Part shown: positions 1 through 64,000 of the stretch, piece by piece
Numbering within the stretch: position 1 is the stretch's first letter
Layout: the number at the start of each line of letters is the position of its first letter
Origin: Bacillota bacterium
GTDB taxonomy: Bacteria > Bacillota > Clostridia > Peptostreptococcales > Anaerovoracaceae
Reading direction: 5' to 3'
Length of the DNA: 64,000 bases
NCBI GenBank assembly: GCA_017443515.1
Contig: JAFRXM010000024.1
Location: forward strand, 12,031 to 76,030
Position numbers and translations under genes: made by a program
The notes under the pieces: model-generated
Told to the model about the DNA's origin: nothing
Seen by the model: the letters and a program-made list of their open reading frames with translations, nothing else
The model's database searches: none

Positions 1-1078
1 CGTAGACCTTGTCCTTCACCTCGTCTTCTATAACGAGCTCCTTGCCCTTCTCGTAGCTTCCGGGGTAGCCGTCGGAAGCCACCACCACGCAGCACGCGGC
101 GCCGTCGGAGAACCTTACGGTTATATTGCCCAGCCTTTCTTCTGTGACCGCCATCATTATGTTCAAAAGGTCGCTCTTAAGAAGCGGCAGCACCACCTGT
201 GTCTCCGGGTCGCCGAAGCGGCAGTTGTATTCTATAACTTTGGGGCCGTCCTTGCAGAGCATGAGCCCGAAGTACAGGCAGCCTTTGAATGTGCGTCCTT
301 CCTTGTTCATGGCTTCCATGGTGGGAAGGAAGATCTCCTTCATGCAGCGGTCCGCGATCTCCTTTGTGTAGTACGGATTTGGAGCTATGGTGCCCATGCC
401 GCCGGTATTGAGGCCCTTGTCACCGTCCAGGGCGCGCTTATGGTCCATGGAGGATACCATGGGTACCATCGCCTTACCGTCGGTAAAGCTAAGCACCGAA
501 ACTTCGGGGCCTTCCAGGAACTCCTCTATTACTATCTGGTTGCCGCTGGCGCCGAACTTCTTGTCCTCCATGATGGAGACTATGGCTTCTTCTGCCATCT
601 CGCGGGTCTCGGCTATGACTACGCCCTTGCCTAAAGCCAGGCCGTCGGCCTTTACGACTGTGGGTATGGGGCAGGTCTTTACGTATTCCAAAGCCTTCTT
701 GGCGTCGTCGAACACTTCGTAGGCGGCGGTGGGTATGCCGTATTTCTTCATGAGGTCCTTGGAGAAGACCTTGCTGCCCTCTATGATGGCGGCGTTCGCC
801 CTGGGGCCAAAGCACGGTATTCCGGCGGCCTCGAGCCTGTCCACGCAGCCGTCCACGAGCGGGTTGTCTGGAGCAACAACTGCGTAATCAACGCCGTGTC
901 CTACGGCAAACTCCACTATCTTATCCAGCTCGGAAGCCTTGATATCCACCAGCGTTGCGTCTTCCGCCATGCCGGCGTTTCCGGGCAGAGCGTAGAGCTC
1001 CTTTACGGTCTTGTTTTCCCTTATCTTCTTGATGATGGCGTGCTCTCTGCCGCCGCTTCCAACTACAAGGACTTTCAT
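1..1078 (-). CDS. purD: phosphoribosylamine--glycine ligase, C-terminus cut by the window edge
   Basis: Reverse-strand translation from the ATG at 1078-1076 reads MKVLVVGSGGREHAIIKKI...GLNTGGMGTIAPNPYY...EYNCRFGDPETQ, which is ATP-grasp PurD-like. It is absent from the ORF track because there is no stop in the window. Confidence 0.9.
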   Translation of the reverse strand, partial: MKVLVVGSGGREHAIIKKIRENKTVKELYALPGNAGMAEDATLVDIKASELDKIVEFAVGHGVDYAVVAPDNPLVDGCVDRLEAAGIPCFGPRANAAIIEGSKVFSKDLMKKYGIPTAAYEVFDDAKKALEYVKTCPIPTVVKADGLALGKGVVIAETREMAEEAIVSIMEDKKFGASGNQIVIEEFLEGPEVSVLSFTDGKAMVPMVSSMDHKRALDGDKGLNTGGMGTIAPNPYYTKEIADRCMKEIFLPTMEAMNKEGRTFKGCLYFGLMLCKDGPKVIEYNCRFGDPETQVVLPLLKSDLLNIMMAVTEERLGNITVRFSDGAACCVVVASDGYPGSYEKGKELVIEDEVKDKVY

Positions 1079-1094
1079 CTCAGCGCTTCTCCCT

Positions 1095-2801
1095 TCAGTT
1101 ATTTCCTGTCTTTTCTAAATATGTTGTTCTAAGCATGTTCCATTCCAGGTCCAGATCGTCGTGGGCCTTGTAAAGCGGATCCCTCCAGTAGAACTGGTAG
1201 TCCGTCGGACCGTCAGGGTAGTTGTAGCCCATCTGCTTGCGCAGCAGCTGGTAGCGCGGCTCGTCCCCTCTCCAGCCGGAGTGGGCGTCGCCTACGGTAT
1301 CGTTGACCCTGCAGTTAGGAGCGAGCTTTCTGAACTCCTCGATCTGGCTCTTGGGTATGCCTGTGTGGTTTCCTATCCACAGCCTTTCCAGCTGCGTAAG
1401 CCCGAAGATGGGGCTCAGGTCCTTCAGCCTTGGATTGTGGCAGATGTTGAGGTGCTTCAGTTCGTGCATCTCCGACAGCGGCGAAAGATCGGTTATCCAG
1501 CTGGTGAAGATCTCGAAGAACTCCAGGTGCGTGCAGTTCTTGATGGGCGAAATGTCGTGGACGTCGCCCCACATGACTATGAACACCTCAAGCTTGGGCA
1601 TATATTGTACAAAATCGATGTATTTGAGTTTTTCGTTGTGGCCGATGTCCAGGTACTTGACGTCTGTGCAGTACTTGAGCGGTTCTGCTGTGGCCGGTGT
1701 GAGCGATCCTGCAGTCTCCGGGGCGCTTGCGAGTATCTTTTCCACGTCCGTGCGCACCGAATAGACCTTGCCAAGCCACACGCGCCAGACCACCTTGATA
1801 TCCGGGAAATCGTCGCGGATGGCAGCCATGTGCTCGTTGTCTACGTTGCAGGTGTCCATGTCGAGCCAGGTGAGTTTAGGCATGCACGCGATGACCTCGC
1901 GCACCGCCGCGCCCTGGTCGGTCATCTTTCTCTGGTGGAGATCCAGCTTTTCGGCGTTCATGCTTACGATCTTGTCGAAGAAGCTGAAGCGGTAGTCCAC
2001 TGTAAAGTCCGGGTGGTCTTTCTGGAACGCGTAGACTTCGGGCAGCTTGCTGTAGCCCTCAAGGTCGGTGCCGAAATCCACGGTCTTAAGCCCCGGAAGG
2101 TGCGTCATCACCATGTTCAGCTGGCTGAATGCCTCCTGCGAGGGCTCGCTGATCTCGGCCTTTTCCGCGCCTATGGTAACGGGCGATCCGGCTATGTCCA
2201 CGGTGCCTTTGAACTCGACGTCCGGGTACTCCTGAATAAGGCGGCTGAACTCTGCAGCCTTCTCGTTATCCAGCGTGAGGACGCCTACGACATCCCAGCC
2301 CGGATAGTCCTTGTGGAAGGCCTCCAATTCGTCCGCCGTCCACTTCGAAAGATCCAGCTTGACGGTATCGAGGTCCCTTATGTATTTCGCGTGCTCGCCG
2401 GCTATTGCAAGCGCTTCCTCGCGGCCGAAAGCCGAAAGATCCGCCACCTTTGCGGCCTCGTCGTAGGAAGCCCCTTCCGGAAGCCCTACACCGTAGTGCA
2501 CCGCTATCTCCGGATGAGCCGAAGCCCACTCGTATATCTGTTTGTAGCATTCGCTGCCGGTAAGATCAGCCTCCTTAAGAGCCTTGAACTTCTCCAGCTT
2601 TTGCACTTCGCTTTCCGTAACCGGAAGCGCTATGCTTTCCGCGTTGGAAAAATAGATGCCATTTTTAAAGATCAGCAGGCTGTTGCTAAGTACGAGGGAA
2701 AGGAACGCTACTATCAGCAGCGCGACCACCGCGATGAGCCCTTTTGCCCACGGGCGGAGCCCCTTTTTGCTTTGATTCATTTCAGATACTTGATCAGACA
2801 T
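1095..2801 (-). CDS. membrane-anchored leucine-rich-repeat protein, function unknown
   Basis: 568-aa ORF. It has an N-terminal basic stretch and a hydrophobic helix (LIAVVALLIVAFLSLVL). The C-terminal part has LRR-like segments (LKYLDIGHNEKLKYIDF, LKHLNICHNPRLKDLSPI, LERLWIGN). Confidence 0.55.
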   Translation of the reverse strand: MSDQVSEMNQSKKGLRPWAKGLIAVVALLIVAFLSLVLSNSLLIFKNGIYFSNAESIALPVTESEVQKLEKFKALKEADLTGSECYKQIYEWASAHPEIAVHYGVGLPEGASYDEAAKVADLSAFGREEALAIAGEHAKYIRDLDTVKLDLSKWTADELEAFHKDYPGWDVVGVLTLDNEKAAEFSRLIQEYPDVEFKGTVDIAGSPVTIGAEKAEISEPSQEAFSQLNMVMTHLPGLKTVDFGTDLEGYSKLPEVYAFQKDHPDFTVDYRFSFFDKIVSMNAEKLDLHQRKMTDQGAAVREVIACMPKLTWLDMDTCNVDNEHMAAIRDDFPDIKVVWRVWLGKVYSVRTDVEKILASAPETAGSLTPATAEPLKYCTDVKYLDIGHNEKLKYIDFVQYMPKLEVFIVMWGDVHDISPIKNCTHLEFFEIFTSWITDLSPLSEMHELKHLNICHNPRLKDLSPIFGLTQLERLWIGNHTGIPKSQIEEFRKLAPNCRVNDTVGDAHSGWRGDEPRYQLLRKQMGYNYPDGPTDYQFYWRDPLYKAHDDLDLEWNMLRTTYLEKTGNN

Positions 2802-2884
2802 AATAAACCCTTAACGACGCAATATTGTAAGATATATTATATCAAATACATAGAGCAACTGCAAAACAAAACTGCTGCGGCGCC

Positions 2885-2913
2885 TTGACAAAAACCCGGG
2901 CGCGGACTATAAT
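2885..2913 (+). promoter_or_regulatory. sigma-A type promoter of the zur-znu operon
   Basis: TTGACA (2885-2890), a 17-nt spacer, then TATAAT (2908-2913). AGGAGG lies at 2941-2946 and the ATG at 2954. Confidence 0.6.
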
Positions 2914-2931
2914 TGAGAACGATTCTCAATT
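2911..2931. promoter_or_regulatory. 21-bp palindromic operator, candidate Zur/Fur-family box
   Basis: AATTGAGAA-CGA-TTCTCAATT has perfect 9-bp arms. It overlaps the -10 hexamer and the start-site region of the zur promoter. Confidence 0.5.
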
Positions 2932-2953
2932 TCAAAAAGCAGGAGGAAACACG

Positions 2954-3370
2954 ATGGATCCACGCGCGAATTACAGGACAAAACAGAGGGAGATGCTTAT
3001 AGGCTACCTTAAGACTGTACCCGGAGTCCACATCACAGCCAGCGACGTCTGCGAGTACTTCAGAACGCACGGCGCTCCCATCAGCCAGGCTACCGTCTAC
3101 AGGCAGCTGGAAAAGCTCGTTGGTGAAGGCGTGCTCAACAAGTACATCATCGACGCCGGCAGTCCCGCCTGCTTTGAGTATGTGAGCGCAGATTCCCACA
3201 GCGGCGGAGAGGTCTGCTTCCACTGCAAGTGCGAAAAGTGCGGAAAACTCATACACATGCACTGCGAAGAGCTGGAGGAGATCCAGGCTCACTTAAGCGC
3301 GGAGCATCATTTCAAGTTAGACCCGATGCGTACGGTCTTCTACGGCCTGTGCGAGGAGTGCAGAATATGA
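2954..3370 (+). CDS. zur: Fur-family metalloregulator, probably Zur
   Basis: MDPRANYRTKQREMLIGYL...ATVYRQLEKLV is a winged helix. The C-terminus has CxxC motifs (CFHCKCEKCGK...GLCEECR). The gene is the first in an operon with a zinc-type ABC importer. I chose the ATG with an RBS at 2954 over the TTG at 2885. Confidence 0.7.
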   Translation: MDPRANYRTKQREMLIGYLKTVPGVHITASDVCEYFRTHGAPISQATVYRQLEKLVGEGVLNKYIIDAGSPACFEYVSADSHSGGEVCFHCKCEKCGKLIHMHCEELEEIQAHLSAEHHFKLDPMRTVFYGLCEECRI

Positions 3371-4347
3371 AAAAGATAATTGCTGTCATTGAAGCCGCAG
3401 CGCTGCTTATAGGGAGCCTCGCCTCGTGCGGTACCGGCGGCAAAACGCCTTCCGGCAGCGGCAAGCCCCACATAGTAACGACTATCTTCCCTGAATACGA
3501 CTGGGTCATAAATATACTCGGAGATGATCCGGCTGGCGCCGATGTCACGATGCTGCTCGACAACGGCGTGGACCTTCACAGCTTCCAGCCCACTGCAGCG
3601 GACATACTCAGCATAGCTACCTGCGACATGTTCATATACGTCGGGGGCGAGTCCGATAAGTGGGTGGAGGACGCGCTGAAAAAGTCGACGAACAAGGACA
3701 TGGTCATAATAGACCTGCTTGAAGTTCTCGGCGACGCCGCAAAGGAAGAAGAGATGACCGAAGGCATGCAGGAAGAAGAACACGAGCACGAGCACGAAGA
3801 CGAAGGCCCGGAATACGACGAGCACGTATGGCTGTCGCTTAAAAACGCCGCAGTTCTTACGGAAAGCATCTCGCAGGCCATACAAAAGCTCGACCCGGCA
3901 AATGCGGAAATCTACAGGAAAAACACCGCCGCCTACATAGAAAAGCTAGATGCGCTGGACGCGCAGTACAAGTCCGCGGCAGACAGCGCCAGGTTCAAAA
4001 CGCTGCTCTTCGGCGACCGCTTTCCCTTCCGCTATCTTACGGACGACTACGGTCTTAAGTACTACGCCGCGTTCTCCGGCTGTTCGGCCGAGACCGAGGC
4101 CAGTTTTGAGACCATAAGCTTCCTTGCGCAGAAGATGGACGAGCTTTCTCTTCCCGCTGTCATGACCATAGAAAAGACGGACCACAGGATAGCCGAGACT
4201 ATCGTGCGCAGCACTACGGCTAAGGACCAGAAGATACTCACGCTCGACTCGATGCAGTCAGTTACCGCAAAGGACGCCGCGGGCGGCGCCACATACCTTT
4301 CCATCATGGAAAACAATCTGTCCGTCCTTAAGGACGCTCTTAACTAG
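3367..4347 (+). CDS. znuA: metal (zinc) ABC transporter substrate-binding lipoprotein
   Basis: The start ATG overlaps the zur stop (ATGA). Signal and lipobox: MKKIIAVIEAAALLIGSLASCG. There is a His/Glu-rich loop (EEEHEHEHEDEGPEYDEHVW), typical of ZnuA/AdcA-type cluster-9 binding proteins. Confidence 0.8.
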   Translation: MKKIIAVIEAAALLIGSLASCGTGGKTPSGSGKPHIVTTIFPEYDWVINILGDDPAGADVTMLLDNGVDLHSFQPTAADILSIATCDMFIYVGGESDKWVEDALKKSTNKDMVIIDLLEVLGDAAKEEEMTEGMQEEEHEHEHEDEGPEYDEHVWLSLKNAAVLTESISQAIQKLDPANAEIYRKNTAAYIEKLDALDAQYKSAADSARFKTLLFGDRFPFRYLTDDYGLKYYAAFSGCSAETEASFETISFLAQKMDELSLPAVMTIEKTDHRIAETIVRSTTAKDQKILTLDSMQSVTAKDAAGGATYLSIMENNLSVLKDALN

Positions 4348-4356
4348 GAGGCTTTT

Positions 4357-5073
4357 ATGGCTCTACTGACAGTTTCAGACCTGTCGCTCGGCTACGAATC
4401 GCACGCCATAGCAGAAGGCATCAGCTTTACGGTGAACGCCGGCGATTACCTCTGCATAGTGGGTGAAAACGGTTCCGGCAAGACGACCCTGATGAAGACC
4501 CTGCTCCGCCTGCAGGATCCGATAAGCGGCAGCATAACAACAGGCGACGGCCTTAAAAGAAGCGAGATAGGCTACCTGCCGCAGCAGACCGCCATCCAGA
4601 AGGATTTCCCCGCGTCCGTGCGCGAGATAGTGCTCTCGGGGTGCCAGGGGCGCTGCGGGTTCAGGCCGTTCTACAGCAAGGAAGAAAAGCTACTTGCGGA
4701 AAAAAACATGGAGCGCATGGGCGTGACAGCGCTTGCGGACCGCTGCTACCGCGAGCTTTCCGGCGGACAGCAGCAGCGCGTCCTTTTGGCAAGGGCTCTT
4801 TGCGCTACTGGAAAGGTCCTGCTTTTGGACGAGCCCGTATCAGGGCTGGATCCCAAAGTCACCGCGGAGATGTACAGCCTCATCGCGCAGCTCAACCGCG
4901 AAGGGCTTACGGTCATCATGATAAGCCACGACATAGCGGCTGCCGTAAAGTACGCAAGCCACATCCTGCACATAGGGGCAAAGGTATTCTTCGGCACCCG
5001 CGACGAGTACCTTGGAAGCGAAGCCGGAACGAACTTCCTTACGCAGCAGAAAGGAGGCGGCGCAGATGTTTGA
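4357..5073 (+). CDS. znuC: metal ABC transporter ATP-binding protein
   Basis: Walker A GENGSGKTT, ABC signature LSGGQQQR, Walker B LLLDEP. An AGGAGG RBS lies upstream. Confidence 0.85.
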   Translation: MALLTVSDLSLGYESHAIAEGISFTVNAGDYLCIVGENGSGKTTLMKTLLRLQDPISGSITTGDGLKRSEIGYLPQQTAIQKDFPASVREIVLSGCQGRCGFRPFYSKEEKLLAEKNMERMGVTALADRCYRELSGGQQQRVLLARALCATGKVLLLDEPVSGLDPKVTAEMYSLIAQLNREGLTVIMISHDIAAAVKYASHILHIGAKVFFGTRDEYLGSEAGTNFLTQQKGGGADV

Positions 5074-5911
5074 GAAACTAGCTCTGTATCTTCAGTATCC
5101 CTTCGTCCGCTACGCTCTGATAGTCGGGGTGCTTATTGCACTCTGCTCTTCCCTGCTCGGCGTGACTCTGGTGCTGAAAAGGTTCTCTTTTATCGGCGAC
5201 GGGCTCTCGCACGTGGCGTTCGGCGCCATGGCGATAGCGGCAGTCCTCAACCTTTCGAACGACATGCTGCTGATCCTTCCGATAACTGTCATCAGCGCAG
5301 TGCTTCTGCTGCGCACAGGGCAGCACACCAGGATCAAGGGCGACGCCTCTATAGCCATGATATCCGTAGGGGCGCTGGCCTTCGGCTACCTGATCATGAA
5401 CATCTTTTCGACCTCGTCGAATATATCCGGAGACGTGTGCAGCACCCTGTTCGGCTCCACTTCCATACTGACCCTCAGCAAGACGGAAGTCTGGCTGAGC
5501 GCTGCGCTTTCGGTGCTGGCGGTCATGATCTTCGTGCTGTTTTACAACAAGATATTCGCCGTGACTTTCGACGAGGATTTCGCAAGAGCCAGCGGCATAA
5601 AAACGAATGCTTATAACCTGATGATAGCAGTGGTCATCGCTGTCATAATTGTTCTGGCCATGAACCTGGTAGGATCGCTGCTGATCTCTGCCCTGGTCAT
5701 CTTCCCGGCACTGTCCGCGATGAGGATCTTTAAAAGCTTTAAGAGCGTTACCATATGCTCCGCAGTGCTTTCTGTCATCTGCGCGCTTCTTGGGATCATC
5801 ATCTCCATACTGGCCGGAACACCTGTAGGCTCCACCATCGTCGCCGTAGACGTGGTGGCGTTTGCGCTGTGCTATGCAACAGGGATAATTGCGGGGAGGG
5901 CCAAAAAATGA
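5066..5911 (+). CDS. znuB: metal ABC transporter permease
   Basis: Polytopic hydrophobic protein starting MFEKLALYLQYPFVRYALIVG. A GGAGG lies 8 nt upstream and the gene overlaps the znuC stop. The ORF-track start at 5012 lies inside znuC. Confidence 0.8.
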   Translation: MFEKLALYLQYPFVRYALIVGVLIALCSSLLGVTLVLKRFSFIGDGLSHVAFGAMAIAAVLNLSNDMLLILPITVISAVLLLRTGQHTRIKGDASIAMISVGALAFGYLIMNIFSTSSNISGDVCSTLFGSTSILTLSKTEVWLSAALSVLAVMIFVLFYNKIFAVTFDEDFARASGIKTNAYNLMIAVVIAVIIVLAMNLVGSLLISALVIFPALSAMRIFKSFKSVTICSAVLSVICALLGIIISILAGTPVGSTIVAVDVVAFALCYATGIIAGRAKK

Positions 5912-6348
5912 AAAGGTTGCTGAGTCTCATCCTCTGCCTGGCGATGGTACTGACCTTCGCCGGGTGCGGGAAAAGCGGAAAAAACAAAGAGCCGGAGAGC
6001 AGCGTCGATGTGGATCTGACTGTGCTCTCCAGCACTATGGTCTATTCTGAAGTATATAACATGATAACCAACCCCGGTAATTACAAGGGGAAGACCGTGA
6101 AAATGAGCGGCCCGTTTGCCACCTATCACGACGATGCAACAAGCAAAGACTACTTTGCCTGCATCATCCAGGACGCCACAGCCTGCTGCTCCCAGGGGAT
6201 AGAATTCGTTCTTGCCGGCAACTACAAGTATCCGGATGATTATCCCGAATTAGGTGATACTATATGTGTTGCCGGCGAGTTCGACACCTATATCGAAGGC
6301 AATTACACCTACTGCACCCTCAGGAACGCAAGACTGCTGTCCGAGTAG
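5908..6348 (+). CDS. Cys-rich lipoprotein (CCSQG motif), last gene of the znu operon
   Basis: ATGA overlap with the znuB stop. Lipobox in MKRLLSLILCLAMVLTFAGCG. Conserved Cys residues lie in FACIIQDATACCSQGIEF and YCTLRNARLL. It is a paralog of 22808-23389. Confidence 0.65.
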   Translation: MKRLLSLILCLAMVLTFAGCGKSGKNKEPESSVDVDLTVLSSTMVYSEVYNMITNPGNYKGKTVKMSGPFATYHDDATSKDYFACIIQDATACCSQGIEFVLAGNYKYPDDYPELGDTICVAGEFDTYIEGNYTYCTLRNARLLSE

Positions 6349-6350
6349 TA

Positions 6351-7526
6351 TCAGTGGTGGAACAGGCGCATGCCGGTGAACGCCATGACCATGTTGTACT
6401 TGTTGGCTGTCTCGATGACGTTATCGTCGCGGATGGATCCGCCGGGCTCGGCTATGTACTGAGCGCCTGACTTGCGAGCCCTTTCGATGTTGTCGCCGAA
6501 GGGGAAGAACGCGTCGGAACCGACGGTGACGCCCTTCTGTGTGGCTATCCACGCCTTCTTTTCTTCCGCCGTGAATACCGGCGGTTTTTCTTTAAATACC
6601 TTCTGCCACTCGCCGTCGCGGAGTACGTCTTCATACTCGTCGGAGGTGTAGACGTCTATTGCGTTGTCGCGCTCGGGGCGGCGCACATCGTCCTTCCAGG
6701 GCAGGCTCAGGACCTGCGGGCTCTGCCTGAGGTACCAGTTGTCGGCCTTGCTGCCCGCGAGCCTTGTGCAGTGGATGCGGCTCTGCTGGCCTGCGCCAAC
6801 GCCTATTGCCATGCCGTCTTTTACGTAGCAGACGGAGTTGCTCTGGGTGTATTTCAGCGTGATGAGGGATACGATGAGGTCTATGACCGCGTCCTTGGGC
6901 AGTTCCTTGTTCTCGGTGACGATGTTCTTTAAGAGCTCCTCGCCTATCTTGAAGTTATTGTGTCCCTGCTCGAAGGTGATGCCGAACACATCCTTGGTCT
7001 CCTGCGGAGCGCAGACGTAGTTCTCGTCGATCTGGATGACGTTGTACTTGCCCTTCTTCTTGGTCTTTAGGATCTCCAGCGCTTCGTCGGTGTAGCCCGG
7101 GGCTATGACGCCGTCGGAGACCTCGTCCTTAAGATAGGTTGCTGCGGAAGCGTCGCAGACGTCGGAAAGTGCCGCCCAGTCGCCGTAGCTGCAGAGCCTG
7201 TCGGCGCCACGCGCCCTGATGTAGGCGCTTGCTATGGGAGAGACTTCCTTCTGCTCTACGAAGTAGATCTTCCTGTCGATGTCGGTAAGCGGCCTTGCTA
7301 CTGCAGCGCCTGCCGGGGATACGTGCTTGAAGCTGGCTGCGCAGGGAAGCCCGGTGGCCTCCTTAAGCTCCTTTACGAGCTGCCAGGAATTGAGCGCATC
7401 CATGAAGTTGATGTAGCCAGGGCGGCCGTTGAGTATGGTGAATGGAAGCTCGGAGCCGTCCTTCATGTAGACGGTAGCCGGCTTCTGATTGGGATTGCAT
7501 CCGTATTTGAGTTCGAAAAGTTTCAT
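6351..7526 (-). CDS. purH: AICAR formyltransferase (stand-alone AICARFT-type PurH)
   Basis: 391 aa: MKLFELKYGCNPNQKPA...FKHVSPAGAA...GAGQQSRIHCTRLA...GSIRD. It lacks the MGS-like cyclohydrolase domain, which is supplied by the adjacent purO. Confidence 0.85.
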   Translation of the reverse strand: MKLFELKYGCNPNQKPATVYMKDGSELPFTILNGRPGYINFMDALNSWQLVKELKEATGLPCAASFKHVSPAGAAVARPLTDIDRKIYFVEQKEVSPIASAYIRARGADRLCSYGDWAALSDVCDASAATYLKDEVSDGVIAPGYTDEALEILKTKKKGKYNVIQIDENYVCAPQETKDVFGITFEQGHNNFKIGEELLKNIVTENKELPKDAVIDLIVSLITLKYTQSNSVCYVKDGMAIGVGAGQQSRIHCTRLAGSKADNWYLRQSPQVLSLPWKDDVRRPERDNAIDVYTSDEYEDVLRDGEWQKVFKEKPPVFTAEEKKAWIATQKGVTVGSDAFFPFGDNIERARKSGAQYIAEPGGSIRDDNVIETANKYNMVMAFTGMRLFHH

Positions 7527-7543
7527 AATTTATCTCCGTTTCC

Positions 7544-7568
7544 GTGGAGAAGAACCGTCCCTCTCCAC
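7544..7568 (-). repeat. loop-conserved hairpin repeat, GTGGAGA-stem class (copy A)
   Basis: GTGGAGA-AGAACCGTCCC-TCTCCAC. It lies 9 nt downstream of the purO stop. It is the exact reverse complement of copy F (45694-45718). Confidence 0.9.
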
Positions 7569-7577
7569 TAATCTCCA

Positions 7578-8207
7578 CTAATCTCCGAGGTGTTTGTTGT
7601 AGAGGGTCACTTCGCCGGCCACGTAGGCGTAGAAGGACACTTTGTTGTCGGCGTTGAGAGCCTCCCAGACCTCGTCCGGGGTGGGAAGGTCGACTTCTAT
7701 AGGCTCGCCCGCGAAGCTTGGCAGCGGGCTGCCGTCGCCCTGGTAGGTGCTGATGAAGTAGCCCTTGCCTTTTTCCGCGCCTTCGTAGCAGAAGAACTCG
7801 CGCAGGCAGGTGCCGTTTAAGTGCTTGAGTATGGAAATGTCGAAGCTTCCGTCGTTGTAGATCATGGCGGAGATGCGCGGGGTGAAGTTCGGTTCGTCCG
7901 GCTCGTACTCGCGGGTCATGAGCGCCTTCTTGAAGCATCCCATCTCAGCTATGGTATCTGTCTGGTTGCCGTTTGTTACGATGAGGCCTTTGTCGGTCTT
8001 TCTTACCGGATGGTAGATGATGAGGCTGGGGTCAGCGACCTTGCTCTCGTCGAACGCGCGGGTCTCAATGCCGTCTTCGGTGAGCGCGAAGATGCGGTTG
8101 CGGCTGTTCTCGGAGCGGCCCATTATCCAGTAATAGGCGACATTCTTTCCGATGACTATGCCCCTGCCGGGGTAGCTTGTCTTTTTAAGGAATTTGATCA
8201 GATCCAT
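7578..8207 (-). CDS. purO: IMP cyclohydrolase, PurO-like
   Basis: MDLIKFLKKTSYPGRGIVIGK...YWIMGRSENSRNR resembles archaeal-type IMP cyclohydrolase. An AAGGAG RBS lies 7 nt before this ATG. Confidence 0.7.
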   Translation of the reverse strand: MDLIKFLKKTSYPGRGIVIGKNVAYYWIMGRSENSRNRIFALTEDGIETRAFDESKVADPSLIIYHPVRKTDKGLIVTNGNQTDTIAEMGCFKKALMTREYEPDEPNFTPRISAMIYNDGSFDISILKHLNGTCLREFFCYEGAEKGKGYFISTYQGDGSPLPSFAGEPIEVDLPTPDEVWEALNADNKVSFYAYVAGEVTLYNKHLGD

Positions 8208-8240
8208 GTTACTCTCCTTTAACACTGTATATCATTGGTT

Positions 8241-8852
8241 TTAAGACTTTATTATGCTGCTGCTGACGAGCTCTGCGGCCTGCGGAAGTATTATCCACTC
8301 GGCCTGCTCCATGACGCGCCTCTGCAGCACTTCGGGGGTGTCCCCGTCTTCTATATTGACCGCCTTTTGAAGTATTATGCGTCCGCCGTCGGGGATCTCG
8401 TTTACGAAATGCACCGTAGCGCCGGTGACCTTTACGCCGTACTCAAGCGCTCTTTCGTGCACTGTAAGGCCGTAGAAGCCCTCGCCGCAAAAGCTCGGGA
8501 TCAGCGACGGATGCACGTTTATGATGCGCTCCGGCCACTTCGATGTGAAGTCACCGCTGAGTATCGCAAGGAATCCGGCCAGGACTATAAGGTCTATCTT
8601 TTCAGCCGTAAGCAGCTCTTCTAAGGCCTTTTCGAAGCCCTCTTTCCCGCCGCATTCTCTGCGTGTGAGCGTTACAGCTTTGATGCCGGCCTTAGCCGCC
8701 CTTTCAAGAGCGTAGGCTCCGGCCTTGTTCGAGACCACAAGCACTATCTCGCCGCTATGGATGATGCCCGAATCCTGCGCGTCTATCAGCGCCTGGAGGT
8801 TGGTGCCGCCACCCGATACGAGCACCGCTATGCGGGCTTTTTTTTCATTCAT
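8241..8852 (-). CDS. purN: phosphoribosylglycinamide formyltransferase
   Basis: MNEKKARIAVLVSGGGTNLQALID...NVHPSLIPSFCG...TVHFV. The upstream 16 codons of the ORF-track call run through repeat copy B. Confidence 0.85.
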   Translation of the reverse strand: MNEKKARIAVLVSGGGTNLQALIDAQDSGIIHSGEIVLVVSNKAGAYALERAAKAGIKAVTLTRRECGGKEGFEKALEELLTAEKIDLIVLAGFLAILSGDFTSKWPERIINVHPSLIPSFCGEGFYGLTVHERALEYGVKVTGATVHFVNEIPDGGRIILQKAVNIEDGDTPEVLQRRVMEQAEWIILPQAAELVSSSIIKS

Positions 8853-8874
8853 GATCACACCGTCCTGTCTTATG

Positions 8875-8900
8875 GTGACAGAGAACCGTCCCCATGTCAC
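8875..8900 (-). repeat. loop-conserved hairpin repeat, GTGACA-stem class (copy B)
   Basis: GTGACA-GAGAACCGTCCCCA-TGTCAC. The purM stop codon (TGA, 8897-8899) is the TGA inside the RNA-sense stem GUGACA. Confidence 0.9.
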
Positions 8901-9937
8901 TCTATTACGATCTTGTCTTCGCCGTTGATTATGCTGCCGATGATGTAGGCGTCTTCGCCGTTTTTATGGAGCACTTCGAGGGCTTTCTCAGCATCAGCTT
9001 TTGCCACGACAACGCTCATGCCAACGCCCATGTTGTAGGTGTTGAACATGTCGCGCTCGGGGATGCTGCCACGCTCCTGCAGCAGGCTGAAGATGGCCGG
9101 GATCTTTACGGAAGCCCTGTCCACTTTTGCGCACAGGCCATCGGGGATAGCCCTTGGGATGTTCTCGTAGAATCCGCCGCCCGTGATATGGCTGATGCCT
9201 TTTACGTCCGCGGCTTCAAGAAGAGCCAGGACCGGTTTTACATATATTCTGGTGGGAGTGAGAAGCGCTTCTCCTATGGTCTTTCCGCCGAGCTCTTCGG
9301 GCTTTGCGTCAAGATCTGCGGTCTCGATGTCGAACACCTTGCGGACCAGCGAATAACCGTTGGAGTGTATGCCGCTGGAAGGAAGCGCTATGATAACGTC
9401 GCCCTCCTCCATGCGGGTGTTGTCCACCAGCTTTTTCTTATCGACTATGCCCACGGAAAAGCCCGCCAGGTCGTAATCGTCGGGACGCATGACGCCCGGG
9501 TGCTCTGCGGTCTCGCCGCCTATAAGAGCGCAGCCCGCCTGAACGCAGCCCTCGGCCACGCCTTTTACAAGTTCCGCTACCTTTTCAGGCTCGTTCTTTC
9601 CTATGGCTATGTAGTCCAGGAAGAATATGGGCTTTGCGCCGCAGCAGATGATATCGTTCACGCACATCGCTACGCAGTCTATGCCCACAGTATCGTGTTT
9701 ATCCAGGATCTGCGCTATGCGCTGCTTGGTGCCAACGCCGTCGGTGCCGGACACCAGTATGGGCTCTTCCATGCCCTTGATATCGGGGGCGAACAGGCCG
9801 CCGAAGCCTCCTATGCCGGAGACCACGCCGGGGATATTGGTGCGCTCCACGTAGGGCTTCATGAGTTTTACGCCCTTGTAGCCGGCTTCGATATCAACGC
9901 CGGCAGCCGCGTAAGATCCGGAATGTGATTTTTGCAT
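8897..9937 (-). CDS. purM: phosphoribosylformylglycinamidine cyclo-ligase
   Basis: 346 aa: [13 protein letters not shown]...GIGGFGGLF...[10 protein letters not shown]...[10 protein letters not shown]. Confidence 0.9.
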
Positions 9938-9939
9938 CT

Positions 9940-11367
9940 CTACTCCTTTCCCGTCCAGCAGTAAGTGCAGACTTTTTCACGGTCCAGTCCTATGGCTTCC
10001 AGCAGCCCGTCGAGGCTCTGGTAGCCGAGAGAATCGAACCCCATCTTCTTGCATATCGCGGACAGCAGGCACTTGCCGCGCTCTGTGTTCGCGTCCGCAT
10101 ACTCTTCTATGTGCTTCTGTCCTTCGTCGCCTTCTATCTCCTGTATCATGCGCCTTGCCAGAAGATCCATGTCGGAGTTGCCGCGGCTGAAATTCAGATA
10201 CTTGCAGGAATACATTATCGGCGGGCAGGCGGAGCGCATGTGCACTTCTTTTGCTCCGGACTCGTAGAGGAACTCTACAGTTTCCCTCAGCTGGGTGCCG
10301 CGCACTATGGAGTCGTCCACGAACAGCAGCTTCTTGCCGCGTATGAGCCTGTCGACCGGCAGCTGCTTCATCTTGGCGACCATGTTCCTTACGGACTGGT
10401 CGTTTGGCATGAAGGATCTCGGCCAGGTAGGCGTGTACTTAACGAAAGGCCTTGCAAAGGTCTTGTGGCTGCGCGTGGAATAGCCTATAGCGTGAGGAAC
10501 GCCGGAATCCGGAACGCCCGCCACATAGTCAACGTCGGGAAGCGTTCCGCGGTCCATCTCGGCCTGAGCCATGCTCTCACCGTTGTGGTAGCGCATCAGC
10601 TCCACGTTAACGCCCTCGTAGTCGGAGTTCGGGTAGCCGTAGTAGCTCCACAGGAAGGCGCAGATCTTCATGTCCTTGCCGGGTGCCGCCAGAACTTCCT
10701 GAGTATCCGCGGTGAGCTTTACTATCTCGCCGGGCCCCAGCTCGCGGCTCTCGTGGTAGCCGAGCTTTTCGTAGGCGAAGGACTCAAAAGATACGCACTG
10801 CGCGTCGTCGCTTCTTCCGATGTGCACCGGGGTGCGCCCCAGCGCGTCGCGGGCTGCTATCAGTTCGCCCTTATCCGTCATGATTATGATGCTCATGGAG
10901 CCTTCGATGCAGGCCTGGGCGTGCTTTATACCGGATGCGAAATCGGGCTCGCGGTTTATGAGCGAGGCAACAAGCTCCGTGACATTTACTCTGCCGGAGC
11001 TCATTATGGTGAACTGGTTGTGATCCTCGGTGAAGATCTCCTTTATCAGCTCTTCGGCGTTGTTGATAACGCCTATCGTCATGATGGCGTAGACGCCGAG
11101 CTGGGATCTTACCAGTATGGGCTGCGGGTCGGAATCGCTGATGCAGCCGATTCCGCAGGTCCCGTGGAATTTATACAGATCGTTTTCGAATTTGGTCCTG
11201 AACGGGGTGTTCGAGATGTTGTGCAGCTCTCTGGAAAAACCTTTTTCGCGGTCCCAGAAAGTAAGGCCCGCGCTGTTGGTGCCCAGATGGCTGTGGTAAT
11301 CGGTCCCGAAGAACACGTCGAGGATCACGCTGCGGTCTTTTGAGACCGCGCCGAAGAAGCCGCCCAT
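9940..11367 (-). CDS. purF: amidophosphoribosyltransferase homolog without the N-terminal Cys nucleophile
   Basis: 475 aa. The PRTase part ([13 protein letters not shown]) and its pur-operon position support PurF. The N-terminus is MGGFFGAV rather than (M)CG[IV]. The start is fixed by a TAATG overlap with the purC stop. Confidence 0.75.
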
Positions 11368-12053
11368 TACGCGAAGAAGAGCTTGGAGAGAGTCATCGGG
11401 TCGATATACTCGCCGTTCTTGTAGACGCGCATATTTCCAGAGGCGATCTCGTCGATCAGCATTACTTCGCCGTCAGCGTCGTAGCCGTACTCGAACTTGA
11501 TGTCGTAGAGCACCATGCCGCGCTTTTCCATCTCGTCAGCGACGATCTTTGTGATCTTCTGGGTCATTTCCTTGATGTCGTCGTACTGCTTCGGGGTCAT
11601 GATGCCGAGGATCTCGAGGCAGTCCTTTGTTACGAGGGGATCGCCCTTCTCGTCGTTTTTAAAGGTCATCTCAACGTATGCGGGGAGGTCCTGGCCAAGC
11701 TCGCAGTATTCGCCGTAGCGGCGGAAGAAGCTGCCTACTGCCTTGTGACGGCAGATGACTTCAAGACCGTGTCCGAACACCTTTGCAGGAAGAACTTCCA
11801 TGGTGGTGTCTTCGAAGTTAGCCTTTACGAAATGAGTCCTGATGCCTGCCTCGTTAATGATCTTGAAGAAGTAGTCAGTCATGCGGAGGTTGACGTCGCC
11901 GACGCCTTCGATGGTGAGGCCTACGGTGTTCATGCCGGGGTCGAACACACCGTCTGCTCCGGTGCAGTCATCCTTGAACTTCAGAAGGTAGTGGCCGTTG
12001 GGCATTTCATAAACGTTCTTGGTCTTTCCTGTGTAAACGAGCTTGTTTTCCAT
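11367..12053 (-). CDS. purC: SAICAR synthase
   Basis: 228 aa: [12 protein letters not shown]...LKFKDDCTG...[11 protein letters not shown]...MLIDEI. Confidence 0.9.
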
Positions 12054-12129
12054 TGTTTTTCTCCTTTATTGCGTTTGGCCTTTGGGGCCGTAAATTATTG
12101 ACTGTTTTGTGAGAGGACTGCGGGAAAGG

Positions 12130-12612
12130 CTACAGCTGAAGAGCCGCGTCTTTTCCGAGGACCTTTTCGGAGTCCGCCCTGCGCTTTGCGTCCAGCTTTT
12201 CGGCAAGCTCCGCGTCTTCTACGGCTATGATCTGAGCCGCAAGAAGCGCCGCGTTTCCGCCGCCGTCTATAGCGACTGTAGCTACGGGTATGCCTGTTGG
12301 CATCTGCACTGTCGCAAGAAGCGCGTCTATGCCTGCGAGAGCTCCGGACTTGCAGGGGATGCCTATGACAGGTATCGTGGTGTTTGCCGCGATAGCTCCG
12401 GCAAGGTGCGCTGCCATGCCCGCCATGGCTATGATGGCGCCGAAGCCGTTCTTTCTGGCATTGAGGGAAAAGTCCCTTGCCTCCACAGGCGTTCTGTGCG
12501 CCGAATAGACGTGCACTTCGTAGGGAACGCCGAGGCTTTTGAGCATATCTACAGCCTTCTGCGCTACGGGAAGATCGCTGTCGCTTCCCATTATTATTCC
12601 GACCTTTTTCAT
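12130..12612 (-). CDS. purE: 5-(carboxyamino)imidazole ribonucleotide mutase
   Basis: MKKVGIIMGSDSDLPV...AHRTP...AGMAAHLAG...IGIP. An AAGGAGG RBS precedes this ATG. Confidence 0.9.
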   Translation of the reverse strand: MKKVGIIMGSDSDLPVAQKAVDMLKSLGVPYEVHVYSAHRTPVEARDFSLNARKNGFGAIIAMAGMAAHLAGAIAANTTIPVIGIPCKSGALAGIDALLATVQMPTGIPVATVAIDGGGNAALLAAQIIAVEDAELAEKLDAKRRADSEKVLGKDAALQL

Positions 12613-12642
12613 AGGGGATCCTCCTTGTTTTTCTGACACTTT

Positions 12643-12671
12643 ATTATACTGCAACAGCTGTGTTATTCCAA
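12643..12671 (-). promoter_or_regulatory. candidate pur operon promoter
   Basis: On the minus strand: TTGGAA (12671-12666), a 17-nt spacer, then TATAAT (12648-12643), about 30 nt before the purE RBS. Confidence 0.45.
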
Positions 12672-12674
12672 AGG

Positions 12675-12740
12675 ATCGTTCGTCAAAATCGGACCGTTTT
12701 AAGGGCCTTATCGTTTAATGTTCTTGTTGTATCGAACGAT
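12675..12740. promoter_or_regulatory. inverted CGAAC-core repeat upstream of the pur promoter (PurBox-like)
   Basis: ATCGTTCG (12675-12682) and CGAACGAT (12733-12740) form 8-bp inverted arms. Each carries the CGAAC core of PurR PurBoxes. They lie directly upstream of the -35. Confidence 0.3.
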
Positions 12741-12780
12741 TTTTTTAATATTCGCTGAAAACATTCAATCGATTCCACCC

Positions 12781-12811
12781 CAAAACAAAAGGCCGCCGAT
12801 GTCTTGCGGCA
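12781..12811 (-). terminator. probable intrinsic terminator after the AIM24-family gene
   Basis: On the minus strand, a GCCGC...GCGGC stem is followed by CCTTTTGTTTTG. Confidence 0.4.
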
Positions 12812-12835
12812 CCAGCGGTATTTGTTATGATCTTA

Positions 12836-13513
12836 TCAGTTTGAAGAAGGTATTGAAGCCGCTATGGCGTTGACCAGATTCGTGAACGAAATTGTCTGGA
12901 GGACCACCTTGCCCGGCCCTGTGATAACGGTGTTGAACAGGCCTTCGCCGCCGAACAGTATGTTCTTGGCGCCCTTTACCGCAACAACGTCCATGCTGCA
13001 GGTACCGTCCATTGCGGCAAGCGTACCGGTGTCGACCACGAGCTGCTCGCCTTCACCGAGCTCATACGTAACGGCGGAACCATCCACCTCTATGAACACC
13101 TTGCCCTGTCCGGTGACCTTCTGCATTATGAAACCTTCGCCGCCGAAGAATCCGACCATGCCTTTCTTCTGAAGATACGTGGAAAGCTGCACTCCGCTCT
13201 CGGAAGCAAGGAACGCCCTCTTCTGAAGCACTATGGGCTGCTCCGGCGTGACATCCAGAGCTATTATCTGGCCGGGAAAGCTTGGCGCGAAAGCTATCAT
13301 GCCCTCTCCTTTGGCTGTATAGATGTTCTGGAAGATCCTCTCGCCCGAGAACATGCGGCCAAGAGCCTTACCGAGGCTTCCGCCTCCGTCGGTACGCATA
13401 TCCATGTTGGGGCTCATCCACGCCATGCCGCCGCCCTGGGTGATCATGGACTCTCCGTCCTCAAGATGGCAGATGACTACAGGCGCGTTTTCTCCGGTGA
13501 TCTCGTATCTCAT
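12836..13513 (-). CDS. AIM24/TIGR00266-family protein
   Basis: MRYEITGENAPVVICHLEDGESMITQGGGMAWMSPNMDM...GEGFIMQKVTGQGKVFI. This is my recognition of the DUF124/AIM24 pattern. Confidence 0.6.
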   Translation of the reverse strand: MRYEITGENAPVVICHLEDGESMITQGGGMAWMSPNMDMRTDGGGSLGKALGRMFSGERIFQNIYTAKGEGMIAFAPSFPGQIIALDVTPEQPIVLQKRAFLASESGVQLSTYLQKKGMVGFFGGEGFIMQKVTGQGKVFIEVDGSAVTYELGEGEQLVVDTGTLAAMDGTCSMDVVAVKGAKNILFGGEGLFNTVITGPGKVVLQTISFTNLVNAIAASIPSSN

Positions 13514-13700
13514 TTTATTCTCCTTTATGAATGTCTGATGCATGCGGCACCCTGCCGCGTATTTACCGTAGAAATAATTTTAACACAAATCCGGCGTGTG
13601 ATAAATACGGTTTGGACGCAAAATAAAAATACACAGAAAAGCATCTGCGTATTTTCATAGCAGTTCCTCAGGGGACAGGACCAGGAGATCCCTGTCTTGC

Positions 13701-13973
13701 TTACTCCTTAAGAGCGGCGAGTCTTTTGGCAAGTTCGTTCTGCATCTCGATAGCATCACAGATGCCTTTGTACATGATCTTGCCTGCTTCGGTCGGGACT
13801 ATGCCGCGTTTTCCACGGGTGAAGAACACGGTATCGAATTCTTCCTCAAGATCGCTGAGCATCCTGGACACTACCGATCTTGAGACATACAGTTTTTCTG
13901 CGGCAGCAGCAATGTTTCCTGCCTCGTAGCAGTACTTGTAGTATAATCCTTGCTTTTCTGTCATGATGTCCAC
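13701..13973 (-). CDS. stand-alone LysR-type HTH domain protein (90 aa)
   Basis: Has a LysR N-terminal HTH (GNIAAAAEKLYVSRSVVSRMLSDLEEEF...FTRGKRGIVPTEAG). It stops where the effector domain would begin. Confidence 0.6.
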   Translation of the reverse strand: MDIMTEKQGLYYKYCYEAGNIAAAAEKLYVSRSVVSRMLSDLEEEFDTVFFTRGKRGIVPTEAGKIMYKGICDAIEMQNELAKRLAALKE

Positions 13974-14097
13974 CTCAGTTCATTTATATGCACATTATAC
14001 TTTGTCAGATAATAAATTAACAGTGAATTATTGTGCATCAACTGTACCTTTTTTGGTACGTTTTATAAAATATGCGCAGCTTTTTTGTGATATATAC

Positions 14098-14129
14098 CAC
14101 AAAAAAGCCCCAGCTTCTGAAGCCGGGAC
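14098..14129 (-). terminator. intrinsic terminator after nrdD
   Basis: On the minus strand, CCCGGCTTC-AGA-AGCTGGGG is followed by CTTTTTTGTGG. Confidence 0.6.
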
Positions 14130-14170
14130 TGTTTTTGCTGCTTTGTATCAGGGATCTCCTTCAGGGATCG

Positions 14171-17038
14171 TTATCTGTTGTTAAGGACGTATTCCTTGAT
14201 CTTGCTTACGCCTATGTACTTGCTGACGTTCTCGCCTTCGATGATGACGGCTGTGGGCGCCTGCATTATTCCGAAGCTTCTTGCCAGAGCGCGGTTCTCC
14301 TCTGCGAGGACGAGCTCGTACTCGGTGCCCTGCTGGGCCAGGAATTCCTTGATGATGGCGCAGTTGGGGCAGGTGCGCGTGGTGAAGAGCAGGAAACGCT
14401 TTGCAGGAACTTCTGCAACGGGTTCCTCGGCAACAGGTTCTTCTGCTACCGGCTCCTCGGTTACTGGCTCTTCTGCGAGCTCTTCCCTGGCTGCCTGAAG
14501 CTCTTCTTCTACAGCCTTGGCCTGATCCGCTTCTTCGTACTGCTTAGCCAGCGCTTCGGCGTCGACCTTCTCAAACCTGTGTGTTTGTGCGGGCACTTCC
14601 TGTACCGGCGCTTCTTCTGCGGGCTCTTCGTAAGCCTTAGCGAGCTCTTCAGTCTTAACTTCGTATGCCTTTGCGAGGTCCTCGGCGTTTGCGTAGATCT
14701 TCTCTACCGCCTTGGGAGTGGGTGTTGCTGCTACTGCTGCGACAGGAGCTTCTGCTTCCTGGACCGCTTCGTAAGCTTCCTCGACTGCCGCCGCAGCTGC
14801 TGCTACGATCTCGGGAGCAACTTTTGCCTCGAAGCTCGCCTTGGGGCCAAGAGCGCCGTCCGGCTCACAGATATTGATCTTTGCTGCCGGCGCTTCCGCC
14901 GCAGGAGCTTCTGCCTCGACCTTGGTGAGGGGCTCTTCTATGTGAAGGTTGCTGTGTCTTCTGAAGGAGGTGCCTATGTCGTAGGTCTTCCTCTGCTTGA
15001 ATTCCTGGGCTTTTCCGTCGTTCCAGTTCTGCACCGGGCGATAGTAGCCTGTGATGCGGCTGTAGATCTCGGTCTTCTCACCGCACTCCGGGCAGACGCC
15101 TACTTCGCCAGCGATATACCCGTGGTTCTTGCAGACGGAATACGTGGGCGATATGGTGTAATACGGCAGCCTGTAGTTTTCAGCTATGGTGCGCACCAGT
15201 GTGGCCGCGGCCTTCCAGTCGGGCAGTTTCTCACCCAGGAAGGCGTGGAATACGGTGCCGCTGGTGTAGAGGGTCTGCAGCTCGTCCTGAACGTCCAGAG
15301 CCGCGAAAACGTCCTCGGTGTAGCCTACCGGCAGGTGGCTGCTGTTGGTGTAGTACGGTGTGCCGCCGCAGTCCGCCGCGGTGATGATGTTGCCGAAGCG
15401 CTTCACATCGTGCTTTGCGAGGCGGAAAGCGGTAGATTCAGCCGGGGTAGCCTCCAGGTTGAACAGGTCGCCGTACTGCTCCTGATAGTCGGAGAGGCGC
15501 TCTCTCATGTGGTTGAGCACTTCGATGGCGAACTGCTGAGTCTCCTTGTGGGTCATGTCCTTCTTGAGCCACTTGGCGTTGAGGCCTACTTCGTTCATGC
15601 CGACGAGGCCTATGGTGGAGAAGTGGTTCGCGAAGGTGCCCAGGTACCTCTTGGTGTAGGGATAGAGGCCTTCCGCGAGCAGCTGGCTTATTACCCTGCG
15701 CTTGATGTCAAGAGATCTTGCTGCGATGTCCATCATGTGGTCCAGGCGCTTGTAGAACTCTGCCGGAGTTTCGGAGAGGTAAGCTATGCGCGGCATGTTG
15801 ATGGTGACAACGCCGATGGATCCGGTGGACTCGCCGCTTCCAAAGAAGCCGCCGCTCTTCTTTCTGAGCTCTCTGAGGTCCAGACGGAGCCTGCAGCACA
15901 TGGAACGCACGTCGGAGGGCTCCATGTCGGAGTTGATGTAGTTGGAGAAGTACGGAGTGCCGTACTTGGCGGTCATCTCGAAGAGAAGCTTGTTGTTCTC
16001 CGTCTCGGACCAGTCGAAGTCCTTGGTAATGGAGTAAGTGGGGATAGGATACTGGAAGCCGCGGCCGTTGCAGTCGCCCTCGATCATGAGCTCGATGAAG
16101 GCCTTGTTGACCATGTCCATTTCCTTCTTGCAGTCGCCGTAGGTGAAATCCATCTCCTTGCCGCCGACTATCGCCTTCTGATCCTTAAGATCGGCAGGAA
16201 CTGTCCAGTCCAGGGTTATATTGGTGAAGGGAGCCTGGGTGCCCCAGCGCGACGGAGTGTTGACGCCGTACACGAAGCTCTGGACGCACTGCTTGACTTC
16301 TTTATATGTTAAGTTGTCGGCCTTTACGAAGGGGGCCAGATATGTATCAAAGGAGCTGAAAGCCTGCGCGCCTGCCCACTCGTTCTGCATGATACCGAGG
16401 AAGTTCACCATCTGGTTGCAGAGGGTGGAAAGGTGGCTTGCCGGGGAAGAGCTGATCTTGCCGGGAACTCCGCCAAGGCCTTCCTGGATGAGCTGCCTGA
16501 GGCTCCAGCCTGCGCAGTAGCCTGTAAGCATGGAAAGGTCGTGGAGGTGGATGTCCGCATTCTTGTGAGCCCTGGCGATCTCGTCATCGTAGATCTCGGA
16601 GAGCCAGTAGTTGGCGGTGATGGCGCCGGAGTTGGAGAGGATGAGTCCGCCGACGGAGTAAGTTACGGTGGAGTTCTCCTTGACGCGCCAGTCGGACACC
16701 TTGAGGTAGCTGTCCACCAGGGACTTGTAGTCCAGAGTGGTGGTGTTGATGTTTCTCAGCTTTTCTCTCTGGCGCCTGTAGAGGATGTAGGCCTTGGCCA
16801 CGTCGTCGTAACCGGCCTTGATGAGCGTGGATTCCACGCAGTCCTGGATGTCCTCGACTGTGATGAGGTTGTCCTTGATCTTCGGCTCGAATTCCGAAGT
16901 TACTTTCAGCGCGAGGAGGTCTATCACCTGCGGGTGATACTGCTTCTCCTGCGCTTCGAACGCCATTTTAATAGCGTTTGAGATCTTTGTGAGATCGAAA
17001 TCTACGACCTTACCGTCTCTCTTCTGTACCTGATACAT
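14171..17038 (-). CDS. nrdD: anaerobic ribonucleoside-triphosphate reductase fused to a C-terminal glutaredoxin-like domain
   Basis: ATP-cone MYQVQKRDGKVVDFDLTKI. C-terminal Zn/glycyl-radical region CPECGEKTEIYSRITGYYRPV. Then a roughly 190-aa Ala/Glu/Pro linker (14402-14971) and a CxxC thioredoxin-fold domain (FTTRTCPNCAIIKEFL, 14174-14401). The AGGAG RBS supports the ATG at 17038. Confidence 0.9.
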   Translation of the reverse strand: MYQVQKRDGKVVDFDLTKISNAIKMAFEAQEKQYHPQVIDLLALKVTSEFEPKIKDNLITVEDIQDCVESTLIKAGYDDVAKAYILYRRQREKLRNINTTTLDYKSLVDSYLKVSDWRVKENSTVTYSVGGLILSNSGAITANYWLSEIYDDEIARAHKNADIHLHDLSMLTGYCAGWSLRQLIQEGLGGVPGKISSSPASHLSTLCNQMVNFLGIMQNEWAGAQAFSSFDTYLAPFVKADNLTYKEVKQCVQSFVYGVNTPSRWGTQAPFTNITLDWTVPADLKDQKAIVGGKEMDFTYGDCKKEMDMVNKAFIELMIEGDCNGRGFQYPIPTYSITKDFDWSETENNKLLFEMTAKYGTPYFSNYINSDMEPSDVRSMCCRLRLDLRELRKKSGGFFGSGESTGSIGVVTINMPRIAYLSETPAEFYKRLDHMMDIAARSLDIKRRVISQLLAEGLYPYTKRYLGTFANHFSTIGLVGMNEVGLNAKWLKKDMTHKETQQFAIEVLNHMRERLSDYQEQYGDLFNLEATPAESTAFRLAKHDVKRFGNIITAADCGGTPYYTNSSHLPVGYTEDVFAALDVQDELQTLYTSGTVFHAFLGEKLPDWKAAATLVRTIAENYRLPYYTISPTYSVCKNHGYIAGEVGVCPECGEKTEIYSRITGYYRPVQNWNDGKAQEFKQRKTYDIGTSFRRHSNLHIEEPLTKVEAEAPAAEAPAAKINICEPDGALGPKASFEAKVAPEIVAAAAAAVEEAYEAVQEAEAPVAAVAATPTPKAVEKIYANAEDLAKAYEVKTEELAKAYEEPAEEAPVQEVPAQTHRFEKVDAEALAKQYEEADQAKAVEEELQAAREELAEEPVTEEPVAEEPVAEEPVAEVPAKRFLLFTTRTCPNCAIIKEFLAQQGTEYELVLAEENRALARSFGIMQAPTAVIIEGENVSKYIGVSKIKEYVLNNR

Positions 17039-17104
17039 TGCTTTGCTCCTTATATGTAAAATTTTATGATTAGACATAAAAATAGACCAAAATCGGTTAT
17101 TTCT

Positions 17105-17133
17105 ATAATAAAATAATATCTTGTGCTTGTCAA
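17105..17133 (-). promoter_or_regulatory. nrdD promoter
   Basis: On the minus strand: TTGACA (17133-17128), a 17-nt spacer, then TATTAT (17110-17105). Confidence 0.5.
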
Positions 17134-17157
17134 TATAGAAAGCACAAGATATTGTGT
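17111..17157. promoter_or_regulatory. two NrdR boxes
   Basis: GCACAAGATATTGTGT (17142-17157) matches 14 of 16 positions of the acaCwAtATaTwGtgt consensus. AAATAATATCTTGTGC (17111-17126) matches 12 of 16. The centres are 31 bp apart, and the proximal box fills the promoter spacer. Confidence 0.6.
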
Positions 17158-17217
17158 ATATTTTTGCGACAGATTACTAGATATAGCAACTGAAAACTGT
17201 AACTAGAAGTCTTCGGA

Positions 17218-18159
17218 TCAGGCCAGGAAGCCCTCTACTATGGCAGCCTCGGCTTCTTCCTGGGTGAGCCCCAGGGTGCGCAGCTTCATGATCTGCTCGC
17301 CTGCGATCTTGCCTATGGCGGCCTCGTGGATAAGCTCCGCGTCGCCGCTGTTGGCGTAGAGCTCCGGAGTTGCGTCGACCTTGCCGTTGTCGGCTATTAT
17401 CGCGTCGCACTCGGAATGGCCGTGGCACTTGTTATTGCCTATGATAACGGACTGGTATGCCTGGTGCGAATTGCCCCTGGCCACGGAACGGCTCATCAGG
17501 TTGACGCCGGAGTCCTCGCCGTTGAGCTCCACGGAGAAGTGGGTCTCGGCAGTCTCCTCTTTGTCAGTAAGGAGCCTTTCCTTTATGACAAGCGTGGCGC
17601 GGGCCTTAAGCTCCGCCTTTGTGTTGCGCACTGACTTCGTGACGCCGCCGAGCTGGGAGGTATCCATCTCCAGGTAGGAATCCTCGTCCAGGAAGCATTC
17701 GGTGACCGGGTCTATGATCTTCTGGGTATCGTCCGAGCCGGTGCCGACGTGCTTTTCCTCGTAGAGCACGCGGCTGCCCTTCGCAAGAAGGAAGCGGTGT
17801 ATGCCGTTGTGGCGCGCCGGTTCCCCGGTCTCCGTGTGGATGCCGCAGCCAGCGACTATCACTACGTCCGCGCCTTCTCCGACGTGGAAATCGTTGTATA
17901 CGAGGTCGTCAAAACCCGGCGCAGTTACGCAGGCCGGGATGAAGACGGTCTCCCCTTTGGTGCCGGGGGCTATGAATATATCCAGGCCGGGATTGTCCGT
18001 CTTGCTTTCTATTTTTATGTTGTCCGAGGACTTTCTGCCCAGGCATCCGCCGTTGCTGCGGATGTTGAACGCTCCGGCGAACTTGCCCTCAAAATCCGCG
18101 ACCGTCTTAAGGAGCTCCGCGGTGTTCTTGTCTATGGTCTTTTCTGCTATGTCGCTCAT
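17218..18159 (-). CDS. SufB/SufD-family Fe-S assembly protein
   Basis: 313 aa and paired with a SufC-like ATPase. The C-terminal AAIGKIAGEQIMKLRTLGLTQEEAE is typical of SufBD proteins. Confidence 0.65.
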   Translation of the reverse strand: MSDIAEKTIDKNTAELLKTVADFEGKFAGAFNIRSNGGCLGRKSSDNIKIESKTDNPGLDIFIAPGTKGETVFIPACVTAPGFDDLVYNDFHVGEGADVVIVAGCGIHTETGEPARHNGIHRFLLAKGSRVLYEEKHVGTGSDDTQKIIDPVTECFLDEDSYLEMDTSQLGGVTKSVRNTKAELKARATLVIKERLLTDKEETAETHFSVELNGEDSGVNLMSRSVARGNSHQAYQSVIIGNNKCHGHSECDAIIADNGKVDATPELYANSGDAELIHEAAIGKIAGEQIMKLRTLGLTQEEAEAAIVEGFLA

Positions 18160-18163
18160 ATCC

Positions 18164-18883
18164 TTACCCCCTTATGCAGCTTCCGCGGTCGTCACAGTCG
18201 TTCTTGCAGATGAGCCTGGGGAAGATGGTGCTCCTGTTGCCGGAAAGCCCTACCTTGCCGCCCTGTATCATGACGATCTCGTCCGCTATGGAAAGGATGC
18301 GCTCCTGGTGGGAAATGACTATGAGGGAGCAGTCGCGCCTGTCGCGGATCTCCTCGAAGACCCTGATGAGGTTGTTGAAGCTCCAGAGGTCTATGCCTGC
18401 CTCCGGCTCGTCGAACACTGCCACGCGCGCCTTGCGCAGAAGGACGGAGGCTATCTCTATCCTCTTGATCTCGCCGCCGGAGAGCTTGGTGTCGACCTGG
18501 CGGTCTATGTACTGCTCCGGCTGCACGCCGACGTTGCGCAGGACTTCGTCGAGCTCCGCGTCCGTAAGATTTCTGCCTGCCGAGAGGTTAAGCAGCTTGC
18601 GCACCGAGATACCTTTAAAACGCACTGGCTGCTGGAATGCGAAAGCAATGCCGGCCTTTGCCCTTTCTGTGGGGTCCAGGTCTGTTATATCCCGGCCGTC
18701 CAGTATGAGCTGCCCTTCGGTGGGAACGTTGATGCCGGCTATGACCTTGGCCAGCGAAGTCTTTCCGCCGCCGTTGGGGCCGGTGAGGACTATGAGTTTG
18801 CCGTCGGGGATGGTGAGGCTGATGTCATCCAGTATCTTGCGGGTCCCCTCCGGATCGAATGTGATGTTTTTGATTTCTAGCAT
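18164..18883 (-). CDS. SufC-like ABC ATPase
   Basis: Walker A GPNGGGKTS, signature LSGGEIKR, Walker B AVFDEPEAGID. Confidence 0.75.
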   Translation of the reverse strand: MLEIKNITFDPEGTRKILDDISLTIPDGKLIVLTGPNGGGKTSLAKVIAGINVPTEGQLILDGRDITDLDPTERAKAGIAFAFQQPVRFKGISVRKLLNLSAGRNLTDAELDEVLRNVGVQPEQYIDRQVDTKLSGGEIKRIEIASVLLRKARVAVFDEPEAGIDLWSFNNLIRVFEEIRDRRDCSLIVISHQERILSIADEIVMIQGGKVGLSGNRSTIFPRLICKNDCDDRGSCIRG

Positions 18884-18908
18884 TTATGTTTTTCCTGATC
18901 GATAGATC

Positions 18909-18934
18909 GTGACAGAGAACCGTCCCCTTGTCAC
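18909..18934 (-). repeat. loop-conserved hairpin repeat, GTGACA-stem class (copy C)
   Basis: GTGACA-GAGAACCGTCCCCT-TGTCAC. The transketolase C-subunit stop (18931-18933) is the TGA of the stem. Confidence 0.9.
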
Positions 18935-19860
18935 AGTACGCTTTTTATTTTTGCGATTATGCTGTCCGTGTCCAGGCCGTAGGCTTTCATGAGGTCCGGA
19001 AGATCGCCGGACTGGCCGAACCGGTCCATGATGGCAGCGTGCGCAAACTTTATGTTCCGGCCCAGCAGAGTATAGGCGACAGCTTCGCCAAGACCGCCCA
19101 TAACGTTAGCATCCTCTACTACCACCACTCTGCCGCCGCACTTTTCAGCCGCGGCGATGATGCCTTCTGTATCAAGCGGCTTTATGGTGTGCACATTTAC
19201 GACTTCGGCTTCTATGCCTTCGGCCGCGAGCTTTTCCGCTGCCTCCATGACGTAGGAGTTCATGACGCCGGTAGCGATCACCGCTACATCTTTGCCCTTG
19301 CGCAGGGTCTGCACCTTATAGGGGACGAACGGCTCGTCCTCGGATGTGAGTATGGGCGTTGCTATCCTTGCCGTGCGCATGTATACGGGGCCGTTGATAT
19401 TGTACATGGCCTCCACCATCTTCTTTGCCTGGTTGTAGTCGCAGGGGCTGAAAATGGTCATGTTGGGAAGCACGCGCATGATGGCGATGTCTTCTATTGC
19501 CTGGTGCGAGCCGCCGTCCGCCGCCGATGTGAGGCCGCTGTGGCTTCCTACCAGCTTGACGTTTATATTCGAATAGCATATGCTGTTGCGCACTATCTCG
19601 AAGGCTCTGCCCGGGCAGAATACCGCGAACGACGCCGCAAAAGGCACCAGCCCCACGCGCGCCATACCGGCCGCCATGCCCAGCATGTTGGCCTCGGCTA
19701 TACCTGCGTTGGTATGCCTTTCGGGGAACTTCTTAGCGAATTCCTTGGTGCCTACGCTGCCGCAAAGATCTGCGTCCAGCGCCACCACGTTGCTGTATTT
19801 TCCGGCAAGCTCCGCAAGACCTGCTCCGTAACCCTGACGGGTAGCTTTCATATCTGCCAT
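18931..19860 (-). CDS. transketolase, C-terminal (pyrimidine-binding) subunit
   Basis: 309 aa: TRQGYGAGLAELAGKY...LDADLCGSVGT...NAGIAEANMLGMAAG. Confidence 0.85.
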   Translation of the reverse strand: MADMKATRQGYGAGLAELAGKYSNVVALDADLCGSVGTKEFAKKFPERHTNAGIAEANMLGMAAGMARVGLVPFAASFAVFCPGRAFEIVRNSICYSNINVKLVGSHSGLTSAADGGSHQAIEDIAIMRVLPNMTIFSPCDYNQAKKMVEAMYNINGPVYMRTARIATPILTSEDEPFVPYKVQTLRKGKDVAVIATGVMNSYVMEAAEKLAAEGIEAEVVNVHTIKPLDTEGIIAAAEKCGGRVVVVEDANVMGGLGEAVAYTLLGRNIKFAHAAIMDRFGQSGDLPDLMKAYGLDTDSIIAKIKSVL

Positions 19861-20667
19861 TTACCTGCCCTCCAGTTCCGCTACTGCCTGCTCGCACTGC
19901 TCCGGCTTGGGTGCGTTGCCGTGCCAGCCTGCCTGATTCTCCATGAACGATACGCCCTTGCCCTTTACCGTTTCGGCAACGATGGCATGCGGCTTTCCTT
20001 CGTATTTTTTGTCCAGCGCCGCAAGGAGCTGCTCAAAGTCGTGGCCGTCCACTACGTCCACAGCAAATCCGAAGGCCTCGAACTTGGCGGCAACGTCCTT
20101 AAGGCTCATGACGTCGTCAACCTTGCCGTCTATCTGAAGTCCGTTGTGGTCCAGGATGACGGTGAGATTGTCCAGCTTATAATGGGCAGCCGCCATGAAA
20201 GCCTCCCAGCAAAGGCCTTCCTGAAGCTCGCCGTCGCCGTCCACGCAGTAGACCTGCCAGGGCTTGCCCTGTATCTTGAAGCCCCTTGCCATGCCCACCG
20301 CTACCGACGCGCCCTGGCCAAGAGACCCTGTGGTGCAATCCACGCCGGGAAGCTTGGCGCTGTCCGGGTGGCCCTGAAGGTGGCTTCCGAACTTTCTGAG
20401 CGTCCAGAGATCCTCTTTGGGGAAGTATCCCTTGTCGGCCAGCACCGCGTAAAGAGCCGGCGCCGCGTGGCCTTTTGAGAGCACGCAGACGTCGTGTTCG
20501 CCGGGCGCCGCGTCCACGCTGGTATTCATTTTAGAATAATATAGTGCGACCAGTATGTCCGTCACCGAGAGCGATCCGCCCGGGTGTCCGGAACCGGCCA
20601 GAGTTATCATTTTGACCTCGTCTATCCTCAGCTGACGGGCTTTTTCCTGAAGTTCTCTGATTGTCAT
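19861..20667 (-). CDS. transketolase, N-terminal (TPP-binding) subunit
   Basis: MTIRELQEKARQLRIDEVKMI...GSGHPGGSLS...VLSKGHAAPALY...DGDGELQEG. A GGAGG RBS precedes the ATG at 20667. Confidence 0.85.
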   Translation of the reverse strand: MTIRELQEKARQLRIDEVKMITLAGSGHPGGSLSVTDILVALYYSKMNTSVDAAPGEHDVCVLSKGHAAPALYAVLADKGYFPKEDLWTLRKFGSHLQGHPDSAKLPGVDCTTGSLGQGASVAVGMARGFKIQGKPWQVYCVDGDGELQEGLCWEAFMAAAHYKLDNLTVILDHNGLQIDGKVDDVMSLKDVAAKFEAFGFAVDVVDGHDFEQLLAALDKKYEGKPHAIVAETVKGKGVSFMENQAGWHGNAPKPEQCEQAVAELEGR

Positions 20668-20764
20668 TAGTTCCTCCGTTCCGCCGTAAAAAAGCACTAT
20701 TATTGTATCACTTATGGGCTGTTTTGAAAAGGCATATAACGGGGGCGCGAGATAAAAACTGTGA

Positions 20765-20793
20765 TTGCTAAGATGCCGCAAAAGCTATATAAT
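20765..20793 (+). promoter_or_regulatory. candidate promoter of the MFS gene
   Basis: TTGCTA (20765-20770), a 17-nt spacer, then TATAAT (20788-20793). Confidence 0.45.
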
Positions 20794-20833
20794 TAATTGT
20801 TAGCTTATCAGTCCGGCGGAAAGGAGAACGCTT

Positions 20834-22054
20834 ATGGCAGCGGAATACAAAGTCCCCGAAAAACTGTGGAACAAGGGCTTTATACTGCTCTTTATAGCAA
20901 ACCTGTTCATGCACATGGGGCAGCAGACGATAACCACCCTGGTACCAAAATACGCTTCGGCCATGGGAGCCGCGGCTACGATAGTAGGCGTCGCCAGCAG
21001 CGCGTTCGCCATCTCTGCGCTCCTGTCGAAACCGTTCACGAGCCCTGCATTCAGCTGCGTCAACAAAAGGAACCTGCTGATACTGTCGGCAATAATATAC
21101 CTCGTGGCTTACGTGGTGTTCTACATCGCGCCCTCCCCGGGCTGGCTCATAGCGGGCCGTCTGCTGCAGGGCATAGGAACAGGCATAGCGGCTCCGGTAT
21201 CTTTAAGCCTTGCCTGCGACAACATACCCGAAGGGAGCTTCTCCAAAGGCGTGAGCATGTTCTCGCTGGGACAGGCCTTCGGACAGGCTGTAGGACCGAG
21301 CGTTGGTCTTTCCTTAAGCCGCAGCATAGGCTACAAGAACACATTTATAATATGCTTCATAGCCATGGCCATCTGCCTGGTGCTGTGCTTCTTCGTAAGC
21401 GGCAAACCGCCTGCCGAAGGAGCGAAATACCGCATCCGCCTGGATACTATCATAGACAAGCGCGCGCTTCCCACAGCCGTCACCATGACCTTCATAACCA
21501 TGGCCTACGCGTGCATCCCCAGCTTCCTGGCGATATACGGCGAGCTTCTGGGGATAGACCAGATCGGCCTGTACTTCACCGTATACGCCATAGCCATACT
21601 GGTGCTGCGCTTCGCTACAGGAGGCCTTGCGGACCGTTTCGGCTACAGGCTGGTGCTGGTGGCTTCACTGGTGTGCTTCGGCATCACCTTCCTGATGTTC
21701 TCCATTTCCAGGAGCCTGGTCGGATTCATTATAGCGGCGCTGTTCTCAGCCCTTGGCTACGGCATAACGCTTCCGAACATCCAGGCGCTTTGTATGTCGT
21801 CCGTGCCTGCTGACAGAAGAGGCGTGGCGAGCAACACCATGTACTTCTTCCAGGACATCGGCCAGTCGGTCGGCCCGTGGCTTGCGGGCATGCTTATAGA
21901 CGCCCTGATCCTGGCGCACAGCGTCACCAAGGGCAGCCCCACCGCGGAAGACAAGATCTACGCTTACTCCACCACCTACCTGGCTGTCATCGCGTGCATA
22001 GCGATAGCCATCGCGCTGGTGATCATCATAACCAAAAAGAAGAAAGAGAAATAA
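20834..22054 (+). CDS. MFS transporter
   Basis: 406 aa with about 12 hydrophobic segments. Has an MFS loop motif (GGLADRFGYR). Confidence 0.75.
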   Translation: MAAEYKVPEKLWNKGFILLFIANLFMHMGQQTITTLVPKYASAMGAAATIVGVASSAFAISALLSKPFTSPAFSCVNKRNLLILSAIIYLVAYVVFYIAPSPGWLIAGRLLQGIGTGIAAPVSLSLACDNIPEGSFSKGVSMFSLGQAFGQAVGPSVGLSLSRSIGYKNTFIICFIAMAICLVLCFFVSGKPPAEGAKYRIRLDTIIDKRALPTAVTMTFITMAYACIPSFLAIYGELLGIDQIGLYFTVYAIAILVLRFATGGLADRFGYRLVLVASLVCFGITFLMFSISRSLVGFIIAALFSALGYGITLPNIQALCMSSVPADRRGVASNTMYFFQDIGQSVGPWLAGMLIDALILAHSVTKGSPTAEDKIYAYSTTYLAVIACIAIAIALVIIITKKKKEK

Positions 22055-22061
22055 TATACAC

Positions 22062-22784
22062 ATGAAAATTGCAGGAATACAGAAATTAACGCTTTTAGAC
22101 TTCCCGGGGCGCTGCGCCGCGACTATATTCACACCAGGATGCAATCTGCGCTGTCCGTTCTGCCACAACGCTTCGCTGGTAGACCCCAGCTACGTTCAGC
22201 AGACCATAGAGCACAACGAGCTCATAGAGCCTGAAGAGGTCCTGGAGTTCTTAAAGGAACGATTCGGAAGGCTCACAGGCCTTGCCGTAACAGGAGGAGA
22301 GCCCCTGATGCAGCCCGGTATCATGGAGTTCCTGCAAAAAGTAAAGGAGCTTGGCTACGCCGTAAAGCTCGACACCAACGGCACCAACCCCGAAAGGCTG
22401 CGCGCTCTGCTGTCTGCGGGCATAGTGGATTACGTCGCCATGGACTTTAAAAACTGCCGCGAAAAGTACGCTCTTACCACCGGGATCTCCGAAAGCTCCG
22501 CGGCCATACTCTACGAAAGCACCCTGCTGTCGGCTGATTTCATCAAAAAAAGTGGCGTGGAATATGAATTCCGCACCACTGTTGTAAAGCAGTTCCACAC
22601 CGTGGACGATATACGCGCCATAGCCAGGGCTCTGGCCGGCGTTCCGAAGTATTTCCTGCAGTGTTTCGAGGATTCCGGCGACATTCTCGGCGGCGAGTAC
22701 GCTGCCTGCAGCAAGGAAACGATGCACGAGATGCTGGCAGCCGCCCGGGAGTTCGTCCCGAACGCGCAGCTAAGAGGCATGTAA
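22062..22784 (+). CDS. nrdG: anaerobic ribonucleotide reductase activating protein
   Basis: MKIAGIQKLTLLDFPGRCAATIFTPGCNLRCPFCHN carries a radical-SAM CxxxCxxC. Also GLAVTGGEPL. Confidence 0.85.
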   Translation: MKIAGIQKLTLLDFPGRCAATIFTPGCNLRCPFCHNASLVDPSYVQQTIEHNELIEPEEVLEFLKERFGRLTGLAVTGGEPLMQPGIMEFLQKVKELGYAVKLDTNGTNPERLRALLSAGIVDYVAMDFKNCREKYALTTGISESSAAILYESTLLSADFIKKSGVEYEFRTTVVKQFHTVDDIRAIARALAGVPKYFLQCFEDSGDILGGEYAACSKETMHEMLAAAREFVPNAQLRGM

Positions 22785-22810
22785 GATCCGGCTCCGGCCG
22801 GATCTTTTTA
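22784..22810. terminator. bidirectional intrinsic terminator
   Basis: AGATCCGGC-TCCG-GCCGGATCT is followed by TTTTTA and preceded by A-rich sequence. It lies between the convergent genes nrdG and the lipoprotein gene. Confidence 0.7.
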
Positions 22811-23389
22811 TAGTATCCTGGCGTTCCTCAGTATGCAGTAGGTGGATTCGTCCTCCTCGTAGATGTCGAAGACGCCCTCCACTGTTATTGGAGTATCCTC
22901 CGCCGGGTACTTCCCTTCAGCGAGCTCGAACTCAAAGCCCTGCGAGCAGCAGCCCATGGCGTCGCGCATGAAACAGCTGTTGTACACCTTGTCAGTATCC
23001 GGATCCGTGAAGACGTACATGGTGCCCTTCATCCTTATTGTCTCGCCCACATACTCCGCGGGCGCGGCCACCATGTTGAACACCTCCGCGAACAGCATGT
23101 TTCCGGTAAGTCCGGTGATGTCGAACACCTCGTCCAGGTTTTTGACGTGCTCCATGTAGCCGGTATCGATAAAGCCGTCACCCGAAGACGCGTCGCCCTG
23201 GTCCGGGGCATCCGAAGGCTGGGCGGCATTGCCCTGGCCGTCGTAGGCCTGCATGCCCGCCTGCAGAACGTCTTCCACGGTATTCTGAGTTTTTACCGGT
23301 CTGGTCTTAGATGTCTGGCCGCCGCAGGCAGTAAGCCCCAAAACAAGCGCCAGGACCAGCAGCGCGCAGACCGTTTTCTTACAGATCAT
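22808..23389 (-). CDS. Cys-rich lipoprotein (CCSQG motif), paralog of 5908-6348
   Basis: Lipobox in MICKKTVCALLVLALVLGLTACGG. The C-terminal domain NSCFMRDAMGCCSQGFEF...YCILRNARIL aligns with the znu-linked paralog. Confidence 0.65.
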   Translation of the reverse strand: MICKKTVCALLVLALVLGLTACGGQTSKTRPVKTQNTVEDVLQAGMQAYDGQGNAAQPSDAPDQGDASSGDGFIDTGYMEHVKNLDEVFDITGLTGNMLFAEVFNMVAAPAEYVGETIRMKGTMYVFTDPDTDKVYNSCFMRDAMGCCSQGFEFELAEGKYPAEDTPITVEGVFDIYEEDESTYCILRNARIL

Positions 23390-23485
23390 AGCCCGTCCTC
23401 TGCAGCAAAAATACCTTCTACTACAGAATACCATATTTTCAGCCGGCTTGCACCTGATTTATGAGATCCGGGATCGTCCCTGGTT

Positions 23486-25018
23486 TCATGCGGTCTTCTT
23501 CGCTCCGGCGCTTCTTATCACGAGGAGAGTGCCGGCCATCAGCACTATGCCTATGATAAGGGATATCGCGGCGTTCTTTACGAATCCTGCTATCACATAG
23601 CTGACGAAGGACACCGCCGCCACCGTAAGAGCGTAAGGCAGCTGGGTGTTGACGTGGCTTATGTGCTCGCACTGCGCTCCGGCCGAGGCCATGATCGTTG
23701 TATCGGAGATGGGGCTGCAGTGGTCGCCGCAGACGGCTCCTGCCATGCAGGCTGCAACAGCCATCACCATCATCGGGTTGGTGATATCGTTCTTGAACAC
23801 ATTGGCTGCGATCGGGATCAGTATGCCGAAAGTTCCCCAGGAAGTACCGGTAGCGAACGCGATAACTGTCGCTATCACGAACACTATAGCCGGCAGCAGG
23901 CTCATTATGGCGTCCTTGTCGGCGAAGCTCTTTACGAAGTTCTCCACGAAGACGTCGGAACCCAGCGAGCTGGTCATGGACTTAAGGGTCCAGGCGAAGG
24001 TAAGGATCAGTATCGCGGGCACCATGGACTTAAAGCCCTCGGGGATAGCGTTCATGCACTCCTTGAAGTTCAGGACCCTTGTGCAGAGGTAGAAGATGAC
24101 GGTTATCACCAGCGCCACCACGGAACCGAACATCAGGCCCACGGAAGCGTCGGAATTAGCGAACGCCGCGGAGAAGCTCTCGCCCTCGAAGAATCTGCCT
24201 GTGTAGATCATGCCGATGACGCACGCCACGATAAGGATGATTATCGGCAGTATGAGGTGAATGACTCTGCCCTTCTGGCTTACCGGGGGATTCGGCTGGT
24301 CTTCCGCACCGGTCATGGAGGACTGCGGCATGGGATCGTCGGCCTTGCTGAGCTTTCCGCTCATCTCAGCCAGCTTCATGGGGCCGTAGTCGAACTTGCC
24401 GATGGAGAGCACCAGCATCATCACTATGGTCAGCAGAGCGTAGAAATTAAAGGGTATGGCTTTGATGAAGAGCTCCAGGCCGTTGACGCCGTCCACGGAA
24501 CCCGTAACAGCGGCCGCCCACGAAGAGATAGGCGCTATTATGCAGACAGGAGCCGCCGTAGCGTCGATCAGATACGCAAGCTTTTGCCTGGAGATGCCGT
24601 GCTTATCGGTAAGAGGCCTCATTACAGAACCTACGGTGAGGCAGTTGAAATAGTCGTCGATGAAGATGAGTATTCCTAGGATCATGGTGGCTATCTGAGC
24701 GCCCAGCTTGGTCTTGACATGAGCCACAGACCAGCGCCCGAACGCGGCCGAGCCTCCGGCGCGGTTCATAAGCATCACCATGCCGCCCAGAACTACCAGG
24801 AACACCAGAATTCCAACGTTCCAGCCGTCAGAAAGCTGCGCCACCATGCCGTCCACGAACACGTGGTTCAGCACGCCTGAAAGCGAGAAGCCCGCAAACA
24901 GCACGCCTCCCACCAGGATACCGATAAACAGGGAGGAATAGACCTCCTTGGTGATCAGCGCCAGCACAATAGCAACAAGTGCCGGAAACAGCGACCACGC
25001 AGTGTTGATAACGTCCAT
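23486..25018 (-). CDS. NhaC-family Na+/H+ antiporter-type transporter (candidate lysine transporter)
   Basis: Polytopic membrane protein. An AAAGGAG RBS precedes the ATG at 25018. The 22 extra codons in the ORF-track call are the riboswitch terminator. Confidence 0.75.
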   Translation of the reverse strand: MDVINTAWSLFPALVAIVLALITKEVYSSLFIGILVGGVLFAGFSLSGVLNHVFVDGMVAQLSDGWNVGILVFLVVLGGMVMLMNRAGGSAAFGRWSVAHVKTKLGAQIATMILGILIFIDDYFNCLTVGSVMRPLTDKHGISRQKLAYLIDATAAPVCIIAPISSWAAAVTGSVDGVNGLELFIKAIPFNFYALLTIVMMLVLSIGKFDYGPMKLAEMSGKLSKADDPMPQSSMTGAEDQPNPPVSQKGRVIHLILPIIILIVACVIGMIYTGRFFEGESFSAAFANSDASVGLMFGSVVALVITVIFYLCTRVLNFKECMNAIPEGFKSMVPAILILTFAWTLKSMTSSLGSDVFVENFVKSFADKDAIMSLLPAIVFVIATVIAFATGTSWGTFGILIPIAANVFKNDITNPMMVMAVAACMAGAVCGDHCSPISDTTIMASAGAQCEHISHVNTQLPYALTVAAVSFVSYVIAGFVKNAAISLIIGIVLMAGTLLVIRSAGAKKTA

Positions 25019-25050
25019 AATAACTCCTTTCGGCGCCTTAGCGCCCCGCG

Positions 25051-25088
25051 AAATAATAAAAAGACCGGTCATGATATCCATCATGACC
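25051..25088 (-). terminator. expression-platform terminator of the lysine riboswitch
   Basis: On the minus strand, GGTCATGAT-GGAT-ATCATGACC is followed by GGTCTTTTTATTATTT. Confidence 0.75.
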
Positions 25089-25108
25089 AGCCTGAGGTTC
25101 CAGCGCTA

Positions 25109-25275
25109 TTCATGACAGCTCTCCGCGCCTGTAGCGCGACAGTCCGCAGAGTATTTCCCTGCGTCCCAGGTGCCCTTTGCAGCCATTCCGACTACTTAAG
25201 ACCCTTCGGCGGCATCCCCTTTCCGCGGCGCCTATATTGCGCCTGCGTACTCTTGTCAGCCGCAGCCTCTATCAT
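25109..25275 (-). promoter_or_regulatory. lysine riboswitch (L-box) aptamer
   Basis: The minus-strand RNA has GAUAGAGGCUGCG...CAAGAGUACGC...GGAAAGGGGAUGCCGCCGAAG...GUCGGAAUGGCUG...GAGAGCUGUCAUGAA. This matches the conserved blocks of the B. subtilis lysC leader (AUAGAGGUGCG, CAAGAGUA, GAAAGGGGA, CGCCGAAG, GGCUGUCA). Confidence 0.85.
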
Positions 25276-25286
25276 AACTATGCACT

Positions 25287-25314
25287 TATTATAGATTATT
25301 CTGTTGTATTGTCA
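25287..25314 (-). promoter_or_regulatory. promoter of the riboswitch-nhaC unit
   Basis: On the minus strand: TTGACA (25314-25309), a 16-nt spacer, then TATAAT (25292-25287). Confidence 0.65.
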
Positions 25315-25350
25315 ATAGAAAGTTTGATCTCAAGCCTCGCGCCAAGAGCC

Positions 25351-26283
25351 TTACTTCTTATTTTTCTCTTTGGCCCTCTTGTCGTTGATTATCTGCATGT
25401 GTTCCGCGGTGACAAGCTCCACGCCGTTTTCCTTAGCCCAGTCTACGCAGCCCTTAAGCACCAGCGGCAGGAACACGCGGGGCACGTTGAGTATGGTCTT
25501 AAGAGCGTCGTCCGTGAACTTCACCTTGTCGTCCGCCCTGTCCGCGGCGTAGCGCACGGAATCCAGGCTGGCCTCCCTTATGGGCAGCAGCTCGGCCCGC
25601 ATGCGGCGCTTTCTGTGGAACCAGAAGTTCTTGCTGTCGCGGTAGCCGTAGTCCACCGGAAGCGGCGGGAAGTCTGCGGCCTGCACCCCGCGGATTATGG
25701 CGTCGCTGTACTGCTTTTTCATAAGGATGCGGTCTATGCGCAGTATGAAGTGCGCCCCGAACTTGCTCGTGATCCCGTTGAAATCGTGGTACGGCGGCTC
25801 GTAGCCGTTGAGCTCGCCGGCCCTGTCGGACGCGGCGCCGTCAAGCTCTCTCATCCAGGTGCATTCTATTACCTGTATGGCATCGCTTACGACCTGCGGT
25901 CTGGGCTCCCCGGTCTCTTCTTCGATCTGGCTCTTTTCCAGGCGGAAACTGCACTTAGGCATCTTCTCCTGCGGAGTGTCGCCGGGCCATGACAGCTTTA
26001 CGGCTTCCTTGAAGGTGGCCGGCTTGTCGTCTATGAAGTTGATGGCGCACTTTCCGGTGCGAAGTATGTTCTGTGCGGTGTTGGAAGAGTTGCGGCACTG
26101 CAGCAGCATGGCGTAGTAGTCCTTGCCGGCCACATAGTAGGGCTGCACCAGGGAATACGGCCCCAAGTTGGTCATCCCGTCCTCGCACAGCGTGCTGATC
26201 ACGACTGTTGGCATGGGGAAAAACAGCGATGTCTGATAAAAGTTGTCTACGATGCGTAAGTTCTCGAAACTGCTCATGATCAT
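25351..26283 (-). CDS. flavin reductase-like (FMN-binding split-barrel) protein with a C-terminal extension
   Basis: The N-terminal PMPTVVISTLCEDGMTNLGPYSL pattern resembles flavin reductase domains. The protein is 310 aa, with about 150 aa of unassigned C-terminus. Confidence 0.5.
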   Translation of the reverse strand: MIMSSFENLRIVDNFYQTSLFFPMPTVVISTLCEDGMTNLGPYSLVQPYYVAGKDYYAMLLQCRNSSNTAQNILRTGKCAINFIDDKPATFKEAVKLSWPGDTPQEKMPKCSFRLEKSQIEEETGEPRPQVVSDAIQVIECTWMRELDGAASDRAGELNGYEPPYHDFNGITSKFGAHFILRIDRILMKKQYSDAIIRGVQAADFPPLPVDYGYRDSKNFWFHRKRRMRAELLPIREASLDSVRYAADRADDKVKFTDDALKTILNVPRVFLPLVLKGCVDWAKENGVELVTAEHMQIINDKRAKEKNKK

Positions 26284-26310
26284 ATCTCCTTAAAATTTCT
26301 GCCGGCTGTT

Positions 26311-26835
26311 TCAAAGCCGGACGAATAGTCTTTCCAGCAGCTTGTACTGATCCTCGAAGCTGCGTCCTGCTATGGTCCAGGTAAGTATGGATTCTGCAGT
26401 AAATTCCGCCAGGAAGTTCTCGTCCTCTGCCTGCCCTTTGCATACCGGAAGTATGGCCTCCGATACCTGGGCCCTGAGCATCCTGTGACGCTGCGCAAAG
26501 CCCGTAGTAAACGGCCCGAACGCGCTCTTATCGTAGAATAGCGCACCGTGCTCTTCGATGAAGCGCTTAAGGCAAATGCTTATATTCTCAAGGAAAGCCT
26601 TGCGGTCTGTTGCCGGAAAGGCTTTCATCTGCCCCAGGCAGTTCTGCCAGTCTTCCACCATGAACGACGCTATCAGCATGTCTTTGGAGCTGAAGTAGTT
26701 GTACACCGTACCGGTGCCCACCCCGCAGGCTTTGGCTATGGAGCGGATCGTGGTCTCGGCGTAGCCGTGCTCTTCTATCTGGCGCCTGGCCTCAAAAAGC
26801 AGTTTTTCCCTCAGGTTTTCTATGATCTTAGGCAT
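26311..26835 (-). CDS. TetR/AcrR-family regulator
   Basis: HTH: TTIRSIAKACGVGTGTVYNYFSSKDML. Confidence 0.8.
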   Translation of the reverse strand: MPKIIENLREKLLFEARRQIEEHGYAETTIRSIAKACGVGTGTVYNYFSSKDMLIASFMVEDWQNCLGQMKAFPATDRKAFLENISICLKRFIEEHGALFYDKSAFGPFTTGFAQRHRMLRAQVSEAILPVCKGQAEDENFLAEFTAESILTWTIAGRSFEDQYKLLERLFVRL

Positions 26836-26859
26836 TGATCTGCTCCTTCCGGCTATGGG

Positions 26860-27501
26860 CTAAAAGCTCTCTGCCCACTTCTTGCAGGTATCTACGGTCT
26901 TCTGCGGGCTGTGAGCCCACTCATCAGCGCCTATGTTAAGGCACGCGTCGGCGCTCACCGGGGCACCGCCGATGATGACCTTCACGTCCAGACCGGCAGC
27001 CTTCAACTCTTCCACGGTCTTCTTCATGGAATCCAGGGCCAGCGTCAGAACACCTGAAAGCGCCACGATCTTAATATTCTCGGCCTTCGCGGTATCGACG
27101 ATCTTTTCCGGCGGACAATCTATGCCAAGATCCAGCACCTCAAAACCGTTGGCCTCGAGCATGGAGCGCACTATGTTCTTGCCTATGTCATGAAGGTCGC
27201 CTTTTACGGTACAAAGTATCATGCGGGTCTTAAGGCCACTGCCGCCACCTTCGACAAGAGCGCTTTTAAGCGTATTTACCGCTTCTGTCATAAGCTCCCC
27301 GGCGTAGATGAGATCTCCTACGAAATACTCTCCTTCCTCGAAAAGCTTTCCTACGGTGTCCATGCCTTTCTGGCACGCCTCCATAGCCTTTGGGGCGTCT
27401 GATCCGCCTTCCGTCATGACCTGGTCCAGCAGGTCCTTTACCGTGTCTTCGTCCAGCTCGCCCATTGCTTCGGCAAGCGCATCAAAATCTACCATTTCCA
27501 C
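26860..27501 (-). CDS. cobalamin-binding corrinoid protein
   Basis: B12-binding DxHxxG (GDLHDIGKNIV) and GVLTLAL...IIGGAP. An N-terminal helical cap is present. Confidence 0.8.
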   Translation of the reverse strand: MEMVDFDALAEAMGELDEDTVKDLLDQVMTEGGSDAPKAMEACQKGMDTVGKLFEEGEYFVGDLIYAGELMTEAVNTLKSALVEGGGSGLKTRMILCTVKGDLHDIGKNIVRSMLEANGFEVLDLGIDCPPEKIVDTAKAENIKIVALSGVLTLALDSMKKTVEELKAAGLDVKVIIGGAPVSADACLNIGADEWAHSPQKTVDTCKKWAESF

Positions 27502-27516
27502 TCCTCCAATATACTA

Positions 27517-28326
27517 TTATTTATTCTGTCCGAACAGGCCCTTGCGGTAGGCCCTGTTGTACTTTCTGCCGCCTTTGTCGTTCATTCGCAGGGCTTCGCA
27601 GGCGTAGAGCATACCCATCATGTCCTGATTCGTGGGGTCCATGATGGCCGAGTCCAGACCTGCCTTAAGCGCGTAGGCAAGGCATGCGGTGTTTACATGC
27701 TTTCTTGCCGGCATGTCGAAGCTGATGTTTGAGATAGCTCCGGTGACTTTGACCTCCGGCGCGTACTCGTGTATGCTCCTTATGCACCAGGCAAAGTCTT
27801 CGAACGCCCCCGGCATGGTGGCAAGCGCCATGACGCAGGGGTCTATATGCAGCTTTGAAAGCGCCACTCCGAAGCGGTCCGCTTTGTCTATGATGCGCTT
27901 TGCGATCTCAAGTTTTTTTTCAGGATCCGCAGGTATGCCGTCCCGGTCGCAGGTAAGTCCCACGACCTCCCAGTCCGTACCTGCTATCAGCGGGAAGATG
28001 GTCTCGCACTTAGTGCCTTCCTCGTTGACAGAATTGACCATGCCGGGCTTTGCGACCTGCCCCTCCCTGATGATCCTCGCAAGGAGCCTGGCATCGGGGC
28101 TGTCTATGCAAAGTCTCACATCTCCTGCGCCCTGCATGACTTCGATGAGCCAGCACATAGCGTCGTACTCAAGCTCCGTGGCGGTGCTTGGCGCGCAGTC
28201 CAGAAAATCAGCGCCGGCCGCAGCCTGAGCCAGTGTGCGCGCCGTTATCAGCTCCGCGTCGCGCGATGCGATAGCTTCCTTTACAGCAGGAATGGCTCCG
28301 TTTATTTTTTCTCCTATAATGATCAT
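27517..28326 (-). CDS. methyltetrahydrofolate:corrinoid methyltransferase (pterin-binding, MT2)
   Basis: MIIIGEKINGAIPAVKEAI...GADFLDC...SVNEE...ISNISFDMP is the pterin-binding barrel pattern. A GGAGG RBS precedes the ATG at 28326. Confidence 0.7.
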   Translation of the reverse strand: MIIIGEKINGAIPAVKEAIASRDAELITARTLAQAAAGADFLDCAPSTATELEYDAMCWLIEVMQGAGDVRLCIDSPDARLLARIIREGQVAKPGMVNSVNEEGTKCETIFPLIAGTDWEVVGLTCDRDGIPADPEKKLEIAKRIIDKADRFGVALSKLHIDPCVMALATMPGAFEDFAWCIRSIHEYAPEVKVTGAISNISFDMPARKHVNTACLAYALKAGLDSAIMDPTNQDMMGMLYACEALRMNDKGGRKYNRAYRKGLFGQNK

Positions 28327-28360
28327 TTGTCCGTCCTCCGCGCCGCTGCGCGCCATCCGA

Positions 28361-28486
28361 TCAGCCGTCCACAAGTATCGTCAGAAGCAGCCTCATGAGC
28401 ATGTTCTTTACAGGCCGCATATACCAGGGGATAATGTCTTTTACAAGTCTGTTGTACCCTTCCGGGTAGCTGGTGTATTTATTCAT
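28361..28486 (-). CDS. candidate 41-aa small protein inside the methyltransferase operon
   Basis: Not in the ORF track. The ATG at 28486 is preceded by GGAGG 6 nt upstream. Sequence: MNKYTSYPEGYNRLVKDIIPWYMRPVKNMLMRLLLTILVDG. It fills an otherwise empty 194-nt gap. Confidence 0.3.
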   Translation of the reverse strand: MNKYTSYPEGYNRLVKDIIPWYMRPVKNMLMRLLLTILVDG

Positions 28487-28520
28487 GATCGACCTCCGAA
28501 ACTCCGTTTCTTCCGCAGTT

Positions 28521-29690
28521 CTACAGTTTATAGTTGTTCACGAACTCACATACCGCAAGCATGTTTTCCGCCTTGGCGTCGTTGCGGTACGAAAGCATCT
28601 TGTTCTCGCTGAAGATAAAGCCGCCGTCCCTGCCCAGTTCGTCGCACAGACGCTTCGCGTAGGCGACGCATTCTTCGGGCGTGCCGTTGGAAAGAAGGTC
28701 CGTAGTCATGCCGCCCATGATAGCGACATTCGGCAGAGCTGCGCGGAACTCGAACGGGTCATCCTGCTCCAGGTGGAAGGTAAGCAGACCCTTCGGGAAG
28801 TCCCTGAAATATTCCGCAAAACGCAGTATGCTGCCCTCCGTGAATATCCTTATATTCATGCCTTTTTCGGCGTACACATCCAGGAGTTTTTTCAGGTACG
28901 GCCAGTAGAAGCGCTCGAACTGCTTCTTGTTCATGACCGTGTGCGCAAGCATCAGAATGGACGAATCGAAGCAGTGCACATCGTCCGGACCTTTGGCCTT
29001 TCTGATCTTTTCGTAGATGGGCTCCATGCGCTCCTTTTCCCAGCGTTCAATGAAAGCGTCCAGAAGATCCGGGCTTCTGCGCATGGCGACCGAAAGCTGC
29101 TGTATGCCCAAAAGGTTGCTCATGAGCTCTTCTGCGGCTGGCACCACAGCGCCTTTCATGGGGTTATTGGGCGACAGCCCGGGCAGGCTGTATCTGTCCA
29201 TGACCTTTGCCATGTGCAGCACGAATTTGGTGTATCTGGTGTACTCGCTGAAGGTCTTTTTCCATGTCTCTTTGCTCTTCTGAGCCCAGCTTTCACCGTA
29301 CTTTTTGGGCAGTATCACTTCCCAGGCGTAGCGCGTCGGGTCGTCCATATACTGCTGCAGCGTCTCCACCGTGCAGTGCGCGTGGTCGTGTATACCCACC
29401 ACCTCTTTGTCGTAATAATAATAGCCGCCCTCCCCGAACGCCTCGGTGACATTGAACTGGTTGCGTATACCTACGTCAAGTATCGCGTCCACCGGGTATT
29501 TGTCCAGGAAGTGCAGCACGCATTTTTCCATGACATCGAAGTTCGTCATAGCCTCGTCCAGGGTGTGCCCCGCGTCGAAGACCTTCCAGGTCACGACGTT
29601 AGCGAAATGCGGGATGCGGTCCGTCTTTCTAAAATTCGCCGCGTCCCTGAAAAGCTTCACTCTGGCAGCCTTCATTTCCTTGCTGTTCAT
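28521..29690 (-). CDS. uroporphyrinogen-decarboxylase-family methyltransferase (substrate:corrinoid, MT1)
   Basis: 389 aa, URO-D/MtaA/MtvB-like. The C-terminus is GGMTTDLLSNGTPEECVAYAKRLCDELGRDGGFIFS. Confidence 0.65.
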   Translation of the reverse strand: MNSKEMKAARVKLFRDAANFRKTDRIPHFANVVTWKVFDAGHTLDEAMTNFDVMEKCVLHFLDKYPVDAILDVGIRNQFNVTEAFGEGGYYYYDKEVVGIHDHAHCTVETLQQYMDDPTRYAWEVILPKKYGESWAQKSKETWKKTFSEYTRYTKFVLHMAKVMDRYSLPGLSPNNPMKGAVVPAAEELMSNLLGIQQLSVAMRRSPDLLDAFIERWEKERMEPIYEKIRKAKGPDDVHCFDSSILMLAHTVMNKKQFERFYWPYLKKLLDVYAEKGMNIRIFTEGSILRFAEYFRDFPKGLLTFHLEQDDPFEFRAALPNVAIMGGMTTDLLSNGTPEECVAYAKRLCDELGRDGGFIFSENKMLSYRNDAKAENMLAVCEFVNNYKL

Positions 29691-29728
29691 CTCACACCTC
29701 CCACTGTGCGCCTCTTTGCGCTGTTATT

Positions 29729-29775
29729 ATGAACAGGTTCATTAAAATTTTAACATTGTCTGCCGGCGGTGTCAA
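29729..29775 (-). promoter_or_regulatory. promoter plus palindromic operator of the methyltransferase operon
   Basis: On the minus strand: TTGACA (29775-29770), a 17-nt spacer, then TAAAAT (29752-29747). The palindrome ATGAAC-CT-GTTCAT (29742-29729) lies across the start-site region. Confidence 0.5.
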
Positions 29776-29817
29776 GAGCACCGGAAATGTGATATAATAA
29801 ATTGAACGGAGGCTTAT

Positions 29818-30291
29818 ATGGAAGGTTTTACTGTTGCTCTGGCGCTCGTGGACGCCATACCCGTACTCCTCTTCGGGGCAAGCATGATACTTCTGGGCTC
29901 GCGGCTTCAGAGCCTGCTGTTTACGGTAGGCGCCATTCTCAGTACCCTGGCTGGCTGCTGCAAGGTGGCATGGAAACTGATACTCGGACTGAAAAAGAAG
30001 GATGTCCGCTGGCTCAACAAGGGCTTCCTTCCTCTGATGGGCGCAGGCTGGCTGCTGATCCTGCTGTCCCTGATATTTCTTAAGTCAGGCGGCGCCGATA
30101 CAAGCTGGGCAAAAGGCCTTATCGCAATGCCCAGCGTACTGCTCCTTGCGCTGTGGGTGATACTGATGCTCTTCATGGTCTGGTACCGCAAGAAGCGCTT
30201 TATAAATGACGACGCGAAGAAGAACTGGACAGCCCAGATCATCAATCTGATAGGTCAGGCAGCCCTGCTGCTTGCTATAGTGCTGGCGTAA
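29818..30291 (+). CDS. small integral membrane protein, function unknown
   Basis: 157 aa with 4-5 hydrophobic helices. An extended -10 TGATATAAT lies at 29790-29798 and a GGAGG RBS is present. Confidence 0.5.
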   Translation: MEGFTVALALVDAIPVLLFGASMILLGSRLQSLLFTVGAILSTLAGCCKVAWKLILGLKKKDVRWLNKGFLPLMGAGWLLILLSLIFLKSGGADTSWAKGLIAMPSVLLLALWVILMLFMVWYRKKRFINDDAKKNWTAQIINLIGQAALLLAIVLA

Positions 30292-30330
30292 AGCCAGCCT
30301 TTTTTATTTCCTGCGCAAACAGAAGACAAA

Positions 30331-30366
30331 ATATCATTTGATATTTTTAATATCATTTGATATAAT
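30331..30366 (+). promoter_or_regulatory. promoter with twin palindromic operators
   Basis: ATATCATTTGATAT occurs twice (30331-30344 and 30350-30363). The -35 TTGATA (30338-30343) lies in copy 1. The -10 TATAAT (30361-30366) overlaps copy 2. The spacer is 17 nt. Confidence 0.6.
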
Positions 30367-30397
30367 CATGTTGTGACGGACGGCGAAAGGAGATATC

Positions 30398-31198
30398 ATG
30401 ACGATCCAGGAAATGCAGCAGAAAAAGAGGGAGCTCGGCATCACCTACGAAAAGCTCGCGGAGCTCTGCGGGCTGGCGCCGATAACGGTGCAGCGCATCA
30501 TAAACGGCACCACGCCAAACCCGCGGCCCTACACAAAAGGCCTTATCGAGATGGCATTCATCAATGCCGAGAGCGCGTCGGGCATAGTTAAGGAGGAGGC
30601 GTTCCAGTACGGCACCACGGTAAAAAAACAGGGGGAATACACAGCCGAGGACTATTTCCGGCTGCCGGACGACCAGCGCTGCGAGCTTATAGACGGGGTG
30701 ATATACGATTTTGCCTCGCCCACGGACAGGCATCAGGATCTTTGCGGAGAACTTTTTTACCAGCTGATGACTTACGTAAAAACAAACGGCGGCAAGTGCA
30801 AGCCCCGGATGGCGCCTTCCGACGTGCACCTGGACAACAAGTCCGTGGTCCAGCCGGATGTGTATATCAGATGCGTGCCAAAAAGCAAAAAAGCCTCGCC
30901 GGAATTTGCGGCAGAGGTGATCTCCCCTTCCACAAGATCGAGGGACTACATAATAAAGCTCAAAAAATACATGGAAAGCGGTGTTCGGGAATACTGGATC
31001 CTGGATCATGACAAAGACCAGATCAGCGTTTACCTGTTCGAAAACGGCGATTTTACGCTTACTCAGTACAGCTTCTCCCAGGCCGTACCAGTAGCCATCT
31101 GGGACGGAAAATGCCAGGTGGATTTCTCAGGAGTTCTGGAAGATATAGCAGAGGCCCAGGACACCCCGGAAGAGGAAGCCGACCCGGGCGAAGAATAA
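30398..31198 (+). CDS. XRE-type HTH fused to a Uma2-family (DUF820) restriction-endonuclease-fold domain
   Basis: N-terminal HTH: ITYEKLAELCGLAPITVQRIINGT. C-terminal Uma2 pattern: YTAEDYFRLPDDQRCELIDGVIY...QPDVYI...AAEVISPST...KLKKYMESGVREYWILD. Confidence 0.65.
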   Translation: MTIQEMQQKKRELGITYEKLAELCGLAPITVQRIINGTTPNPRPYTKGLIEMAFINAESASGIVKEEAFQYGTTVKKQGEYTAEDYFRLPDDQRCELIDGVIYDFASPTDRHQDLCGELFYQLMTYVKTNGGKCKPRMAPSDVHLDNKSVVQPDVYIRCVPKSKKASPEFAAEVISPSTRSRDYIIKLKKYMESGVREYWILDHDKDQISVYLFENGDFTLTQYSFSQAVPVAIWDGKCQVDFSGVLEDIAEAQDTPEEEADPGEE

Positions 31199-31216
31199 CT
31201 GAAAAAACGAAAAAAT

Positions 31217-31277
31217 GGGACGGTTCTGGATTTTCATTTTGGTAATAATTGTCAAAATGAAAATCCAGAACCGTCCC
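31217..31277. repeat. long-stem member of the hairpin repeat family (copy D, two cores), also a bidirectional terminator
   Basis: GGGACGGTTCTGGATTTTCATTTTG (31217-31241) pairs perfectly with CAAAATGAAAATCCAGAACCGTCCC (31253-31277). An A-tract lies upstream and a T-tract downstream. It sits between convergent genes. Confidence 0.85.
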
Positions 31278-31286
31278 CACTTTTCA

Positions 31287-32408
31287 TTATATTATGTCCT
31301 TGAAGGTCTCGATGGCTGTACGCACCTGCTCGTAGTTCACCATCTGCTGGTCGATCTCTACAAGAAGCAGTGGTATTCCGGCAGCGTCCAGAGCGGCCTT
31401 GCCGGGCACGTAGTCGAACTCTTCGGGGTCGCAGAACTTGGTCAGCACCCACAGAACGCCTTCAGCACCGCAGGCCTTAGCGATCTGAACGAGCTGCGCG
31501 TTGCGCTCCTTTTCGGGCTCGTACAGAACGGAAGTGCCTTCTATCTCCGCGAGGCGCTTTGCCATGGCCTTAACCGGGTCTATGGACTCGTCGGCAAGGC
31601 AGCGGAAATCCACAGATTCGTGGGTTATCTGGTCTGCCGCGATGGTAAAGCCGTTGTCCTGCAGTATCCCCAGAAGCTCAGGAGAATCCGCGATTATACC
31701 AGTCGTTACGATCTTCTTTTCGGCCGGCTCTTCGGGAAGCGCCGCAAGCAGCTTATTCAGCTCTGCCAGCATCACAGTGTGCCTGTCCCTTGCCATAAAG
31801 TACCTGGCCTTCAGCACCAGAGCCCTGTCGATTAGGCTTACTGTCTTTGAGTGCGAAGCCGCAAGCTTTGTAAATTCAAGGCATTCGACACGGTTCTCGT
31901 TGTACACCTTGTTGGCCTTTGCCAGCGCCCAGTCGCTTATCTTTACGCCTGCAAGCTCTTCCACCTGGCCGCGGATCTTCTTGATCTGGCTCTCGGTGAA
32001 TTCAACGCCTGCAGCCAGCTTTCTGTTCTGAGCGTAGGCCACGTCGATCACAGGAATGTCCTTTACGCCGTATCTCCAGTTGGCGCCCATGCCCTTAAGA
32101 GAGTCGCAGGTGAGAGGGATCATAACAGCAGACAGGCCCTTAAACTCGCCGCGTATTCCAAGGTCCAGTATGGTGTGGATTATGGAGCAGTAGAATGCCG
32201 GGAAGTACCTTTTGGATTCGGACACCTGGATCTCGGCGCCCCACATTCCGAACGGCACCATGCCTGCCGCATACACCAGCTCTTCCGGCGCGTAGTAAGG
32301 CATAACGCCGACGGCCTTTTTTCCCTCAGCAAGCACAGCATCCAGCTGCGCTCTGGGGTCATTTGCTATTTCAATAAACGCATCCAGCGCTTTTCTTACT
32401 TCACTCAT
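31287..32408 (-). CDS. 2-hydroxyacyl-CoA dehydratase, beta-type subunit (HadC/FldC/HgdB-like)
   Basis: 373 aa: GVMPYYAPEELVYAAGMVPFGMWG...FPAFYCSIIHT...TCDSLKG. Confidence 0.75.
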   Translation of the reverse strand: MSEVRKALDAFIEIANDPRAQLDAVLAEGKKAVGVMPYYAPEELVYAAGMVPFGMWGAEIQVSESKRYFPAFYCSIIHTILDLGIRGEFKGLSAVMIPLTCDSLKGMGANWRYGVKDIPVIDVAYAQNRKLAAGVEFTESQIKKIRGQVEELAGVKISDWALAKANKVYNENRVECLEFTKLAASHSKTVSLIDRALVLKARYFMARDRHTVMLAELNKLLAALPEEPAEKKIVTTGIIADSPELLGILQDNGFTIAADQITHESVDFRCLADESIDPVKAMAKRLAEIEGTSVLYEPEKERNAQLVQIAKACGAEGVLWVLTKFCDPEEFDYVPGKAALDAAGIPLLLVEIDQQMVNYEQVRTAIETFKDII

Positions 32409-33634
32409 TTTGCCGCCTCCGCTTTCTTCTGCTTGTTTGCTTCCATGATCTCCACAAGAGCCTCAACGCGCGTGGTGTACTGCGCCTCGGAGAAGATCAT
32501 CGGGTCGGACTGGTCGCCGTCGAAGGTCATGGTGGGGATGCCTGCCTGCTCGCGGAGCTGCCTTTCCAGCTCGTAGGAGTTTCCGGACCAGCGCTTGCAG
32601 GAACGGTTGATGTGGATGATGGCGCCGTCGACGTGCTTTGCCTTGGCGTCGTCCACTCTCAGCTGAACTTCCTTCTCGAAGCAGTAGGAGTTGGGCACGT
32701 AGGAGTACGCTGCCATGAGCTCGTCCAAATTGCTGTAAAGGAAGCTGAACGCCGGGCCGTAGATGGTGGAGGTGAGGTTTATGCCCCTGCTCTGCAGGGT
32801 CTTGTAGGTTGCCCTAAGGTTTGCCCAGCAGGCAATGCCTTCGAAGAGTATACGGTACTTTTCCTCGCCCTTGAAGGTGGATGTGCCGTTCTTTATGGCC
32901 TCTTCGTACTCGTCGGCCAGGTACTCGAAGGCTTCCGCTGCTTCCTTTGTGCCGCGGCCTACCGTAGCCACAGCCATGGTGTTGAATACGTCGAAGCCGG
33001 AGAACGGGCTGGGCTGCGCGCCCATGCAGCTGATGGCTCTCAGCCACGCCCTGGAAGATCTCTGGGAGACTTCCATAACTTCGTGGAGCTTGTTTAGATC
33101 CATCTTCTTGCCGGTGATCTTTTCGAGCTTGTCTATGCAGTCGTCGAACTGCGCGCGGATGTACTTGATGCGGTCCGCGTCGCAGGTCTTTTCAGTAAGG
33201 TGCGGGATATCTATCATAAGGAGGGGGATGTCCAGCTCCACTGCCAGGTTCTCGTACCATTTCATCATGCAGCCGCAGATGTTGTTGCAGCAGAGCAGGA
33301 AGTCCGGCCGCGGGATCTGTATCTCGGCGCACTCGTTGTACTTAGCGTAGGACATGTTGATCCTCGCGTAGGAGCACAGATCGTTGGAGTAACCAAGCGC
33401 CTCAGCCTCTTCGCACATGCGCTGTCCGCCGCCCTTGGCGCCTACCGCGGCTCCCATGTTCTCGGGATACGCCACCTTGATATCCATTGCCGTGGGTATC
33501 TCCTGCGGGAAGTTGGAGGCACACCAGCCTATCTTCTCGCCTCTGTTCTTTGCGTCCCAGACGTCCTGGGCTATCTTGTCCTGAAGTTCCCTCAGGACCA
33601 CCTTTCCGGGTTTCTTTTCTGTTATTTCTGCCAT
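32405..33634 (-). CDS. 2-hydroxyacyl-CoA dehydratase, alpha-type subunit (HadB/FldB/HgdA-like)
   Basis: 409 aa: GWCASNFPQEIPTAMDIKVAYPEN...DLCSYARINM...CNNICGCMMKWYE. It overlaps neighbouring genes, which suggests translational coupling. Confidence 0.75.
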   Translation of the reverse strand: MAEITEKKPGKVVLRELQDKIAQDVWDAKNRGEKIGWCASNFPQEIPTAMDIKVAYPENMGAAVGAKGGGQRMCEEAEALGYSNDLCSYARINMSYAKYNECAEIQIPRPDFLLCCNNICGCMMKWYENLAVELDIPLLMIDIPHLTEKTCDADRIKYIRAQFDDCIDKLEKITGKKMDLNKLHEVMEVSQRSSRAWLRAISCMGAQPSPFSGFDVFNTMAVATVGRGTKEAAEAFEYLADEYEEAIKNGTSTFKGEEKYRILFEGIACWANLRATYKTLQSRGINLTSTIYGPAFSFLYSNLDELMAAYSYVPNSYCFEKEVQLRVDDAKAKHVDGAIIHINRSCKRWSGNSYELERQLREQAGIPTMTFDGDQSDPMIFSEAQYTTRVEALVEIMEANKQKKAEAAK

Positions 33635-34416
33635 TACTTTACCTTTCCAAAACCGTATATTGCCGCGCCGTAAGCTCCGTTGAGCTGCTGTATGCCGGAC
33701 ACTTTTATGGGTGTGCCGAGTTCTTTTTCAAGCGCTTTTACTACTCCCGCGTTTCTGGCTACGCCGCCTGCCATGTAGACCGGAGGCTTTACGCCAAGCC
33801 TTTTAACAAGAGACGCCGCCTTGACTGCCACCGAGGTGTTGATGCCGCGCACCAGGCTAGGTATATCCACGCCCCTTGAGAGCTGCGATATGACCTCAGA
33901 CTCCGCGAAGACCGTGCATGTGGAGCTGACGCTTATCATGCCTTCGGCCTTTTCGTCGTAGTCCGAAAGCTCTCCGATACCAAGCTCCAGCACCCTGGCC
34001 ATCACCTCGAGGAACCTTCCGGTGCCTGCCGCGCACTTGTCGTTCATGATGAAGTTCTCGAGCCTGCCGTTTTCGCCTATGGTCATGGCTTTCGCGTCCT
34101 GGCCGCCTATGTCTATGACGGTGCGCGCGTCGGGATACATCGAGTGTATGCCAAGGCCGTGCGCGGTGAGCTCGCTTATCGCGAAGTTCGCCTTCTCGAA
34201 GCTGTTCCTGCCGTAGCCGGTGGACGTGATGTTTGCGATACTGTCCTCAGCTGCGCCGGCGTCCTTAAGCGCCGCCTCAAAAGCCCTCGCCGGGCCTGTA
34301 GTCCCGGTGCCCGCGTCGACTATGGAACTTCCGACTATTTCTTTGCCGTTCTTCAGCACCACGCATTTCGACGTGGTGGACCCGACATCGATCCCAAGTG
34401 TAAAAACGTCTGCCAT
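33634..34416 (-). CDS. 2-hydroxyacyl-CoA dehydratase activator ATPase (HadI/FldI/HgdC-like)
   Basis: LGIDVGSTTSKCVVL...IDIGGQDAKA...NDKCAAGTGRFLE...MAGGVARN is the BcrAD/HgdC ASKHA pattern. Confidence 0.85.
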   Translation of the reverse strand: MADVFTLGIDVGSTTSKCVVLKNGKEIVGSSIVDAGTGTTGPARAFEAALKDAGAAEDSIANITSTGYGRNSFEKANFAISELTAHGLGIHSMYPDARTVIDIGGQDAKAMTIGENGRLENFIMNDKCAAGTGRFLEVMARVLELGIGELSDYDEKAEGMISVSSTCTVFAESEVISQLSRGVDIPSLVRGINTSVAVKAASLVKRLGVKPPVYMAGGVARNAGVVKALEKELGTPIKVSGIQQLNGAYGAAIYGFGKVK

Positions 34417-34429
34417 TTTTCAGCCCTCG

Positions 34430-35671
34430 CTATCCGTTAAGCTTCTCCTTAAGATCTTCCCAGGTGTTGTAGACGCCCGCTTCGTGCATCTCTTTGAGTT
34501 CCTCTTCGCTGTAGCCAAGGCTCCTTAAAACCTCCTCGGAGTGCTCGCCCAGAAGCGGTCCGTGTCCGAAGTCCGCAAAGCTGTCGCCGATCTTGACCGG
34601 CTGACGGATGACCTTGATGGTCCTTCCTGTCTTGCAGGGGATCTCCTGGAACACGCCAGTAGCGTTGACCTGCGGGTCTGTGAGGAGCTCTCTGTACTCC
34701 AGGCAGATGGAGTGAGGAATGTCGGCCTCAGTGAAGAGCCTGTCCCACTCGGCGGCGGTCTTCTTGGCGTATTCAGCCTCGAGGATCTCGGTGAACTCCG
34801 CGTAAAGATCGTTTGCCGCGATGCTTTCTATCGTGTAGCGCGGGTTGCCTACAAGATCCGCCCTCCCCAGGGTCTCCAGATACTTGGGAAGCTCCAGGTT
34901 GAAGGCCGGGCAGCAGGTCTGGAAGTACCTGTCGTCGGCTGTTCTGTATGCGTTGTTGAGCGGGTTGTTGAGCTTCTTGTAGGAGATCGGAAAACTCTCG
35001 CCGTATTCGGGGAACTGCTCGGACTGTATCATTACGCCCTGAGCCCAGATGGAGGTGTGCACCAGGGAGGTGGTGACTCTTTCGCCTATTCCGGTCTTCT
35101 GAGCCTTGATGTAGGCTGCCAGAACGCCGCCCACAAGGCCGAAGCCCGCTACGTGGTCGCCAAATCCGGGAACCAGTACGGGAGGACGTCCGTCCTTATC
35201 CCTGAGGGACCCGGAAGCGCCGGCCTTAGCCCAGAAGCAGGTAAAGTCGTAGCCGGGAAGATCCTTTTCAGGGCCTTCATCTCCGTAGCCGGAGCAGTCC
35301 GCGAACACCAGTTTGGGGAACTTAGCGTGAAGGTCTTCGTAGGTGAGGTTCTGCTTTGCCAGCGCCCTCTGCCTCCAGTTGGTGAGGAAGATGTCCGCGT
35401 CCTCAAGGAGCCTGAAGAGGGCTTCCTTGCCCTTCGGATCCTTCATGTTGAGGATGATGCCCTTCTTGCCGCCGTTGTCCAGGTCGAAACTGGTATTTTC
35501 GTAGGGGCTGGGGCTGCGCCACTCGGCTGCCGCTGCGAAGCGGTACGGATCTCCGTTCCTTGCCTCGATCTTTATGACTTCCGCGCCCTGGTCGGCGAGG
35601 AATTTACCTACCGTGGGGACCGCAATAAATGTTGCGAGCTCTACTACTTTAATCCCTTCAAGTGCTTTCAT
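34430..35671 (-). CDS. family III CoA-transferase (HadA/FldA-like)
   Basis: MKALEGIKVVELATFIAVPTVGKFLADQGAEVIKIE...FLTNWR. An AAGGAG RBS precedes the ATG at 35671. The 118 upstream codons of the ORF-track call cross promoter, operator and repeat sequence. Confidence 0.8.
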   Translation of the reverse strand: MKALEGIKVVELATFIAVPTVGKFLADQGAEVIKIEARNGDPYRFAAAAEWRSPSPYENTSFDLDNGGKKGIILNMKDPKGKEALFRLLEDADIFLTNWRQRALAKQNLTYEDLHAKFPKLVFADCSGYGDEGPEKDLPGYDFTCFWAKAGASGSLRDKDGRPPVLVPGFGDHVAGFGLVGGVLAAYIKAQKTGIGERVTTSLVHTSIWAQGVMIQSEQFPEYGESFPISYKKLNNPLNNAYRTADDRYFQTCCPAFNLELPKYLETLGRADLVGNPRYTIESIAANDLYAEFTEILEAEYAKKTAAEWDRLFTEADIPHSICLEYRELLTDPQVNATGVFQEIPCKTGRTIKVIRQPVKIGDSFADFGHGPLLGEHSEEVLRSLGYSEEELKEMHEAGVYNTWEDLKEKLNG

Positions 35672-35707
35672 CGTGTTCTCCTTATTGTGAATATCTGCCG
35701 TTGAGAA

Positions 35708-35757
35708 ATTAGAATCAATTCTAATTTTTATTCTATCTTTTTTTAGAAAAATGTCAA
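35708..35757 (-). promoter_or_regulatory. promoter of the dehydratase operon with operator palindrome 1
   Basis: On the minus strand: TTGACA (35757-35752), a 16-nt spacer, then TAGAAT (35735-35730). The palindrome ATTAGAAT-CA-ATTCTAAT (35708-35725) lies just downstream of the -10. Confidence 0.5.
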
Positions 35758-35776
35758 TGCTTTTTTGCGGAAACGC

Positions 35777-35813
35777 TGGACAAAATTTAAAATCTATATT
35801 AGAATCGATTCTA
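35777..35813 (+). promoter_or_regulatory. promoter of the divergent TetR gene with operator palindrome 2
   Basis: TGGACA (35777-35782), a 17-nt spacer, then TAGAAT (35800-35805). The perfect 14-bp palindrome TAGAATCGATTCTA (35800-35813) overlaps the -10. It has the same half-site as palindrome 1. Confidence 0.5.
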
Positions 35814-35832
35814 GAAAGTTGGTGGAGAGAAG

Positions 35833-35887
35833 GATGACAGGGGGACGGTTCTCTGTCACCGTGACAGAGAACCGTCCCCCTGTCATC
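35833..35887. repeat. head-to-head pair of GTGACAG-class hairpin repeats (copy E, two cores)
   Basis: GATGACAGGGGGACGGTTCTCTGTCAC-C-GTGACAGAGAACCGTCCCCCTGTCATC has perfect 27-nt arms. It lies in the predicted 5' leader of the TetR gene, ending 3 nt before its GGAGG RBS. Confidence 0.9.
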
Positions 35888-35900
35888 CCGGGAGGGTTTT

Positions 35901-36485
35901 ATGACAAAGGTACAGGAAAAGCAGACTTTAAGGCGCAAGGAGATCATCGAAAAGATCGTGCCCCTGCTCGAAGAAAAGTCGTTCGAAGAAATAAGCGTCG
36001 AAGACATCTGCCGCGCCGCGGACATCTCCGTAGGCTCCTTCTACCATTACTTCGAAAAGAAATCCGACATCCTCGTGGGCCTCTTCAGCCGCATCGACAG
36101 CTACATGGAAGAGCACGCCTACCCGCTCATGAAAAAACGCGACGAGGCGGAAAACATCCGCATCTTCGCGCGTGAATGGCTGAAATATATAGAGGGCACC
36201 GGCCTGGAGCATTCAAGGCTCATCTCCTCGATAGACGCAACAGACCTCACCTTAAGCGGCGATGAAAGAAGCTCGGCTAAAAAGCTTGCGGAGTGCTTCG
36301 CCCGCGGCCAGAGGCTGGGCACTATAGACGATTCCCATCCAGCCGCGGAAGCCTCCTCGCTTTTCATGATAGCGCTGCGCGGAATAGCCCTGGACTGGAC
36401 AAGAAGAAACGCCTCGTACTCGCTTACGGAGCGGGGCGATATCTACATAGACTATCTTCTCAAAGCATTGCGTCCGGCAAGATAA
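35901..36485 (+). CDS. TetR/AcrR-family regulator
   Basis: HTH: ISVEDICRAADISVGSFYHYFEKKSDIL. It is divergent from the dehydratase operon. Confidence 0.8.
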   Translation: MTKVQEKQTLRRKEIIEKIVPLLEEKSFEEISVEDICRAADISVGSFYHYFEKKSDILVGLFSRIDSYMEEHAYPLMKKRDEAENIRIFAREWLKYIEGTGLEHSRLISSIDATDLTLSGDERSSAKKLAECFARGQRLGTIDDSHPAAEASSLFMIALRGIALDWTRRNASYSLTERGDIYIDYLLKALRPAR

Positions 36486-37303
36486 TCTGCAGCAAGAAGG
36501 CCGTTCTCCCGGCCCTCTTCGTATAGGGCGAGTATTCTTTTTTTATCTTTTTCAAGCGAGTGCAGGTGGTTGTGCCTCGGGTAAAGTATGAGCGCCCTGC
36601 CCTCTTTTTCAAGCTCCAGGCAGCGCCTTAGCTGCAAGTTGTATATCTCCGCCTGGCGGGCGAGCTTTTTTGCTATCGCAGGGTATTTTTTCAATTTTTC
36701 CGCCGCGGCCGCATCGCCTTTGCCGCTGCGGAAATGGTTTTTGGGCAGGGTCAGTATGACGATCACGCTGTCGCAGCCGTCGGCGAGGGCTTTTTCGAAG
36801 GGTATGGGATCGCTGACGTAGCCGTCGAAATAACGCTTTCCGTTGAATTCGTAGGGCTTGCAGACTCCGGGCATGCACGAGGACGCGCAGATCATGCCGT
36901 ACGAATCCTTTTTCATGAGCTCTTTTCCGAAATACTCCGCCTCACCCGTCTCAGCGTTGGTAGCAACAGCCTTCATCTCCGTGGGCGAAGCCATAAAAGC
37001 CTCGTAGTCCAGCGGGCACTTACCGCCGGACCTGCTGAGCGTACCATAAATGTAATCCAGATCTATCAGCGATCCGGTAAGGAGCTTTGCGACCGGGCCT
37101 ATAGCCCTCGGAGAAAAGTTGTACCTGGTGTAGAAGTTCAGATTCCGCCCGGACTGCCCCGAAACGTAGGAACAGCAGTTTGCCGACCCCGCGGAGACTC
37201 CTATGCAGTAATCCAGCCTTATATCGTTATCTATGAGGTAGTCGAAAACACCGCTTGCAAAAACTGCGCGGTTGCCTCCGCCCACATCTATTATTCCTGT
37301 CAT
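36452..37303 (-). CDS. patatin-like phospholipase
   Basis: Oxyanion GGGNRAVF, a GxSxG nucleophile elbow (GVSAGS) and a later D-G pair. Confidence 0.75.
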   Translation of the reverse strand: MTGIIDVGGGNRAVFASGVFDYLIDNDIRLDYCIGVSAGSANCCSYVSGQSGRNLNFYTRYNFSPRAIGPVAKLLTGSLIDLDYIYGTLSRSGGKCPLDYEAFMASPTEMKAVATNAETGEAEYFGKELMKKDSYGMICASSCMPGVCKPYEFNGKRYFDGYVSDPIPFEKALADGCDSVIVILTLPKNHFRSGKGDAAAAEKLKKYPAIAKKLARQAEIYNLQLRRCLELEKEGRALILYPRHNHLHSLEKDKKRILALYEEGRENGLLAADYLAGRNALRR

Positions 37304-37326
37304 ATATTTACCGTGAGTTTTGTCCG

Positions 37327-38778
37327 CTATTTTGTGAATCTGATCTTAAGGCCCGGCAGAACCAGTACCGCGGAACGCTGCCCGTCCCGCCCTTCGCGGA
37401 CAGGCACTACGCCCCACTTCAGCTTTCCTTCGTCGGAGAAGGAGCACGGGTATCTGCCCAGATCATGCCTTCCGGTAAGCGCCGCGCCGTCCGATCCGAA
37501 ATAGTAGAATTCGTCGGCAAGCACCTGCCAGCCGGTCTGCATCACGCCGTCCGCGTCGAAAAGGTACAGCGAGCCGTCTATGAACAGAGGGCCTGTGCGC
37601 ATGGCGCCGTCCGTGCCGAAATAATACCTGACGCCGTCCGTATCCTGCCAGCCTGTAAGCATGGCTCCGTTATCGTCAAAGAGGTAGCGGCTGCCGTCGA
37701 CATCCGCCCATCCGGTACGCAGCTCTCCGTTTTTGCCAAAGTAGCAGCGCGAAGCCTCAGCTCCGCCGGAACTTTCCCGGCCTGTTCGCACGTCCTGCCA
37801 GCCTGTGAGCATATCGCCGCCATCTGTAAAGAGGTATCTGCGGCCCGCTATGGTCTGCCAGCCGGTAAGGAACTGTTTTGCCGCAGGATCAAGGTATCCG
37901 ATGGAGCCACCGGTGCTTTCAGCCCCGCTGTTTTTGCGCACCCAGCCGCTCTGCGCTTTGGCATCCAGGTACCACACATCAAGATCTACCACACCTTCTA
38001 TCCCGGGCACCTTGCCGCTAGAACTGTACTGCCAGAACTCGTAAGGACCTTCGTAGCCGGACTTCCTGTTGGTGGTGTACGCCGCGAGCCAGACCGTATA
38101 TTTTCCGTTGATCTCCGCCATGTTGGCCTTGCTGTTGCTGTTGAGGGCCGACCTGCTGCCGTAGAAGCACGGCGTATACCCGGCTGCCTTCACCCTTTCC
38201 AGGAACGCCAACGCTATATCCGTGCGCGTGCGGCTGTCCAGCTGAGCCTCATAGAGCCTTCCCACCGGCTTGCCGTCGCTGTAGGGAAACTCCACGTCGT
38301 AGACGACAGGAAGCAGGATGTTCGCCGGGCCGAGGCCGTACTTTTCAAGCAGCTGCACCGTAAAATCAGCCTCTTCTACGCCTTCCTCCACGGTGATAGC
38401 CTGCGAGAACAGGTAGACCCCTACCATAAGGCCGTTTTCCAGAGCGCCCTTAAGGTTCTGCTCCAGATACTCATCCTCCACCAATGCGCCGGTGCCGTAG
38501 CCGCGGTAGCCCACTCGTATGAAGACGAACTCCGCGCCCGCGTCCGCCACCGCCTTCCAGTCTATCTCCTTCTGGTGAGCCGAAACGTCTATGCCGTAGT
38601 GCTTCTCGCGGCCTGCCATCTTCTCGTCGTGGATGAGACCTCTTCCGCCAAAGCCCGCAAAGCGCGTATCGTAGCTGTACTCATCCTCCGCCGCGTAGGC
38701 CGACCGGGATCCCACTACCCCGGCAGCCAGACCCGTAAGCATCAGTATAGTAAAAAACAGAGCAATTATCTTTTTCAA
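37327..38778 (-). CDS. GH25 muramidase with C-terminal cell-wall-binding repeats
   Basis: GIDVSAHQKEIDWKAVADAGAEFVFIRVGYRGY is the GH25 pattern. The C-terminus has repeated GWQ..G..YYF/YLF motifs. I chose the TTG at 38778 (an AGGGGA RBS lies 7 nt upstream), because the longer ORF-track start overlaps the upstream operon terminator. Confidence 0.7.
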   Translation of the reverse strand: MKKIIALFFTILMLTGLAAGVVGSRSAYAAEDEYSYDTRFAGFGGRGLIHDEKMAGREKHYGIDVSAHQKEIDWKAVADAGAEFVFIRVGYRGYGTGALVEDEYLEQNLKGALENGLMVGVYLFSQAITVEEGVEEADFTVQLLEKYGLGPANILLPVVYDVEFPYSDGKPVGRLYEAQLDSRTRTDIALAFLERVKAAGYTPCFYGSRSALNSNSKANMAEINGKYTVWLAAYTTNRKSGYEGPYEFWQYSSSGKVPGIEGVVDLDVWYLDAKAQSGWVRKNSGAESTGGSIGYLDPAAKQFLTGWQTIAGRRYLFTDGGDMLTGWQDVRTGRESSGGAEASRCYFGKNGELRTGWADVDGSRYLFDDNGAMLTGWQDTDGVRYYFGTDGAMRTGPLFIDGSLYLFDADGVMQTGWQVLADEFYYFGSDGAALTGRHDLGRYPCSFSDEGKLKWGVVPVREGRDGQRSAVLVLPGLKIRFTK

Positions 38779-38817
38779 TGCATTATCCCCTTTGCTGTAT
38801 CCTATTTTAAACAAAAA

Positions 38818-38851
38818 GGCATAATAAAACAAGCCCCGCGCTTGGCGGGGC
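38818..38851 (-). terminator. intrinsic terminator of the flavo-FeS/ALDH operon
   Basis: On the minus strand, GCCCCGC-CAAGC-GCGGGGC is followed by TTGTTTTATTAT. Confidence 0.7.
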
Positions 38852-38872
38852 CTGTATGCTTTTCAGATCCTA

Positions 38873-40270
38873 CTACTTAAGATTCCACTTTCCGAAGAGT
38901 TCCTCGTCGGTCGGGATGTGCTCTTCGATAGGATAGGAGATCCATGTGGTGTTCATGAAGTGCTTGTAGGTGATGTTCTCGGATGCGATGTTTCCGCCCC
39001 AGGTTCCGCAACCAAGGGAAGAAGTGAACGGCATACCGTTGTTCCAGTTACCGGTGTTAGCAGCGGATGTAGCCTGGTTGACCATGACCCTGGAAGTGTG
39101 GGTGTAGGTAGCAAGCCTCATTACGTGCTCGTCATTGGTGGTCTGGATAGCGCAGCTGTGGCCCTTGCCAGCAACTTCGTGGATGTCGTTTACGCACTTG
39201 ATCATCTCGTCGAGAGTGTCTCTCTTGTAGACAGCAACAACGACGGAGAGCTTTTCGAAGCTCAGCGGGTGCTCCTTGAGTCCGAATCCTTCGTACTCGC
39301 AGATGATGAAGGTCTTGTCTGCGGGGATGGAGAATCCAGCCATCTCAGCGATCTTCTGTGCAGGCTGTGCAGCAACCTTGGAGTTGAACTTGCCGTTCGG
39401 GAACATCATCTGCTCGAGAGCCTTGACCTGCTCCGGAGTGCAGAGGTATCCGCCTTCAGCAACCAGCTTGGGCAGGAACTCGTCATAGATGTTGCTCTGA
39501 ACAACGAGAGCGTTGTCGGAGGAGCAGGAAGTAGCGTTGTCGAAGATCTTGGAAACGCGGACGTTTGTAGCAGCCTTGTCGAGGTCAGCGGTATCGTCGA
39601 TGAGGACAACAGCGTTGCCTGCGCCTACGCCGTAAGCCGGAGTACCGGAGGAGTAAGCGGACTTAACGAGGCCGGAACCACCAGTAGCGATTACGAGGTC
39701 GCACTGTGCCATCAGAGCTGCGGAAGCTTCCATGCTTACGTCGGTGATGGTGAGGATGAGGTCTTCGGGAGCGCCGTGCTTTCTAAGAGCTGTGCGCATT
39801 ACTTCGCAGACTTCGTAGTTGGTCTTGTTTGTACGGGGGTGCGGGCTCATAACGATAGCGTTTCTGCACTTGATAGCATCAAGAGCCTTTACTACCGGAG
39901 TCATTTCGGGGTTGGTGCAGGGGATGATAGCACCGATGACGCCTACCGGCTTAGCCATCTTGATGATGCCCTTTTCGGTGTCTGTCTCGAGGATACCAAC
40001 GGACTTCTTGTCCATGATATCTCTCCAGCATCCTCTTACCTTCTTGCGAAGCTTGGTGAGCTTACCATCGAGGGTTCCCATTTTGGACTCTTCGAAAGCA
40101 AGAGTTCCGAGACGGACAACGTTCTCTTCTCTGGTGATTTCGAAAGCGATAGCTGCGCAGAGCTCGTCTACCTGTTCCTGGGTGTAGTACTCGATCTGAG
40201 CCTGAGCTACTCTTGCACGTGCGATAAGGTCCGCTACCATTTCGGTCGGAGTCTTAACTGCTTCAGACAT
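38873..40270 (-). CDS. CoA-acylating aldehyde dehydrogenase (SucD/EutE/PduP-like)
   Basis: 465 aa: [18 protein letters not shown]...[25 protein letters not shown]...[11 protein letters not shown]...GCGTWGGN. Confidence 0.75.
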
Positions 40271-40331
40271 AATAGTTGTCTCCTTTCAATATTTGAATAT
40301 CTTACAATATGTTATACGAAGTCATTGTGCC

Positions 40332-40357
40332 CCACCGCCCGGAAAACCGGGCGATGG
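40332..40357 (-). other. intercistronic GC-rich stem-loop without a U-tract
   Basis: The minus-strand RNA reads CCAUCGCCCGG-UUUU-CCGGGCGGUGG, an 11-bp stem with one G-U pair. It lies between the 565-aa FAD oxidase and the ALDH gene. Confidence 0.5.
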
Positions 40358-40384
40358 AGCGAATGGTTGTACTGTGTTTACAGA

Positions 40385-42082
40385 CTACTTCTTAGCCTGC
40401 TTAGCCTTGTGAGCCTTGAGGTATTCGGGATCGAGTGTACGATAGTAGGAACCGCACAGATCGAGCGGGTTGAACGCCTTCTTGACCTGATACTGATAGG
40501 TTACCAGACCGGGCTGAGCCATGCCTACGAACATCTCGTTCTGCTCGTCCTGGGTGTAGTAGTAGTCGGTCTCCGGATGACGGGCTGTCATGTTCCAGTT
40601 ACCCATGTCTGCGCCGAATCCATACTTGTCGCAGAGCTTCTGGCTGTAGTTCTGGATGAAGTCGCAGGCGCCCTTTACGGACTCTCTGTCGTGTCTGTCG
40701 AACCACTGGAAGAACTCGTAACCGGTTATACCGCCGCCGCCGAGTGTGGACAGAGCGCCCATCTCGGAGTCGCCGCCTGTAGCTGCAAGAGCGGTGCTGT
40801 GCTTGTCAAAGTCCTCACGCATCTGGTGATACTCTTCCATGACCTTGGAGGTAACGAATACGTTGTTGGAAAGTCCGCCGGAACCTTCGTAGCTGGAAGC
40901 CAGCGTGTAGTTGAGGTTCTTGTGTCCAAGACGCAGCAGGTAGAGTGCTACGAAGTCGTGGATCTTCGGCTGGAGCATGTACTCGTTCTTCCATCCCTTT
41001 ACACGGCGGAGGATCTCGTCGATAGCCTTTTCTTTCCACTCCATATCTCTCTTGGTCATACCTACAACGACGACCTGGAGATCGATCTTGCAGAGCTTGT
41101 TCTGCTCAGCGATGTACGGATCGTTCATGTACTTGGGCAGATCGCAGAGCTGACCTTCAGGATCGGACAGGAGCTCGAGCATCGGCAGCTTGATGTAGCG
41201 GCCCCACATGTTGAACTGTCTGTGACCGAGGTAAGCGATCTCGTTGTTCTGAGAGAGCAGGTTGATGGTGTTTGCGTAAGCTTCCCAGTTGGGGAAGTTG
41301 AGCGTGTAGGTCTTGATGTTCCACTGCGGAACGAGCTTGTAAGCAGCGCCTACGCCGTAGGAGGGCAGTACGCGCGGACCCGGCCAGGGGTGGAGACGGA
41401 CTGCAACTCTGCAGCATACGCCCATGGAGCCTGCGGGGCCCTGCATACCACGGAGCACGCCTCTGAAGCTGGGGCCGGGGCCTTCGCCGCAGAACCAGTC
41501 TCCGCCTGCGCCGAGGGTACCGGTGCGGACGAGATCTCCGTTAGGAAGTACCCACTCGGTAGCGAGCATGTTCTCGGAAGCTACTCCCATGAAGCAGGAG
41601 GACGGTCCGAATGCTACCCAGGAAGCGGTACCGGCAAGAGTGGAGGAGGAGCATCCTACACCTGCCATGTTGACGTTGAAGCCTCTCTTCATAGCTTCGA
41701 CCTGTACTACAGCGCCGATAGCGTAGGGCTCTACGACAACATACTGATCTCTTTCGTGGAACTCGATCTTCTTCATGCGCTTCATATCGATCTGGAGGGA
41801 GTCGTCGTCGCCGATGTAGCCCATTACAGACCAGAATGTTGTAGCAGCCTTGAAGTGGATGTCGTACTTGTTGCAGATCTTAACGATTGCCTGAACTTCC
41901 GCGGTGCTTCCGGGCATGATGACTGCGCCGGGGATCGGGGACTTGACATCGTAAGGTCCGAAGTGAGCGGAGGACTGGGTATTGATAACTCTGTAGGATT
42001 CGAGCATTGCCGGATCCTGAGAGATATTCTTCTTACCTACTACCAGCTCTAATTCTCTATAAGCGTCCTGATTGAATGCCAT
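40385..42082 (-). CDS. FAD-binding (PCMH/VAO-type) oxidoreductase, long form
   Basis: 565 aa. The N-terminal FAD segment is PGAVIMPGSTAEVQAIVKICNKYDIHFKAATT...IDMKRMKKI. Confidence 0.65.
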   Translation of the reverse strand: MAFNQDAYRELELVVGKKNISQDPAMLESYRVINTQSSAHFGPYDVKSPIPGAVIMPGSTAEVQAIVKICNKYDIHFKAATTFWSVMGYIGDDDSLQIDMKRMKKIEFHERDQYVVVEPYAIGAVVQVEAMKRGFNVNMAGVGCSSSTLAGTASWVAFGPSSCFMGVASENMLATEWVLPNGDLVRTGTLGAGGDWFCGEGPGPSFRGVLRGMQGPAGSMGVCCRVAVRLHPWPGPRVLPSYGVGAAYKLVPQWNIKTYTLNFPNWEAYANTINLLSQNNEIAYLGHRQFNMWGRYIKLPMLELLSDPEGQLCDLPKYMNDPYIAEQNKLCKIDLQVVVVGMTKRDMEWKEKAIDEILRRVKGWKNEYMLQPKIHDFVALYLLRLGHKNLNYTLASSYEGSGGLSNNVFVTSKVMEEYHQMREDFDKHSTALAATGGDSEMGALSTLGGGGITGYEFFQWFDRHDRESVKGACDFIQNYSQKLCDKYGFGADMGNWNMTARHPETDYYYTQDEQNEMFVGMAQPGLVTYQYQVKKAFNPLDLCGSYYRTLDPEYLKAHKAKQAKK

Positions 42083-42099
42083 ATTTATACCTCCCTGAA

Positions 42100-43368
42100 T
42101 TACAGTGCACGAGCTACGAGGTCGATAATGTCGATGACATCGATCTTCTTACCGTTCTCGTCTACTGCGTTCTTGAAGTTGGCCTCGCACCACGGGCAAG
42201 CTGTTACGAGAGCATCTGCACCGGTGCTGTTAGCTTCGGTGACGCGCTCGTTGGCTGTAGCCTGAGACATTTCCGGGTTGGTGATCTGGACGTTTGCGCC
42301 AGCGCCGCAGCAGAGCGAGTACTCGCGGATACGTTCCATCTCTACGAGGGTGACCCCGGGGATAGCCTTGATGACATCGCGCGGTGCGTCATAGATTCCG
42401 TAGACGCCCATTCTGCGAGGTCTTCTGGGCTCCCAGGTAACTACCTGGTTCATGATCTTCTTTTCTTCGCCGTGCCATTCGGTGTAGGGCTCGCCCTGAC
42501 GGCCGAGGTGGCAGGGATCATGGTAGGTGACTACCAGGTCGAGGTTCTTCTTGAACTTGATCTTCTTTTCCTTGATGAGTTTGTCGAGGTACTCGGTAAC
42601 ATGGAGTACTTCTACCTTGCAGCCGCGTGCAGCGTACAGGGTCTTGAATGCGTGATAACAGTCAGCGCACGGGGTAACGATGGTCTTTACGCCCTTGGCT
42701 TCGAATGCCTTGATGTTGGCATCTGCTCTGGCGCCGAACTCATCGAAGAAGCCCATCTGATATGCACGGCCTGCACAGCACATATCTGCGTCGCCGAGAT
42801 ATCCGAGCTTGACGCCGGCCTTGATGAGGGTCTCGGCAGCCTTCTTCGCATAGCCCTGCAGAGCAGGATCATAGCTGTACTTGCAGCCGGGGAAGAACAC
42901 GACTTCTGCGTCCTTCTCGAACTTGATGCCCTTTGCCCAGTCCTGTCTCTTTGCCTTCTTTTCGCCGGCAATGAGGGTCTGCTGCTTCTTGAGGGAATCG
43001 ATCATCTTCTTCTGCTCGGGAGTAGCGAAGCCCTTGAGTATAGCTTCGTTCTTGAGCTCTACGCAGTAGTCGAGACCTTCGAGGTTGAACCTGGTGATCT
43101 TGCAGGTTACGTCGCATGCGCCGCAGGCGGTGCAGGACTGAACAGCGTTGAGCCATTCCGGAGAAGACTTGAAGTCGTAGTCGCCGGTCAGATAAGCCTG
43201 GCCTACCTGCCACTTACCACGCAGTGAGTACATATGCCACTGATAGTAGAGGTTGGTGGGGCAGTTCTCGCCGAAGCGCTGGGACTGGATCTTATCGAAT
43301 GGTATCCACTTGCAACCGAGGCAGTTGGAGCAACGCTCCATCATCGGTAAATAATCTTTTAATGCCAT
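42100..43368 (-). CDS. iron-sulfur protein with two ferredoxin motifs and two CCG domains (GlcF/GlpC/HdrD-like)
   Basis: CSNCLGCKWIP...CP and CTACGACDVTC, plus FFPGC...MCCAG and YHDPCH...LCCGAG...CPWC. Confidence 0.75.
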   Translation of the reverse strand: MALKDYLPMMERCSNCLGCKWIPFDKIQSQRFGENCPTNLYYQWHMYSLRGKWQVGQAYLTGDYDFKSSPEWLNAVQSCTACGACDVTCKITRFNLEGLDYCVELKNEAILKGFATPEQKKMIDSLKKQQTLIAGEKKAKRQDWAKGIKFEKDAEVVFFPGCKYSYDPALQGYAKKAAETLIKAGVKLGYLGDADMCCAGRAYQMGFFDEFGARADANIKAFEAKGVKTIVTPCADCYHAFKTLYAARGCKVEVLHVTEYLDKLIKEKKIKFKKNLDLVVTYHDPCHLGRQGEPYTEWHGEEKKIMNQVVTWEPRRPRRMGVYGIYDAPRDVIKAIPGVTLVEMERIREYSLCCGAGANVQITNPEMSQATANERVTEANSTGADALVTACPWCEANFKNAVDENGKKIDVIDIIDLVARAL

Positions 43369-43386
43369 ATTCTAGTCTCCCCTTTC

Positions 43387-44865
43387 TTAAATTGTGATCT
43401 TGCCGGGGTTCATGACGCCCTTGGGGTCGAAGATGCCCTTAAGCTTCTTGAGGTTCTCGAAGCCCATAGCGTCCTTGTTGAGCTGGATGCGTGCCCAGGG
43501 TCCGTGCGGCCTTGAATAGTAAGCGCCTGCCTGAGCCAGCTCTACGCTTGCTCTGTCGAAGAGCTCCTTGGCGAGCCTGGTATCCTTGCAGGATGCCGGA
43601 TCGTACGGAAGCGTGAAGCAGATGTGGTATGCGGATCCGTAGTGGACAGGCTGTACGTATACGCCGATGTCGGAAGCGGGATAGCCTACCTTGGCTGCGA
43701 TGTCGTTCATCTTGTCGATGAACATAGCGGTGTCGTCGATCTTGCTCATGAAGAAGATATCCTGGAATGCGCCCTTGTAGGTCTCTTTCCAGTACTTCTT
43801 TGCCGGGGACGGAGTAATGGCCTTCTTGTAGAAATCGTTAGCGCTTACGCTGCCGATAGCGTTGACAGGAACGAGTCCGTTCTTCTGAGCGAATTCCTTG
43901 ATGTCAGCTTCCTGCTGAGCGCACTTTTCCTGCGGCAGAAGATCTCTTCCGCCAACTCCTACGAAGCAAGCCCATGCGGGGAGTTCCTTCTTGAGAGCTT
44001 CGATCTCCTTGGCGTCCTTACCCATGAGGTTGGCGATCTGCGCCTTGTTCAGGATGAAGAGCTCGTCAGAGAAACGAACATGGATGACGTCCCATACGAA
44101 GTTGAGGAGAGCTTTTTCGGTCTCAGCGGTGACGAAGAAGCACTTGTGAGCCTGATGAGCGAGCTCGCAGCGGACAGATGCCCATGTTACGACGCCCATG
44201 GTTCCTTCGGACTGGGTGAGCAGACGGTAGAAGTCGAGCATCATCGGTCCGAGCGGGCTGACCTGCCACTTCTCCTGGCTCCACTGCTTCTCGAGGGATC
44301 CTACAGGACCACCGTTTGCAGCGTCGCCTGTGTACATGCGGTTTCCGTCGCCCCAGGTGACTTCCACGCAGCGGAACGGCTCGGTGTAAGAGAAGCCGTG
44401 GCATGCATTGAGCCTCGGCTCGATGTCCATGACGTCTGCGAGGACGGACTTGGTGTCTCTCGGTGCCAGGGTGTATGCGAAGTGCATGCCCTTCTTAGCG
44501 AGTTCCTTCTGGAACTGACCATAGGTGACGCCCGGCTCGATGACAGCCATTCTGTGAAGCTTGTTGATGCTTAATACTTTGTTCATTCCGGACAGATCAA
44601 CGATTACTGCGCCGGGAACGGAGGGGACGGTGTCTCCCTTATAGTGGGGAGCACCGGAGCTGACAGGTATGATCGGGAACTCCTTCTCATTTGCAAGCTT
44701 TACGAGAGCTTCTACCTGGTCAGCGTTCTTCGCCTTTACGACGAAGCTTGGAGTCATTGCTTTAGCAAAGCTCTTGTCGCTGGCGTAAGCGGCAAGATCT
44801 GCTTCCTTATCAGAAACAGCAGCAGCGCCAAAGATCTTCTCCAGTTCAGCCTTGAGTTTAACCAC
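43387..44865 (-). CDS. FAD-binding (GlcD-like) oxidoreductase
   Basis: 492 aa with a GTG start after AAAGGAGG. PSFVVKAKNADQVEALVKLANEKEFPIIPVSSG...VIVDLSGMNKV. Confidence 0.7.
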   Translation of the reverse strand: MVKLKAELEKIFGAAAVSDKEADLAAYASDKSFAKAMTPSFVVKAKNADQVEALVKLANEKEFPIIPVSSGAPHYKGDTVPSVPGAVIVDLSGMNKVLSINKLHRMAVIEPGVTYGQFQKELAKKGMHFAYTLAPRDTKSVLADVMDIEPRLNACHGFSYTEPFRCVEVTWGDGNRMYTGDAANGGPVGSLEKQWSQEKWQVSPLGPMMLDFYRLLTQSEGTMGVVTWASVRCELAHQAHKCFFVTAETEKALLNFVWDVIHVRFSDELFILNKAQIANLMGKDAKEIEALKKELPAWACFVGVGGRDLLPQEKCAQQEADIKEFAQKNGLVPVNAIGSVSANDFYKKAITPSPAKKYWKETYKGAFQDIFFMSKIDDTAMFIDKMNDIAAKVGYPASDIGVYVQPVHYGSAYHICFTLPYDPASCKDTRLAKELFDRASVELAQAGAYYSRPHGPWARIQLNKDAMGFENLKKLKGIFDPKGVMNPGKITI

Positions 44866-44951
44866 GCGATTACCTCCTTTGGAATGCTGGATAAAAAATG
44901 TCTATAAAACAAACGATCAACGTTTATTTCCGTGTTTTAAGGGCCCGGGAC

Positions 44952-45527
44952 TCAGTACGCCTCCAGTGCCATGCTTATGCAGTCGTGCAGACCTTTTGTG
45001 AGGTCTGTTTCTCCTCCGGTTATGCACCAGTTGTAGCAGCAGCCGCGGGCGATGGTGAAGAGGTAGTCCACTATCTCCTCTGCCGTGTGCTCCGTCGCCA
45101 GCTCTTTTGCGGCGAGGCCGTCTGCGGTTATGTCAGCAAGAAGCTTGTGCATGGGACGCTTTTTGATGAACCAGGAGTTTTCCGGATTATAAAGCACCCG
45201 CACAAGATCTATGCCGGTATCTATGTTTAATTTAGCGTAATATTTGAAGAAATCCAGGATGCGCTCCTTTGCGTCGGAGCCTGTGATGCGAGCGGCGACG
45301 GTTTCGGAGAAATAGTCGTCTGCGGTTTTGTATATGTCGAAGAAAAGATCTGTCTTGGAGGGGAAATAGCTATAGAACGTTCCGACGGATATATCTGCCT
45401 GTGCACATATATCGCGGACTGTGGTGCTCTGGTAGCCTTTTCGCTTCATAAGATCGAGCGATGTGACCAGGAGCTTTTCTCTGGTTTTCTGAGCGCGCTT
45501 GCTTAATAATGCTTCGTTCATCTGCAC
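44952..45527 (-). CDS. TetR/AcrR-family regulator
   Basis: HTH: TTVRDICAQADISVGTFYSYFPSKTDLF. It is the first gene of the co-directional cluster. Confidence 0.8.
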   Translation of the reverse strand: MQMNEALLSKRAQKTREKLLVTSLDLMKRKGYQSTTVRDICAQADISVGTFYSYFPSKTDLFFDIYKTADDYFSETVAARITGSDAKERILDFFKYYAKLNIDTGIDLVRVLYNPENSWFIKKRPMHKLLADITADGLAAKELATEHTAEEIVDYLFTIARGCCYNWCITGGETDLTKGLHDCISMALEAY

Positions 45528-45693
45528 GTTTTCCTCTGCCTTTTGACACTAAAAGTATAACATGTTCAGTTTTTAAAGAAAAGGACTTTTTTTAAGTTTT
45601 TGCACAAAAATCACAATAAATACACCCGATTTTTTGGCAAAAAAATAACGTGGTATTTCACCGCGCTAAACGCCCCCACATCTAGTGTGAACA

Positions 45694-45718
45694 GTGGAGA
45701 GGGACGGTTCTTCTCCAC
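45694..45718 (+). repeat. loop-conserved hairpin repeat, GTGGAGA-stem class (copy F)
   Basis: GTGGAGA-GGGACGGTTCT-TCTCCAC. Confidence 0.9.
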
Positions 45719-45732
45719 CGTTCTGTCAACGA

Positions 45733-46096
45733 TTATACTCGTGCTTTATAGTAATTCTCTGCATATGACATGAATGCGCGCATCGCATCAGTAGGATTGG
45801 AATCCTCCTTTTGAATAAAGTATAGCCTTGAAAAACGTTTTGGCTTAACAGGCCTGAATGCAAGGTTGTTTTTGCTTAGCACCTCCGCGGAAGTCATCCA
45901 GTAACACGCCTCTTGGCATAATAACAGGCAGGGAGCTGCACTGCTCTTCCAACAATTCTGAATACTCCGCAAGCACGTCGTCATTTTTCATCAGAAGTCC
46001 CACCCTTTTAAGGTTATTAGTCTTCACAAAAGCGTTGTTTTTCGGGTCAGAACCATAGTAGTTACATGCTATATCCGCTACTTTCCGTTTTGTCAA
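45733..46096 (-). pseudogene. LysR-family regulator remnant (C-terminal effector-domain part, frameshifted, N-terminus deleted)
   Basis: Two overlapping reading frames (45845-46096 and 45733-45984). The C-terminal ...FRPVKPKRFSRLYFIQKEDSNPTDAMRAFMSYAENY is a LysR-like tail. There is no HTH, and the 5' side abuts the IS remnant. Confidence 0.5.
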
Positions 46097-46099
46097 AGA

Positions 46100-46286
46100 A
46101 TCTATATAGCTTTGAGGAACTCAAAGATGCAATAGATAAATATATACGTTATTACAACGAGAAACGCGGCAAGGCATCTCTTGGGTACATGAGTCCAATT
46201 GAATACCGAAAAAAGATGCTTGCTGCATAGAATAACTCCGGCGATTTCTCGCCGGAGCAAAAGTCTAACTTTTGGGGGTCACCTCA
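46100..46286 (+). mobile_element. IS3-family (IS150-group) remnant: last ~44 codons of the transposase plus the right inverted repeat
   Basis: The plus frame reads ...YSFEELKDAIDKYIRYYNEKRGKASLGYMSPIEYRKKMLAA*, with the stop at 46228-46230. The end sequence read in reverse is TGAGGTGACCCCCAAAAGTTAGAC, like the IS150 IR TGTACTGACCCCAAAAAGTTGGAC as I recall it. The left boundary is approximate. Confidence 0.65.
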
Positions 46287-46317
46287 GAGATATAGTCTCC
46301 GACCGCATTTTTATTAC

Positions 46318-46343
46318 ATGACAGAGAACCGTCCCCTTGTCAC
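46318..46343 (-). repeat. loop-conserved hairpin repeat, GTGACA-stem class (copy G)
   Basis: ATGACA-GAGAACCGTCCCCT-TGTCAC. It lies 1 nt from the aminopeptidase stop codon. Confidence 0.85.
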
Positions 46344-46344
46344 A

Positions 46345-47568
46345 TCAGAATGCCCAGTTGCCGTTCTTAAAGATCTGGATTTTTTTGCCGTCGCGGGTGT
46401 TTGCGACTATGTCGAGGTCTTCTGAACCGATCATGAAGTCCACATGCATGAAGGACTTGTTGACGCCCTTGTCATAGGCTTCCTGAAGGGTCATGTTTTC
46501 GAAACCGTCCAGGGTGTCCGCGAAGCCGAAGCCCAGCGCCAGGTGGCAGGCTGCGTTCTCGTCGAACAGGGTGTTGTAGAACAGGAGGCCGCTGTTCTGG
46601 ATCGGAGAATCGTAAGGCACCAGAGCGACTTCGCCCAGCATGCAGGAACCTTCGTCCATGTTGATGATCTCGGTAAGAACGTCCTTGCCCTTTTCAGCGT
46701 CCCATTCCACGGCCTTGCCGTCCCTGAAGCGGACCCAGAAGTTCTCGATAAGCTGGCCGTTGTTGGAGAGCGGCTTGGTGGCGTATACTATGCCTTCGGC
46801 CCTGCCCTTCATCGGGGAGATGAAGCACTCCTCGGAAGGCATGTTGGGGTTGAAAGTGTAGCCAAGAAGGCTGGTGTCGGCGCCGCCGTTGAAGTGCGCG
46901 CCGTCTATCATCCAGACCTTGAAATCTGTGCCGTTCTTGGACTTGTACTCAAGGCTGTCGATGCCAAGCGAGTTGAGATACTTGCAGCGAGCCTTGAGGT
47001 CCTTGTTGTGAGCGTCCCATGCCGCCAGCGGGTCTTCGGTGACGCGTGCGCAGGAGAGTATTGCCTCCCAGAGCTTTTCCACGGCCTGCTTTTTGGAAAG
47101 CTCGGGGAAGAGCTTCTTTGCCCACTTCTCGCCGGGAACAGCGGCTATGCACCACTGGTACTTGTTTTCTATCTGATCCCTGTACTTGCGGATCTCCGGC
47201 ATCTTCTTCTGCATGGCCTTGGCGAACTTTTTCTGATCGATGCCCTTAAGGCCGTCCGGATCTTCGGATTCCAGGTATATGCGGCAGGGAATTGTATTTA
47301 CGTAATGCTGCCATCTGGCGGCTTCGAAATCCTGCAGAGTGCCGAGGGTCTTGAGGCTCCTGTAGCGGGTGTGGATCTTTGCCAGAGGCTGGTAAGTGAA
47401 GTCTACGAATACGGATTTTGCTCCGAGCTTGTAGCACTCTTCTACGAGCATCTTTACGAATTCAGGCTGGTCGAGCTCCGCCTGGATGAATACTTCCTGG
47501 CCCTTCTGGACATTTACGCCCTTGGCTGCGATGAGGTTCGCGTACTTTCTTAATACTGTCTTTTTCAT
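46345..47568 (-). CDS. M29-family aminopeptidase (AmpS/PepS-like)
   Basis: 407 aa: LRKYANLIAAKGVNVQKGQEV...FYNTLFDENAACHLALG...HVDFMIG. Confidence 0.75.
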   Translation of the reverse strand: MKKTVLRKYANLIAAKGVNVQKGQEVFIQAELDQPEFVKMLVEECYKLGAKSVFVDFTYQPLAKIHTRYRSLKTLGTLQDFEAARWQHYVNTIPCRIYLESEDPDGLKGIDQKKFAKAMQKKMPEIRKYRDQIENKYQWCIAAVPGEKWAKKLFPELSKKQAVEKLWEAILSCARVTEDPLAAWDAHNKDLKARCKYLNSLGIDSLEYKSKNGTDFKVWMIDGAHFNGGADTSLLGYTFNPNMPSEECFISPMKGRAEGIVYATKPLSNNGQLIENFWVRFRDGKAVEWDAEKGKDVLTEIINMDEGSCMLGEVALVPYDSPIQNSGLLFYNTLFDENAACHLALGFGFADTLDGFENMTLQEAYDKGVNKSFMHVDFMIGSEDLDIVANTRDGKKIQIFKNGNWAF

Positions 47569-47589
47569 GGTGTTCCTTTCTATGTCTGG

Positions 47590-48456
47590 TTATATTCCGG
47601 AGCCGTAATCGCCCCAGAGCTCCATTGCCTTTGCTGTTTCCGTGGAATAGAATATCCTGCTGTTTTCCGGTACGGATTCTATGATCCAGGTGTTGGCGCC
47701 TATGATGCTGTTGTCGCCTATATATGTGCTGCCGCCTAGTATGGTGGCGTTGGCGTAGATGACTACGTTGTTTCCTATGTTGGGGTGGCGCTTGATGTCC
47801 TTTACCGGGTTGCCGTCCTTGTCGAGCTCGAAGAACTTGGCGCCTAAAGTTACGCCCTGGTAGAGCTTGACATGGCTTCCGATGACGGTGGTCTCGCCTA
47901 TTACTATACCTGTGGCGTGGTCTATGAAGAAGTGGTCCCCTATCTGCGCGCCAGCGTGGATATCGACGCCTGTGCGCTCGTGGGCGAACTCCGTCATCAT
48001 GCGGGGCACCAGAGGCACCTTAAGCATGTAGAGCACATGAGCCATGCGGTAGACCGCCGTAGCCATAAAGCCCGGGTAGCAGATGATGACCTCGTCCCTG
48101 TACTTTGCGGCAGGGTCGCCCTCGTAGAGGGCTTCGATGTCGGTAAGAAGCAGTTTTTTGACCTCGGGCAGAGCTTCCACGAAGGCTTTGGCGGCCTCGC
48201 GCGAGGAGCAGCCCATGTCGACCTCGGAGAAGCGGCAGGCCATGCCTATCTGCCTGGACAGGCGCGCCTCTATGAGCTCTATGGATGCGTCCTTTTCAGG
48301 GGTGAAGTAATTCGGGAACATGGCCGAGAGCGTGTCCAGGACTATAGCGCGCACCTCCAGCCTGCTGGGGATCGGATCGCCGCAGGATGTGGCTATGAGC
48401 TTTGAATCCAGGCCTATGCGGTCCAGTTCGTTTTGGATCTTTTCGGTGTAAGTCAT
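47590..48456 (-). CDS. cysE: serine O-acetyltransferase
   Basis: Hexapeptide-repeat core: GVDIHAGAQIGDHFFIDHATGIVIGETTVIGSHVKLYQGVTLG...HPNIGNNVVIYANATILGG. Confidence 0.8.
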   Translation of the reverse strand: MTYTEKIQNELDRIGLDSKLIATSCGDPIPSRLEVRAIVLDTLSAMFPNYFTPEKDASIELIEARLSRQIGMACRFSEVDMGCSSREAAKAFVEALPEVKKLLLTDIEALYEGDPAAKYRDEVIICYPGFMATAVYRMAHVLYMLKVPLVPRMMTEFAHERTGVDIHAGAQIGDHFFIDHATGIVIGETTVIGSHVKLYQGVTLGAKFFELDKDGNPVKDIKRHPNIGNNVVIYANATILGGSTYIGDNSIIGANTWIIESVPENSRIFYSTETAKAMELWGDYGSGI

Positions 48457-48974
48457 TTCAGTTTCCTCAGAACAAGAGTGCAGACTATCCCGTTGAATAT
48501 GCCTGTTGCTATGCCGGCGACAAAGAGCACCGGAAGGTACAGGAACACGTCCGATGTGGACGCGACGAGCGCCGCTACGATAAGCTGCGCAAGGTTGTGG
48601 AAAGCCCCGCCGGCCATAGAGACCGCGGTGAGGCTGAACAGCCCGGTCTTTTTCAGGAGAACCATTACGCCGAGGCTCACAAGGCCGCCGGCCAGTGCGT
48701 AAAGCCCGGAAAACAGACTTCCGAACAACAGCGCCGCAAGGGCTATCCTGATAAGGTTTATAAGCAGCGCGTACTGCGGGCCGAGGTAGTACAGAGCCAG
48801 CACCACGACTATGTTGGCAAGGCCAAGCTTGATGCCCGGAAGGCCAACGTTGAGCGGCAGCAGGAACTCTATGTACGACACTATCAGCGCCAGCGCCGCA
48901 AGAAGCGCGCAGGTGGTCGTGACAAGGGGACGGTTCTCTGTCACCCTTTTGCGGGCGGATCTTTCGCTTCCCAT
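48453..48974 (-). CDS. Gx transporter-family membrane protein
   Basis: LALIVSYIEFLLPLNVGLPGIKLGLANIVVVLALYY... The start is uncertain, because codons 10-18 are repeat copy H and an in-frame GTG lies at its 5' end. Confidence 0.55.
   Translation of the reverse strand: MGSERSARKRVTENRPLVTTTCALLAALALIVSYIEFLLPLNVGLPGIKLGLANIVVVLALYYLGPQYALLINLIRIALAALLFGSLFSGLYALAGGLVSLGVMVLLKKTGLFSLTAVSMAGGAFHNLAQLIVAALVASTSDVFLYLPVLFVAGIATGIFNGIVCTLVLRKLK
48920..48945 (+). repeat. loop-conserved hairpin repeat, GTGACA-stem class (copy H), inside an ORF
   Basis: GTGACA-AGGGGACGGTTCTC-TGTCAC. In the host frame it is translated as VTENRPLVT. Confidence 0.9.
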
Positions 48975-48986
48975 AAGGCCCGCCTC

Positions 48987-49364
48987 CTAGTGTATCACCG
49001 CGTCGGGGGCATCATCCCCGCCGCTTACGGTGACCGACATATGGTGCGGAAGGCATATTATTACCTGACCGCTTTTGTTTATCGGGGCAAAACGCGTGCA
49101 GTCTTTTCCGCTGCAGTCCGCGTCCTCAACCCTTATGCTTCCGTTTTCCACGACCAGCGTGTTGCTGCCGTATTTTGTGCTTACAGTGCTCTGCCAGCGC
49201 TCCTGCGTAAGCGGGATGCTGTCTGTGACCTCCCCATCGACCCGCACTATGGCTGTGTTTCCGGGCCGGGAATTGCCACGCAAAAGGATCATGCACGCCG
49301 CGCCTATCACAAGCAGCACCGCCAGCAACACAACGTCTGCTTTTTTAAAGAACGGAAGCTTCAT
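48987..49364 (-). CDS. NusG domain II-containing (DUF1312-like) small membrane-anchored protein
   Basis: 125 aa with an N-terminal TM. It has the typical position between the SCIFF maturase and the Gx transporter. The family is assigned from memory. Confidence 0.5.
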   Translation of the reverse strand: MKLPFFKKADVVLLAVLLVIGAACMILLRGNSRPGNTAIVRVDGEVTDSIPLTQERWQSTVSTKYGSNTLVVENGSIRVEDADCSGKDCTRFAPINKSGQVIICLPHHMSVTVSGGDDAPDAVIH

Positions 49365-49373
49365 AATGAATTA

Positions 49374-50753
49374 TTATACTTCTGAAGCGCCTGCAACTGC
49401 AAGCATTATGGCGCATTCCATGCGTTTTTTGAACAGTTCGCAGCCCTGCTCGTAGATGCCGGTAATAGAGCCGGACGCGTGCAGGCAGTTAGCCGCGCAG
49501 CCGCCGGAGCAGTAAAGTTTGGCCCAGCAGTCAGCGCACTGCGGCTTTGCGTAGACGTTGCACTTCATGAATTCTTCCTGGACGGCGGTGTTGGTGACGC
49601 CGTGCCATATATCGCCCAGCTTCCAGGCTTCGTCGCCCACGAACTGGTGGCAGGGGTACAGATCGCCCCAGGGGGTGACCGCCATGTACTCTGTGCCCGA
49701 GCCGCAGCCGCTGATCCTCTTGTAGATGCAGGGGCCGCCGGCAAGGTCTATCATATAGTGGTAGAACGTAAAGGGCCTCCCCTCTTTGCGGCGCTGCAGC
49801 ATCAGAAGCGCGAGCTTTTCGTACTGGTCCTTTACTATCTCTATATCCTCGTCCGTTAAGGCGTAGGGATCGCCCGGCGGGCAGACTACGGGTTCCATGG
49901 AAAGCTCCGTAAAGCCCAGGCGCAGCATCTCTTTTATATCCTCGACGAAATCAGGGTTGTTGTGGGTGAAGGTGCCGCGCATGTAGTAGCTTTTTCCGCC
50001 GCGCTTTTCCACAAAGCGCTGGAATTTTGGAACGATCTTCTCCCAGCTGCCTTTGCCTGCGTAATCCACGCGGAAGCGGTCGTGCACTTCTTTGCGGCCG
50101 TCCAGGCTTAAAACAACGTTGTGGCACTCGCGGTTTGCGAAATCTATCACATCGTCGTCCACCAGCACGCCGTTTGTCGTGAGGGTGAAGCGGAAGTTCT
50201 TTCCGGCCTCTTTTTCTATGCCGCGGGCGTAAGCCACGAGCTGTTTTACGACACCGAAGTTCATCAGAGGCTCGCCTCCGAAGAAGTCCACTTCAAGGTT
50301 GCGGCGGCTGCCGGAGTTCTCCACGAGGAAATCCAGCGCGCGCTTTCCGACCTCGAAGCTCATGACCGCCCTTTCGCCGTGGAACTTGCCCTGGCTTGCG
50401 AAACAGTACTCGCAGTTTAGATTGCAGGTGTGGGCCACGTGCAGGCAGAGGGCCTTAACTATCCCCTTGCTGCGCTCCTTAAATGTTCCGGCCAGAGGCG
50501 CGAAATCCTCCGGGGTGAAAAGCTCGCCCGCGGCCTTAAGTTCCTGCACCTCGGCGCAGACCTTTGCGATCTCTTCAGCAGTAACGTCCGGGTCTGACGC
50601 GTACTTTTCCAAAAGCTCTGCCTGGATCTGCTCCGGACTTTGCGCCTCAAAACGCTCTATTACGTCGTACGCCAGATCGTCCACCGCGTGCACCGCGCCG
50701 GAAGCCACATCCAAAACTATGTTGTAACCATTGAGTCTATATTGATGGATCAT
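49374..50753 (-). CDS. scfB: radical SAM/SPASM thioether-forming SCIFF peptide maturase
   Basis: HVAHTCNLNCEYCFA is a CxxxCxxC motif. FFGGEPLMN is present, as is a Cys-rich SPASM C-terminus (CGSG...CHQF...CADCWAKLYCSGGCAANC). It lies downstream of a SCIFF precursor. Confidence 0.85.
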   Translation of the reverse strand: MIHQYRLNGYNIVLDVASGAVHAVDDLAYDVIERFEAQSPEQIQAELLEKYASDPDVTAEEIAKVCAEVQELKAAGELFTPEDFAPLAGTFKERSKGIVKALCLHVAHTCNLNCEYCFASQGKFHGERAVMSFEVGKRALDFLVENSGSRRNLEVDFFGGEPLMNFGVVKQLVAYARGIEKEAGKNFRFTLTTNGVLVDDDVIDFANRECHNVVLSLDGRKEVHDRFRVDYAGKGSWEKIVPKFQRFVEKRGGKSYYMRGTFTHNNPDFVEDIKEMLRLGFTELSMEPVVCPPGDPYALTDEDIEIVKDQYEKLALLMLQRRKEGRPFTFYHYMIDLAGGPCIYKRISGCGSGTEYMAVTPWGDLYPCHQFVGDEAWKLGDIWHGVTNTAVQEEFMKCNVYAKPQCADCWAKLYCSGGCAANCLHASGSITGIYEQGCELFKKRMECAIMLAVAGASEV

Positions 50754-50765
50754 GTTTCTGAGGTT

Positions 50766-50792
50766 GGTGGAGAGGGACGGTTCTCCTCCACC
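50766..50792 (+). repeat. loop-conserved hairpin repeat, GGTGGAG-stem class (copy I)
   Basis: GGTGGAG-AGGGACGGTTCTC-CTCCACC. It is identical to copy M. Confidence 0.9.
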
Positions 50793-50906
50793 GTTATAGC
50801 TGCGGTTGACGCCAGGAGGGGCACCCGCGCCCTGAGCATTTTCCGCGAAGGGATGCGGGGAGATGTCCTGGAGGCAGGACCCGCTGCAATATCAATTCAT
50901 TGTTTT

Positions 50907-50933
50907 GGTGGAGGAGAACCGTCCCTCTCCACC
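50907..50933 (-). repeat. loop-conserved hairpin repeat, GGTGGAG-stem class (copy J)
   Basis: GGTGGAG-GAGAACCGTCCCT-CTCCACC. It is the exact reverse complement of copy I, 114 bp away, and identical to copy N. Confidence 0.9.
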
Positions 50934-50935
50934 AC

Positions 50936-50968
50936 CATGAAAAATGCCGCCCTGAAATAAGGCGGCAT
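50936..50968 (-). terminator. intrinsic terminator/attenuator after scfA
   Basis: On the minus strand, ATGCCGCC-TTATTTCAG-GGCGGCAT is followed by TTTTTC. Confidence 0.7.
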
Positions 50969-50988
50969 CTCCTGTGCTTGATTTAGAG

Positions 50989-51144
50989 TTACTTGCTCTC
51001 TTTGTTCTCGCAGCTCTGATTTGCAATGCCGCAGCTGGTCTTGCAGGCGGACTGGCAGGAAGTCTGGCATTCGCCGCATCCGCCGTCCTTTGCGCTGCTG
51101 CAGAGGTTTCTGGTGCTGAGAGTCTGAATGTGCTTTCTTTCCAT
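50989..51144 (-). CDS. scfA: SCIFF (six-cysteines-in-forty-five) ribosomal peptide precursor
   Basis: Not in the ORF track (51 aa). After a GGAGGATAAAAA RBS and spacer, the ATG opens MERKHIQTLSTRNLCSSAKDGGCGECQTSCQSACKTSCGIANQSCENKESK. This includes the hallmark GGCGECQTSCQSACKTSC. Confidence 0.9.
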   Translation of the reverse strand: MERKHIQTLSTRNLCSSAKDGGCGECQTSCQSACKTSCGIANQSCENKESK

Positions 51145-51196
51145 TTTTTATCCTCCGAACTTGCTATACAAAGTATCAAACGTTCTGTGACAATGA

Positions 51197-51225
51197 ATTA
51201 TATCATACATCGCAGGTCCTTGCAA
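51197..51225 (-). promoter_or_regulatory. scfA promoter
   Basis: On the minus strand: TTGCAA (51225-51220), a 17-nt spacer, then TATAAT (51202-51197). Confidence 0.5.
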
Positions 51226-51269
51226 TTTTATTTTTCATTCAACTGTGTACCATTTTGTTATTTAGAACA

Positions 51270-51320
51270 TGGTATAATACTATCAGTGAAATGCGCGGAT
51301 CGGCCGCGTGTTTTTATTTA
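51270..51320 (+). promoter_or_regulatory. extended -10 promoter immediately followed by a short intrinsic terminator
   Basis: TGGTATAAT (51270-51278). Then the stem CGCGG-ATCGG-CCGCG (51294-51308) and TGTTTTTATTT. Confidence 0.35.
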
Positions 51321-51360
51321 CTTTTACTCAAAATGTGGTATAAAGAAAGGAGGAAGTACG

Positions 51361-51594
51361 ATGAAAAGAGGTCTGTTTATGGAATATCTTGTGACCCTTA
51401 CATGGGATCCCGAAGCTGCAGTATGGATCGCGACAAGCGCTGACATCCCCGGACTGGTACTCGAGGATTCATCTTTTGATGCCCTCATCGAAAAGGTTCA
51501 GGCAGCTGTACCGGAACTGATAGAGCTCAACAGCCTTCCGCAAGGCAAGACCATACGCTACAGCCCGAAACAGTTTCAGCGTGCGTGCCCCTGA
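51361..51594 (+). CDS. hicB: HicB-type (DUF1902-like) antitoxin
   Basis: A GGAGG RBS is present. MKRGLFMEYLVTLTWDPEAAVWIATSADIPGLVLEDSSFDALIEKVQAAVPELIELN. The stop overlaps the hicA ATG (TGATG). Confidence 0.65.
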   Translation: MKRGLFMEYLVTLTWDPEAAVWIATSADIPGLVLEDSSFDALIEKVQAAVPELIELNSLPQGKTIRYSPKQFQRACP

Positions 51595-51788
51595 TGGCGG
51601 AATACGAAAACAGAGTCCGCGAGACACTCAGCAGCTACGGCTGCTTTTTTATTAGGCACGGTAGAGGTGACCATGACATCTGGTACAGTCCGATCTCTGA
51701 AAGAAATGTTACAGTTCCTGCGAAGATCAAGTCCAGGCACACCGCGAATGCTGTACTGAAGCAATGCGGGATAAAGGAAAAGTATTGA
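51594..51788 (+). CDS. hicA: HicA-family mRNA interferase toxin
   Basis: FFIRHGRGDHDIWYSPISERNVTVPAKIKSRHTANAVLKQCGI matches the HicA/YcfA pattern (G.H..W......VP......AN.ILKQAG). Confidence 0.7.
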   Translation: MAEYENRVRETLSSYGCFFIRHGRGDHDIWYSPISERNVTVPAKIKSRHTANAVLKQCGIKEKY

Positions 51789-51850
51789 GAAACACGCCCT
51801 GAAGATTTATCATGAAATTAGTAATAGTATACAATCGTTATTGGGGGCAC

Positions 51851-52519
51851 ATGAAGCTTTCATCTTTCCTGCACTTTGCAGGCTTTGGCATAAAGACCAT
51901 ACTGTTTAAGAAGAAGGATCCACTCCTGGGGACGGTAATCGTCACCGACAGGTGCAATCTGCACTGCAAACACTGTTCCGTCAACAACATCACCGCTGTC
52001 ATGCATCCGTACAAACAGCTGCGCAGCGAGATGCAGCAGCTCTACGATATGGGAGTCAGGATCCTGTTTTTCTGCGGCGGCGAAACTTTTCTCTGGCAGG
52101 ACGGTGAGCTTACGATAAAAGACCTGGTCGCAGAAGCTAAACGAATGGGCTTCCTGATCGTAAACGTGGTTACGAACGGCACCTTCCCGATCGACCTTCC
52201 GGAGGCGGATCTGATACTCCTGAGCCTGGACGGAGACCGGCAGCGACACAACGAGATCCGCGGCGACACCTACGACACCATCATGGAGAATATCCGCAAC
52301 GCCACAGCGGACAACATCTGCCTCTACATGGCGGTCAACCAGATCAATAAGGACTGCATACAGCACGTGTGCCGGACAGCCCGCGACACAAAGAATATCC
52401 GTGCGGTGTCCTTCAATTTCCACACGCCTTATCCGGACACCCGCAAGCTTGCGCTCAGCCGGGACGAAAAGGCTGCCTGCTGCGCTGAGATCACCCGGAT
52501 GATGAATGTACGGTCTTGA
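51851..52519 (+). CDS. radical SAM protein, probably C-terminally truncated
   Basis: TDRCNLHCKHCSV is a CxxxCxxC motif. Also FFCGGETFL and LLSLDGDRQRHNEIRG. At 222 aa it is shorter than relatives with this layout, as I recall them. Confidence 0.6.
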   Translation: MKLSSFLHFAGFGIKTILFKKKDPLLGTVIVTDRCNLHCKHCSVNNITAVMHPYKQLRSEMQQLYDMGVRILFFCGGETFLWQDGELTIKDLVAEAKRMGFLIVNVVTNGTFPIDLPEADLILLSLDGDRQRHNEIRGDTYDTIMENIRNATADNICLYMAVNQINKDCIQHVCRTARDTKNIRAVSFNFHTPYPDTRKLALSRDEKAACCAEITRMMNVRS

Positions 52520-52694
52520 GCTTTGGCTCGCAGAGCGTTTTGGATGGGTAAACAAAAGCGGCGGCACCTACGAGCTTACGCTGAAAGGCGCCTACCACTA
52601 TCACTACTATGAAAACTTTTATACACTGGCCTACATCGATAAAATGTGGGGCATCATGCGTAGGGAAGCGTTCCCGGAACGTATTAAACTATAA
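52506..52694 (+). CDS. 62-aa ORF, possible gene fragment
   Basis: MYGLELWLAERFGWVNKSGGTYELTLKGAYHYHYYENFYTLAYIDKMW... It overlaps the preceding stop in another frame. An in-frame TGA lies directly upstream, so it is not a simple frameshift continuation. Confidence 0.25.
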   Translation: MYGLELWLAERFGWVNKSGGTYELTLKGAYHYHYYENFYTLAYIDKMWGIMRREAFPERIKL

Positions 52695-52719
52695 AAAACC
52701 GGGGATAACCCCGGTTTCT
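52693..52719. terminator. bidirectional intrinsic terminator
   Basis: AAAAAACCGGGG-ATAA-CCCCGGTTTCT lies between convergent genes. Confidence 0.7.
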
Positions 52720-53455
52720 ATTCTTTCACGAACCAGATCCAGGTTCCGTGGTCTTTGCTGAACACTGCCAGCGCGTTCTCGTACTCGAATCGAAAAATGA
52801 AATGCCCGGTCTGATAGTAATTGGTGTAATCGATGCCGTCAGCCTTGGTGCCGGTGTATTTCTCAAATGTTTCCCAGCTGCCGTCAGCGCCTAAGTACCC
52901 AAGCATATACTCACAATACTCGCCCGAGCCGCTTATCCTGATCCTGCTGCCGGACACAGTTGCCTCAACAGCGCTGCCATTTATAAGCTGCGGATCGTCG
53001 TAGGTATAAATGCTGTATGTCTGGGTCTCGGAACTGATCTCGTAAACAAATGCATCTTCCGGCGCCGCAGGCTCTGACCCGTCAGGGCCATTTACCTTAT
53101 AGAACAGATAGCCGGTAGCCTGCCGCTGATCCATCTCCGTGACCTTATAGTATTCTGTTTCATCCGACGAATCATAAGATACGACATAGGTCCATTTGTA
53201 GGGATCAGCTTCGTACCATTTGGTTTCTATCCTGGTAATATCCTTTATCCGGACGTGCTTTTCATAATCGTTTCCGTATTTTAACCTGGTCTGCTCTGTT
53301 ATCTGGTGCTTCAACTGGCCTGCAAAATCCGCAAGCTTTATACGCTTTGCCTCCGACGAATACACTCTGCCATAGGTAAAGCAAGCATAGAAACCAACAG
53401 CCAGAACGACTATGACCAGAAGAATGATCTTTAGAGTTCTATGCATCCCCATCAC
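52718..53455 (-). CDS. membrane-anchored hypothetical protein
   Basis: 245 aa. It has an N-terminal helix (LKIILLVIVVLAVGFYACF) and no motif that I recognise. Confidence 0.45.
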   Translation of the reverse strand: MMGMHRTLKIILLVIVVLAVGFYACFTYGRVYSSEAKRIKLADFAGQLKHQITEQTRLKYGNDYEKHVRIKDITRIETKWYEADPYKWTYVVSYDSSDETEYYKVTEMDQRQATGYLFYKVNGPDGSEPAAPEDAFVYEISSETQTYSIYTYDDPQLINGSAVEATVSGSRIRISGSGEYCEYMLGYLGADGSWETFEKYTGTKADGIDYTNYYQTGHFIFRFEYENALAVFSKDHGTWIWFVKE

Positions 53456-53473
53456 CCCCTTTTCTGAGGTGCG

Positions 53474-53947
53474 CTACAAAAGCTCCTTTATCTTTGCTTC
53501 TATGCGCTCCGGGGTGACGGTGGAGGCGTAGCGCTCCACGACCTTGCCTTCGCGGTCCAGCAGGAACTTGGTGAAGTTCCACTTGATATTGCTGTTAAGC
53601 ACGCCGCCCTTCTGGCTCTTGAGCCAGGTGTAGAGCGGAGCTTCACCCGGGCCGTTTACCTCTATCTTTGAGAACTGCCTGAAGCTCACGCCGAAGTTGA
53701 TGGCGCAGAATTCCGTGATCTGCGCGTCGGTGCCGGGAGCCTGGTTCCCGAACTGGTTGCAGGGGAAATCCAGGATCTCAAGGCCCTGATCTTTGTACTT
53801 TTCGTAGAGGTCCTCGAGCCCGTTGTACTGCGGGGTAAAGCCGCAGCCGGTGGCGGTGTTGACGATAAGCAGCACCTTGCCCTTATAATCCGCCAGGGAA
53901 ATATCCTGCCCTCCGGCATCCTTCATCGTGAAATCGTATACTGTCAT
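53474..53947 (-). CDS. glutathione peroxidase-family peroxidase
   Basis: LLIVNTATGCGFTPQY...FPCNQFGNQAPG...WNFTKFL. Confidence 0.85.
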   Translation of the reverse strand: MTVYDFTMKDAGGQDISLADYKGKVLLIVNTATGCGFTPQYNGLEDLYEKYKDQGLEILDFPCNQFGNQAPGTDAQITEFCAINFGVSFRQFSKIEVNGPGEAPLYTWLKSQKGGVLNSNIKWNFTKFLLDREGKVVERYASTVTPERIEAKIKELL

Positions 53948-53968
53948 GGTCTTTCCTCCCCGCCCTTG

Positions 53969-54898
53969 CTACGCCTGGCCCGCCGATTCTATATATTTTT
54001 CCGCAGCCACAGCCGCTACCGCGCCGTCGGAGACCGCCGTTACGACCTGCCTTAAGCTCTTTACGCGCACATCGCCCGCGGCAAACACTCCCGGAACGGA
54101 GGTGCGCATCTCGCTGTCAGTTGCGATAAAGCCCCGTTCCATGTCGAGCAGCCCTTCGAACACGGCGGTGTTGGGCTTAAGCCCCACGAACACGAACAGC
54201 CCGAACCTGCCGCTGACCCTTACCCTGCTGCCGTCCGCGACGTTTTTGAGTATCATGGACTGCAGGTAGCCGTCGCCCGACATAGACTCTACGGTGGTGT
54301 TCCACTTGAAGGCTATCTTGCTGTTGGCGAAGGCTTTTTCCTGGATGGACTTTGCCGCCCTGAGAGAATCGCGCCTGTGTATGATAGTGACTTTTGAAGC
54401 GAACTTCGTAAGGTAGATCGCCTCCTCCACCGCAGCGTCGCCGCCGCCCACCACGTATACCGGAAGGCCTTCGAAGAACGGACCGTCGCAGGTGGCGCAG
54501 TAGGAAACGCCGGCCCCCGCAAGCTCTTCTTCGCCGGGGCAGCCTATCTTAGCCTGGTGCGTGCCGGTTGCTATGATAACAGCCTTTGCCTTGTATTCCG
54601 CGCTTCCGCAGCGGATGACCTTAGGATCCTGGTCCAGGACGAAGGAATCTGCGCTGCCTTTGGCAAATTCGGCACCGAAACTTCTGGCCTGCTCCGCCAT
54701 CCTGCCGGTAAGGGCGTGCCCGGACTCCTCAGGGAAGGACCCGGGGTAATTTGCTATCTCGGAGGTGGTGAGTATCTGGCCGCCTTCAGTGTCGGCCTCA
54801 AGCACCAGGGTCTTAAGCTTTGCCCGCCCTGCGTACAGTGCTGCAGAAAGCCCCGCGGGGCCTGCTCCTATTATAACAACGTCGTAAATGGTATCCAT
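53969..54898 (-). CDS. trxB: thioredoxin-disulfide reductase
   Basis: DVVIIGAGPAGLSAALYAGR...CATCDGPFF...VVGGGDAAVEEA...FAAGDV. Confidence 0.9.
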   Translation of the reverse strand: MDTIYDVVIIGAGPAGLSAALYAGRAKLKTLVLEADTEGGQILTTSEIANYPGSFPEESGHALTGRMAEQARSFGAEFAKGSADSFVLDQDPKVIRCGSAEYKAKAVIIATGTHQAKIGCPGEEELAGAGVSYCATCDGPFFEGLPVYVVGGGDAAVEEAIYLTKFASKVTIIHRRDSLRAAKSIQEKAFANSKIAFKWNTTVESMSGDGYLQSMILKNVADGSRVRVSGRFGLFVFVGLKPNTAVFEGLLDMERGFIATDSEMRTSVPGVFAAGDVRVKSLRQVVTAVSDGAVAAVAAEKYIESAGQA

Positions 54899-55055
54899 AT
54901 GCGGCTCCTTTAAACTTATTTTTTATTATACTACCTGAAAGCCCCCTGTTCAAACAGTTATGCTCTGTATATCAACAAGTTGTTTCCGCGGCGGAAAAGA
55001 TGTATACTATACGCGACGGCATAAACTGTTCAATTAAGAAACGGAGATAATAGAA

Positions 55056-56168
55056 ATGGAAGAAACAAGACCCTTTTTAGACTGGAAACTGGCGCACGAT
55101 TTTATGGTCGATGTATTCGTAAAGTACGGCGTACCCAGAGAAGACGCGGAGATCTGCACGGACGTTCTTCTTGAGAGCGACCGCCGCGGCATCGAGAGCC
55201 ACGGATGCAACCGCTTCAAGCCGATCTACCTGGACCGCATAAAGAAAGGCACGCTGCTGCCTGTCACCAAGATCGACATCGTAAAGGAGACCCCGACGAC
55301 TGTCGTCATGGACGCCAACAACGGCATGGGCATGGTAGCAAGCTATAAGATGATGGAGATGCTGATCGAGAAGGCAAAGACCTACGGCATGGCCGGCGGC
55401 ACCATCATGAACTCCACCCACTACGGCATAGCCGGCTATTGGACCACGATGGCTGAAAAGGCCGGAATGATAGGCATCAGCGGCACCAACGCAAGGCCTT
55501 CTGTTGCGCCTACGTTCGGCGTAGAGCCCATGATGGGGACCAACCCGATGACGTTTACGATGCCCACCGACGAGCCTTTCCCGTTCAACCTGGACTGCGC
55601 GACCTGCATAGTGCAAAACGGCAAGATAGAATTCTACGCAAGGCAGGGAAAACCCACGCCCGAAGGCTGCGTAATAAGCGAGACCGGCGAGACCATGACC
55701 GAATCCGCCAAGATACTTAAGGATATGCGCGCAGGACACGCCGCGCTGCTGCCGCTTGGCGGCCCCGGCGAGGACACCGCAGGCTACAAGGGCTACGGAT
55801 ACACCACGGTAGTCGAGATCCTTTCCGCCGCTCTGGCAGGAGGCCCGTTCCTTAAGGCTCTGTCCGGCGTAGCCGAAGACGGAAGCCCGCAGATGTACAG
55901 GCTGGGACACTTCTTCTTCGTCATCAACCCCGAGTTCTTCATGGGGCTTGATACATTCAAAAAGACCGCCGGCGAGATCTGCCGCGGCCTTAGGAACTCG
56001 AAGAAGGCGCCGGGAGCCGAGCGCATCTACACCGCAGGCGAGAAGGCCTACGAGAACTGGCAGTTCCGCAAGGACAAGGGCGTGCCCGTCGGCGAAGCCA
56101 TCCAGAAGGAATTCATCCAGCTGCGCGACGAATGCGGCCTCACCCAGTATCACTTCCCGTTCGAATAA
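55056..56168 (+). CDS. Ldh2-family (malate/L-lactate/ureidoglycolate dehydrogenase-type) oxidoreductase
   Basis: 370 aa: ESDRRGIESHGCNRF...GTNPMTF..P...ALLPLGG...GYKGYG. Confidence 0.7.
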   Translation: MEETRPFLDWKLAHDFMVDVFVKYGVPREDAEICTDVLLESDRRGIESHGCNRFKPIYLDRIKKGTLLPVTKIDIVKETPTTVVMDANNGMGMVASYKMMEMLIEKAKTYGMAGGTIMNSTHYGIAGYWTTMAEKAGMIGISGTNARPSVAPTFGVEPMMGTNPMTFTMPTDEPFPFNLDCATCIVQNGKIEFYARQGKPTPEGCVISETGETMTESAKILKDMRAGHAALLPLGGPGEDTAGYKGYGYTTVVEILSAALAGGPFLKALSGVAEDGSPQMYRLGHFFFVINPEFFMGLDTFKKTAGEICRGLRNSKKAPGAERIYTAGEKAYENWQFRKDKGVPVGEAIQKEFIQLRDECGLTQYHFPFE

Positions 56169-56177
56169 AAAAAATAT

Positions 56178-56204
56178 GGTGGAGAGGGACGGTTCCTCTC
56201 CACC
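56178..56204 (+). repeat. loop-conserved hairpin repeat, GGTGGAG-stem class (copy K), terminator-like
   Basis: GGTGGAGAG-GGACGGTTC-CTCTCCACC has a 9-bp stem flanked by an A-tract and TTTTTTATT. It lies 9 nt after the plus-strand gene's stop and 4 nt after the minus-strand gene's stop. Confidence 0.9.
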
Positions 56205-56208
56205 TTTT

Positions 56209-57150
56209 TTATTCTGCCATCAAGTGCATGGCGCGAAGCTGCGGGTCGGCGATGCGGCTCTGCACTTCCTCCGCGTGCTGCAAAAGAAAATCTGAAGGGG
56301 AGGCCGAAAGGCCTTCCTTTTTCAGTTCGGCTATCACATCGGCGCTGATGGATTCGATGATGTCCACCTTCTCGTGGAAGGACGCCGGCGCGCAATCTTT
56401 AGCGTCCGAAAGAAGCTCTATCTGCGGAGCGATCTTTCCGCCAAGGACCGGCAGCTGCTTCATGGCCCTGTGAGCCCACTTGTAGTACGGACGGTAGCGC
56501 TTGTTCAGCAGGAACACTATAGCCTGCACGTGGTCCACGAACTCGGCGCAGGCAAGGAACGCCGCCACGAACTCGCCGCGGTGCGCGCACCTTGCGTAGT
56601 TGTACTGCCCGGACTGAGCCGCCATAGCGCAGCGCATCGCAAGCTTTTTGAGGCGCAGGTCCTCGGGATAAAATGCCAGAAGCCCCTCGCGGATGTCCGA
56701 GAACTCCTTGTTGTTGTTGAGGAACAGCTCGCCGTTGGTGGCCACGGCAAAGCCCTTTTCCGCCGCGCAGCGCCATTCGAAAATGCTCTGTGGAACCCGG
56801 TCGAAGCCGGTGTACCTGGCGTAGAAACTGCCGCTGCTCATGACGCCTACGCGCCCGCCGGTCTGGGCCGACACGTTGAGCCTGCGAAAGCCCATGTAGC
56901 TTTCCGGAAGCACGTTGTATATGCCAGAAGCCAGCCCGCCGAACTCCTGCATGTCGGCGTCGGTGAGCCACACGCAAAAGCCCGGGCCCCAGTCGTGGTC
57001 GCGGGATATCTCGTCGTCAAAGCCGTAGCACTCCGAGCCTTCGCCGACAAGGCCAACCGTGGCCTTTTCAAGCACCTGCGGGCAGCTCTTCTCGAAGGCC
57101 GGGCGGCCCACTTCTTCCCAGTATTTCCTTGAAAGTTCAAGTCCCTTCAT
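56209..57150 (-). CDS. nucleotidyltransferase-fold protein (DUF4037-like)
   Basis: Pol-beta-type motif: GLVGEGSECYGFDDEISRDHDWG. The C-terminal half is helical. The DUF assignment is from memory. Confidence 0.45.
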   Translation of the reverse strand: MKGLELSRKYWEEVGRPAFEKSCPQVLEKATVGLVGEGSECYGFDDEISRDHDWGPGFCVWLTDADMQEFGGLASGIYNVLPESYMGFRRLNVSAQTGGRVGVMSSGSFYARYTGFDRVPQSIFEWRCAAEKGFAVATNGELFLNNNKEFSDIREGLLAFYPEDLRLKKLAMRCAMAAQSGQYNYARCAHRGEFVAAFLACAEFVDHVQAIVFLLNKRYRPYYKWAHRAMKQLPVLGGKIAPQIELLSDAKDCAPASFHEKVDIIESISADVIAELKKEGLSASPSDFLLQHAEEVQSRIADPQLRAMHLMAE

Positions 57151-57164
57151 TTCAGTTCCTTTCT

Positions 57165-57190
57165 GTGACAGAGAACCGTCCCCCTGTCAT
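57165..57190 (-). repeat. loop-conserved hairpin repeat, GTGACAG-stem class (copy L)
   Basis: GTGACAG-AGAACCGTCCCC-CTGTCAT. The TPR gene's stop (57187-57189) is the TGA of the stem. Confidence 0.9.
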
Positions 57191-57993
57191 ATCTTTGATT
57201 CTGCTTCTTTGAGGTTGCGGGCTGTGGCGACGTACTCGCGGTGCTCTTTGTTGTAGTAGCGCTCGCAGTATACCAGAGCCGAGCGGAACCAGTCCGCGGC
57301 TTCTTTAAACCTTCCGGTAGCCATGCAAACAAGCCCCAGGCTGTTCAGGATCGCGTGGTAGTGCGGCGTGAACGTGTCGCAGAGCCTGTTCTCGTAGACG
57401 TCCTTTGCCTCAAGCAGGTTCTTCTCGGCGTCTTCGTAGCGCTCAAGCTGCCTGTAGAGCTCTGCGGTATTCGTAAGCGAAGTAGCGTACTCGTCAAGGT
57501 GCTCCGGAAGCTCCGCCAAAATGTCCGAAGCCTCTTTAAGGTACGCCGCTGCTCTGTCTGTCTGACCCTTATCCAGCGCCACGAGCGCCACGTTGTTGAG
57601 CCCCGCCGAATACAGTATGTGATGCCGTCCCACGGTGTTCTCGTAGATCCTGAGGCACTCCGCGAAGCCCTCCTCAGCCTTGTCGAACTCGCGCATCTGG
57701 CGGTAAGACCCGGCGCGGTTGTTCACGCAGGTAGCGTAGTCCGGAGACATCGGCCCGTTCAGAGCCTTAAGGATCTCCGCCGCCTTAGTAAAACACGCCA
57801 CGGACTCGTCGTACCTTGTAAGCCCGCGGTAAAACCCGCCCAGCTCCGAAAGCATCGAAGCGTAGATGGCACTGCCCTCCCCTTCGTTTTCCTTCGCAAG
57901 CTCGCAGGCACGCTTTATCTCGGACTCTATGATCTGGTTGTCCTCCGTCCCGTAGGACTTATCCACTATGCTGAAATAATCCCTGATATCCAT
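57187..57993 (-). CDS. tetratricopeptide-repeat protein
   Basis: 268 aa. It has repeated about 40-aa A/Y/L-rich helical pairs (e.g. ATCVNNRAGSYRQMREFDKAEEGFAECLRIYE). Confidence 0.6.
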   Translation of the reverse strand: MDIRDYFSIVDKSYGTEDNQIIESEIKRACELAKENEGEGSAIYASMLSELGGFYRGLTRYDESVACFTKAAEILKALNGPMSPDYATCVNNRAGSYRQMREFDKAEEGFAECLRIYENTVGRHHILYSAGLNNVALVALDKGQTDRAAAYLKEASDILAELPEHLDEYATSLTNTAELYRQLERYEDAEKNLLEAKDVYENRLCDTFTPHYHAILNSLGLVCMATGRFKEAADWFRSALVYCERYYNKEHREYVATARNLKEAESKI

Positions 57994-58061
57994 AGCTGAC
58001 CTCGTATATATTGTCCAAAAAAATCAATCGGTATCATCCTCTTTTTGTACATTCTATCATT

Positions 58062-58089
58062 TTACAATTCGCTCCTCAACTGATATAAT
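58062..58089 (+). promoter_or_regulatory. candidate promoter of the activase gene
   Basis: TTACAA (58062-58067), a 16-nt spacer, then TATAAT (58084-58089). Confidence 0.4.
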
Positions 58090-58129
58090 CATAATGCAAA
58101 GTGGTTTTTTAAGTGACTAAGGAGAGAAT

Positions 58130-59080
58130 ATGAGTTTCGAAGTAAATTACGATGTTACCTGTCCGGTATTCAACATCCAGACCTACAGCATTCACGACGG
58201 CCCCGGCATCCGCACAACAGTCTTCGTAAAAGGCTGCCCGCTGCGCTGCCTGTGGTGCGCAAACCCCGAATCCAACCTGGCAAAGCCTCAGCTTATGACT
58301 TACTCCAGCAAGTGCACAGGCTGCGGACAGTGCCTGCCCAAGTGCCCCAAGGGCGCCATCTCCATAGGCCCCTACGGCGAAGGCGAGAGCCTCAAATATA
58401 TCGCTATCACAGACCGCACCAAGTGCGTGGACTGCGGCGCCTGCGTAAAGGTCTGCCCGGCTGAAGCCCGCGAGATCGCAGGAAAGACCATGACAGTCCG
58501 CGAAGTCATCGATAAAGTCAAGAAGGACAAGCTCTTCTACGACGGTTCCGGCGGCGGCATGACGGTCTCCGGCGGCGAGCCTCTTGCTCACCCGGATTTC
58601 GTGGCCAACCTCATGGCAGCGGCTCACGCAGAAGGCATCACCACCTGCATCGAGACCAGTTCGTTCGGATCCCGCGAGGCAGTCGACAAGATCTACCCGC
58701 ACGTAGACCTGGCCCTTCTGGACGTAAAGCACATGGACAACACCACCCACGAAAAGCTCACCGGCGTGCCCAACACCTACATCCTTGAGAACATCAGGCA
58801 CATCGCGCTGGATCTTAAGGTGCCCGTCATCATCCGCGTCCCGACCATGCCCGGCTATAACGACAGCCCGGAGAACATAATCGCGACAGCCAAGTTTGCC
58901 CAGACCCTGGGCGATAACGTCCTGGTGAACCTGCTGCCCGCCCACAAGCTCGGCGAAAGCAAGAACGAGAGCCTCGGCATCGCAAACAGGTGCACCATCA
59001 CAGTGCCAACCGACGAATACATGCAGAGCCTCAAGAAGCTGGTGGAAGAAGCCGGCTCCCCCTGCAAGATCGGCGGCTAA
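58130..59080 (+). CDS. glycyl-radical enzyme activating protein (long, two-ferredoxin-motif type)
   Basis: IHDGPGIRTTVFVKGCPLRCLWCANPE, plus CTGCGQCLPKCP and CVDCGACVKVCP, plus VSGGEPL. Confidence 0.85.
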   Translation: MSFEVNYDVTCPVFNIQTYSIHDGPGIRTTVFVKGCPLRCLWCANPESNLAKPQLMTYSSKCTGCGQCLPKCPKGAISIGPYGEGESLKYIAITDRTKCVDCGACVKVCPAEAREIAGKTMTVREVIDKVKKDKLFYDGSGGGMTVSGGEPLAHPDFVANLMAAAHAEGITTCIETSSFGSREAVDKIYPHVDLALLDVKHMDNTTHEKLTGVPNTYILENIRHIALDLKVPVIIRVPTMPGYNDSPENIIATAKFAQTLGDNVLVNLLPAHKLGESKNESLGIANRCTITVPTDEYMQSLKKLVEEAGSPCKIGG

Positions 59081-59125
59081 GCCCGGACTAAAAAGCCTCC
59101 GGCTCAACTGAAAGGAGAACAGACA

Positions 59126-59809
59126 ATGGATAAGAAAGCTTTAATAGAAGAGATCGTAAAGAAAGAATGGCCGATGTTCCACAACGTCAACGGCGAAGAC
59201 CGCGTAGACTGCCAGGAAGACCCGACCACCTTCTACAACATGCGCACAGCCCAGTTCGATGTCTGGAACGAAGACGCGCTCGAAAGCTACAACAAGGATC
59301 TTGACGCCGCCATCGAGGCAGGCCGCAGCCTTGTAAAGGAAAAGTACATCTGGATGATGGAACACACCGATCCTAAGGGCTTTGAGGCATTCAAGGGCCT
59401 CCTGCCGGAAGTTTCCGAAAAGACGAACGCTCTCGTGGCCGACATCTGGAAGATCATGCTTGAGCAGACCGAAGAGCTCCGCAAGACCTACCCGCTTCTG
59501 GCTCTGGGCGGTCGCCCGCTGCACGCTTCCGAAGAGAAGGAATGGGCCTCCATCGAGACCTACCAGACCAGCGAGCTGCGCACCTTCTCCGAAGCCACAC
59601 TGGAAAAGCTCCTCGCCCACATCAAGGCCATGAAGGAAGCCGGAGAAGACTTCGTCTACAAGATCCAGGAAAACTCCGTCACCTGCCTTGGCTACAAGGA
59701 CATGAAGGAAGCTGAGATCGCCATGATGGGCCAGCTCATGAACGAGATGGGCATCACCGTCGAGGCCGACTGCCCCTCCTGCATGAAGGGATTCGACGAC
59801 GCAGAATAA
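59126..59809 (+). CDS. DUF4125-like protein, function unknown
   Basis: 227 aa, acidic and helical. MDKKALIEEIVKKEWPMFHNVNGEDRVDCQEDPTTF... The family is assigned from memory. Confidence 0.4.
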   Translation: MDKKALIEEIVKKEWPMFHNVNGEDRVDCQEDPTTFYNMRTAQFDVWNEDALESYNKDLDAAIEAGRSLVKEKYIWMMEHTDPKGFEAFKGLLPEVSEKTNALVADIWKIMLEQTEELRKTYPLLALGGRPLHASEEKEWASIETYQTSELRTFSEATLEKLLAHIKAMKEAGEDFVYKIQENSVTCLGYKDMKEAEIAMMGQLMNEMGITVEADCPSCMKGFDDAE

Positions 59810-59810
59810 C

Positions 59811-59837
59811 GGTGGAGAGGGACGGTTCTCCTCCACC
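59811..59837 (+). repeat. loop-conserved hairpin repeat, GGTGGAG-stem class (copy M)
   Basis: GGTGGAGAGGGACGGTTCTCCTCCACC. It starts 1 nt after the stop of the plus-strand gene. Confidence 0.9.
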
Positions 59838-59859
59838 AAACATCCAATCATACCAAATC

Positions 59860-59892
59860 AAAATGGCTCGGATCCTTGTCCGGGCCATTTTT
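59860..59892. terminator. bidirectional intrinsic terminator bracketed by repeats M and N
   Basis: AAAATGGCTCGGA-TCCTTG-TCCGGGCCATTTTT. Confidence 0.65.
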
Positions 59893-59919
59893 GGTGGAGG
59901 AGAACCGTCCCTCTCCACC
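59893..59919 (-). repeat. loop-conserved hairpin repeat, GGTGGAG-stem class (copy N)
   Basis: GGTGGAGGAGAACCGTCCCTCTCCACC. It is the exact reverse complement of M. It ends 3 nt before the stop of the minus-strand gene. Confidence 0.9.
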
Positions 59920-59922
59920 GCC

Positions 59923-61329
59923 CTACCAGGCGGCTTTTGTTATTTCTGCGTCCTGCCAGGTGCTTGTATAATCGTCTCCCAGCCAGTACATATCTGCCCC
60001 CATTATACTGCTTGAAAGCCTGGTATAATACTTCAGGCCATCCGCGGTAAACACCGCGAGACAAAAGCCGTCATTATACGCCATATGATTCACATCGTCC
60101 TTCCTTTCAGCAGGATACTCATAATTGCGGCTGATCACCGCAGCACGTCCTTTTTCGAAGGCAACATACTGGATCACACCCTCGATCCTCATTCTGATCT
60201 GCGGATCGATACTGTATGCAGGGAAGGTCTCCATCGCGTATCTTTCGCCTTCCTGGTAAATGCAGTACAGTGCTTTCGACGGGCTGTACACCGCCATACA
60301 GCTGTCAGACGGACGGAACTCAAGATGTCTGAGTTCGTTTTGCATATCCACGCTGAACCCCTGCGTATAACCGTCCGAGTACCTCAATACAGTCACGCGA
60401 CCGGTCGCGCTGTCGCCGTCCGAAGACCACACTGCCATGGCGCGGCCGCTGTCGAACTCGCCTGCGCTGTAGATCATTTCACCGTCTTTTGTTTCATACA
60501 CAAGCTCTGCCTTATCCACAAGCGGAGCATACTCTATGCGCTGTGAACTGATGAATTCCGGCTCATCCAGCTTTCCGAAAGGCACCCTCCAGATCCCGTT
60601 TTTCAGGGAGGTCCTGTAGTACGACGGAACATTGACCATCAGGTAGAAGTTTCCGTCTCGGTATATGCTTTTCATGCTGATATAGGGGTCATCGATCATG
60701 GTCTTGGGATCGCCGTTCAGATAAAAGCTTGTCTGGCCGGAACTGCTGCTTTCCGATATCTTCTCCACTTTAAGGCGTACCCACAGCTCGTCAGGCACTT
60801 CAAGTCTGAAAAGTTCCGAGAACTTCCCGTAAAGGCTGCTGTCATCGCCGCTCTCAAGATGTCCGTTGTAACCATTGACATGCCATTGGACACGCGGATA
60901 GATGACAGAAACGACATCCTTAAGGCGGAAGTCTCTGACGGCTGATTCTCCCGGTTGGAGACTTGCTACGACAGGTGACTCAAAATCGTAGAACTGCAGA
61001 GTCGACTCGGGATCCGCGTACACACTGAACTCACAGGCAGCCTCGTACTGCTGCTCTGTCTGGTTGAAATATTCGCTCTTCGCGCCGCAATCTGCTCCGT
61101 CGGCGCCGAAAACCACAGTTGCGTTCCACCCGAGCCTGTTGGCGGTCATCTTCGTGTATTCGACCTTCAGGCCTTCTGCGGCCGCAGGGTCGCCGAAGCT
61201 GTCGTAAAGGCTGAAACTGACATCATCAGCTGCCTTAAGAATGCTGCGCGAACCGGATACGACTCCGGCAATGGCTGCTGCCGCAAGCACTATGCTGAGT
61301 ATCAGCGCTATATGCTTCTTACCACTCAT
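59923..61329 (-). CDS. N-terminally anchored extracytoplasmic protein, unknown function (module copy 1)
   Basis: MSGKKHIALILSIVLAAAAIAGV... then about 440 aa with no recognised motif. It is a distant paralog of 62061-63569. I chose the start that gives the same 11-nt overlap with the upstream gene in both modules. Confidence 0.5.
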   Translation of the reverse strand: MSGKKHIALILSIVLAAAAIAGVVSGSRSILKAADDVSFSLYDSFGDPAAAEGLKVEYTKMTANRLGWNATVVFGADGADCGAKSEYFNQTEQQYEAACEFSVYADPESTLQFYDFESPVVASLQPGESAVRDFRLKDVVSVIYPRVQWHVNGYNGHLESGDDSSLYGKFSELFRLEVPDELWVRLKVEKISESSSSGQTSFYLNGDPKTMIDDPYISMKSIYRDGNFYLMVNVPSYYRTSLKNGIWRVPFGKLDEPEFISSQRIEYAPLVDKAELVYETKDGEMIYSAGEFDSGRAMAVWSSDGDSATGRVTVLRYSDGYTQGFSVDMQNELRHLEFRPSDSCMAVYSPSKALYCIYQEGERYAMETFPAYSIDPQIRMRIEGVIQYVAFEKGRAAVISRNYEYPAERKDDVNHMAYNDGFCLAVFTADGLKYYTRLSSSIMGADMYWLGDDYTSTWQDAEITKAAW

Positions 61330-62059
61330 TTCCGGCCTCCTCCGCTTCTTCATGTTCTGTTATGATGATGTTAGACCTCAACACCGAAATGAAGCCGAGC
61401 ACGAACACAGCAATGGCTGAAGCGATCACAACATGCAGGGTGCGCCCATAGGTATTCACTGCCGAGACCATGATCCCGACATATACTATCACTATGGTCA
61501 CAGACAGCCCGGCGAAAACAGAATACCTGCGTCTTACGCTGCCACTGGCTGCACCTATCGAAAGAAGCACCGTCAGCAGTATATGGCTCACCGCCATCGA
61601 CGCGTCCTTCAGCGGTATGATATACAGAAGCGCACTTTTTGCGCAAAGCTCCGTCATCACGCCCTGCGGGCTTACGGCAGATCCGGCCCGCGATGTGTAC
61701 ATGTGCGCTGCGATCAGCAGCGCCAGCACCTGAAAGCCCCAGAATATCAGGAACATCAGGATGTTGTGGATCACGTTCAGCCAGTATACCTTCTTTTCCG
61801 ACGTCTGCAGCATGCGCACCCTGTAGGAAAAGCCCGACCCCTTTGACGACGGTCCGAACAGCGCGAAATACAGCGCCGCGCATGCCGCAACGGATATGAA
61901 GAACAGCACGCTGCCCGCCGCGTAAAGGCTTGACGGCGCCTTTCTGAAATAAAGCGCCGAATACGCCGCCTCTGCAGCCAGCATCACCGCTGATATTATC
62001 AGCGCCCTGGGCAGATTGCGCTTCGAATAGTATTCAAGTACAGATAAAACTTGTTTCAT
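61319..62059 (-). CDS. six-helix integral membrane protein (ABC-2/lantibiotic-immunity-permease-like shape), module copy 1
   Basis: 246 aa. The MKQVLSVLEYYSKRNLPRALIISAVML N-terminus and about 6 TM segments resemble ABC-2 permeases. There is no ATPase in the window. Confidence 0.4.
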   Translation of the reverse strand: MKQVLSVLEYYSKRNLPRALIISAVMLAAEAAYSALYFRKAPSSLYAAGSVLFFISVAACAALYFALFGPSSKGSGFSYRVRMLQTSEKKVYWLNVIHNILMFLIFWGFQVLALLIAAHMYTSRAGSAVSPQGVMTELCAKSALLYIIPLKDASMAVSHILLTVLLSIGAASGSVRRRYSVFAGLSVTIVIVYVGIMVSAVNTYGRTLHVVIASAIAVFVLGFISVLRSNIIITEHEEAEEAGNEW

Positions 62060-62060
62060 C

Positions 62061-63569
62061 TCAGTTCCATCTCTGGTCTATCCAGTAACTGTCGTATGTC
62101 GAAGGATTCAATGTGTGGTCGTGTATGTGCGTGTAATACGCACCAGACGGATGTATATACGGATCATCCTTAAGGCTGCTGGTCCAGGCTCCGTAATACT
62201 GCAGGCCATCCTCTGTGTATACGGAGAGCCTGACTCCGCTGAAGCGGATCGCACCGTAGGGATCGTCGAGCTGCACTTTATAAAGCGGGCCTGCAACTGC
62301 CAGCCTTTTTCCATCAAAGGCCGCGCTCATGTATTCATACTGGCTGCTCATGTACTCATACTGGCCCTTGTCGAGTTCCAGGTCTTCCTCCGTCTCCGGG
62401 AAATCAAATGTATGACAGGTCCCGTCCGCAGCCCTTTGCACCACGATCCAGCGTTCGCCGGGTATGCGCAGAGCATTGTAGTCATTGTAGAAATGCACCT
62501 GCATGAAGGACAGATCCTGGCTTTCGTATTTCCCCGGGTCCGGATAAGTACCAAGTTCCAGCACCTGAAGATCGTTTGTCTCCGGGCCACCAAGAACATA
62601 TTCCTTCAAAGCGCCGTCCTTTGCTGTGATCACTGCCAGCGCCGCAGGGTCGCTCATCATGCTTCCTGCAAACACCTCCTCGCCTTCCTCAAAGGCGCAG
62701 ACCCTGACAGCCTTATTTATCATGGGGATCTCTTCGTGATCGACATCTTCCAAAGGAATGCGGTATATTCCCGGGCCGTCCGTCAGCTTGCAGCCCGCAA
62801 ATTCCGTCTGCATATATACATAGTATGCATCGCCGATCTTAGGCCCGCTGCAGACGACATCGCCTCTGTAGCCATAGCTGTTTATTCCTTCCCAGTTTTC
62901 AAAACGGAATGTCGCATCGTAGTCTGGGGTCCCGTTATTTCCGCTGCGGCTATACACGATCAGCCGTATGACCAAAGTCGCCCCTTTCTGCACCGGGATC
63001 TTAAGGAAGCTGTTTGCATCATCGTTCAGGCTGTCCAGCACTTTGTTCCAACTGTTGTTTTCATCCAAACGGGTCTTCGAATCCCTGGATATGCCGGAAA
63101 TAAAATCTCCGCTGTTACGCTCAGCCCATATGCTTAAGGGCACATATTCTGCGTATTCGGACAGATCTATTTTTAGCGTTTTCACATCCATGTCGTCCTG
63201 CGATGCAGCGGTGCTCTCCACAAGTTCGAGTATCTCCGGGATCTGAAGCACATCGGGATAGAGATACAGGCTGTCTCTGCGGGCAGTGTTTATATATTTT
63301 TGTCTGTAGCTGTGGCTTGTAGTGAACGTGGGGCCTGTCTCCCCGAAATGACCTGTAGTATCCCAGTAAAGGTCCGAACTGCTGGGGAGCTTCATCGTGA
63401 GCTTAAGGCCACTTGCGGCTGCCGGATCGCCGATGCTTTCGACCTGCGTAATTTCCACGGAGCTTGCCGGCTTTAAGACGATGCTGTTTGCAAACGCCGC
63501 TCCGATAATGGCGGCTATTGTAAGAATGACGAGCAGCAGAAGCGCAATGTGCCTTTTCTTAGTTTTCAT
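62061..63569 (-). CDS. N-terminally anchored extracytoplasmic protein, unknown function (module copy 2)
   Basis: MKTKKRHIALLLLVILTIAAIIGA... It shares GDPAAA.GLK near the anchor and DGL.YY....SS near the C-terminus with copy 1. Confidence 0.5.
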   Translation of the reverse strand: MKTKKRHIALLLLVILTIAAIIGAAFANSIVLKPASSVEITQVESIGDPAAASGLKLTMKLPSSSDLYWDTTGHFGETGPTFTTSHSYRQKYINTARRDSLYLYPDVLQIPEILELVESTAASQDDMDVKTLKIDLSEYAEYVPLSIWAERNSGDFISGISRDSKTRLDENNSWNKVLDSLNDDANSFLKIPVQKGATLVIRLIVYSRSGNNGTPDYDATFRFENWEGINSYGYRGDVVCSGPKIGDAYYVYMQTEFAGCKLTDGPGIYRIPLEDVDHEEIPMINKAVRVCAFEEGEEVFAGSMMSDPAALAVITAKDGALKEYVLGGPETNDLQVLELGTYPDPGKYESQDLSFMQVHFYNDYNALRIPGERWIVVQRAADGTCHTFDFPETEEDLELDKGQYEYMSSQYEYMSAAFDGKRLAVAGPLYKVQLDDPYGAIRFSGVRLSVYTEDGLQYYGAWTSSLKDDPYIHPSGAYYTHIHDHTLNPSTYDSYWIDQRWN

Positions 63570-64000
63570 ATGCCGCCTCCTTATTCTCATCCCTGTTGTT
63601 TGCGCGTTCGTGCTGGGCAAAGTACCCTATCCACGCAATGATCATCGCAAACGACGACAGGGCCAGCGCGTAGCTTCCGGCAAGAATGTAGAACTGCGTC
63701 CCAATGGTCAGCACGACTATGATTACCGCCGCAGCCGGGAAGCGCCTGTACATCCTTGCGAATCTGAAGCATGCCGAGCCTATCGAAAGGGACAGCAGCT
63801 CTGCCGCGCAGGTCACCCAGAAGAAGAACCTGTCGGTCGGAAGCATGGCCTGGCCGCCGTGCGCCTGTACAAGAAGGCTGAAGAAGCCCTGCGGCCCGAA
63901 GGTATACTCCGGCAGAGCCGTGCACTTTTTGGCAAGGTACAGGACCAGCATCTGCTGCACAGCCCAGGCGATGACATACACCATGATGTTCACGAATATG
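63559..64000 (-). CDS. integral membrane protein, module copy 2, N-terminus beyond the window
   Basis: It aligns with the C-terminal two thirds of 61319-62059 (VHNIMVYVIAWAVQQMLVL versus VIHNILMFLIFWGFQVLAL). The reading frame stays open to position 64000. Confidence 0.45.
   Translation of the reverse strand, partial: IFVNIMVYVIAWAVQQMLVLYLAKKCTALPEYTFGPQGFFSLLVQAHGGQAMLPTDRFFFWVTCAAELLSLSIGSACFRFARMYRRFPAAAVIIVVLTIGTQFYILAGSYALALSSFAMIIAWIGYFAQHERANNRDENKEAAYEN

Follow-up and report, generated by a model that had tools for sequence, protein, structure and literature searches.

The hairpin repeats that are found at high density in the window (the whole stretch of Bacillota DNA that was analysed, 64,000 nucleotides) are most probably non-autonomous, REP-like copies of the repeats at both ends of a small mobile element, the RAYT-family transposase gene of which lies outside the window. 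The conserved determinant of the system sits in the tip of the hairpin and not in a GTAG foot. We observed an association of fixed orientation between repeat and gene, covariation of the hairpin arms, presence or absence of the copies among related species, and deletion derivatives bounded by the hairpin feet. Since the repeats are associated with a gene and the protein is of the RAYT type, the system is REP/RAYT-like ("TIRtron/TIRYT").

Copies of the core motif in the window

The core GGGACGGTTC(T/C), i.e. GGGACGGTTCY, has 16 exact matches in the window compared to 0.08 expected, a number attained in none of 100 shuffles of the window. All 16 copies of the original prediction were thus recovered at their positions, at a density of 1 per 4 kb, while its count of 13 loci was corrected to 12, or to 14 when the members of the two wide pairs are taken separately. 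Fifteen copies are intergenic and one lies in frame within a gene. No decayed copies beyond the 16 were found in the window with one mismatch allowed, and the 27 matches with two mismatches, 16 of which are the real copies, are at chance level (about 15 expected).

Two stem types and one long inverted repeat occur in the window. Type A is GTGACAnG...CTGTCAC and type B is GGTGGAGA...yCTCCACC, as in the two classes described originally (GTGACAG...CTGTCAC and GGTGGAG...CTCCACC). The third version, described as having a 25-bp stem, corresponds to the inverted repeat at 31217-31277, where the core belongs to the arm. The copies are as follows:

7544-7568 (feature 7544-7588), minus strand: single type-B hairpin, GTGGAGA / GGGACGGTTCT / TCTCCAC, between the IMP cyclohydrolase and purH genes
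8875-8900, minus strand: single type-A hairpin, GTGACAT G GGGACGGTTCT CTGTCAC, between purM and purN
18909-18934, minus strand: single type-A hairpin, between the transketolase C-terminal subunit and ABC ATPase genes
31217-31277, no strand assigned: long inverted repeat with 25-bp arms, two inward-facing cores each extended by GGATTTTCATTTTG, 11-nt spacer, between convergent genes
35833-35887, no strand assigned: head-to-head dimer of two type-A units 1 nt apart (REPIN-like), between divergent CoA-transferase and TetR genes
45694-45718, plus strand: single type-B hairpin 5' of a TetR gene, in antisense to the genes on either side
46318-46343, minus strand: single type-A hairpin, directly 3' of the stop codon of the peptidase M29 gene
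48920-48945, plus strand: type-A unit within ORF 48453-48974 (minus strand), in its N-terminal region and in frame
50766-50792, plus strand: type-B hairpin; with 50907-50933 it forms an inward-facing pair, of which it is the left one, in the spacer that separates the genes for the SCIFF peptide and its radical-SAM maturase
50907-50933, minus strand: type-B hairpin, right member of this pair, 114 nt from the left member
56178-56204, plus strand: type-B hairpin between convergent genes, core variant GGGACGGTTCC, with an A-run on one side and a T-run on the other
57165-57190, minus strand: single type-A hairpin, whose arm ATGACAG includes the TGA at which the upstream TPR gene ends
59811-59837, plus strand: type-B hairpin between convergent genes, forming the left half of an inward-facing pair
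59893-59919, minus strand: type-B hairpin, right member of this pair, the 55-nt spacer of which contains an ordinary hairpin

The core had been taken for the loop of the hairpin. It does form the hairpin tip, but it is not fully unpaired: in both RNA and DNA folding 3-4 weak pairs were added to the stem (GGGA with UCUC or UUCU), and 4-8 nt remained as the loop. Though quasi-palindromic (GGAC-G-GTTC), the core is strictly asymmetric in all copies. When the window was searched with the stems only, no copy with another loop was found, save one chance match at 53520. The inverted repeat at 31217-31277 and the dimer at 35833-35887 had folding energies of -46.6 kcal/mol (z -11) and -57.2 kcal/mol (z -9.6), respectively.

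Single copies are often directly 3' of the stop codon of the upstream gene. Seven of the window's single copies have co-directional genes around them, and five of the seven are in the sense orientation relative to the neighbouring genes, as are 7 of 9 non-RAYT copies in L211; two single copies in the window are antisense. The copy within ORF 48453-48974 encodes VTENRPLVT, and this ORF has a strong AGGAGG-ATG start. The intrinsic terminator pattern (a G+C-rich hairpin followed by a T-run) was shown only by 56178-56204 in a scan of 45000-61000. Examination of the flanks of all 16 copies revealed a T-run directly after the stem only at this same copy, the sole one of the 16 to match the pattern.

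Hairpin arms and tip across genomes

The 11-nt core is shared by many genomes of Bacillota, and some MAGs from other phyla have it too. The stems around it differ between genomes and pair, with the exception of some subfamilies with non-pairing arms, e.g. TTATAG...CCTTCAC in RUG13409 and in an Anaerovoracaceae MAG, and a hairpin is therefore not strictly required. At least 33 arm types were distinguished by the innermost 6 bp. In 90 sequences, 74.9 % of the arm cells were paired compared to 45 % after shuffling, two-sided changes were seen at all nine arm pairs, and the covariation score was 0.73, compared to 0.23 after shuffling (0.73 was reached by 0 of 500 shuffles), while slid controls gave 0.08-0.24. 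Of the copies, 69 % formed stems of at least 5 bp, compared to 10 % in a permuted control. The conserved tip with compensated stem changes, predicted from the window, thus holds far beyond it.

Outside the core no column reached 90 % conservation, the arms started with many different sequences, and no conserved 5' GT[AG]G tetranucleotide was found at the hairpin foot. Between strains that are 97 % identical the arms were altered and the core unaltered. Among the arm mismatches beyond the first pair, 34 were G-T and 51 A-C, without strand asymmetry. On a phage-like contig two copies are located directly 3' of stop codons, one of them followed by a T-run.

Association with a transposase gene

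No transposase gene is present within the 64-kb window. A look for RAYT/IS200-type TnpA genes had been suggested, and a RAYT-type gene flanked by cores was indeed found in other genomes. In a DNA-first search the ORFs near cores were clustered, and one recurrent protein emerged, the gene of which was bracketed by inverted cores in four unrelated genomes: a Clostridiales MAG (L017), a Bacteroidales MAG (L081), a Clostridia MAG (L090) and a Desulfosporosinus isolate (L106).

In a protein-first test, 79 metagenome loci were selected on protein similarity alone, and cores were sought within 300 nt with at most one mismatch. The upstream flank carried the core in the plus orientation in 29 of 70 cases and in the minus orientation in one, while the downstream flank carried it in the minus orientation in 28 of 69 cases and in the plus orientation in one; the chance level was 0.0024 per flank. 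Many core-less loci with both flanks readable have inverted repeats with related GGGGAC motifs. In sister loci the motif reads GGGGACAG, GGGGACGT or GGGGACGGGG. The core was invariant among proteins sharing just 35-45 % identity. The type of core followed protein similarity weakly, being the same in 54 of 65 nearest neighbours, with a mean protein identity of 42.7 % within core types compared to 40.0 % between them.

By way of protein homologues, the same layout and dense dispersed copies were found in three of three further genomes, with 5 copies per ~20 kb in a Methylomusa-like assembly, 12 in a Pelotomaculum propionicicum assembly and 8 in a Maledivibacter halophilus isolate. At the Maledivibacter locus there are three 275-bp internal-deletion derivatives of the full element, the homology of which is bounded at both ends by the hairpin feet. 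MITEs are short, have no coding sequence, carry their parent's terminal inverted repeats and are flanked by a target-site duplication. The three elements are clear deletion derivatives; no target duplication was seen at them, and a Y1 enzyme is expected to leave none. The inverted repeat at 31217-31277 of the window has the same end orientation as the transposase element and looks like an end-to-end, MITE-like deletion derivative; its inner arm sequence had no match among the other loci compared.

At roughly 15 of 21 loci, as read by eye, a -35-like hexamer (TTGACA, TTGACT or TTGTCA) falls on the right arm of the hairpin that precedes the transposase gene, with a TATAAT-like box ~17 nt further on.

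The flanked protein has ~265 amino acids (260-290) and consists of an N-terminal Y1/HUH domain (Pfam Y1_Tnp, E 4e-17 to 7e-8) and a C-terminal helical extension of ~120 amino acids, with modelled helices at 220-281. Three motifs are invariant, YHVMxRG, CLMDNHxH and RYIHxNP. In 54 homologues the catalytic HUH and Tyr residues do not vary, which indicates selection as an active nuclease and not merely as a binder. The protein scored 60-80 bits with the NCBIfam model REP_Tyr_transpos (NF047646), i.e. at or just below the cut-off of 80, and 16 bits with the IS200 model (NF033573), the cut-off of which is 55. The sole match in a PDB sequence search was 4ER8 (E. coli TnpA-REP), which was also the top fold match of the AlphaFold model (pLDDT 85) with E 2.8e-7 and TM 0.73, while IS200/IS605-type folds matched with E of about 1e-3. 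The Pfam matches of the C-terminal part were all under the cut-offs (HTH_23 in 12 of 54 members, HTH_28 in 3 of 54), with weak Sigma70_r4 similarity in addition; Bac_DnaA_C was not among the 25 families listed for the members.

Presence of the hairpins in relatives

A comparison of filled and empty sites had been proposed. The pur-operon sites of the hairpins are empty in relatives, that at 8875-8900 in L123 and L124, and such empty operon junctions in close relatives fit insertion better than a regulatory site under conservation. At 97 % identity, the strain L126 has GTGACAG...CTGTCAT at the counterpart of 8875-8900, with an identical core. In the window, the 5' arm at 7544-7588 carries a 10-nt tandem duplication (GGAGATTAGT twice), with the TAG stop of the upstream gene inside the duplicated arm segment; in L126 the segment is single and the TAG stop directly abuts the arm. 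The copy at 46318-46343 was found also in L001 and L002, and the same hairpin sites were recovered in independent samples and strains. Cultured isolates bearing the core are Desulfosporosinus SRJS8, Thermotalea metallivorans and Maledivibacter halophilus. Several of the non-Bacillota matches are MAGs, in which binning errors are possible. One scaffold is broken by an N-gap at a repeat.

Alternative explanations

The position of the single copies, often in sense orientation directly past a stop codon, would also suit hairpins that are primarily functional mRNA elements, such as stabilisers of 3' ends, signals for processing or termination, or sites that present their loop to an RNA-binding protein, with the tip kept by selection and the transposase link secondary. 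The two copies of the phage-like contig, one with its T-run, are in accordance with this, as are the G-U pairs that lengthen the stem on the GGGAC strand in RNA folding and the copy at 56178, which is compatible with a bidirectional terminator. We regard such a role as the primary one as quite improbable. Rfam gave no match to the hairpins even with E up to 10, only a lysine riboswitch was found in the whole window at gathering thresholds, and a permissive scan of 50700-51000 resulted in sub-threshold noise only. A T-tract is present at just one of the 16 copies, two single copies are antisense and one lies within a coding sequence, and G-T mismatches in the arms are not favoured over A-C. The element is missing from the same operon junctions in close relatives, which fits insertion, and nothing at the RNA level would account for its fixed, inward-facing placement on both sides of a transposase gene. 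The hairpins are most likely no novel type of RNA or regulatory signal. The original prediction left open whether the tip would be recognised by a protein or an RNA; a protein reading the tip is the best reading, and nothing points to an RNA family, in view of the lack of an Rfam match, the lack of strand asymmetry of mismatches and the single terminator-like copy.

Such a protein could in principle bind the core as duplex DNA, either through the C-terminal HTH or as a host regulator, in which case the copies would be scattered modules with operator or promoter function, and the symmetry of the arms would be incidental. The weak HTH_23, Sigma70_r4 and HTH_28 similarity of the C-terminal domain and the quasi-palindromic core are in favour of this, and binding at the -35-like right arm upstream of the transposase gene could autoregulate the gene. 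However, the core is asymmetric in every copy, whereas a dimeric duplex binder would accept either half-site, and complementary arms of free sequence are the signature of a folded single strand. Together with the invariant catalytic residues of the 54 homologues and the hairpin-bounded deletion derivatives, which point to transposition, this renders a duplex site unlikely. That the pattern arose by chance or as a technical artefact (assembly, adapters, contamination) might be suspected from the possible binning errors and the N-gap mentioned above, but it is refuted by the present data, and its probability is negligible: 16 copies far exceed the 0.08 expected, the same sites recur in independent samples and strains, the cultured isolates carry the element, and the copies sit among ordinary genes with genome-specific arms.

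Proposed mechanism and comparison with known systems

Under the preferred explanation, i.e. REP-like copies of a mobile element, the full element would consist of one gene for a RAYT-family Y1/HUH tyrosine transposase and two inverted hairpins around it, each with arms of 6-9 bp of free sequence and a tip with the near-invariant GGGACGGTTCT. The enzyme, which we assume to be encoded elsewhere in the genome from which the window derives, may bind the folded hairpin on single-stranded DNA at replication forks, cf. E. coli TnpA-REP and IS608 TnpA. It would read the sequence of the tip, the arms being needed only for pairing. Cutting and rejoining of the DNA would then give rise to solo hairpins, dimers and mini-elements that spread intergenically, mostly just past stop codons. 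Effects on mRNA ends, or a promoter acting from the -35-like right arm, would be side effects. Points against this explanation are the lack of a transposase gene in the window, the subfamilies with non-pairing arms, the invariance of the core among proteins of 35-45 % identity together with its weak link to protein similarity, and the frequent sense orientation past stop codons, which an RNA-level role could give as well.

IS200/IS605 elements (IS608, ISDra2) share the Y1/HUH fold, sub-terminal hairpins recognised on single-stranded DNA and the lack of target-site duplication. Their end hairpins, however, have the same orientation on one strand, conserve the stem and go with a guide tetranucleotide, whereas here the ends are inverted and the tip is conserved. 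Membership in IS200/IS605 was rejected based on the inverted ends, the protein length (260-290 compared to ~130-150 amino acids for TnpA) and the low NF033573 score. In the rolling-circle origins of geminiviruses and circoviruses a nonanucleotide in the loop of a variable stem is nicked by the HUH Rep. The conserved loop sequence, the covarying stem and the HUH nuclease partner are similar, but those origins are single, located on small replicons and served by a Rep of a different HUH class.

The REP/BIME sequences and RAYTs of E. coli and Pseudomonas (REPtron; PMC3333891, PMC3479197, PMC2817692) are likewise short high-copy hairpins, mostly extragenic and often just 3' of genes, occurring as singles, inverted dimers (REPIN-like) and clusters, with inverted copies on both sides of the transposase gene and a Y1/HUH enzyme, the nearest solved structure being TnpA-REP (4ER8). 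Classical REPs have a conserved GTAG foot and stem and a variable loop, and the present design differs from them as predicted, with a conserved tip, a free stem and no GT[AG]G foot. The present protein is ~100 amino acids longer, with a C-terminal HTH-like part. Group 2 and 3 RAYTs are described as having a long vertical inheritance (PMC5581495), whereas the present core is patchy across classes and phyla, which suggests horizontal spread.

The repeats had been thought to be outside the described families. They probably belong instead to a REP/RAYT-type branch associated with terminal inverted repeats (TIRs), as presented in the text of Di Nocera 2013 (PMC3733652), where RAYT-like 'TIRYT' genes have flanking inverted repeats sharing GGGGWSAS. 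The core with its usual preceding G, GGGGACGG, agrees with this motif at 7 of 8 positions, the exception being position 7 with G in place of A. According to that text, TIRtrons also combine a RAYT-like gene with a C-terminal HTH, for which the matches here are sub-threshold, with terminal inverted repeats; some TIR families are repeated in the genome, some are self-complementary and lie in dimers or clusters, and the taxonomic spread is wide, Clostridia included. The TIR families are there called 'moderately abundant' and come from other taxa, the main text being without Clostridia or Firmicutes, whereas here one copy per 4 kb was counted in the window and as many as 12 per 20 kb in Pelotomaculum. 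Judged by shared features, the present family is probably the TIRYT branch, i.e. TnpA-Y1 subclass 2.1 (Quentin 2018, PMC6006769) or Group 1 RAYT (Bertels 2017, PMC5581495). In these reports, subclass 2.1 is the second-largest TnpA-Y1 subclass (14.9 % of strains), for which no REP-like sequence was found, and the largest RAYT group is Group 1, to which it probably corresponds. No mention of the tip-conserved, free-stem hairpin, the invariant 11-nt core or the mini-elements was found in the parts searched of the text of PMC3733652, PMC6006769 and PMC5581495.

It is conceivable, although we put this forward only tentatively, that the invariant 11-nt tip is both the recognition and the nicking substrate of this RAYT branch, a loop-read mode in place of the foot-read GTAG mode of known RAYTs, comparable to the nonanucleotide origins on which HUH Rep proteins act. 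The tip would then have been overlooked because searches were keyed on GTAG feet or on abundant 16-mers. Such a mode, if true, would explain how one element crosses classes and phyla while its arms drift freely, and why the second-largest TnpA-Y1 subclass was reported as REP-less. It would also explain how each solo copy could bring along a portable -35-like box and disperse weak promoters and stop codons.

Hairpin repeats in the window

The core GGGACGGTTCY, the near-invariant 11-nt tip of the hairpins, has 16 exact matches in the window, compared to 0.08 in dinucleotide-preserving shuffles. This equals the number of copies in the original prediction, and an exact-match search together with a check of the flanks found all of its coordinates to be correct, although the copies occupy 12 loci and not 13 as had been counted. 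Allowing one mismatch gave no extra copy in the window, and matches with two mismatches were at background level. The two stem classes that had been described, GTGACAnG/CTGTCAC and GGTGGAGA/yCTCCACC, were recovered, and a search of the window with the arms only returned no arm pair with another centre, except for one chance match in a coding region. The core lies at the hairpin centre, as had been proposed, but it is not strictly a loop, as a few weak pairs can lengthen the stem into it. The following arrangements were distinguished:

31217-31277, long inverted repeat with 25-bp arms, the core being part of the arm
35833-35887, head-to-head dimer
50766/50907, wide inward-facing pair
59811/59893, wide inward-facing pair
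48920-48945, in-frame copy inside ORF 48453-48974 (-), in the N-terminal part; the ORF has a strong AGGAGG-ATG start

The gene holding the in-frame copy belongs to the heptaprenyl diphosphate synthase component I family. The copy encodes VTENRPLVT, located before the first hydrophobic stretch, and resembles the intragenic copies reported in some REP and RPE families.

Some neighbouring features were also recorded. A gene coding for a protein with an HTH_3 and a Uma2-family putative restriction endonuclease domain (30398-31198, +) ends 19 nt before the long inverted repeat. A SCIFF peptide gene and a radical-SAM maturase gene lie at ~49374-51788, with a native hairpin and two repeat copies in their spacer, and adjoin a HicA/HicB toxin-antitoxin pair.

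At gathering thresholds, Rfam returned for the whole window a lysine riboswitch alone (RF00168, 25108-25279, -, 75.6 bits, full length) and nothing at the repeats, and with E raised to 10 there was no relevant match at the one repeat locus searched. When the core and its complement were searched in the literature as literal strings, only unrelated primer sequences were found.

Covariation of the arms

Ninety copies were aligned without gaps over 29 columns. Most of them were from protein-anchored loci, and the arms were thus not selected for pairing. At the nine symmetric arm pairs, 74.9% of the cells were standard pairs, compared to 45.3% after shuffling, and the covariation score was 0.732 compared to 0.227 in shuffles, none of 500 reaching the observed value. 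With a slid partner the score was 0.08-0.24. Changes on both sides occurred in all nine pairs, which together with the score bears out the predicted compensated replacement of the stems. Among copies with a perfect stem of at least 6 bp, at least 33 arm types were found. Beyond the first pair, G-T mismatches in the arms (34) were not in excess over A-C mismatches (51), giving no sign that one transcribed strand alone matters.

The outer arms do not pair in some subfamilies. In a TTATAG...CCTTCAC subfamily, present in the rumen Clostridiales MAG RUG13409 and an Anaerovoracaceae MAG (compared loci L006, L008, L017, L054, L101, L108 and L113), the flanks do not pair mutually; an inner AGGGGA/TCTCCT pairing is possible, and the copies form tandem arrays of two to four.

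At 7569-7588 of the window, part of the 5' arm is duplicated in tandem immediately upstream of a complete copy. Such duplications recur in many genomes (loci L013, L006, L017, L041, L042, L060, L072, L099 and L102), sometimes extending 2-7 nt into the core. A fixed cleavage point was considered and dropped, since the breakpoints vary.

A transposase gene bracketed by the repeat

When ORFs within 2.5 kb of cores were clustered across loci, one cluster stood out: a protein of 260-297 aa from four unrelated genomes, with cores on both sides every time. These cores face inward, + upstream and - downstream of the gene, the downstream one in many cases overlapping the stop codon. Pfam Y1_Tnp matches the protein, which has the invariant motifs YHVMxRG, CLMDNHxH and RYIHxNP. 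Its best NCBIfam model is the REP-associated tyrosine transposase with 60-80 bits (cut-off 80), the IS200 model giving just 16 bits, and the PDB gave a single sequence match, 4ER8, in which E. coli TnpA-REP is in complex with a REP hairpin. An AlphaFold model built with 54 homologues (mean pLDDT 85) also had 4ER8 as its best fold match (E 2.8e-7, TM 0.73 on target), followed by the IS200, ISDra2 and IS608 transposases. The C-terminal ~120 residues are helical, with weak matches to HTH_23, HTH_28 and Sigma70_r4.

The association was also tested independently, starting from the protein. Scanning metagenomes with the protein alignment gave 80 loci chosen by protein similarity alone (30-52% identity), of which one duplicate was dropped. 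Cores with at most one mismatch were called within 300 nt, the chance expectation being 0.0024 per flank. Upstream, 29 of the 70 usable flanks had a core in + orientation and one in -; downstream, 28 of the 69 usable flanks had it in - orientation and one in +. Fifty-two of the 73 flank cores were exact, and 11 of the 21 with a single mismatch differed at the last position. Many core-less loci with both flanks readable had inverted repeats with the related motifs GGGGACGGGGTTAG, GGGACGTTTC and GGGGACAGG. Conservation of the core is far higher than that of the partner proteins (35-45% identical), and core type is only loosely linked to protein similarity. A co-variation of core type with protein clade was not adopted, being weak and confounded by partial proteins.

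Homologues labelled at source as 'REP-associated tyrosine transposase' or 'RayT' were found in Sporomusa, Methylomusa, Pelotomaculum, Maledivibacter and others. Complete genomes with homologues include those of Sporomusa, Methylomusa and Formimonas. All three loci reached via such homologues had the core bracket, with 5, 12 and 8 dispersed copies in ~20 kb. Maledivibacter halophilus (locus L212) has three 275-bp internal-deletion derivatives of the full transposase element, located as follows:

11991-12260, 275-bp derivative
12978-13246, 275-bp derivative
17781-18040, 275-bp derivative

The outer feet of the two hairpins bound the homology of these derivatives on either side, with no visible target duplication. 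They retain the promoter and the first and last codons, the start codon being mutated in two of the three.

The right arm of the hairpin upstream of the transposase gene is a -35-like hexamer (TTGACA, TTGACT or TTGTCA), followed after ~17 nt by a TATAAT-like -10 in roughly 15 of 21 loci, as read by eye. Loci with such an arm include L090 (a Clostridia MAG), L210, L212, L133, L142 and L160. The overlap may explain the bias of the arms to GTCAA/TTGAC, and since the arm doubles as a -35-like hexamer, binding or folding of the left end could control the transposase gene.

Distribution and occupied sites

Species-representative genomes scanned with the core and a loose 3' pattern gave at least 111 stretches. 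Many of those listed are chance matches within genes of unrelated phyla, and dozens are clearly the same element as the window repeats. Carriers include Syntrophomonadaceae, Dethiobacteria, Pelotomaculum, Desulfosporosinus, Thermotalea, Oscillospiraceae, Lachnospiraceae and Anaerovoracaceae, as well as some MAGs labelled Bacteroidales, Desulfovibrio and Atribacterota. The arms are genome-specific, e.g. GTGTCAG/CTGACAC, GTGAAAG/CTTTCAC, GTAACAG/CTGTTAC and GCATC/GATGC. In the fetched loci the inner arm of the long inverted repeat was not found, nor was the type-B arm, one of the two stem types, in viral contigs.

The window comes from an Oscillospiraceae-related organism of the rumen metagenome, sampled in ERZ28654036 and ERZ28654098. 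The nearest named relatives of one window protein are 77% identical. A comparison of filled and empty sites in relatives, proposed with the original prediction, was made at the pur-operon. The element is absent in closer relatives of the window organism (two 84-88% and two 77% identical in the protein used), where the junctions filled in the window are empty or have just 2-5 nt, and both copies are present in a 97%-identical strain. Between the strains the arms have changed, GTGACAT/CTGTCAC compared to GTGACAG/CTGTCAT in the 97%-identical strain, the core has stayed the same, and the strains differ in a 10-nt arm duplication.

In the 97%-identical strain (L126) an N-run begins directly after the repeat at the IMP cyclohydrolase-purH junction (~2797-2848). 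In another sample an IS3-family insertion sequence that the window lacks comes next after the same peptidase M29 gene and repeat (L002, 2116-3524, corresponding to the region past window ~46106), a strain-level insertion polymorphism with no relation to the hairpin family. A low-GC phage-like contig from IMG/VR (L114) has hairpin copies at 11759-11776 and 12729-12746, reading GTGACAT GGGACGGTTCT TTGTCAC. The arm-internal TGA is the stop codon of the ORF before each of these two copies, and a T-run follows one of them.

Discussion

RAYT/REP systems are the standard example of a domesticated transposase accompanied by mini-repeats of its own. To our knowledge, such systems are known almost solely from Proteobacteria and rest on a hairpin with a GTAG foot. 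The present family has no GTAG foot, and it differs further in carrying the specific sequence in the hairpin tip, with a free stem. The data fit a system of the REP/RAYT type, with a bracketed Y1/HUH gene and solo, dimeric and mini-element hairpins scattered in intergenic DNA. Gene association, orientation, arm covariation, presence or absence of copies and deletion derivatives were all observed directly. If the enzyme resembles E. coli TnpA-REP and IS608 (PMC3333891, PMC3479197), it would act on a folded single strand, its specificity may be set by the tip sequence, and hairpin copies would be moved in trans. A profile search of all ORFs found no transposase gene in the 64-kb window, and the gene is therefore presumably elsewhere in this genome.

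The excess of copies over shuffles, and their occurrence in independent samples, in strains and in the M. halophilus isolate, exclude an artefact. Nor are the repeats a new class of regulatory RNA. It is very unlikely that the hairpins are primarily RNA-level elements in mRNAs: such a role would account for copies that follow stop codons and mostly read in sense, but not for a patchy distribution, for antisense and intragenic copies, for missing T-tracts or for the bracket around the transposase gene. That the core is an operator site in duplex DNA is unlikely, as it leaves unexplained both the free yet complementary arms and the strict asymmetry of the core, even if the HTH domain and the coincidence of the upstream right arm with the -35 box and its TATAAT-like partner agree with it; an operator role may well exist as an added layer, e.g. 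in autoregulation.

Several other candidates were rejected. Intrinsic terminators fit just one of the 16 copies. Ends of multi-site transposons (Tn7, Mu or IS21 type), suggested by the tandem arrays in L006 and L113, were discarded since housekeeping genes lie between the arrays. CsrA sites, boxA, the LexA box, parS, ECF promoters, DNA uptake sequences and CRISPR-like solitary repeats were set aside for their poor fit in sequence or spacing.

Three papers describe genes related to the REP/RAYT-type system favoured here. In that of Di Nocera et al. (PMC3733652), RAYT-like 'TIRYT' genes lie between inverted repeats sharing GGGGWSAS, some of which form moderately abundant families. The present family reads GGGGACGG, a match at seven of eight positions. 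The CGTC-tagged REPs of the same paper do not correspond to it: their loops are 4-5 nt long, they end in CGTC and no transposase is known for them, and neither Clostridia nor Firmicutes are named in the main text of the paper. Quentin et al. (PMC6006769) equate TIRYT with TnpA-Y1 subclass 2.1, whose members have an HTH at the C-terminus and for which a REP-like sequence reportedly could not be found. Bertels et al. (PMC5581495) describe a widespread Group 1, Clostridia included, with flanking 16-mers repeated only ~12 times. The present family is much denser than these TIRYT and Group 1 repeats. We infer that the partner proteins belong to subclass 2.1, the HTH-bearing RAYT-like branch. Searches that rely on GTAG or on abundant 16-mers would not pick up the repeat, with its 11-nt conserved tip and free arms.

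The motif aids the annotation of Clostridia and rumen MAGs. Short-read assemblies appear to break at such repeats, which also provide stop codons and can lie within genes in frame. The 25-nt hairpin is a directly usable substrate for the biochemistry of an unstudied enzyme class. If the proteins belong to the HTH-bearing branch, many anaerobic Bacillota carry a dense partner repeat, and a branch reported to be 'REP-less' (PMC6006769) or to have only modestly repeated TIRs (PMC3733652, PMC5581495) would gain its partner repeat.

Follow-up and report, generated by a model that had tools for sequence, protein, structure and literature searches.

Short hairpins with an invariant tip near bacterial stop codons, probably mobile DNA of the REP/REPIN type

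Hairpin copies in the window

The window, by which we mean the whole 64-kb stretch of DNA that was analyzed, contains 16 copies of the core GGGACGGTTCT at no more than one mismatch, the number given in an earlier note made from the sequence, where 0.9 would be expected by chance and none of 100 shuffled sequences reached 16. Relaxing the search to three mismatches gave no gain above chance. All 16 copies are compact, REP-like, non-coding hairpins of 24-37 nt, at a density of about 1 per 4 kb. With the neighboring genes identified by Pfam, the copies, lettered A to P, are arranged as follows.

A, 7544..7568, minus: single hairpin GTGGAGA-GGGACGGTTCT-TCTCCAC, sense; purO stop 9 nt before, purH start 17 nt after
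B, 8875..8900, minus: single hairpin GTGACATG-core-CTGTCAC, sense; 5' arm contains the purM stop TGA (8897-8899)
C, 18908..18935, minus: single hairpin, sense; 5' arm contains the transketolase C-subunit stop TGA (18931-18933)
D (plus) and E (minus), 31204..31288: inverted doublet, cores at 31217 and 31267, stem type ATGAAAA/TTTTCAT; between convergent Uma2 (plus) and HGD-D (minus) genes
F (plus) and G (minus), 35832..35891: inverted doublet, cores at 35842 and 35868, near-perfect 57-nt palindrome; between divergent CoA-transferase III (minus) and TetR (plus) genes
H, 45689..45723, plus: single hairpin within 817 nt of degraded non-coding sequence, 161 nt upstream of a TetR gene (minus); no gene end adjoins it
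I, 46316..46345, minus: single hairpin, sense; 0-1 nt past the M29 aminopeptidase stop
J, 48919..48944, plus: single hairpin within a minus-strand operon, antisense; between the NusG_II stop (48987) and the Hpre_diP_synt_I gene start, 38 nt from a stop
K (plus) and L (minus), 50766..50937: inverted doublet, cores at 50774 and 50915, 130-nt structured spacer; between a divergent radical-SAM gene (minus) and DUF1902 ORF (plus)
M, 56178..56204, plus: single hairpin, variant core GGGACGGTTCC (G1.T11 to G1-C11); 9 nt past the Ldh_2 stop (sense), 4 nt from the convergent DUF4037 stop (antisense)
N, 57166..57189, minus: single hairpin, sense; 5' arm ATGACAGG contains the TPR gene stop TGA (57187-57189)
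O (plus) and P (minus), 59811..59919: inverted doublet, cores at 59819 and 59901, filling the entire spacer from the convergent DUF4125 gene (plus) to a 476-aa gene (minus), with a separate terminator-like hairpin between the two copies

The outer stem varies freely, with three stem types in the source genome and dozens elsewhere, while the GGGGACGGTTCT tip is constant throughout the family and can be written (ACAG)GGGA-CGG-TTCT(CTGT), the top strand pairing as G.T, G-C, G.T and A-T around a CGG triloop. Among 123 distinct copies the stem shows 291 two-sided changes against 116 +/- 9 in shuffles, and a covariation score of 0.405 against 0.10-0.17 for slid controls; compensatory pairs are also seen among the core variants GAGACGGTTTT, GGGACGGTCCC and GGGACGGTTCC. 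The same tip is present in Bacilli, Clostridia and MAGs of other phyla, and the motif is scarce in viral contigs (6 matches). The family of hairpins with this tip is apparently undescribed.

Stop codons and empty sites in relatives

Ten copies are sense with a hairpin-to-stop gap of 0-9 nt, in agreement with the stop distances and orientation previously claimed for them (1 nt for the DUF4125 gene and 3 nt for the 59923 gene; measured to the core instead, 18 nt from the Uma2 stop and 9 nt from the HGD-D stop). It is also clear that the purM, transketolase-C and TPR genes, as had been proposed, all stop at the TGA of the stem, in each case within the 5' arm.

Relatives with 84-92% identical PurM or transketolase were empty at all three sites examined, and the GGGACGGTTCT core was absent from 41 kb of relatives with 88-92% identical PurM. 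The purM|purN spacer measures 12-15 nt in relatives and 45 nt in the window, and the purO|purH spacer 12 nt in L246, where copy A is absent, and 51 nt in the window. The site of copy B is empty in L244 and L246 with the PurM C-terminus KIVIE unchanged, and that of copy C is empty in L263 with the transketolase-C C-terminus KIKSVL unchanged and the stop TAA. At both genes only the stop differs, TAG or TAA having given way to the TGA of the stem; in this orthologue comparison, which the earlier note had asked for, the native C-termini are retained.

Inverted doublets

The D/E doublet folds as a single long hairpin (-46.6 kcal/mol). Inverted pairs have the plus copy before the minus copy in 4/4 cases in the window, in one further doublet just left of it (L254) and by 45:1 in metagenome loci, giving 50:1 for head-to-head over the reverse, and the head-to-head layout is intrinsic to the element. 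The earlier note had observed that opposed copies at convergent gene pairs give each transcript the same sense; this is indeed seen, but the same layout occurs between divergent genes (F/G and K/L) and in a co-directional context (L254). Since F/G lies between divergent genes, it is not at a gene end. On reading the sequences of the doublets, we saw no target-site duplications around them.

A transposase gene between the hairpins

When 535 ORFs from 120 hairpin-bearing loci were clustered blind, all against all, one ORF family emerged that was present in 10 loci, and tblastn added further fragments. A RayT-like Y1 transposase gene is bracketed by the hairpins in at least 10 of the 120 unrelated metagenome loci. 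The product is a HUH/Tyr (Y1) protein of 250-285 aa of the RayT/TIRYT kind. It matches Pfam Y1_Tnp above the cutoff (E 1e-14 to 5e-16), its best NCBIfam match is the REP-associated tyrosine transposase (72-77 bits against an equivalog cutoff of 80), the NCBIfam IS200 model reaches 17 bits against a cutoff of 55, and its C-terminal helix-turn-helix domain gives sub-threshold Pfam matches only. The geometry is constant across loci: a plus hairpin lies 55-102 nt ahead of the start, with the promoter of the gene after it, and a minus hairpin, always antisense, lies 6-24 nt past the stop. This layout is that of the doublets. The same geometry is found in the isolate Aristaeella lactis (CP069421.1), in which one stem type is common to flanking and solo copies. 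The 64-kb window holds no RayT homologue, and a cognate transposase is presumably encoded in the source organism. The contigs that bear the gene are often very short, a hint that a genome may hold several copies.

Relation to REP elements and a possible origin

In our view the repeats are, with a probability of roughly 0.8, non-autonomous mobile DNA hairpins of the REP/REPIN type (TIRYT-type). Stop proximity, stop-codon donation and head-to-head dimers are already published REP traits: REPs sit under 20 bp from the 3' end of the preceding ORF, head-to-head dimers are predominant among them, and their termini serve as stop-codon donors (PMC3733652). With the REP/REPIN and RAYT systems of E. coli, Pseudomonas and Stenotrophomonas our hairpins have in common that they are short extragenic imperfect palindromes in high copy number, that they form head-to-head doublets able to fold as one long hairpin, that inverted copies bracket a Y1 HUH transposase gene (the REPtron layout), that they sit within 20 bp of the 3' end of an upstream ORF, with co-directional or convergent genes on either side, that their ends donate stop codons and that target duplications are absent. 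Classical REPs have a conserved unpaired 5' GTAG/GTGG tag, whereas the present hairpins have no such conserved tag, and it is their apical 11-19 nt that are invariant while the basal stem is free to vary. Classical REPs are also species-specific, unlike the tip described here, and the conservation of this tip across very different bacteria is stronger than usual for REPs.

The transposase is longer than RAYTs, with a C-terminal extension, and probably belongs to TnpA-Y1 subclass 2.1 (Quentin 2018). No REP-like sequences were found beside subclass 2.1 genes in that study (Quentin 2018), whereas the flanking repeats here are compact and REP-like. The TIRtrons/TIRYTs (Di Nocera 2013) likewise have a RAYT-like tyrosine transposase with a helix-turn-helix-like C-terminal extension, flanking inverted repeats at fixed distance with a G-rich motif, and some self-complementary repeat families occurring as singles, dimers or clusters. 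The motif in the flanks of TIRYT genes is GGGGWSAS (PMC3733652; PMC6006769), which our GGGGACGG matches at 7/8 positions, position 7 being G and not A. Described TIRYTs are mainly from Proteobacteria and Acidobacteria and have moderate copy numbers. IS200/IS605 elements resemble the present system in the Y1 HUH transposase, in subterminal hairpins recognized as single-stranded DNA and in leaving no target duplication, but their end hairpins are on the same strand whereas those around our transposase are inverted, and tnpB is absent here. In IS200 a left-end hairpin and T-run insulate the transposase gene from outside transcription, and the left-end hairpin and following T-run seen here could act likewise.

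The doublets are best interpreted as internally deleted transposase elements (REPINs) and the single copies as half-elements. If the system works like E. coli TnpA-REP and IS200/IS605, the transposase would recognize the hairpin folded from a single strand, conserved mismatched tip included, cut and join it, and leave no target duplication. We know of no demonstration that RAYTs mobilize REPs in vivo, even for the classical families. In vitro, single-stranded REP hairpins are processed by TnpA-REP (PMC8266576). Copies would then persist only at harmless insertion sites. In packed operons these would be limited to the stop codon itself and a few bases beyond it, ahead of the next ribosome-binding site. 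TGA or TAA is frequent in the palindromic arms, so that a copy landing on a stop can take its place and leave the protein unchanged, and with operon spacers of 12-15 nt the stop codon is almost the sole place that tolerates an insertion.

Orientation and alternative explanations

The earlier note had called the orientation bias strong, with 10 of 11 copies apparently sense, and this was overstated. Four of the sense copies (D, E, O and P) come from doublets, which are uninformative for orientation, as are M (both sense and antisense) and H (no gene end), and the informative copies of the window number five sense to one antisense (p = 0.22). When pooled with other genomes, about 65% of single copies are sense (42:23, p = 0.025; 36:16 with a stricter ORF cut), a modest bias. 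The mobile-element model alone does not explain this residual excess.

The sense bias might be a side effect of strand-specific insertion into single strands at the replication fork, as in IS608 and ISDra2, combined with the strong co-orientation of genes and replication in Bacillota. We regard this as a tentative possibility, which is consistent with the Y1 HUH family of the enzyme and with the targeting of the lagging-strand template by IS200/IS605 members (PMC6006769). Both the genes and the single copies of the window lie for the most part on the minus strand, and the bias of about 65% is smaller than a typical gene-strand bias; on the other hand, copy M follows a plus-strand gene and not the local majority strand. 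There were only five minority-strand cases, two sense and three antisense.

It seems unlikely to us that the hairpins act chiefly in cis as RNA, with selection for the sense orientation at the 3' ends of mRNAs for 3' exonuclease protection, as a processing site or for protein docking, and with their spread being secondary. In its favor, besides the sense excess and the scarcity of U-tracts described below, the sense RNA folds at -13.6 kcal/mol against -8.6 for the antisense RNA (a preference of 3-5 kcal/mol) with its helix lengthened by G.U pairs, and the invariant tip includes two conserved G.U/G.T pairs. However, antisense copies lie equally near stops (median about 13 nt versus 15 nt), stem mismatches are strand-neutral (G.T 47 versus A.C 59), and with a sense share of only about 65% the strength of the bias no longer argues for a function at the RNA level, as had been suggested. 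Furthermore, the hairpin past the RayT gene's own stop is antisense, the doublets and the copies in divergent promoter regions fit no 3'-end role, the same operons in close relatives are entirely without the element, and no Rfam family matched the repeats.

Of the suggestion that an insertion mechanism acts at gene ends, the mobile element stands, given the three empty sites and the flanked RayT-like gene, while active targeting of stops, for instance through a short TRA beside the left arm in the manner of IS200/IS605 insertion beside a fixed tetranucleotide, we consider improbable. It would account for the exact replacement of the native stop by the stem TGA with all residues unchanged in 2/2 orthologue-checked genes (purM and transketolase-C), and for the stop within the arm in about 30% of gene-end copies elsewhere; REP tags are known stop donors (PMC3733652). 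It does not account for copies in divergent promoter regions (F/G and K/L), for H in degraded sequence or for J, 38 nt off a stop; the sequences and their logo show no conserved motif in the flanks beyond the arms, and in operon spacers this short selection alone would leave only stop-codon insertions.

Finally, the hairpins are very improbable as ordinary intrinsic terminators or SECIS-like recoding signals, a reading already contradicted by the sequence context. Copy M, preceded by an A-run and followed by a T-run, resembles a bidirectional terminator, and in a survey of 271 copies elsewhere about 12% of the single copies have a T-run, but 83% of the single copies have neither T-run nor A-run. 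The operon copies at purO|purH, purM|purN, tktC|sufC and TPR|DUF4037 are without U-tract, as the earlier note had said of the first two in calling the elements "not simply terminators", and operon copies directly precede the next ribosome-binding site. A UGA followed by a hairpin superficially recalls bacterial SECIS, but the proteins stop at their native C-termini, the UGA-to-tip distance of about 12 nt is below that of the E. coli fdhF SECIS, and Rfam gave no match.

For mobile hairpins of the REP/REPIN type, any putative effects on RNA (a stable 3' hairpin, occasional terminator activity) would be secondary. In E. coli, REPs near stop codons reportedly influence translation or mRNA decay (Liang, Rudd and Deutscher, 2015), and the malE-malF REP is said to stabilize mRNA, work that is cited in PMC6006769 as references 27-30. 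In sequence, copies A, B, C, I and N have a similar context, with a stable hairpin at most about 15 nt from the stop inside an operon.

The hairpin repeat and its conserved tip

All 16 copies of the repeat in the window (A to P) are non-coding hairpins of 24-37 nt that carry the 11-mer core GGGACGGTTCT at the tip of a local hairpin. With at most one mismatch allowed, the window contains 16 cores where chance predicts 0.9, a count reached by 0 of 100 shuffles. A looser search of the window with up to three mismatches gave no core matches beyond chance, and hence no decayed copies. The stems fall into three types.

Stem types in the window.
GTGGAGA/YCTCCAC: 7 copies
RTGACA(A/G/T)G/CTGTCAY: 7 copies
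ATGAAAA/TTTTCAT: 2 copies

Comparison of 123 distinct copies from many organisms showed an invariant 11-mer and nine covarying flanking pairs. In this set 84% of the stem cells are paired (68% in shuffles), two-sided stem changes number 291 against 116 +/- 9 in shuffles, and the covariation score is 0.405, where shuffles give 0.142 and controls with a slid partner 0.10-0.17. The consensus is N(4-8)ACAG-GGGACGGTTCT-CTGTN(4-8), where the core itself may form the pairs G1.T11, G2-C10, G3.T9 and A4-T8 enclosing a CGG triloop; rare core variants (GAGACGGTTTT, GGGACGGTCCC and GGGACGGTTCC, the last in copy M) are compensatory in part. The stems in the window start with GTGG, GTGA or ATGA, but across the 123 copies the outer positions are unconserved and there is no conserved GTAG/GTGG (or CGTC) foot tag, only ACAG-core-CTGT.

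A RayT-like transposase between inverted hairpins

A set of 120 metagenome loci was collected with CAGGGGACGGTTCTCTG, and all 535 long ORFs from these loci were clustered blindly, all against all. The standout family consists of proteins of 250-285 aa from 10 loci, 28-85% identical and with fragments in several more loci; a second, weakly similar ORF family (21-38% identity) was also obtained. The standout proteins match Pfam Y1_Tnp above the cutoff (E 1e-14 to 5e-16), and they have a HUH motif (NHVHLL) and a tyrosine in RYIxxNPVKAGL. Their best NCBIfam model is the REP-associated tyrosine transposase NF047646, with 72-77 bits and thus below the cutoff of 80, and comparison with solved structures gave a weak match to TnpA-REP (PDB 4ER8, E = 0.19). 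With the IS200 model NF033573 they reach only 17 bits where the cutoff is 55, and their hairpins are inverted, unlike the end hairpins of IS200/IS605 elements, which lie on one strand.

Inverted hairpins flank this Y1 HUH gene in at least eight complete loci and in the isolate Aristaeella lactis (CP069421.1). A + hairpin is located 55-102 nt upstream of the transposase start, and behind it come a T-run and a TTGACA...TATAAT-like promoter; a - hairpin is located 6-24 nt past the stop, which is the same + then - layout as in the doublets of the window. In the complete A. lactis genome, solo copies follow genes near the bracketed transposase gene and share the genome-specific stem GGAGACAG. The family has 7,789 matching proteins at E <= 1e-10, named "transposase" or "REP element-mobilizing transposase RayT" at source; most of them are encoded on contigs 1-4 kb in length, which is what repeated DNA would give. 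In viral contigs the motif is nearly absent (6 matches).

From these data, and from the empty sites described below, we conclude that the repeats are a mobile hairpin family that behaves as one of the REP/REPIN-RAYT kind, for which proximity to stop codons is typical. The earlier note had proposed, on the basis of a strong position and orientation bias, either a function at the RNA level or an insertion mechanism aimed at gene ends; the transposase flanking and the empty sites bear out mobile hairpins, while the orientation bias turned out weaker than assumed. By homology, the RayT-like enzyme would recognise the single-stranded hairpin, cut it and join it. No homologue of the transposase is encoded within the 64-kb window, and we infer that the organism carries such an enzyme.

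Three loci from other genomes or metagenomes contain further arrangements.
L260, 9893-10800 (a relative): complete RayT element immediately past FTHFS, the last gene of a purM-N-O-H-D-L cluster, with a pair of + hairpins upstream and a pair of - hairpins downstream
L214 and L241 (different metagenomes): doublets with the same internal palindrome of about 60 nt, GTGTATACCCGGTCGGATAAC..., as cargo between the hairpins

Empty sites in relatives

The purM|purN spacer that holds copy B is 45 nt long in the window and 12-15 nt in relatives, and the purO|purH spacer that holds copy A is 51 nt compared with 12 nt. Copy C is missing in a relative whose transketolase C-subunit is 84% identical, and contigs of relatives with 88-92% identical PurM contain no core in 41 kb. 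The earlier note had asked whether native C-termini were replaced, and in both of two comparisons they were not: PurM ends in KIVIE and transketolase-C in KIKSVL just as in the element-free orthologues, and only the stop codon has changed, from TAG/TAA to the TGA of the stem.

No target-site duplications were seen around the doublets. The sole candidate is found at copy A, and two further observations concern the surroundings of copy B and the PurM protein.
7567-7586 (-): 10-nt tandem duplication, GGAGATTAGT twice, holding the purO stop and abutting copy A at its 5' arm; the corresponding sequence in a relative is GGAGATTAAGGAGAAAACAATG
8853-8868 (-), just past copy B: ACAGGACGGTGTGATC, which resembles a degraded second core and is now the purN ribosome-binding region
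P0001 (491 aa) and P0014 (406 aa): near-identical PurM entries, far longer than 346 aa

Insertion or slippage could have left the duplication at copy A. The long PurM entries could have arisen by loss of the hairpin stop and read-through towards purN, or from misassembly at the hairpin.

Position at stop codons

Flanking genes were taken from the called genes of an overlapping public contig and from Pfam. Home-made codon-usage and longest-ORF callers were dropped since they mis-called several antisense ORFs (e.g. 18928-20478 and 38918-42052), and Pfam-checked genes were used in their place together with a symmetric stop-codon test.

Hairpins at gene ends in the window; all are in sense orientation relative to the gene just ended.
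purO (copy A): 9 nt from the stop
purM, transketolase C-subunit and TPR gene: stop TGA within the 5' arm
M29 aminopeptidase: 0-1 nt from the stop
Ldh_2: 9 nt from the stop
DUF4125: 1 nt from the stop
Gene at 59923: 3 nt from the stop
Uma2: 18 nt, stop to core
HGD-D: 9 nt, stop to core

Measuring from hairpin to stop or start, we found the stop distances of the earlier note to be accurate, with all ten listed copies in sense orientation, and the same measurement confirmed that purM, the transketolase-C gene and the TPR gene stop at a TGA inside the stem. It is clear that the position effect at gene ends is real. The palindromic arms offer the same TGA or TAA in either orientation. Elsewhere, about 30% of gene-end copies of both orientations have the stop within an arm, and among single copies elsewhere the antisense ones are as near to stops as the sense ones.

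The insertion machinery may have a true preference for stop codons or gene ends as targets. Selection alone can also yield the pattern, since the stop is almost the only tolerable site in a spacer of 12-15 nt that bears a ribosome-binding site. The traits that made these repeats look special are moreover published traits of REPs, which are found chiefly between ORFs that are co-directional or convergent and at most 20 bp from the upstream 3' end, form predominantly head-to-head dimers, and often provide the stop codon with their GTAG ends (Di Nocera et al., PMC3733652).

Orientation relative to genes

Eight of the 16 copies in the window form four inverted doublets (D/E, F/G, K/L and O/P), each reading 5'-GGGACGGTTCT...AGAACCGTCCC-3' and folding at -27 to -120 kcal/mol. 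The suggestion that opposed copies give each transcript the same sense does not apply to two of the four doublets, which lie between divergent genes. Another + then - doublet, just left of the window after purL, is in a co-directional context. In the 120 metagenome loci, neighbouring cores were arranged 45 times as + then -, once as - then +, and 20 times in tandem; independent sense orientation at 65% predicts only about 78% + then - among inverted pairs at convergent genes. The + then - layout is thus intrinsic to the element.

Among the single copies, M is sense to Ldh_2 and at the same time lies 4 nt from the convergent DUF4037 gene in antisense orientation; J, within an operon, is antisense, and H has no nearby gene end. 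The informative copies of the window thereby amount to 5 sense and 1 antisense (p = 0.22). For single copies elsewhere, the symmetric test, which sets long same-strand ORFs that end from -20 to +60 nt against those on the opposite strand, gave 33:21 sense to antisense when a minimum of 120 aa was required of the ORF and 27:14 when the minimum was 200 aa, and loci with real gene calls contributed 4:1. Pooled, the single copies are distributed 42:23 (65% sense, p = 0.025), or alternatively 36:16. The near-absolute sense bias read from the window was therefore overstated, and what remains is a modest excess of sense copies. An attempt to separate gene sense from replication strand left too few minority-strand cases.

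Possible roles in RNA

It is a possibility that sense copies have been co-opted as mRNA hairpins near stop codons. In RNA folding the sense strand is more stable than the antisense strand by 3-5 kcal/mol. Strand asymmetry of stem wobble pairs was sought as RNA evidence, but G.T (47) and A.C (59) mismatches are equally common in the variable stems and thus give no sign of selection on one strand. As it stands the finding reveals no new RNA regulatory mechanism.

Only copy M in the window combines a hairpin with a U-tract, and the sequence context agreed with the earlier note that the operon copies, which have none, are not plain terminators; of single copies elsewhere about 12% are followed by a T-run and 83% lack T-runs and A-runs alike. 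A SECIS or recoding hairpin was rejected, as the ORFs end at native C-termini common to orthologues and the ribosome-binding site and start of the next gene follow within 15-24 nt. Rfam at gathering thresholds gave no match over any copy in the whole window. With the limit relaxed to E = 10 over 45000-60500 (copies H-P), it gave no family for the hairpins; the only matches over copies there were microRNA-like ones to the long O/P palindrome, due to chance, and one marginal match at copy M.

Comparison with known systems

The hairpins resemble REPs and REPINs in being short extragenic palindromes at high copy number with inverted doublets that form a long hairpin, and differ from them in having no 5' tag, the tip being the conserved determinant, and in the same tip occurring across phyla. 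A scan of genome contigs with the low-specificity pattern GGGACGGTTCTNNNNCAC gave mostly chance hits among the matches listed but at least about a dozen true loci, and among those listed the identical tip is present in Bacilli (Litchfieldia, Salipaludibacillus), Clostridia and MAGs assigned to other phyla.

TIRYTs are RAYT-like genes with flanking inverted repeats of motif GGGGWSAS (PMC3733652, section 16), and some TIRtron repeats are self-complementary and moderately repeated (PMC3733652). The GGGGACGG of the hairpin agrees with this motif at 7 of 8 positions, and the repeat-to-gene distances, fixed in TIRtrons, are constant here (-55 to -102 and +6 to +24 nt). A C-terminal Bac_DnaA_C, HTH_23 or HTH_28 domain is a mark of TIRYTs; in the C-terminal stretch of our transposases the helix-turn-helix matches are all below threshold (HTH_58, HTH_24, HTH_23; E 0.007-0.2). 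Quentin et al. equate TIRYTs with TnpA-Y1 subclass 2.1, the second largest, with a C-terminal HTH/DnaA-like domain, and found no REP-like sequences beside subclass 2.1 genes (PMC6006769). TnpA-REP processes folded single-stranded REPs in vitro (Corneloup et al., PMC8266576).

We tentatively propose, while thinking it rather doubtful, that the hairpin is the REP partner that had not been seen for a very large RayT/TIRYT clade and is recognised by its conserved mismatched tip instead of a 5' tag. Recognition would then involve G.T / G-C / G.T / A-T around the CGG triloop, and the same enzyme-site pair could cross phyla while genome-specific stems evolve. A literature search for the exact core returned unrelated primer matches only, and no paper giving the sequence was found.

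A widespread, uncharacterised RayT-like clade in Bacillota is hereby tied to a concrete and easily searched DNA substrate whose architecture is unusual in that the tip is invariant and the stem free; an in vitro cleavage assay thereby becomes directly feasible, as does a test of inter-phylum spread. For annotation, the hairpins account for oversized operon spacers and non-native stop codons, and reading through them yields spurious small ORFs. Such peptide strings probably give rise to spurious small "hypothetical proteins" in annotations.
46318-46425 (+): ORF through a hairpin, peptide MTENRPLVT
45611-45718 (-): another ORF through a hairpin, peptide MEKNRPSPLFT

Other features of the window

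Copies H and I (624 nt apart, + then -) were considered as a decayed RayT element and rejected, as there is no transposase similarity. A short ORF in the 817-nt degraded stretch between them looks, by eye, like the C-terminal end of a transposase of the IS3 family.
46066-46230 (+): short ORF ending ...DKYIRYYNEKRGKASLGYMSPIEYRKKMLAA
6351-8225 (-), pur operon: archaeal-type IMP cyclohydrolase PurO (PF07826) beside a 391-aa PurH with AICARFT_IMPCHas as its sole Pfam family on record
25108-25279 (-): lysine riboswitch aptamer (Rfam RF00168, 75.6 bits), upstream of a 532-aa gene at 23486-25084 (-)
59923-63620 (-): three consecutive ORFs (476, 246 and 519 aa) without Pfam match

The codon-usage scores of the last three ORFs, 0.05-0.11 per codon compared with 0.2-0.3 for most genes, suggest foreign or fast-evolving genes.

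Follow-up and report, generated by a model that had tools for sequence, protein, structure and literature searches.

The nrdD gene of a Clostridia bacterium, carried on the 64,000-nucleotide stretch of DNA analysed here (the window), raises the question of how a class III ribonucleotide reductase (RNR) that is continuous with a long acidic linker and a small redoxin domain obtains its electrons. The source genome is a 73-contig draft that is 91% complete, and the host is a rumen-type bacterium.

Gene architecture and the NrdD active site

In the ORF listing of the window, the frame 14171..17077 on the minus strand comprises 968 codons without interruption. The ATG at 17038 is most likely the real start, giving 955 residues, because it is preceded by AAGGAG 7 nt upstream, whereas the earlier ATG at 17077 lies downstream of the promoter yet lacks a ribosome-binding site. 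The MYQV N-terminus is also found in database homologues, and the 955-aa product is identical to database protein P0002. From the N- to the C-terminus, the protein consists of an ATP-cone, the NrdD core, a 189-aa Ala/Glu/Val/Pro linker and a 77-aa CPNC thioredoxin-fold domain, and the whole ORF is flanked by one promoter and one terminator (Table 1). The inverted repeat over the promoter resembles an NrdR box and is regarded as a putative site.

Table 1. Features of the fusion gene and of candidate partner genes (residues in 955-aa numbering; Tm, Thermotoga maritima NrdD; fractions refer to the 71 fusion proteins)
Feature	Position	Strand	Basis
Intrinsic terminator, 11-bp stem + T-run	14106..14130	-	40 nt past stop codon
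nrdD::redoxin CDS	14171..17038	-	955 aa + stop; RBS AAGGAG at 17046-17051
Thioredoxin-fold redoxin domain, 77 aa, residues 879-955	14174..14404	-	AF2, Foldseek, PDB profile search
Ala927-Pro928-Thr929, cis-proline loop	14252..14260	-	71/71; aligned to VPT of 1fo5
Redox motif Cys890-Pro-Asn-Cys893	14360..14371	-	C, P, C 71/71; N 70/71
Acidic Ala/Glu/Val/Pro linker, 189 aa, residues 690-878	14405..14971	-	Composition, AF2, divergence, dN/dS
Tandem 15-nt repeats encoding (EEPV[TA])x4	14414..14473	-	TRF
Linker helix 3 AEALAKQYEEADQAKAVEEELQAAREEL, predicted	14477..14560	-	AF2 helix 827-854, pLDDT 64-75
Linker helix 2, predicted, two AE[DE]LAKAYE motifs	14633..14686	-	DSSP on AF2 model
Linker helix 1 EIVAAAAAAVEEAYEAVQEA, predicted	14753..14812	-	DSSP on AF2 model, low confidence
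Class III RNR catalytic domain NRDD, residues 121-686	14981..16678	-	PF13597 E 1e-189; NF006126
Glycyl-radical motif RITGYYRP (Gly664)	15035..15058	-	71/71; aligned to Tm glycyl-radical loop
Zinc-ribbon ligands CxxH...CxxC (Cys636, His639, Cys649, Cys652)	15083..15133	-	All four 71/71; aligned to C-terminus of Tm NrdD
Glu529, equivalent of Tm Glu495	15452..15454	-	Alignment column; 71/71
Finger-loop MCCR (Met380 Cys381 Cys382 Arg383)	15890..15901	-	Aligned to Tm SCCR 328-331; 71/71
Cys175, beta-A 'bottom-face' cysteine	16514..16516	-	Aligned to Tm Cys125 (4coi); 71/71
ATP-cone (allosteric activity site), residues 3-92	16763..17032	-	Pfam PF03477, E 7e-24
Promoter of fusion gene, sigma-70-type TTGACA-17-TATTAT	17105..17133	-	11/12 consensus positions
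13-bp perfect inverted repeat AATATCTTGTGCT / AGCACAAGATATT over promoter	17115..17153	-	Read from sequence
nrdG, radical-SAM activase of class III RNR	22062..22784	+	TIGR02495 NrdG2, 196 bits vs cut-off 131; unlinked, 5 kb away
trxB, candidate recycler of the fused redoxin	53969..54898	-	TIGR01292, 353.6 bits vs 343.45

The core scores far above the cut-offs of PF13597 (632 bits against 26.2), NF006126 (1139 against 548) and TIGR02487 (520 against 326), and these domain scores, the glycyl-radical motif, the zinc ribbon and the presence of NrdG in the genome identify it as a class III RNR catalytic subunit, NrdD. In the numbering of the 968-aa frame, the ATP-cone match covers residues 16-105 and the NRDD match 134-699, while the NF006126 match ends at residue 701 (...KTYDIG) and is followed by 267 further residues, exactly where the initial annotation had placed the normal NrdD C-terminus with the ORF running on. 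By analogy with the T4 and T. maritima enzymes, the four zinc-ribbon ligands probably bind metal. NrdD is the only RNR found, with one PF13597 match and no PF02867 match in the 91%-complete genome.

The AF2 model of the core reaches no more than moderate confidence, with a mean pLDDT of 68 and values under 50 in the finger loop. Residue conservation was counted across 71 fusion proteins, the window protein and 70 relatives, and C175, M380, C381, C382, R383 and E529 are invariant. The active site combines the full dithiol set of thiol-dependent 'NrdD2' enzymes (double Cys, beta-A Cys and Glu) with the formate-type Met, which 'thioredoxin-only' clades lack. The initial annotation had proposed to separate formate-type from disulfide-type enzymes by the active-site Met as opposed to the extra Cys pair; the extra Cys is indeed there, but the choice is not either/or, as the Met is retained as well. 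The formate-dependent 'NrdD1' class (E. coli/T4 type, single-Cys MGCR without the Glu) was rejected, since the window NrdD has MCCR and E529. With both Met380 and Glu529, it belongs to the MCCR+Glu enzymes of Burnim et al. 2022 (PMC9669993), who found MCCR in 83% of double-cysteine class III RNRs and describe such enzymes as ambiguous between formate and thioredoxin, with components for either reductant.

Like the window protein, the NrdDs of Neisseria bacilliformis and Thermotoga maritima (4coi, 4u3e) have two cysteines in the finger loop as well as the Glu and the beta-A Cys; residues 164-703 of the window protein align to 4coi with an E-value of 8e-41. The Glu at Tm position 495 has been proposed to donate a proton in thiol-dependent class III RNRs (PMC9669993). 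In these two enzymes, which possess SCCR without the Met and use a free-standing thioredoxin, the reductant is a protein dithiol (PMC4493059, PMC9669993), and the same presumably holds for the window protein, which in contrast has MCCR, a covalent redoxin and an N-terminal ATP-cone, and falls under another NCBIfam model, NF006126.

The redoxin domain and the supply of electrons

The AF2 model of the C-terminal domain (pLDDT 96.8) adopts a beta-alpha-beta-alpha-beta-beta-alpha topology (E2-8, H13-24, E30-33, H38-44, E51-56, E59-64, H65-75) and matches thioredoxins in Foldseek with a TM-score of about 0.75 and a probability of 1.0; its best PDB profile match is 1fo5 (E 1e-8). Together with a cis-Pro loop and a CxxC at the N-terminal end of helix 1, this modelled fold indicates a thioredoxin-fold dithiol oxidoreductase at the superfamily level. 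The domain is nearest to the small archaeal Mj0307-type thioredoxins (1fo5). These, NrdH-redoxins and YruB-type glutaredoxin-like proteins are likewise thioredoxin-fold proteins of about 75-85 residues in which helix 1 begins with a CxxC and a cis-Pro loop is present, but their motifs differ from the CPNC of the window protein, being CPHC in 1fo5, CVQC in NrdH and CPYC in glutaredoxins. The best NCBIfam match is TIGR02196 YruB at 24.9 bits, with all family scores far under their cut-offs. Assignment to glutaredoxin (PF00462) was rejected on a score of 21.9 bits against 22.9, a CPNC that is not of the CPYC type and, in a genome search that covered GshF, the absence of any match to it; NrdH-redoxin (TIGR02194) was rejected at 17.6 bits against 85.75, with CPNC instead of CVQC. 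Consequently, of the earlier description as a glutaredoxin-like CxxC domain, the thioredoxin fold and the CxxC stand and the family name does not; as the Pfam Glutaredoxin score falls just under its threshold, 'thioredoxin-fold redoxin' is the safer name.

We consider it probable that this sole class III RNR, of the MCCR/Glu type, carries its CPNC redoxin on an acidic flexible tether as a disulfide reductant, which is recycled by an NADPH-type TrxB. Each turnover would leave a disulfide between the beta-A Cys175 and one of the finger-loop cysteines (381 or 382); the tethered redoxin would swing in and reduce it in its own or in the partner subunit, and then swing out to be re-reduced, for which the NADPH-dependent thioredoxin reductase whose gene lies 37 kb away is the most likely partner. 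Electrons would accordingly be delivered from NADPH to the active site independently of formate. The trxB gene encodes the only full thioredoxin reductase of the genome (the sole TIGR01292 match over the cut-off), and its product displays CATCDG and the NADPH-type HRRDSLRA motif; since both trxB and nrdG are non-adjacent to the fusion gene, the recycling partner is a guess.

A role of the domain as turnover reductant is consistent with the reduction of N. bacilliformis NrdD by thioredoxin (Wei 2014, as cited in PMC9669993 and PMC4493059) and with Facklamia ignava NrdB, whose fused Grx domain functions as an RNR reductant (PMC6187632). In this Grx::ATP-cone::NrdB protein the redoxin is likewise fused to an RNR component and was shown to be an efficient reductant; however, F. 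ignava has a class I enzyme with an N-terminal, GSH-dependent GrxC-type domain on the radical-generating subunit, whereas the window protein belongs to class III and bears its CPNC domain, under the Grx threshold and with no GshF detected in the genome, at the C-terminus of the catalytic subunit. A covalent fusion had been expected to hard-wire the redox partner. This argument is weaker for the window protein, as its long tether implies a lower local concentration of the redoxin than the 20-25-aa linkers do.

It is also conceivable, if rather unlikely, that formate is still the turnover reductant, acting via Met380 and Cys175, and that the redoxin is an accessory, whose task might be to return cysteines of the zinc ribbon or the active site to the reduced state following oxidative stress, or to rescue disulfide-trapped enzyme. 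Formate is present in rumen habitats, and neither the length of the tether nor the position of trxB in the genome hints at tight coupling. The Met of MCCR is invariant (71/71), it supports formate chemistry in E. coli NrdD (PMC9669993), and MCCR enzymes are equipped for either reductant (Burnim et al., PMC9669993). Against this, the Glu, regarded as a proton donor that is required solely when the chemistry proceeds without formate, is equally invariant, and no true pyruvate formate-lyase (PFL) was found in the 91%-complete genome. Furthermore, a dedicated TrxB-like gene lies directly downstream of the fusion in 11 of 72 retrieved short-linker loci, mostly in other Clostridia families; the window has none. 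The fusion was seen in our samples only on double-Cys NrdDs, while MGCR-type NrdDs of the same bacterial family are unfused; attachment of the redoxin to MCCR+Glu enzymes in hundreds of Clostridia species, and in these samples never to MGCR enzymes, provides strong comparative evidence for thiol-based reduction.

The linker and its variation

The linker, as measured over residues 690-879, is composed of 25% Ala, 22% Glu, 9.5% Val and 9% Pro, with a net charge of -29 and a pI of 4.3, and contains the motifs AEDLAKAYE, TEELAKAYE and AEALAKQYE. The AF2 pLDDT is below 50 throughout, except for three helices, which suggests a mostly disordered chain with a few conserved amphipathic helices. A AVEEAFEAVQAAEKAY segment related to helix 1 is present in the linkers of congeners, and AE[DE]LAKAYE occurs in one to three copies in the linkers of six congeneric species, among them that of the window. 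The genus comprises sub-lineages, with AE[DE]LAKxYE (1-3 copies) in one and a GEF[FY]YRV...EVxYTxDV island together with FAEFDALMASVSD in the other.

Identity to the 70 relatives amounts to 18% in the linker as compared to 84% in the core, and dN/dS against a syntenic, near-identical sister strain is 0.19 in the linker, 0.008 in the core and 0 in the redoxin domain. TRF detects repeats of period 15 at 14415-14460 and of period 30 at 14410-14476. Their number varies, as had been anticipated: four EEPVx units are found in the window and ten in the sister strain, whose core is 99.7% identical, corresponding to a 90-nt in-frame difference. Linkers in the genus span 44-322 aa, in frame, and consist of differing repeat units attached to a single conserved enzyme, whereas the tether of most relatives measures about 20-25 aa. 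In the tree, the proteins with long linkers group as one clade within the short-linker fusions, which indicates that the ~190-aa linker is a derived expansion. It is most likely a derived, genus-specific and fast-evolving flexible tether that lengthens and shortens by slippage of short in-frame repeats, and it probably serves as a long 'swinging arm' that tolerates changes in its exact length.

The linkers of lipoyl domains in the E2 chains of 2-oxo-acid dehydrogenases are Ala/Pro/charged-residue 'swinging arms' as well. They likewise provide a low-complexity Ala/Pro/Glu tether for a small carrier domain that visits two active sites; however, this is an analogy only, as they belong to proteins that have no relationship to NrdD and that carry another group, and the window linker is longer, more acidic and equipped with helical AE[DE]LAKxYE motifs. 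The predicted helices allow for a more elaborate scheme, which we regard as improbable, where they act as docking or gating elements and the redoxin is a regulated swinging arm, and where, in parallel, the MCCR+Glu core is a dual-reductant enzyme using formate or the tethered dithiol. The helices might then bind the NrdD core, thioredoxin reductase or NrdG, or pair as a coiled coil.

Long tethers might also serve other purposes. The redoxin could be a general thioredoxin for other clients, such as other glycyl-radical enzymes or peroxidases, with NrdD being mainly an abundant anchor; the genome encodes only one canonical thioredoxin and 17 PFL-like glycyl-radical enzymes, and genus linkers of 125-322 aa are longer than the protein's own active site requires. 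We find this very improbable, because the 20-25-aa linkers of most relatives would confine the domain to NrdD, its sequence is kept between long- and short-linker proteins (53% mean identity, with the invariant residues shared), and other clients are without support.

Conservation of the fused frame across Clostridia

The fusion of NrdD, linker and redoxin in one conserved reading frame is confirmed. Of the 19 other species in the genus, 16 have an in-frame fusion, and the frame contains neither a stop nor an RBS-bearing start codon between the two domains. The sister-strain linker differs by indels of 33 and 90 nt, all length differences being multiples of three, and its redoxin domain is 100% identical at the protein level, with five synonymous and no nonsynonymous changes, a pattern that points to strong purifying selection on the domain. 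The initial annotation was thus right in describing a covalent fusion through a repetitive acidic linker of about 190 residues, and the hidden frameshift or stop that it had named as a risk does not exist. The notion that nrdD and a small redoxin gene are separate, and that the fusion reflects an error of assembly or sequencing, or else a pseudogene-like read-through of recent date, has in its favour the draft state of the genome and the liability of low-complexity repeats to assembly error, but is effectively refuted by these observations, by the independent assemblies of the 16 congeners and of hundreds of other species that keep the frame, and by the single promoter and terminator around the entire ORF.

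The search for the fusion in relatives that had been suggested was successful well beyond the genus, and the architecture is common in Clostridia and not peculiar to this locus. At least 591 species genomes encode a relative of the redoxin domain, and nearly all of the 80 best loci hold an NrdD fusion whose finger loop reads SMCCRLR. Among 399 sampled genomes of the class, 78 (~20%) carry the domain, almost all in open frames of 785-870 aa; the typical fused NrdD has ~790 residues (median ~791 aa). No free-standing redoxin copy was found, and the short frames that were retrieved were contig-end truncations or a truncated fused copy. Short-linker proteins of Lachnospiraceae and other Clostridia, such as those of Anaerocolumna jejuensis (WP_073277239.1) and Roseburia (WP_118280758.1), share the architecture and the invariant residues, their identity to the window protein being 80-86% for the core and 45-56% for the redoxin. 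Only the length of the ~190-aa linker is unusual, and the part of the finding that is specific to the window is modest.

To conclude, the NrdD::redoxin family is under-counted in both databases and the literature. RefSeq and UniProt name such fusions only 'ribonucleoside triphosphate reductase', and the only published mention found, in a study that looked for Grx-RNR fusions, is a single 'Glutaredoxin:NrdD' listed in Table S1 of Rozman Grinberg et al. 2018 (PMC6187632), as compared to the at least 591 species here, probably because the redoxin domain scores just under the Pfam threshold. This entry, from Lachnospiraceae bacterium TWA4 (WP_082039398.1, subclass NrdDd), is probably a member of the family. 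The genus linkers of 44-322 aa constitute a natural tether-length series, which could reveal what the length of a tether does to electron delivery within the molecule, and a self-contained construct of one polypeptide, TrxB and NADPH makes the formate-or-thioredoxin question of MCCR enzymes testable.

Organization and integrity of the fusion gene

The minus-strand open reading frame at 14171..17077 comprises 968 codons without interruption. Translation most likely begins at the ATG at 17038 and yields a product of 955 aa, because AAGGAG is found 7 nt upstream of this codon, a promoter precedes it, the upstream ATG at 17077 lacks a ribosome-binding site, and MYQV opens the database homologues. 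Since a terminator closely follows the stop codon, the nrdD fusion gene forms a single-gene unit. The NCBIfam model NF006126 matches the protein with 1139 bits and ends at ...KTYDIG. The core, linker, repeats and CxxC domain described in the initial annotation are all present at their reported positions, and the observation itself is confirmed.

Features of the nrdD fusion gene and its product, and the thioredoxin reductase gene of the same genome
Feature	Position	Strand	Details
Promoter TTGACA-17-TATTAT, strong	window 17133-17105	-	consensus match 11/12
Terminator, 11-bp stem	40 nt past stop codon	-	
ATP-cone	residues 3-92		PF03477, E 7e-24
NRDD domain	residues 121-686		PF13597, E 1e-189
Linker, 189 aa	residues 690-878		
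Redoxin domain, 77 aa	C-terminal		CPNC
trxB, the genome's one full thioredoxin reductase	window 53969-54898		CATCDG and NADPH-type HRRDSLRA

A perfect 13-bp inverted repeat, AATATCTTGTGCT / AGCACAAGATATT (17115-17153), lies across the -35 box of the fusion gene's promoter and looks like a putative pair of NrdR boxes. Directly upstream of nrdD, SufBD-like and SufC-like (ABC ATPase) genes occupy 17218-18883 on the same strand; Fe-S assembly genes thus adjoin nrdD, whose activase requires a 4Fe-4S cluster, a placement that may be coincidental. Just downstream of nrdD, a 90-aa ORF with a LysR helix-turn-helix alone (13701-13973) is kept in a second strain, on the syntenic contig L129 (GCA_024712465.1; 4481-4750, 89 aa, PF00126), and this conservation suggests a short gene that has been maintained, not one newly truncated.

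The same fusion was sought in relatives, as the initial annotation had proposed, and the NrdD-linker-redoxin architecture is found in 16 of the 19 other species of the genus, mostly represented by incomplete metagenome-assembled genomes. Compared with that of the window, the protein encoded on L129 has 2 substitutions across the 689 core residues and an identical redoxin domain (5 synonymous and 0 nonsynonymous changes). Two in-frame differences separate the linkers: one is a 33-nt replacement or indel, the other a 90-nt insertion. The dN/dS values are 0.008 for the core, 0 for the redoxin domain and 0.19 for the linker, which is therefore under some constraint as well. Taken together, the congener architecture, the in-frame strain differences and the dN/dS values exclude a frameshift or assembly artefact that hides a stop between nrdD and a separate glutaredoxin gene, the possibility that had been set against the initial reading. 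The fusion is genuine and subject to selection. Furthermore, the anticipated variation in repeat number is seen between the two strains, with 4 EEPVx units in the window and 10 in L129 through the 90-nt insertion.

The redoxin domain and its tether

The model of the C-terminal domain, based on an 80-sequence alignment, has a beta-alpha-beta-alpha-beta-beta-alpha thioredoxin fold (pLDDT 96.8), and Foldseek retrieves thioredoxins and thioredoxin-fold proteins with a probability of 1.0 and a TM of ~0.75. When PDB sequences were searched with a profile, the small thioredoxin of M. jannaschii ranked first (1fo5, E 1e-8), ahead of protein disulfide oxidoreductase units, thioredoxins and NrdH. The Pfam Glutaredoxin score is 21.9 vs a threshold of 22.9 bits, and the NCBIfam scores are far under their cut-offs (YruB, 24.9 vs 88.6; NrdH, 17.6 vs 85.8). 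Membership in the glutaredoxin and NrdH families is rejected, given the sub-threshold scores and the wrong motif; CPNC and the A-P-T cis-proline loop are invariant across the fusions. The domain is therefore a thioredoxin-fold redoxin and not a glutaredoxin, which means that the CxxC domain initially called glutaredoxin-like retains its thioredoxin fold but loses its family name. The near-threshold Pfam score is probably also the reason why Rozman Grinberg et al. 2018 (PMC6187632) reported one Grx:NrdD case in RefSeq, from Lachnospiraceae bacterium TWA4.

Measured over residues 690-879, the linker consists largely of A (25%), E (22%), V (9.5%) and P (9%) and has a net charge of -29; it gives no significant match to known domains. 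Three A(K)AYE-type motifs occur in it, together with four EEPV[TA] units that are encoded by 15-nt repeats at 14414-14473. In the full-length AF2 model (mean pLDDT 68; redoxin domain ~90; finger loop at low confidence), the linker has a pLDDT below 50 except in helices 1 (residues 743-762), 2 (785-802) and 3 (827-854), and helix 3 reaches 64-75. Two AE[DE]LAKAYE motifs are located in helix 2 and a third in helix 3, and the motif occurs in 1-3 copies per linker in six species of the genus, including that of the window. In its place, a second sub-lineage of the genus keeps GEF[FY]YRV...EVxYTxDV followed by FAEFDALMASVSD, an island that may fold as a small unit or serve as a binding motif. The low linker pLDDT outside the helices and the recurring motifs point to a mostly disordered, acidic, repeat-driven tether with a few conserved islands. 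Across the genus, linker length ranges from 44 to 322 aa and the repeat units of congeners differ (EEPVA, EEPAPA, ETPVYEAP and a ~32-aa unit); the second linker type (congeners L105, L108, L110 and L111) has Tyr-rich repeats, namely ETPVYEAP and the ~32-aa unit EPEVRVDVTEPQVEVKVPEYTYEEPKVEVAVS.

Distribution of the fusion and origin of the long linker

A profile scan with the redoxin domain over one genome per species matched at least 600 stretches, and among the 600 matches listed, 591 encode a relative of the domain (at least 591 species). Among the best 80 of these at least 600 loci, essentially all those not truncated at a contig edge encode NrdD fusions with an SMCCRLR finger loop, and their linkers are mostly 20-28 aa long; the median length of the fusion proteins is ~791 aa. 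Cultured hosts include Anaerocolumna jejuensis DSM 15929, Roseburia lenta, Waltera hominis and Blautia species, whose fusions are labelled in RefSeq and UniProt as 'ribonucleoside triphosphate reductase', nothing more. No paper came up in a full-text literature search for anaerobic RNRs that carry a thioredoxin-like domain fused at the C-terminus. The initial interpretation was largely right, but the feature is not peculiar to the window locus: this architecture is widespread and visible in databases and has hardly been published.

In an even sample of the class Clostridia, the domain is present in 78 of 399 genomes (50 of 219 genera; E <= 1e-12), almost always within open frames of 785-870 aa, and the window's frame is the longest in the sample (1000 aa). 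No free-standing redoxin domain, that is, a split nrdD and redoxin, was found among the short frames fetched from this sample: those of genomes G312 and G388 are contig-end truncations, and that of G342 is a 5'-truncated fused copy. This second G342 copy (L144, 2058-3284; 408 aa) begins inside the finger-loop region, 16 kb from an intact 794-aa copy, and is probably a duplication remnant. Several genomes of the same order have weakly similar, small free-standing redoxin-like ORFs with a single in-frame TGA each (e.g. G037:C1:1292278-1292463 and G060:C23:13753-13923), consistent with selenoprotein redoxins of the Uxx-star type.

The genus is set apart by its long repetitive linker alone. In the core-domain tree, the long-linker proteins form a clade nested among short-linker fusions, and linker expansion is therefore derived; across 71 aligned fusions, mean identity to the window protein falls from 84% for the core to 53% for the redoxin domain and 18% for the linker. 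A tether of 189 aa is unnecessary for reach, because 20-25 residues suffice in most relatives, and with so long a tether the redoxin domain would have a lower effective local concentration. The tether is read as a tolerated expansion driven by slippage, and it possibly provides added docking functions or delivery to a partner subunit.

Partner reductase, active site and reductant

The window's genome (1.94 Mb, 73 contigs, 91% complete) contains one NrdD, and a search for class I or II RNRs in it found none. It has one canonical thioredoxin, its trxB adjoins a glutathione-peroxidase-family gene, and no GshF was found. No true pyruvate formate-lyase was found in the genome (best TIGR01255 score 131 bits vs a cut-off of 994), which encodes 17 PFL-like glycyl-radical enzymes of ~800-830 aa each. 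These genes lie on contigs C66, C48, C40, C34, C28, C70 and C67, with nine of the 17 on C66.

An NrdG2-type activase gene is located 5 kb from the fusion on the opposite strand, and neither trxB nor nrdG is adjacent to the fusion in the window. Elsewhere, nrdG lies directly upstream in 17 of 66 loci, and a TrxB-like gene follows on the same strand in 11 of 72 other loci (L029, L032, L033, L034, L040, L046, L056, L069, L074, L092 and L096), at a distance of <=350 nt in ten cases and ~1.2 kb in L074. The downstream proteins are 34-44% identical to the window's TrxB, and the seven caught by a motif scan have CAVCDG without the NADPH-type HRRxxxR; this pattern suggests dedicated reductases, perhaps independent of NADPH. 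A dedicated reductase beside the gene is rejected as a general rule, being confined to these loci and absent from that of the window.

In an alignment with T. maritima NrdD (4coi, E 8e-41), S-M-C-C-R of the window enzyme falls on S-C-C-R (328-331), Y-C175 on Y124-C125 and E529 on E495. C175, SMCCR, E529, Gly664 and the zinc-ribbon CxxH...CxxC ligands are invariant in 71/71 fusions. Judged by this alignment, the residues proposed for thioredoxin-dependent class III RNRs are all present in the enzyme. NrdDs with MCCR plus the glutamate are the group singled out by Burnim et al. 2022 (PMC9669993), and among the loci sampled, the redoxin fusion occurs on such cores only. Other genera of the same family have unfused MGCR NrdDs, or unfused MCCR+Glu NrdDs directly followed by nrdG and with no redoxin gene downstream.

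In the proposed mechanism, each reduction would leave a disulfide between Cys175 and a finger-loop Cys, which the tethered CPNC domain would reduce before swinging out to be re-reduced by TrxB and NADPH. Parallels are offered by N. bacilliformis NrdD, which is thioredoxin-dependent (Wei et al. 2014, as cited in PMC9669993 and PMC4493059), and by F. ignava NrdB, whose fused Grx was experimentally shown to act as reductant (PMC6187632). The main rival to this tethered-redoxin mechanism is that formate is still the reductant and the fused domain only accessory, a reading kept alive by the conserved finger-loop Met, which is of the kind backing formate chemistry in E. coli. The initial annotation had proposed to discriminate by the active-site Met versus the extra Cys; the extra Cys is present, but so is the Met, and the test is therefore indecisive here. 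The fusion family merits the attention of enzymologists because it bears directly on which reductant is used by MCCR-type class III RNRs.
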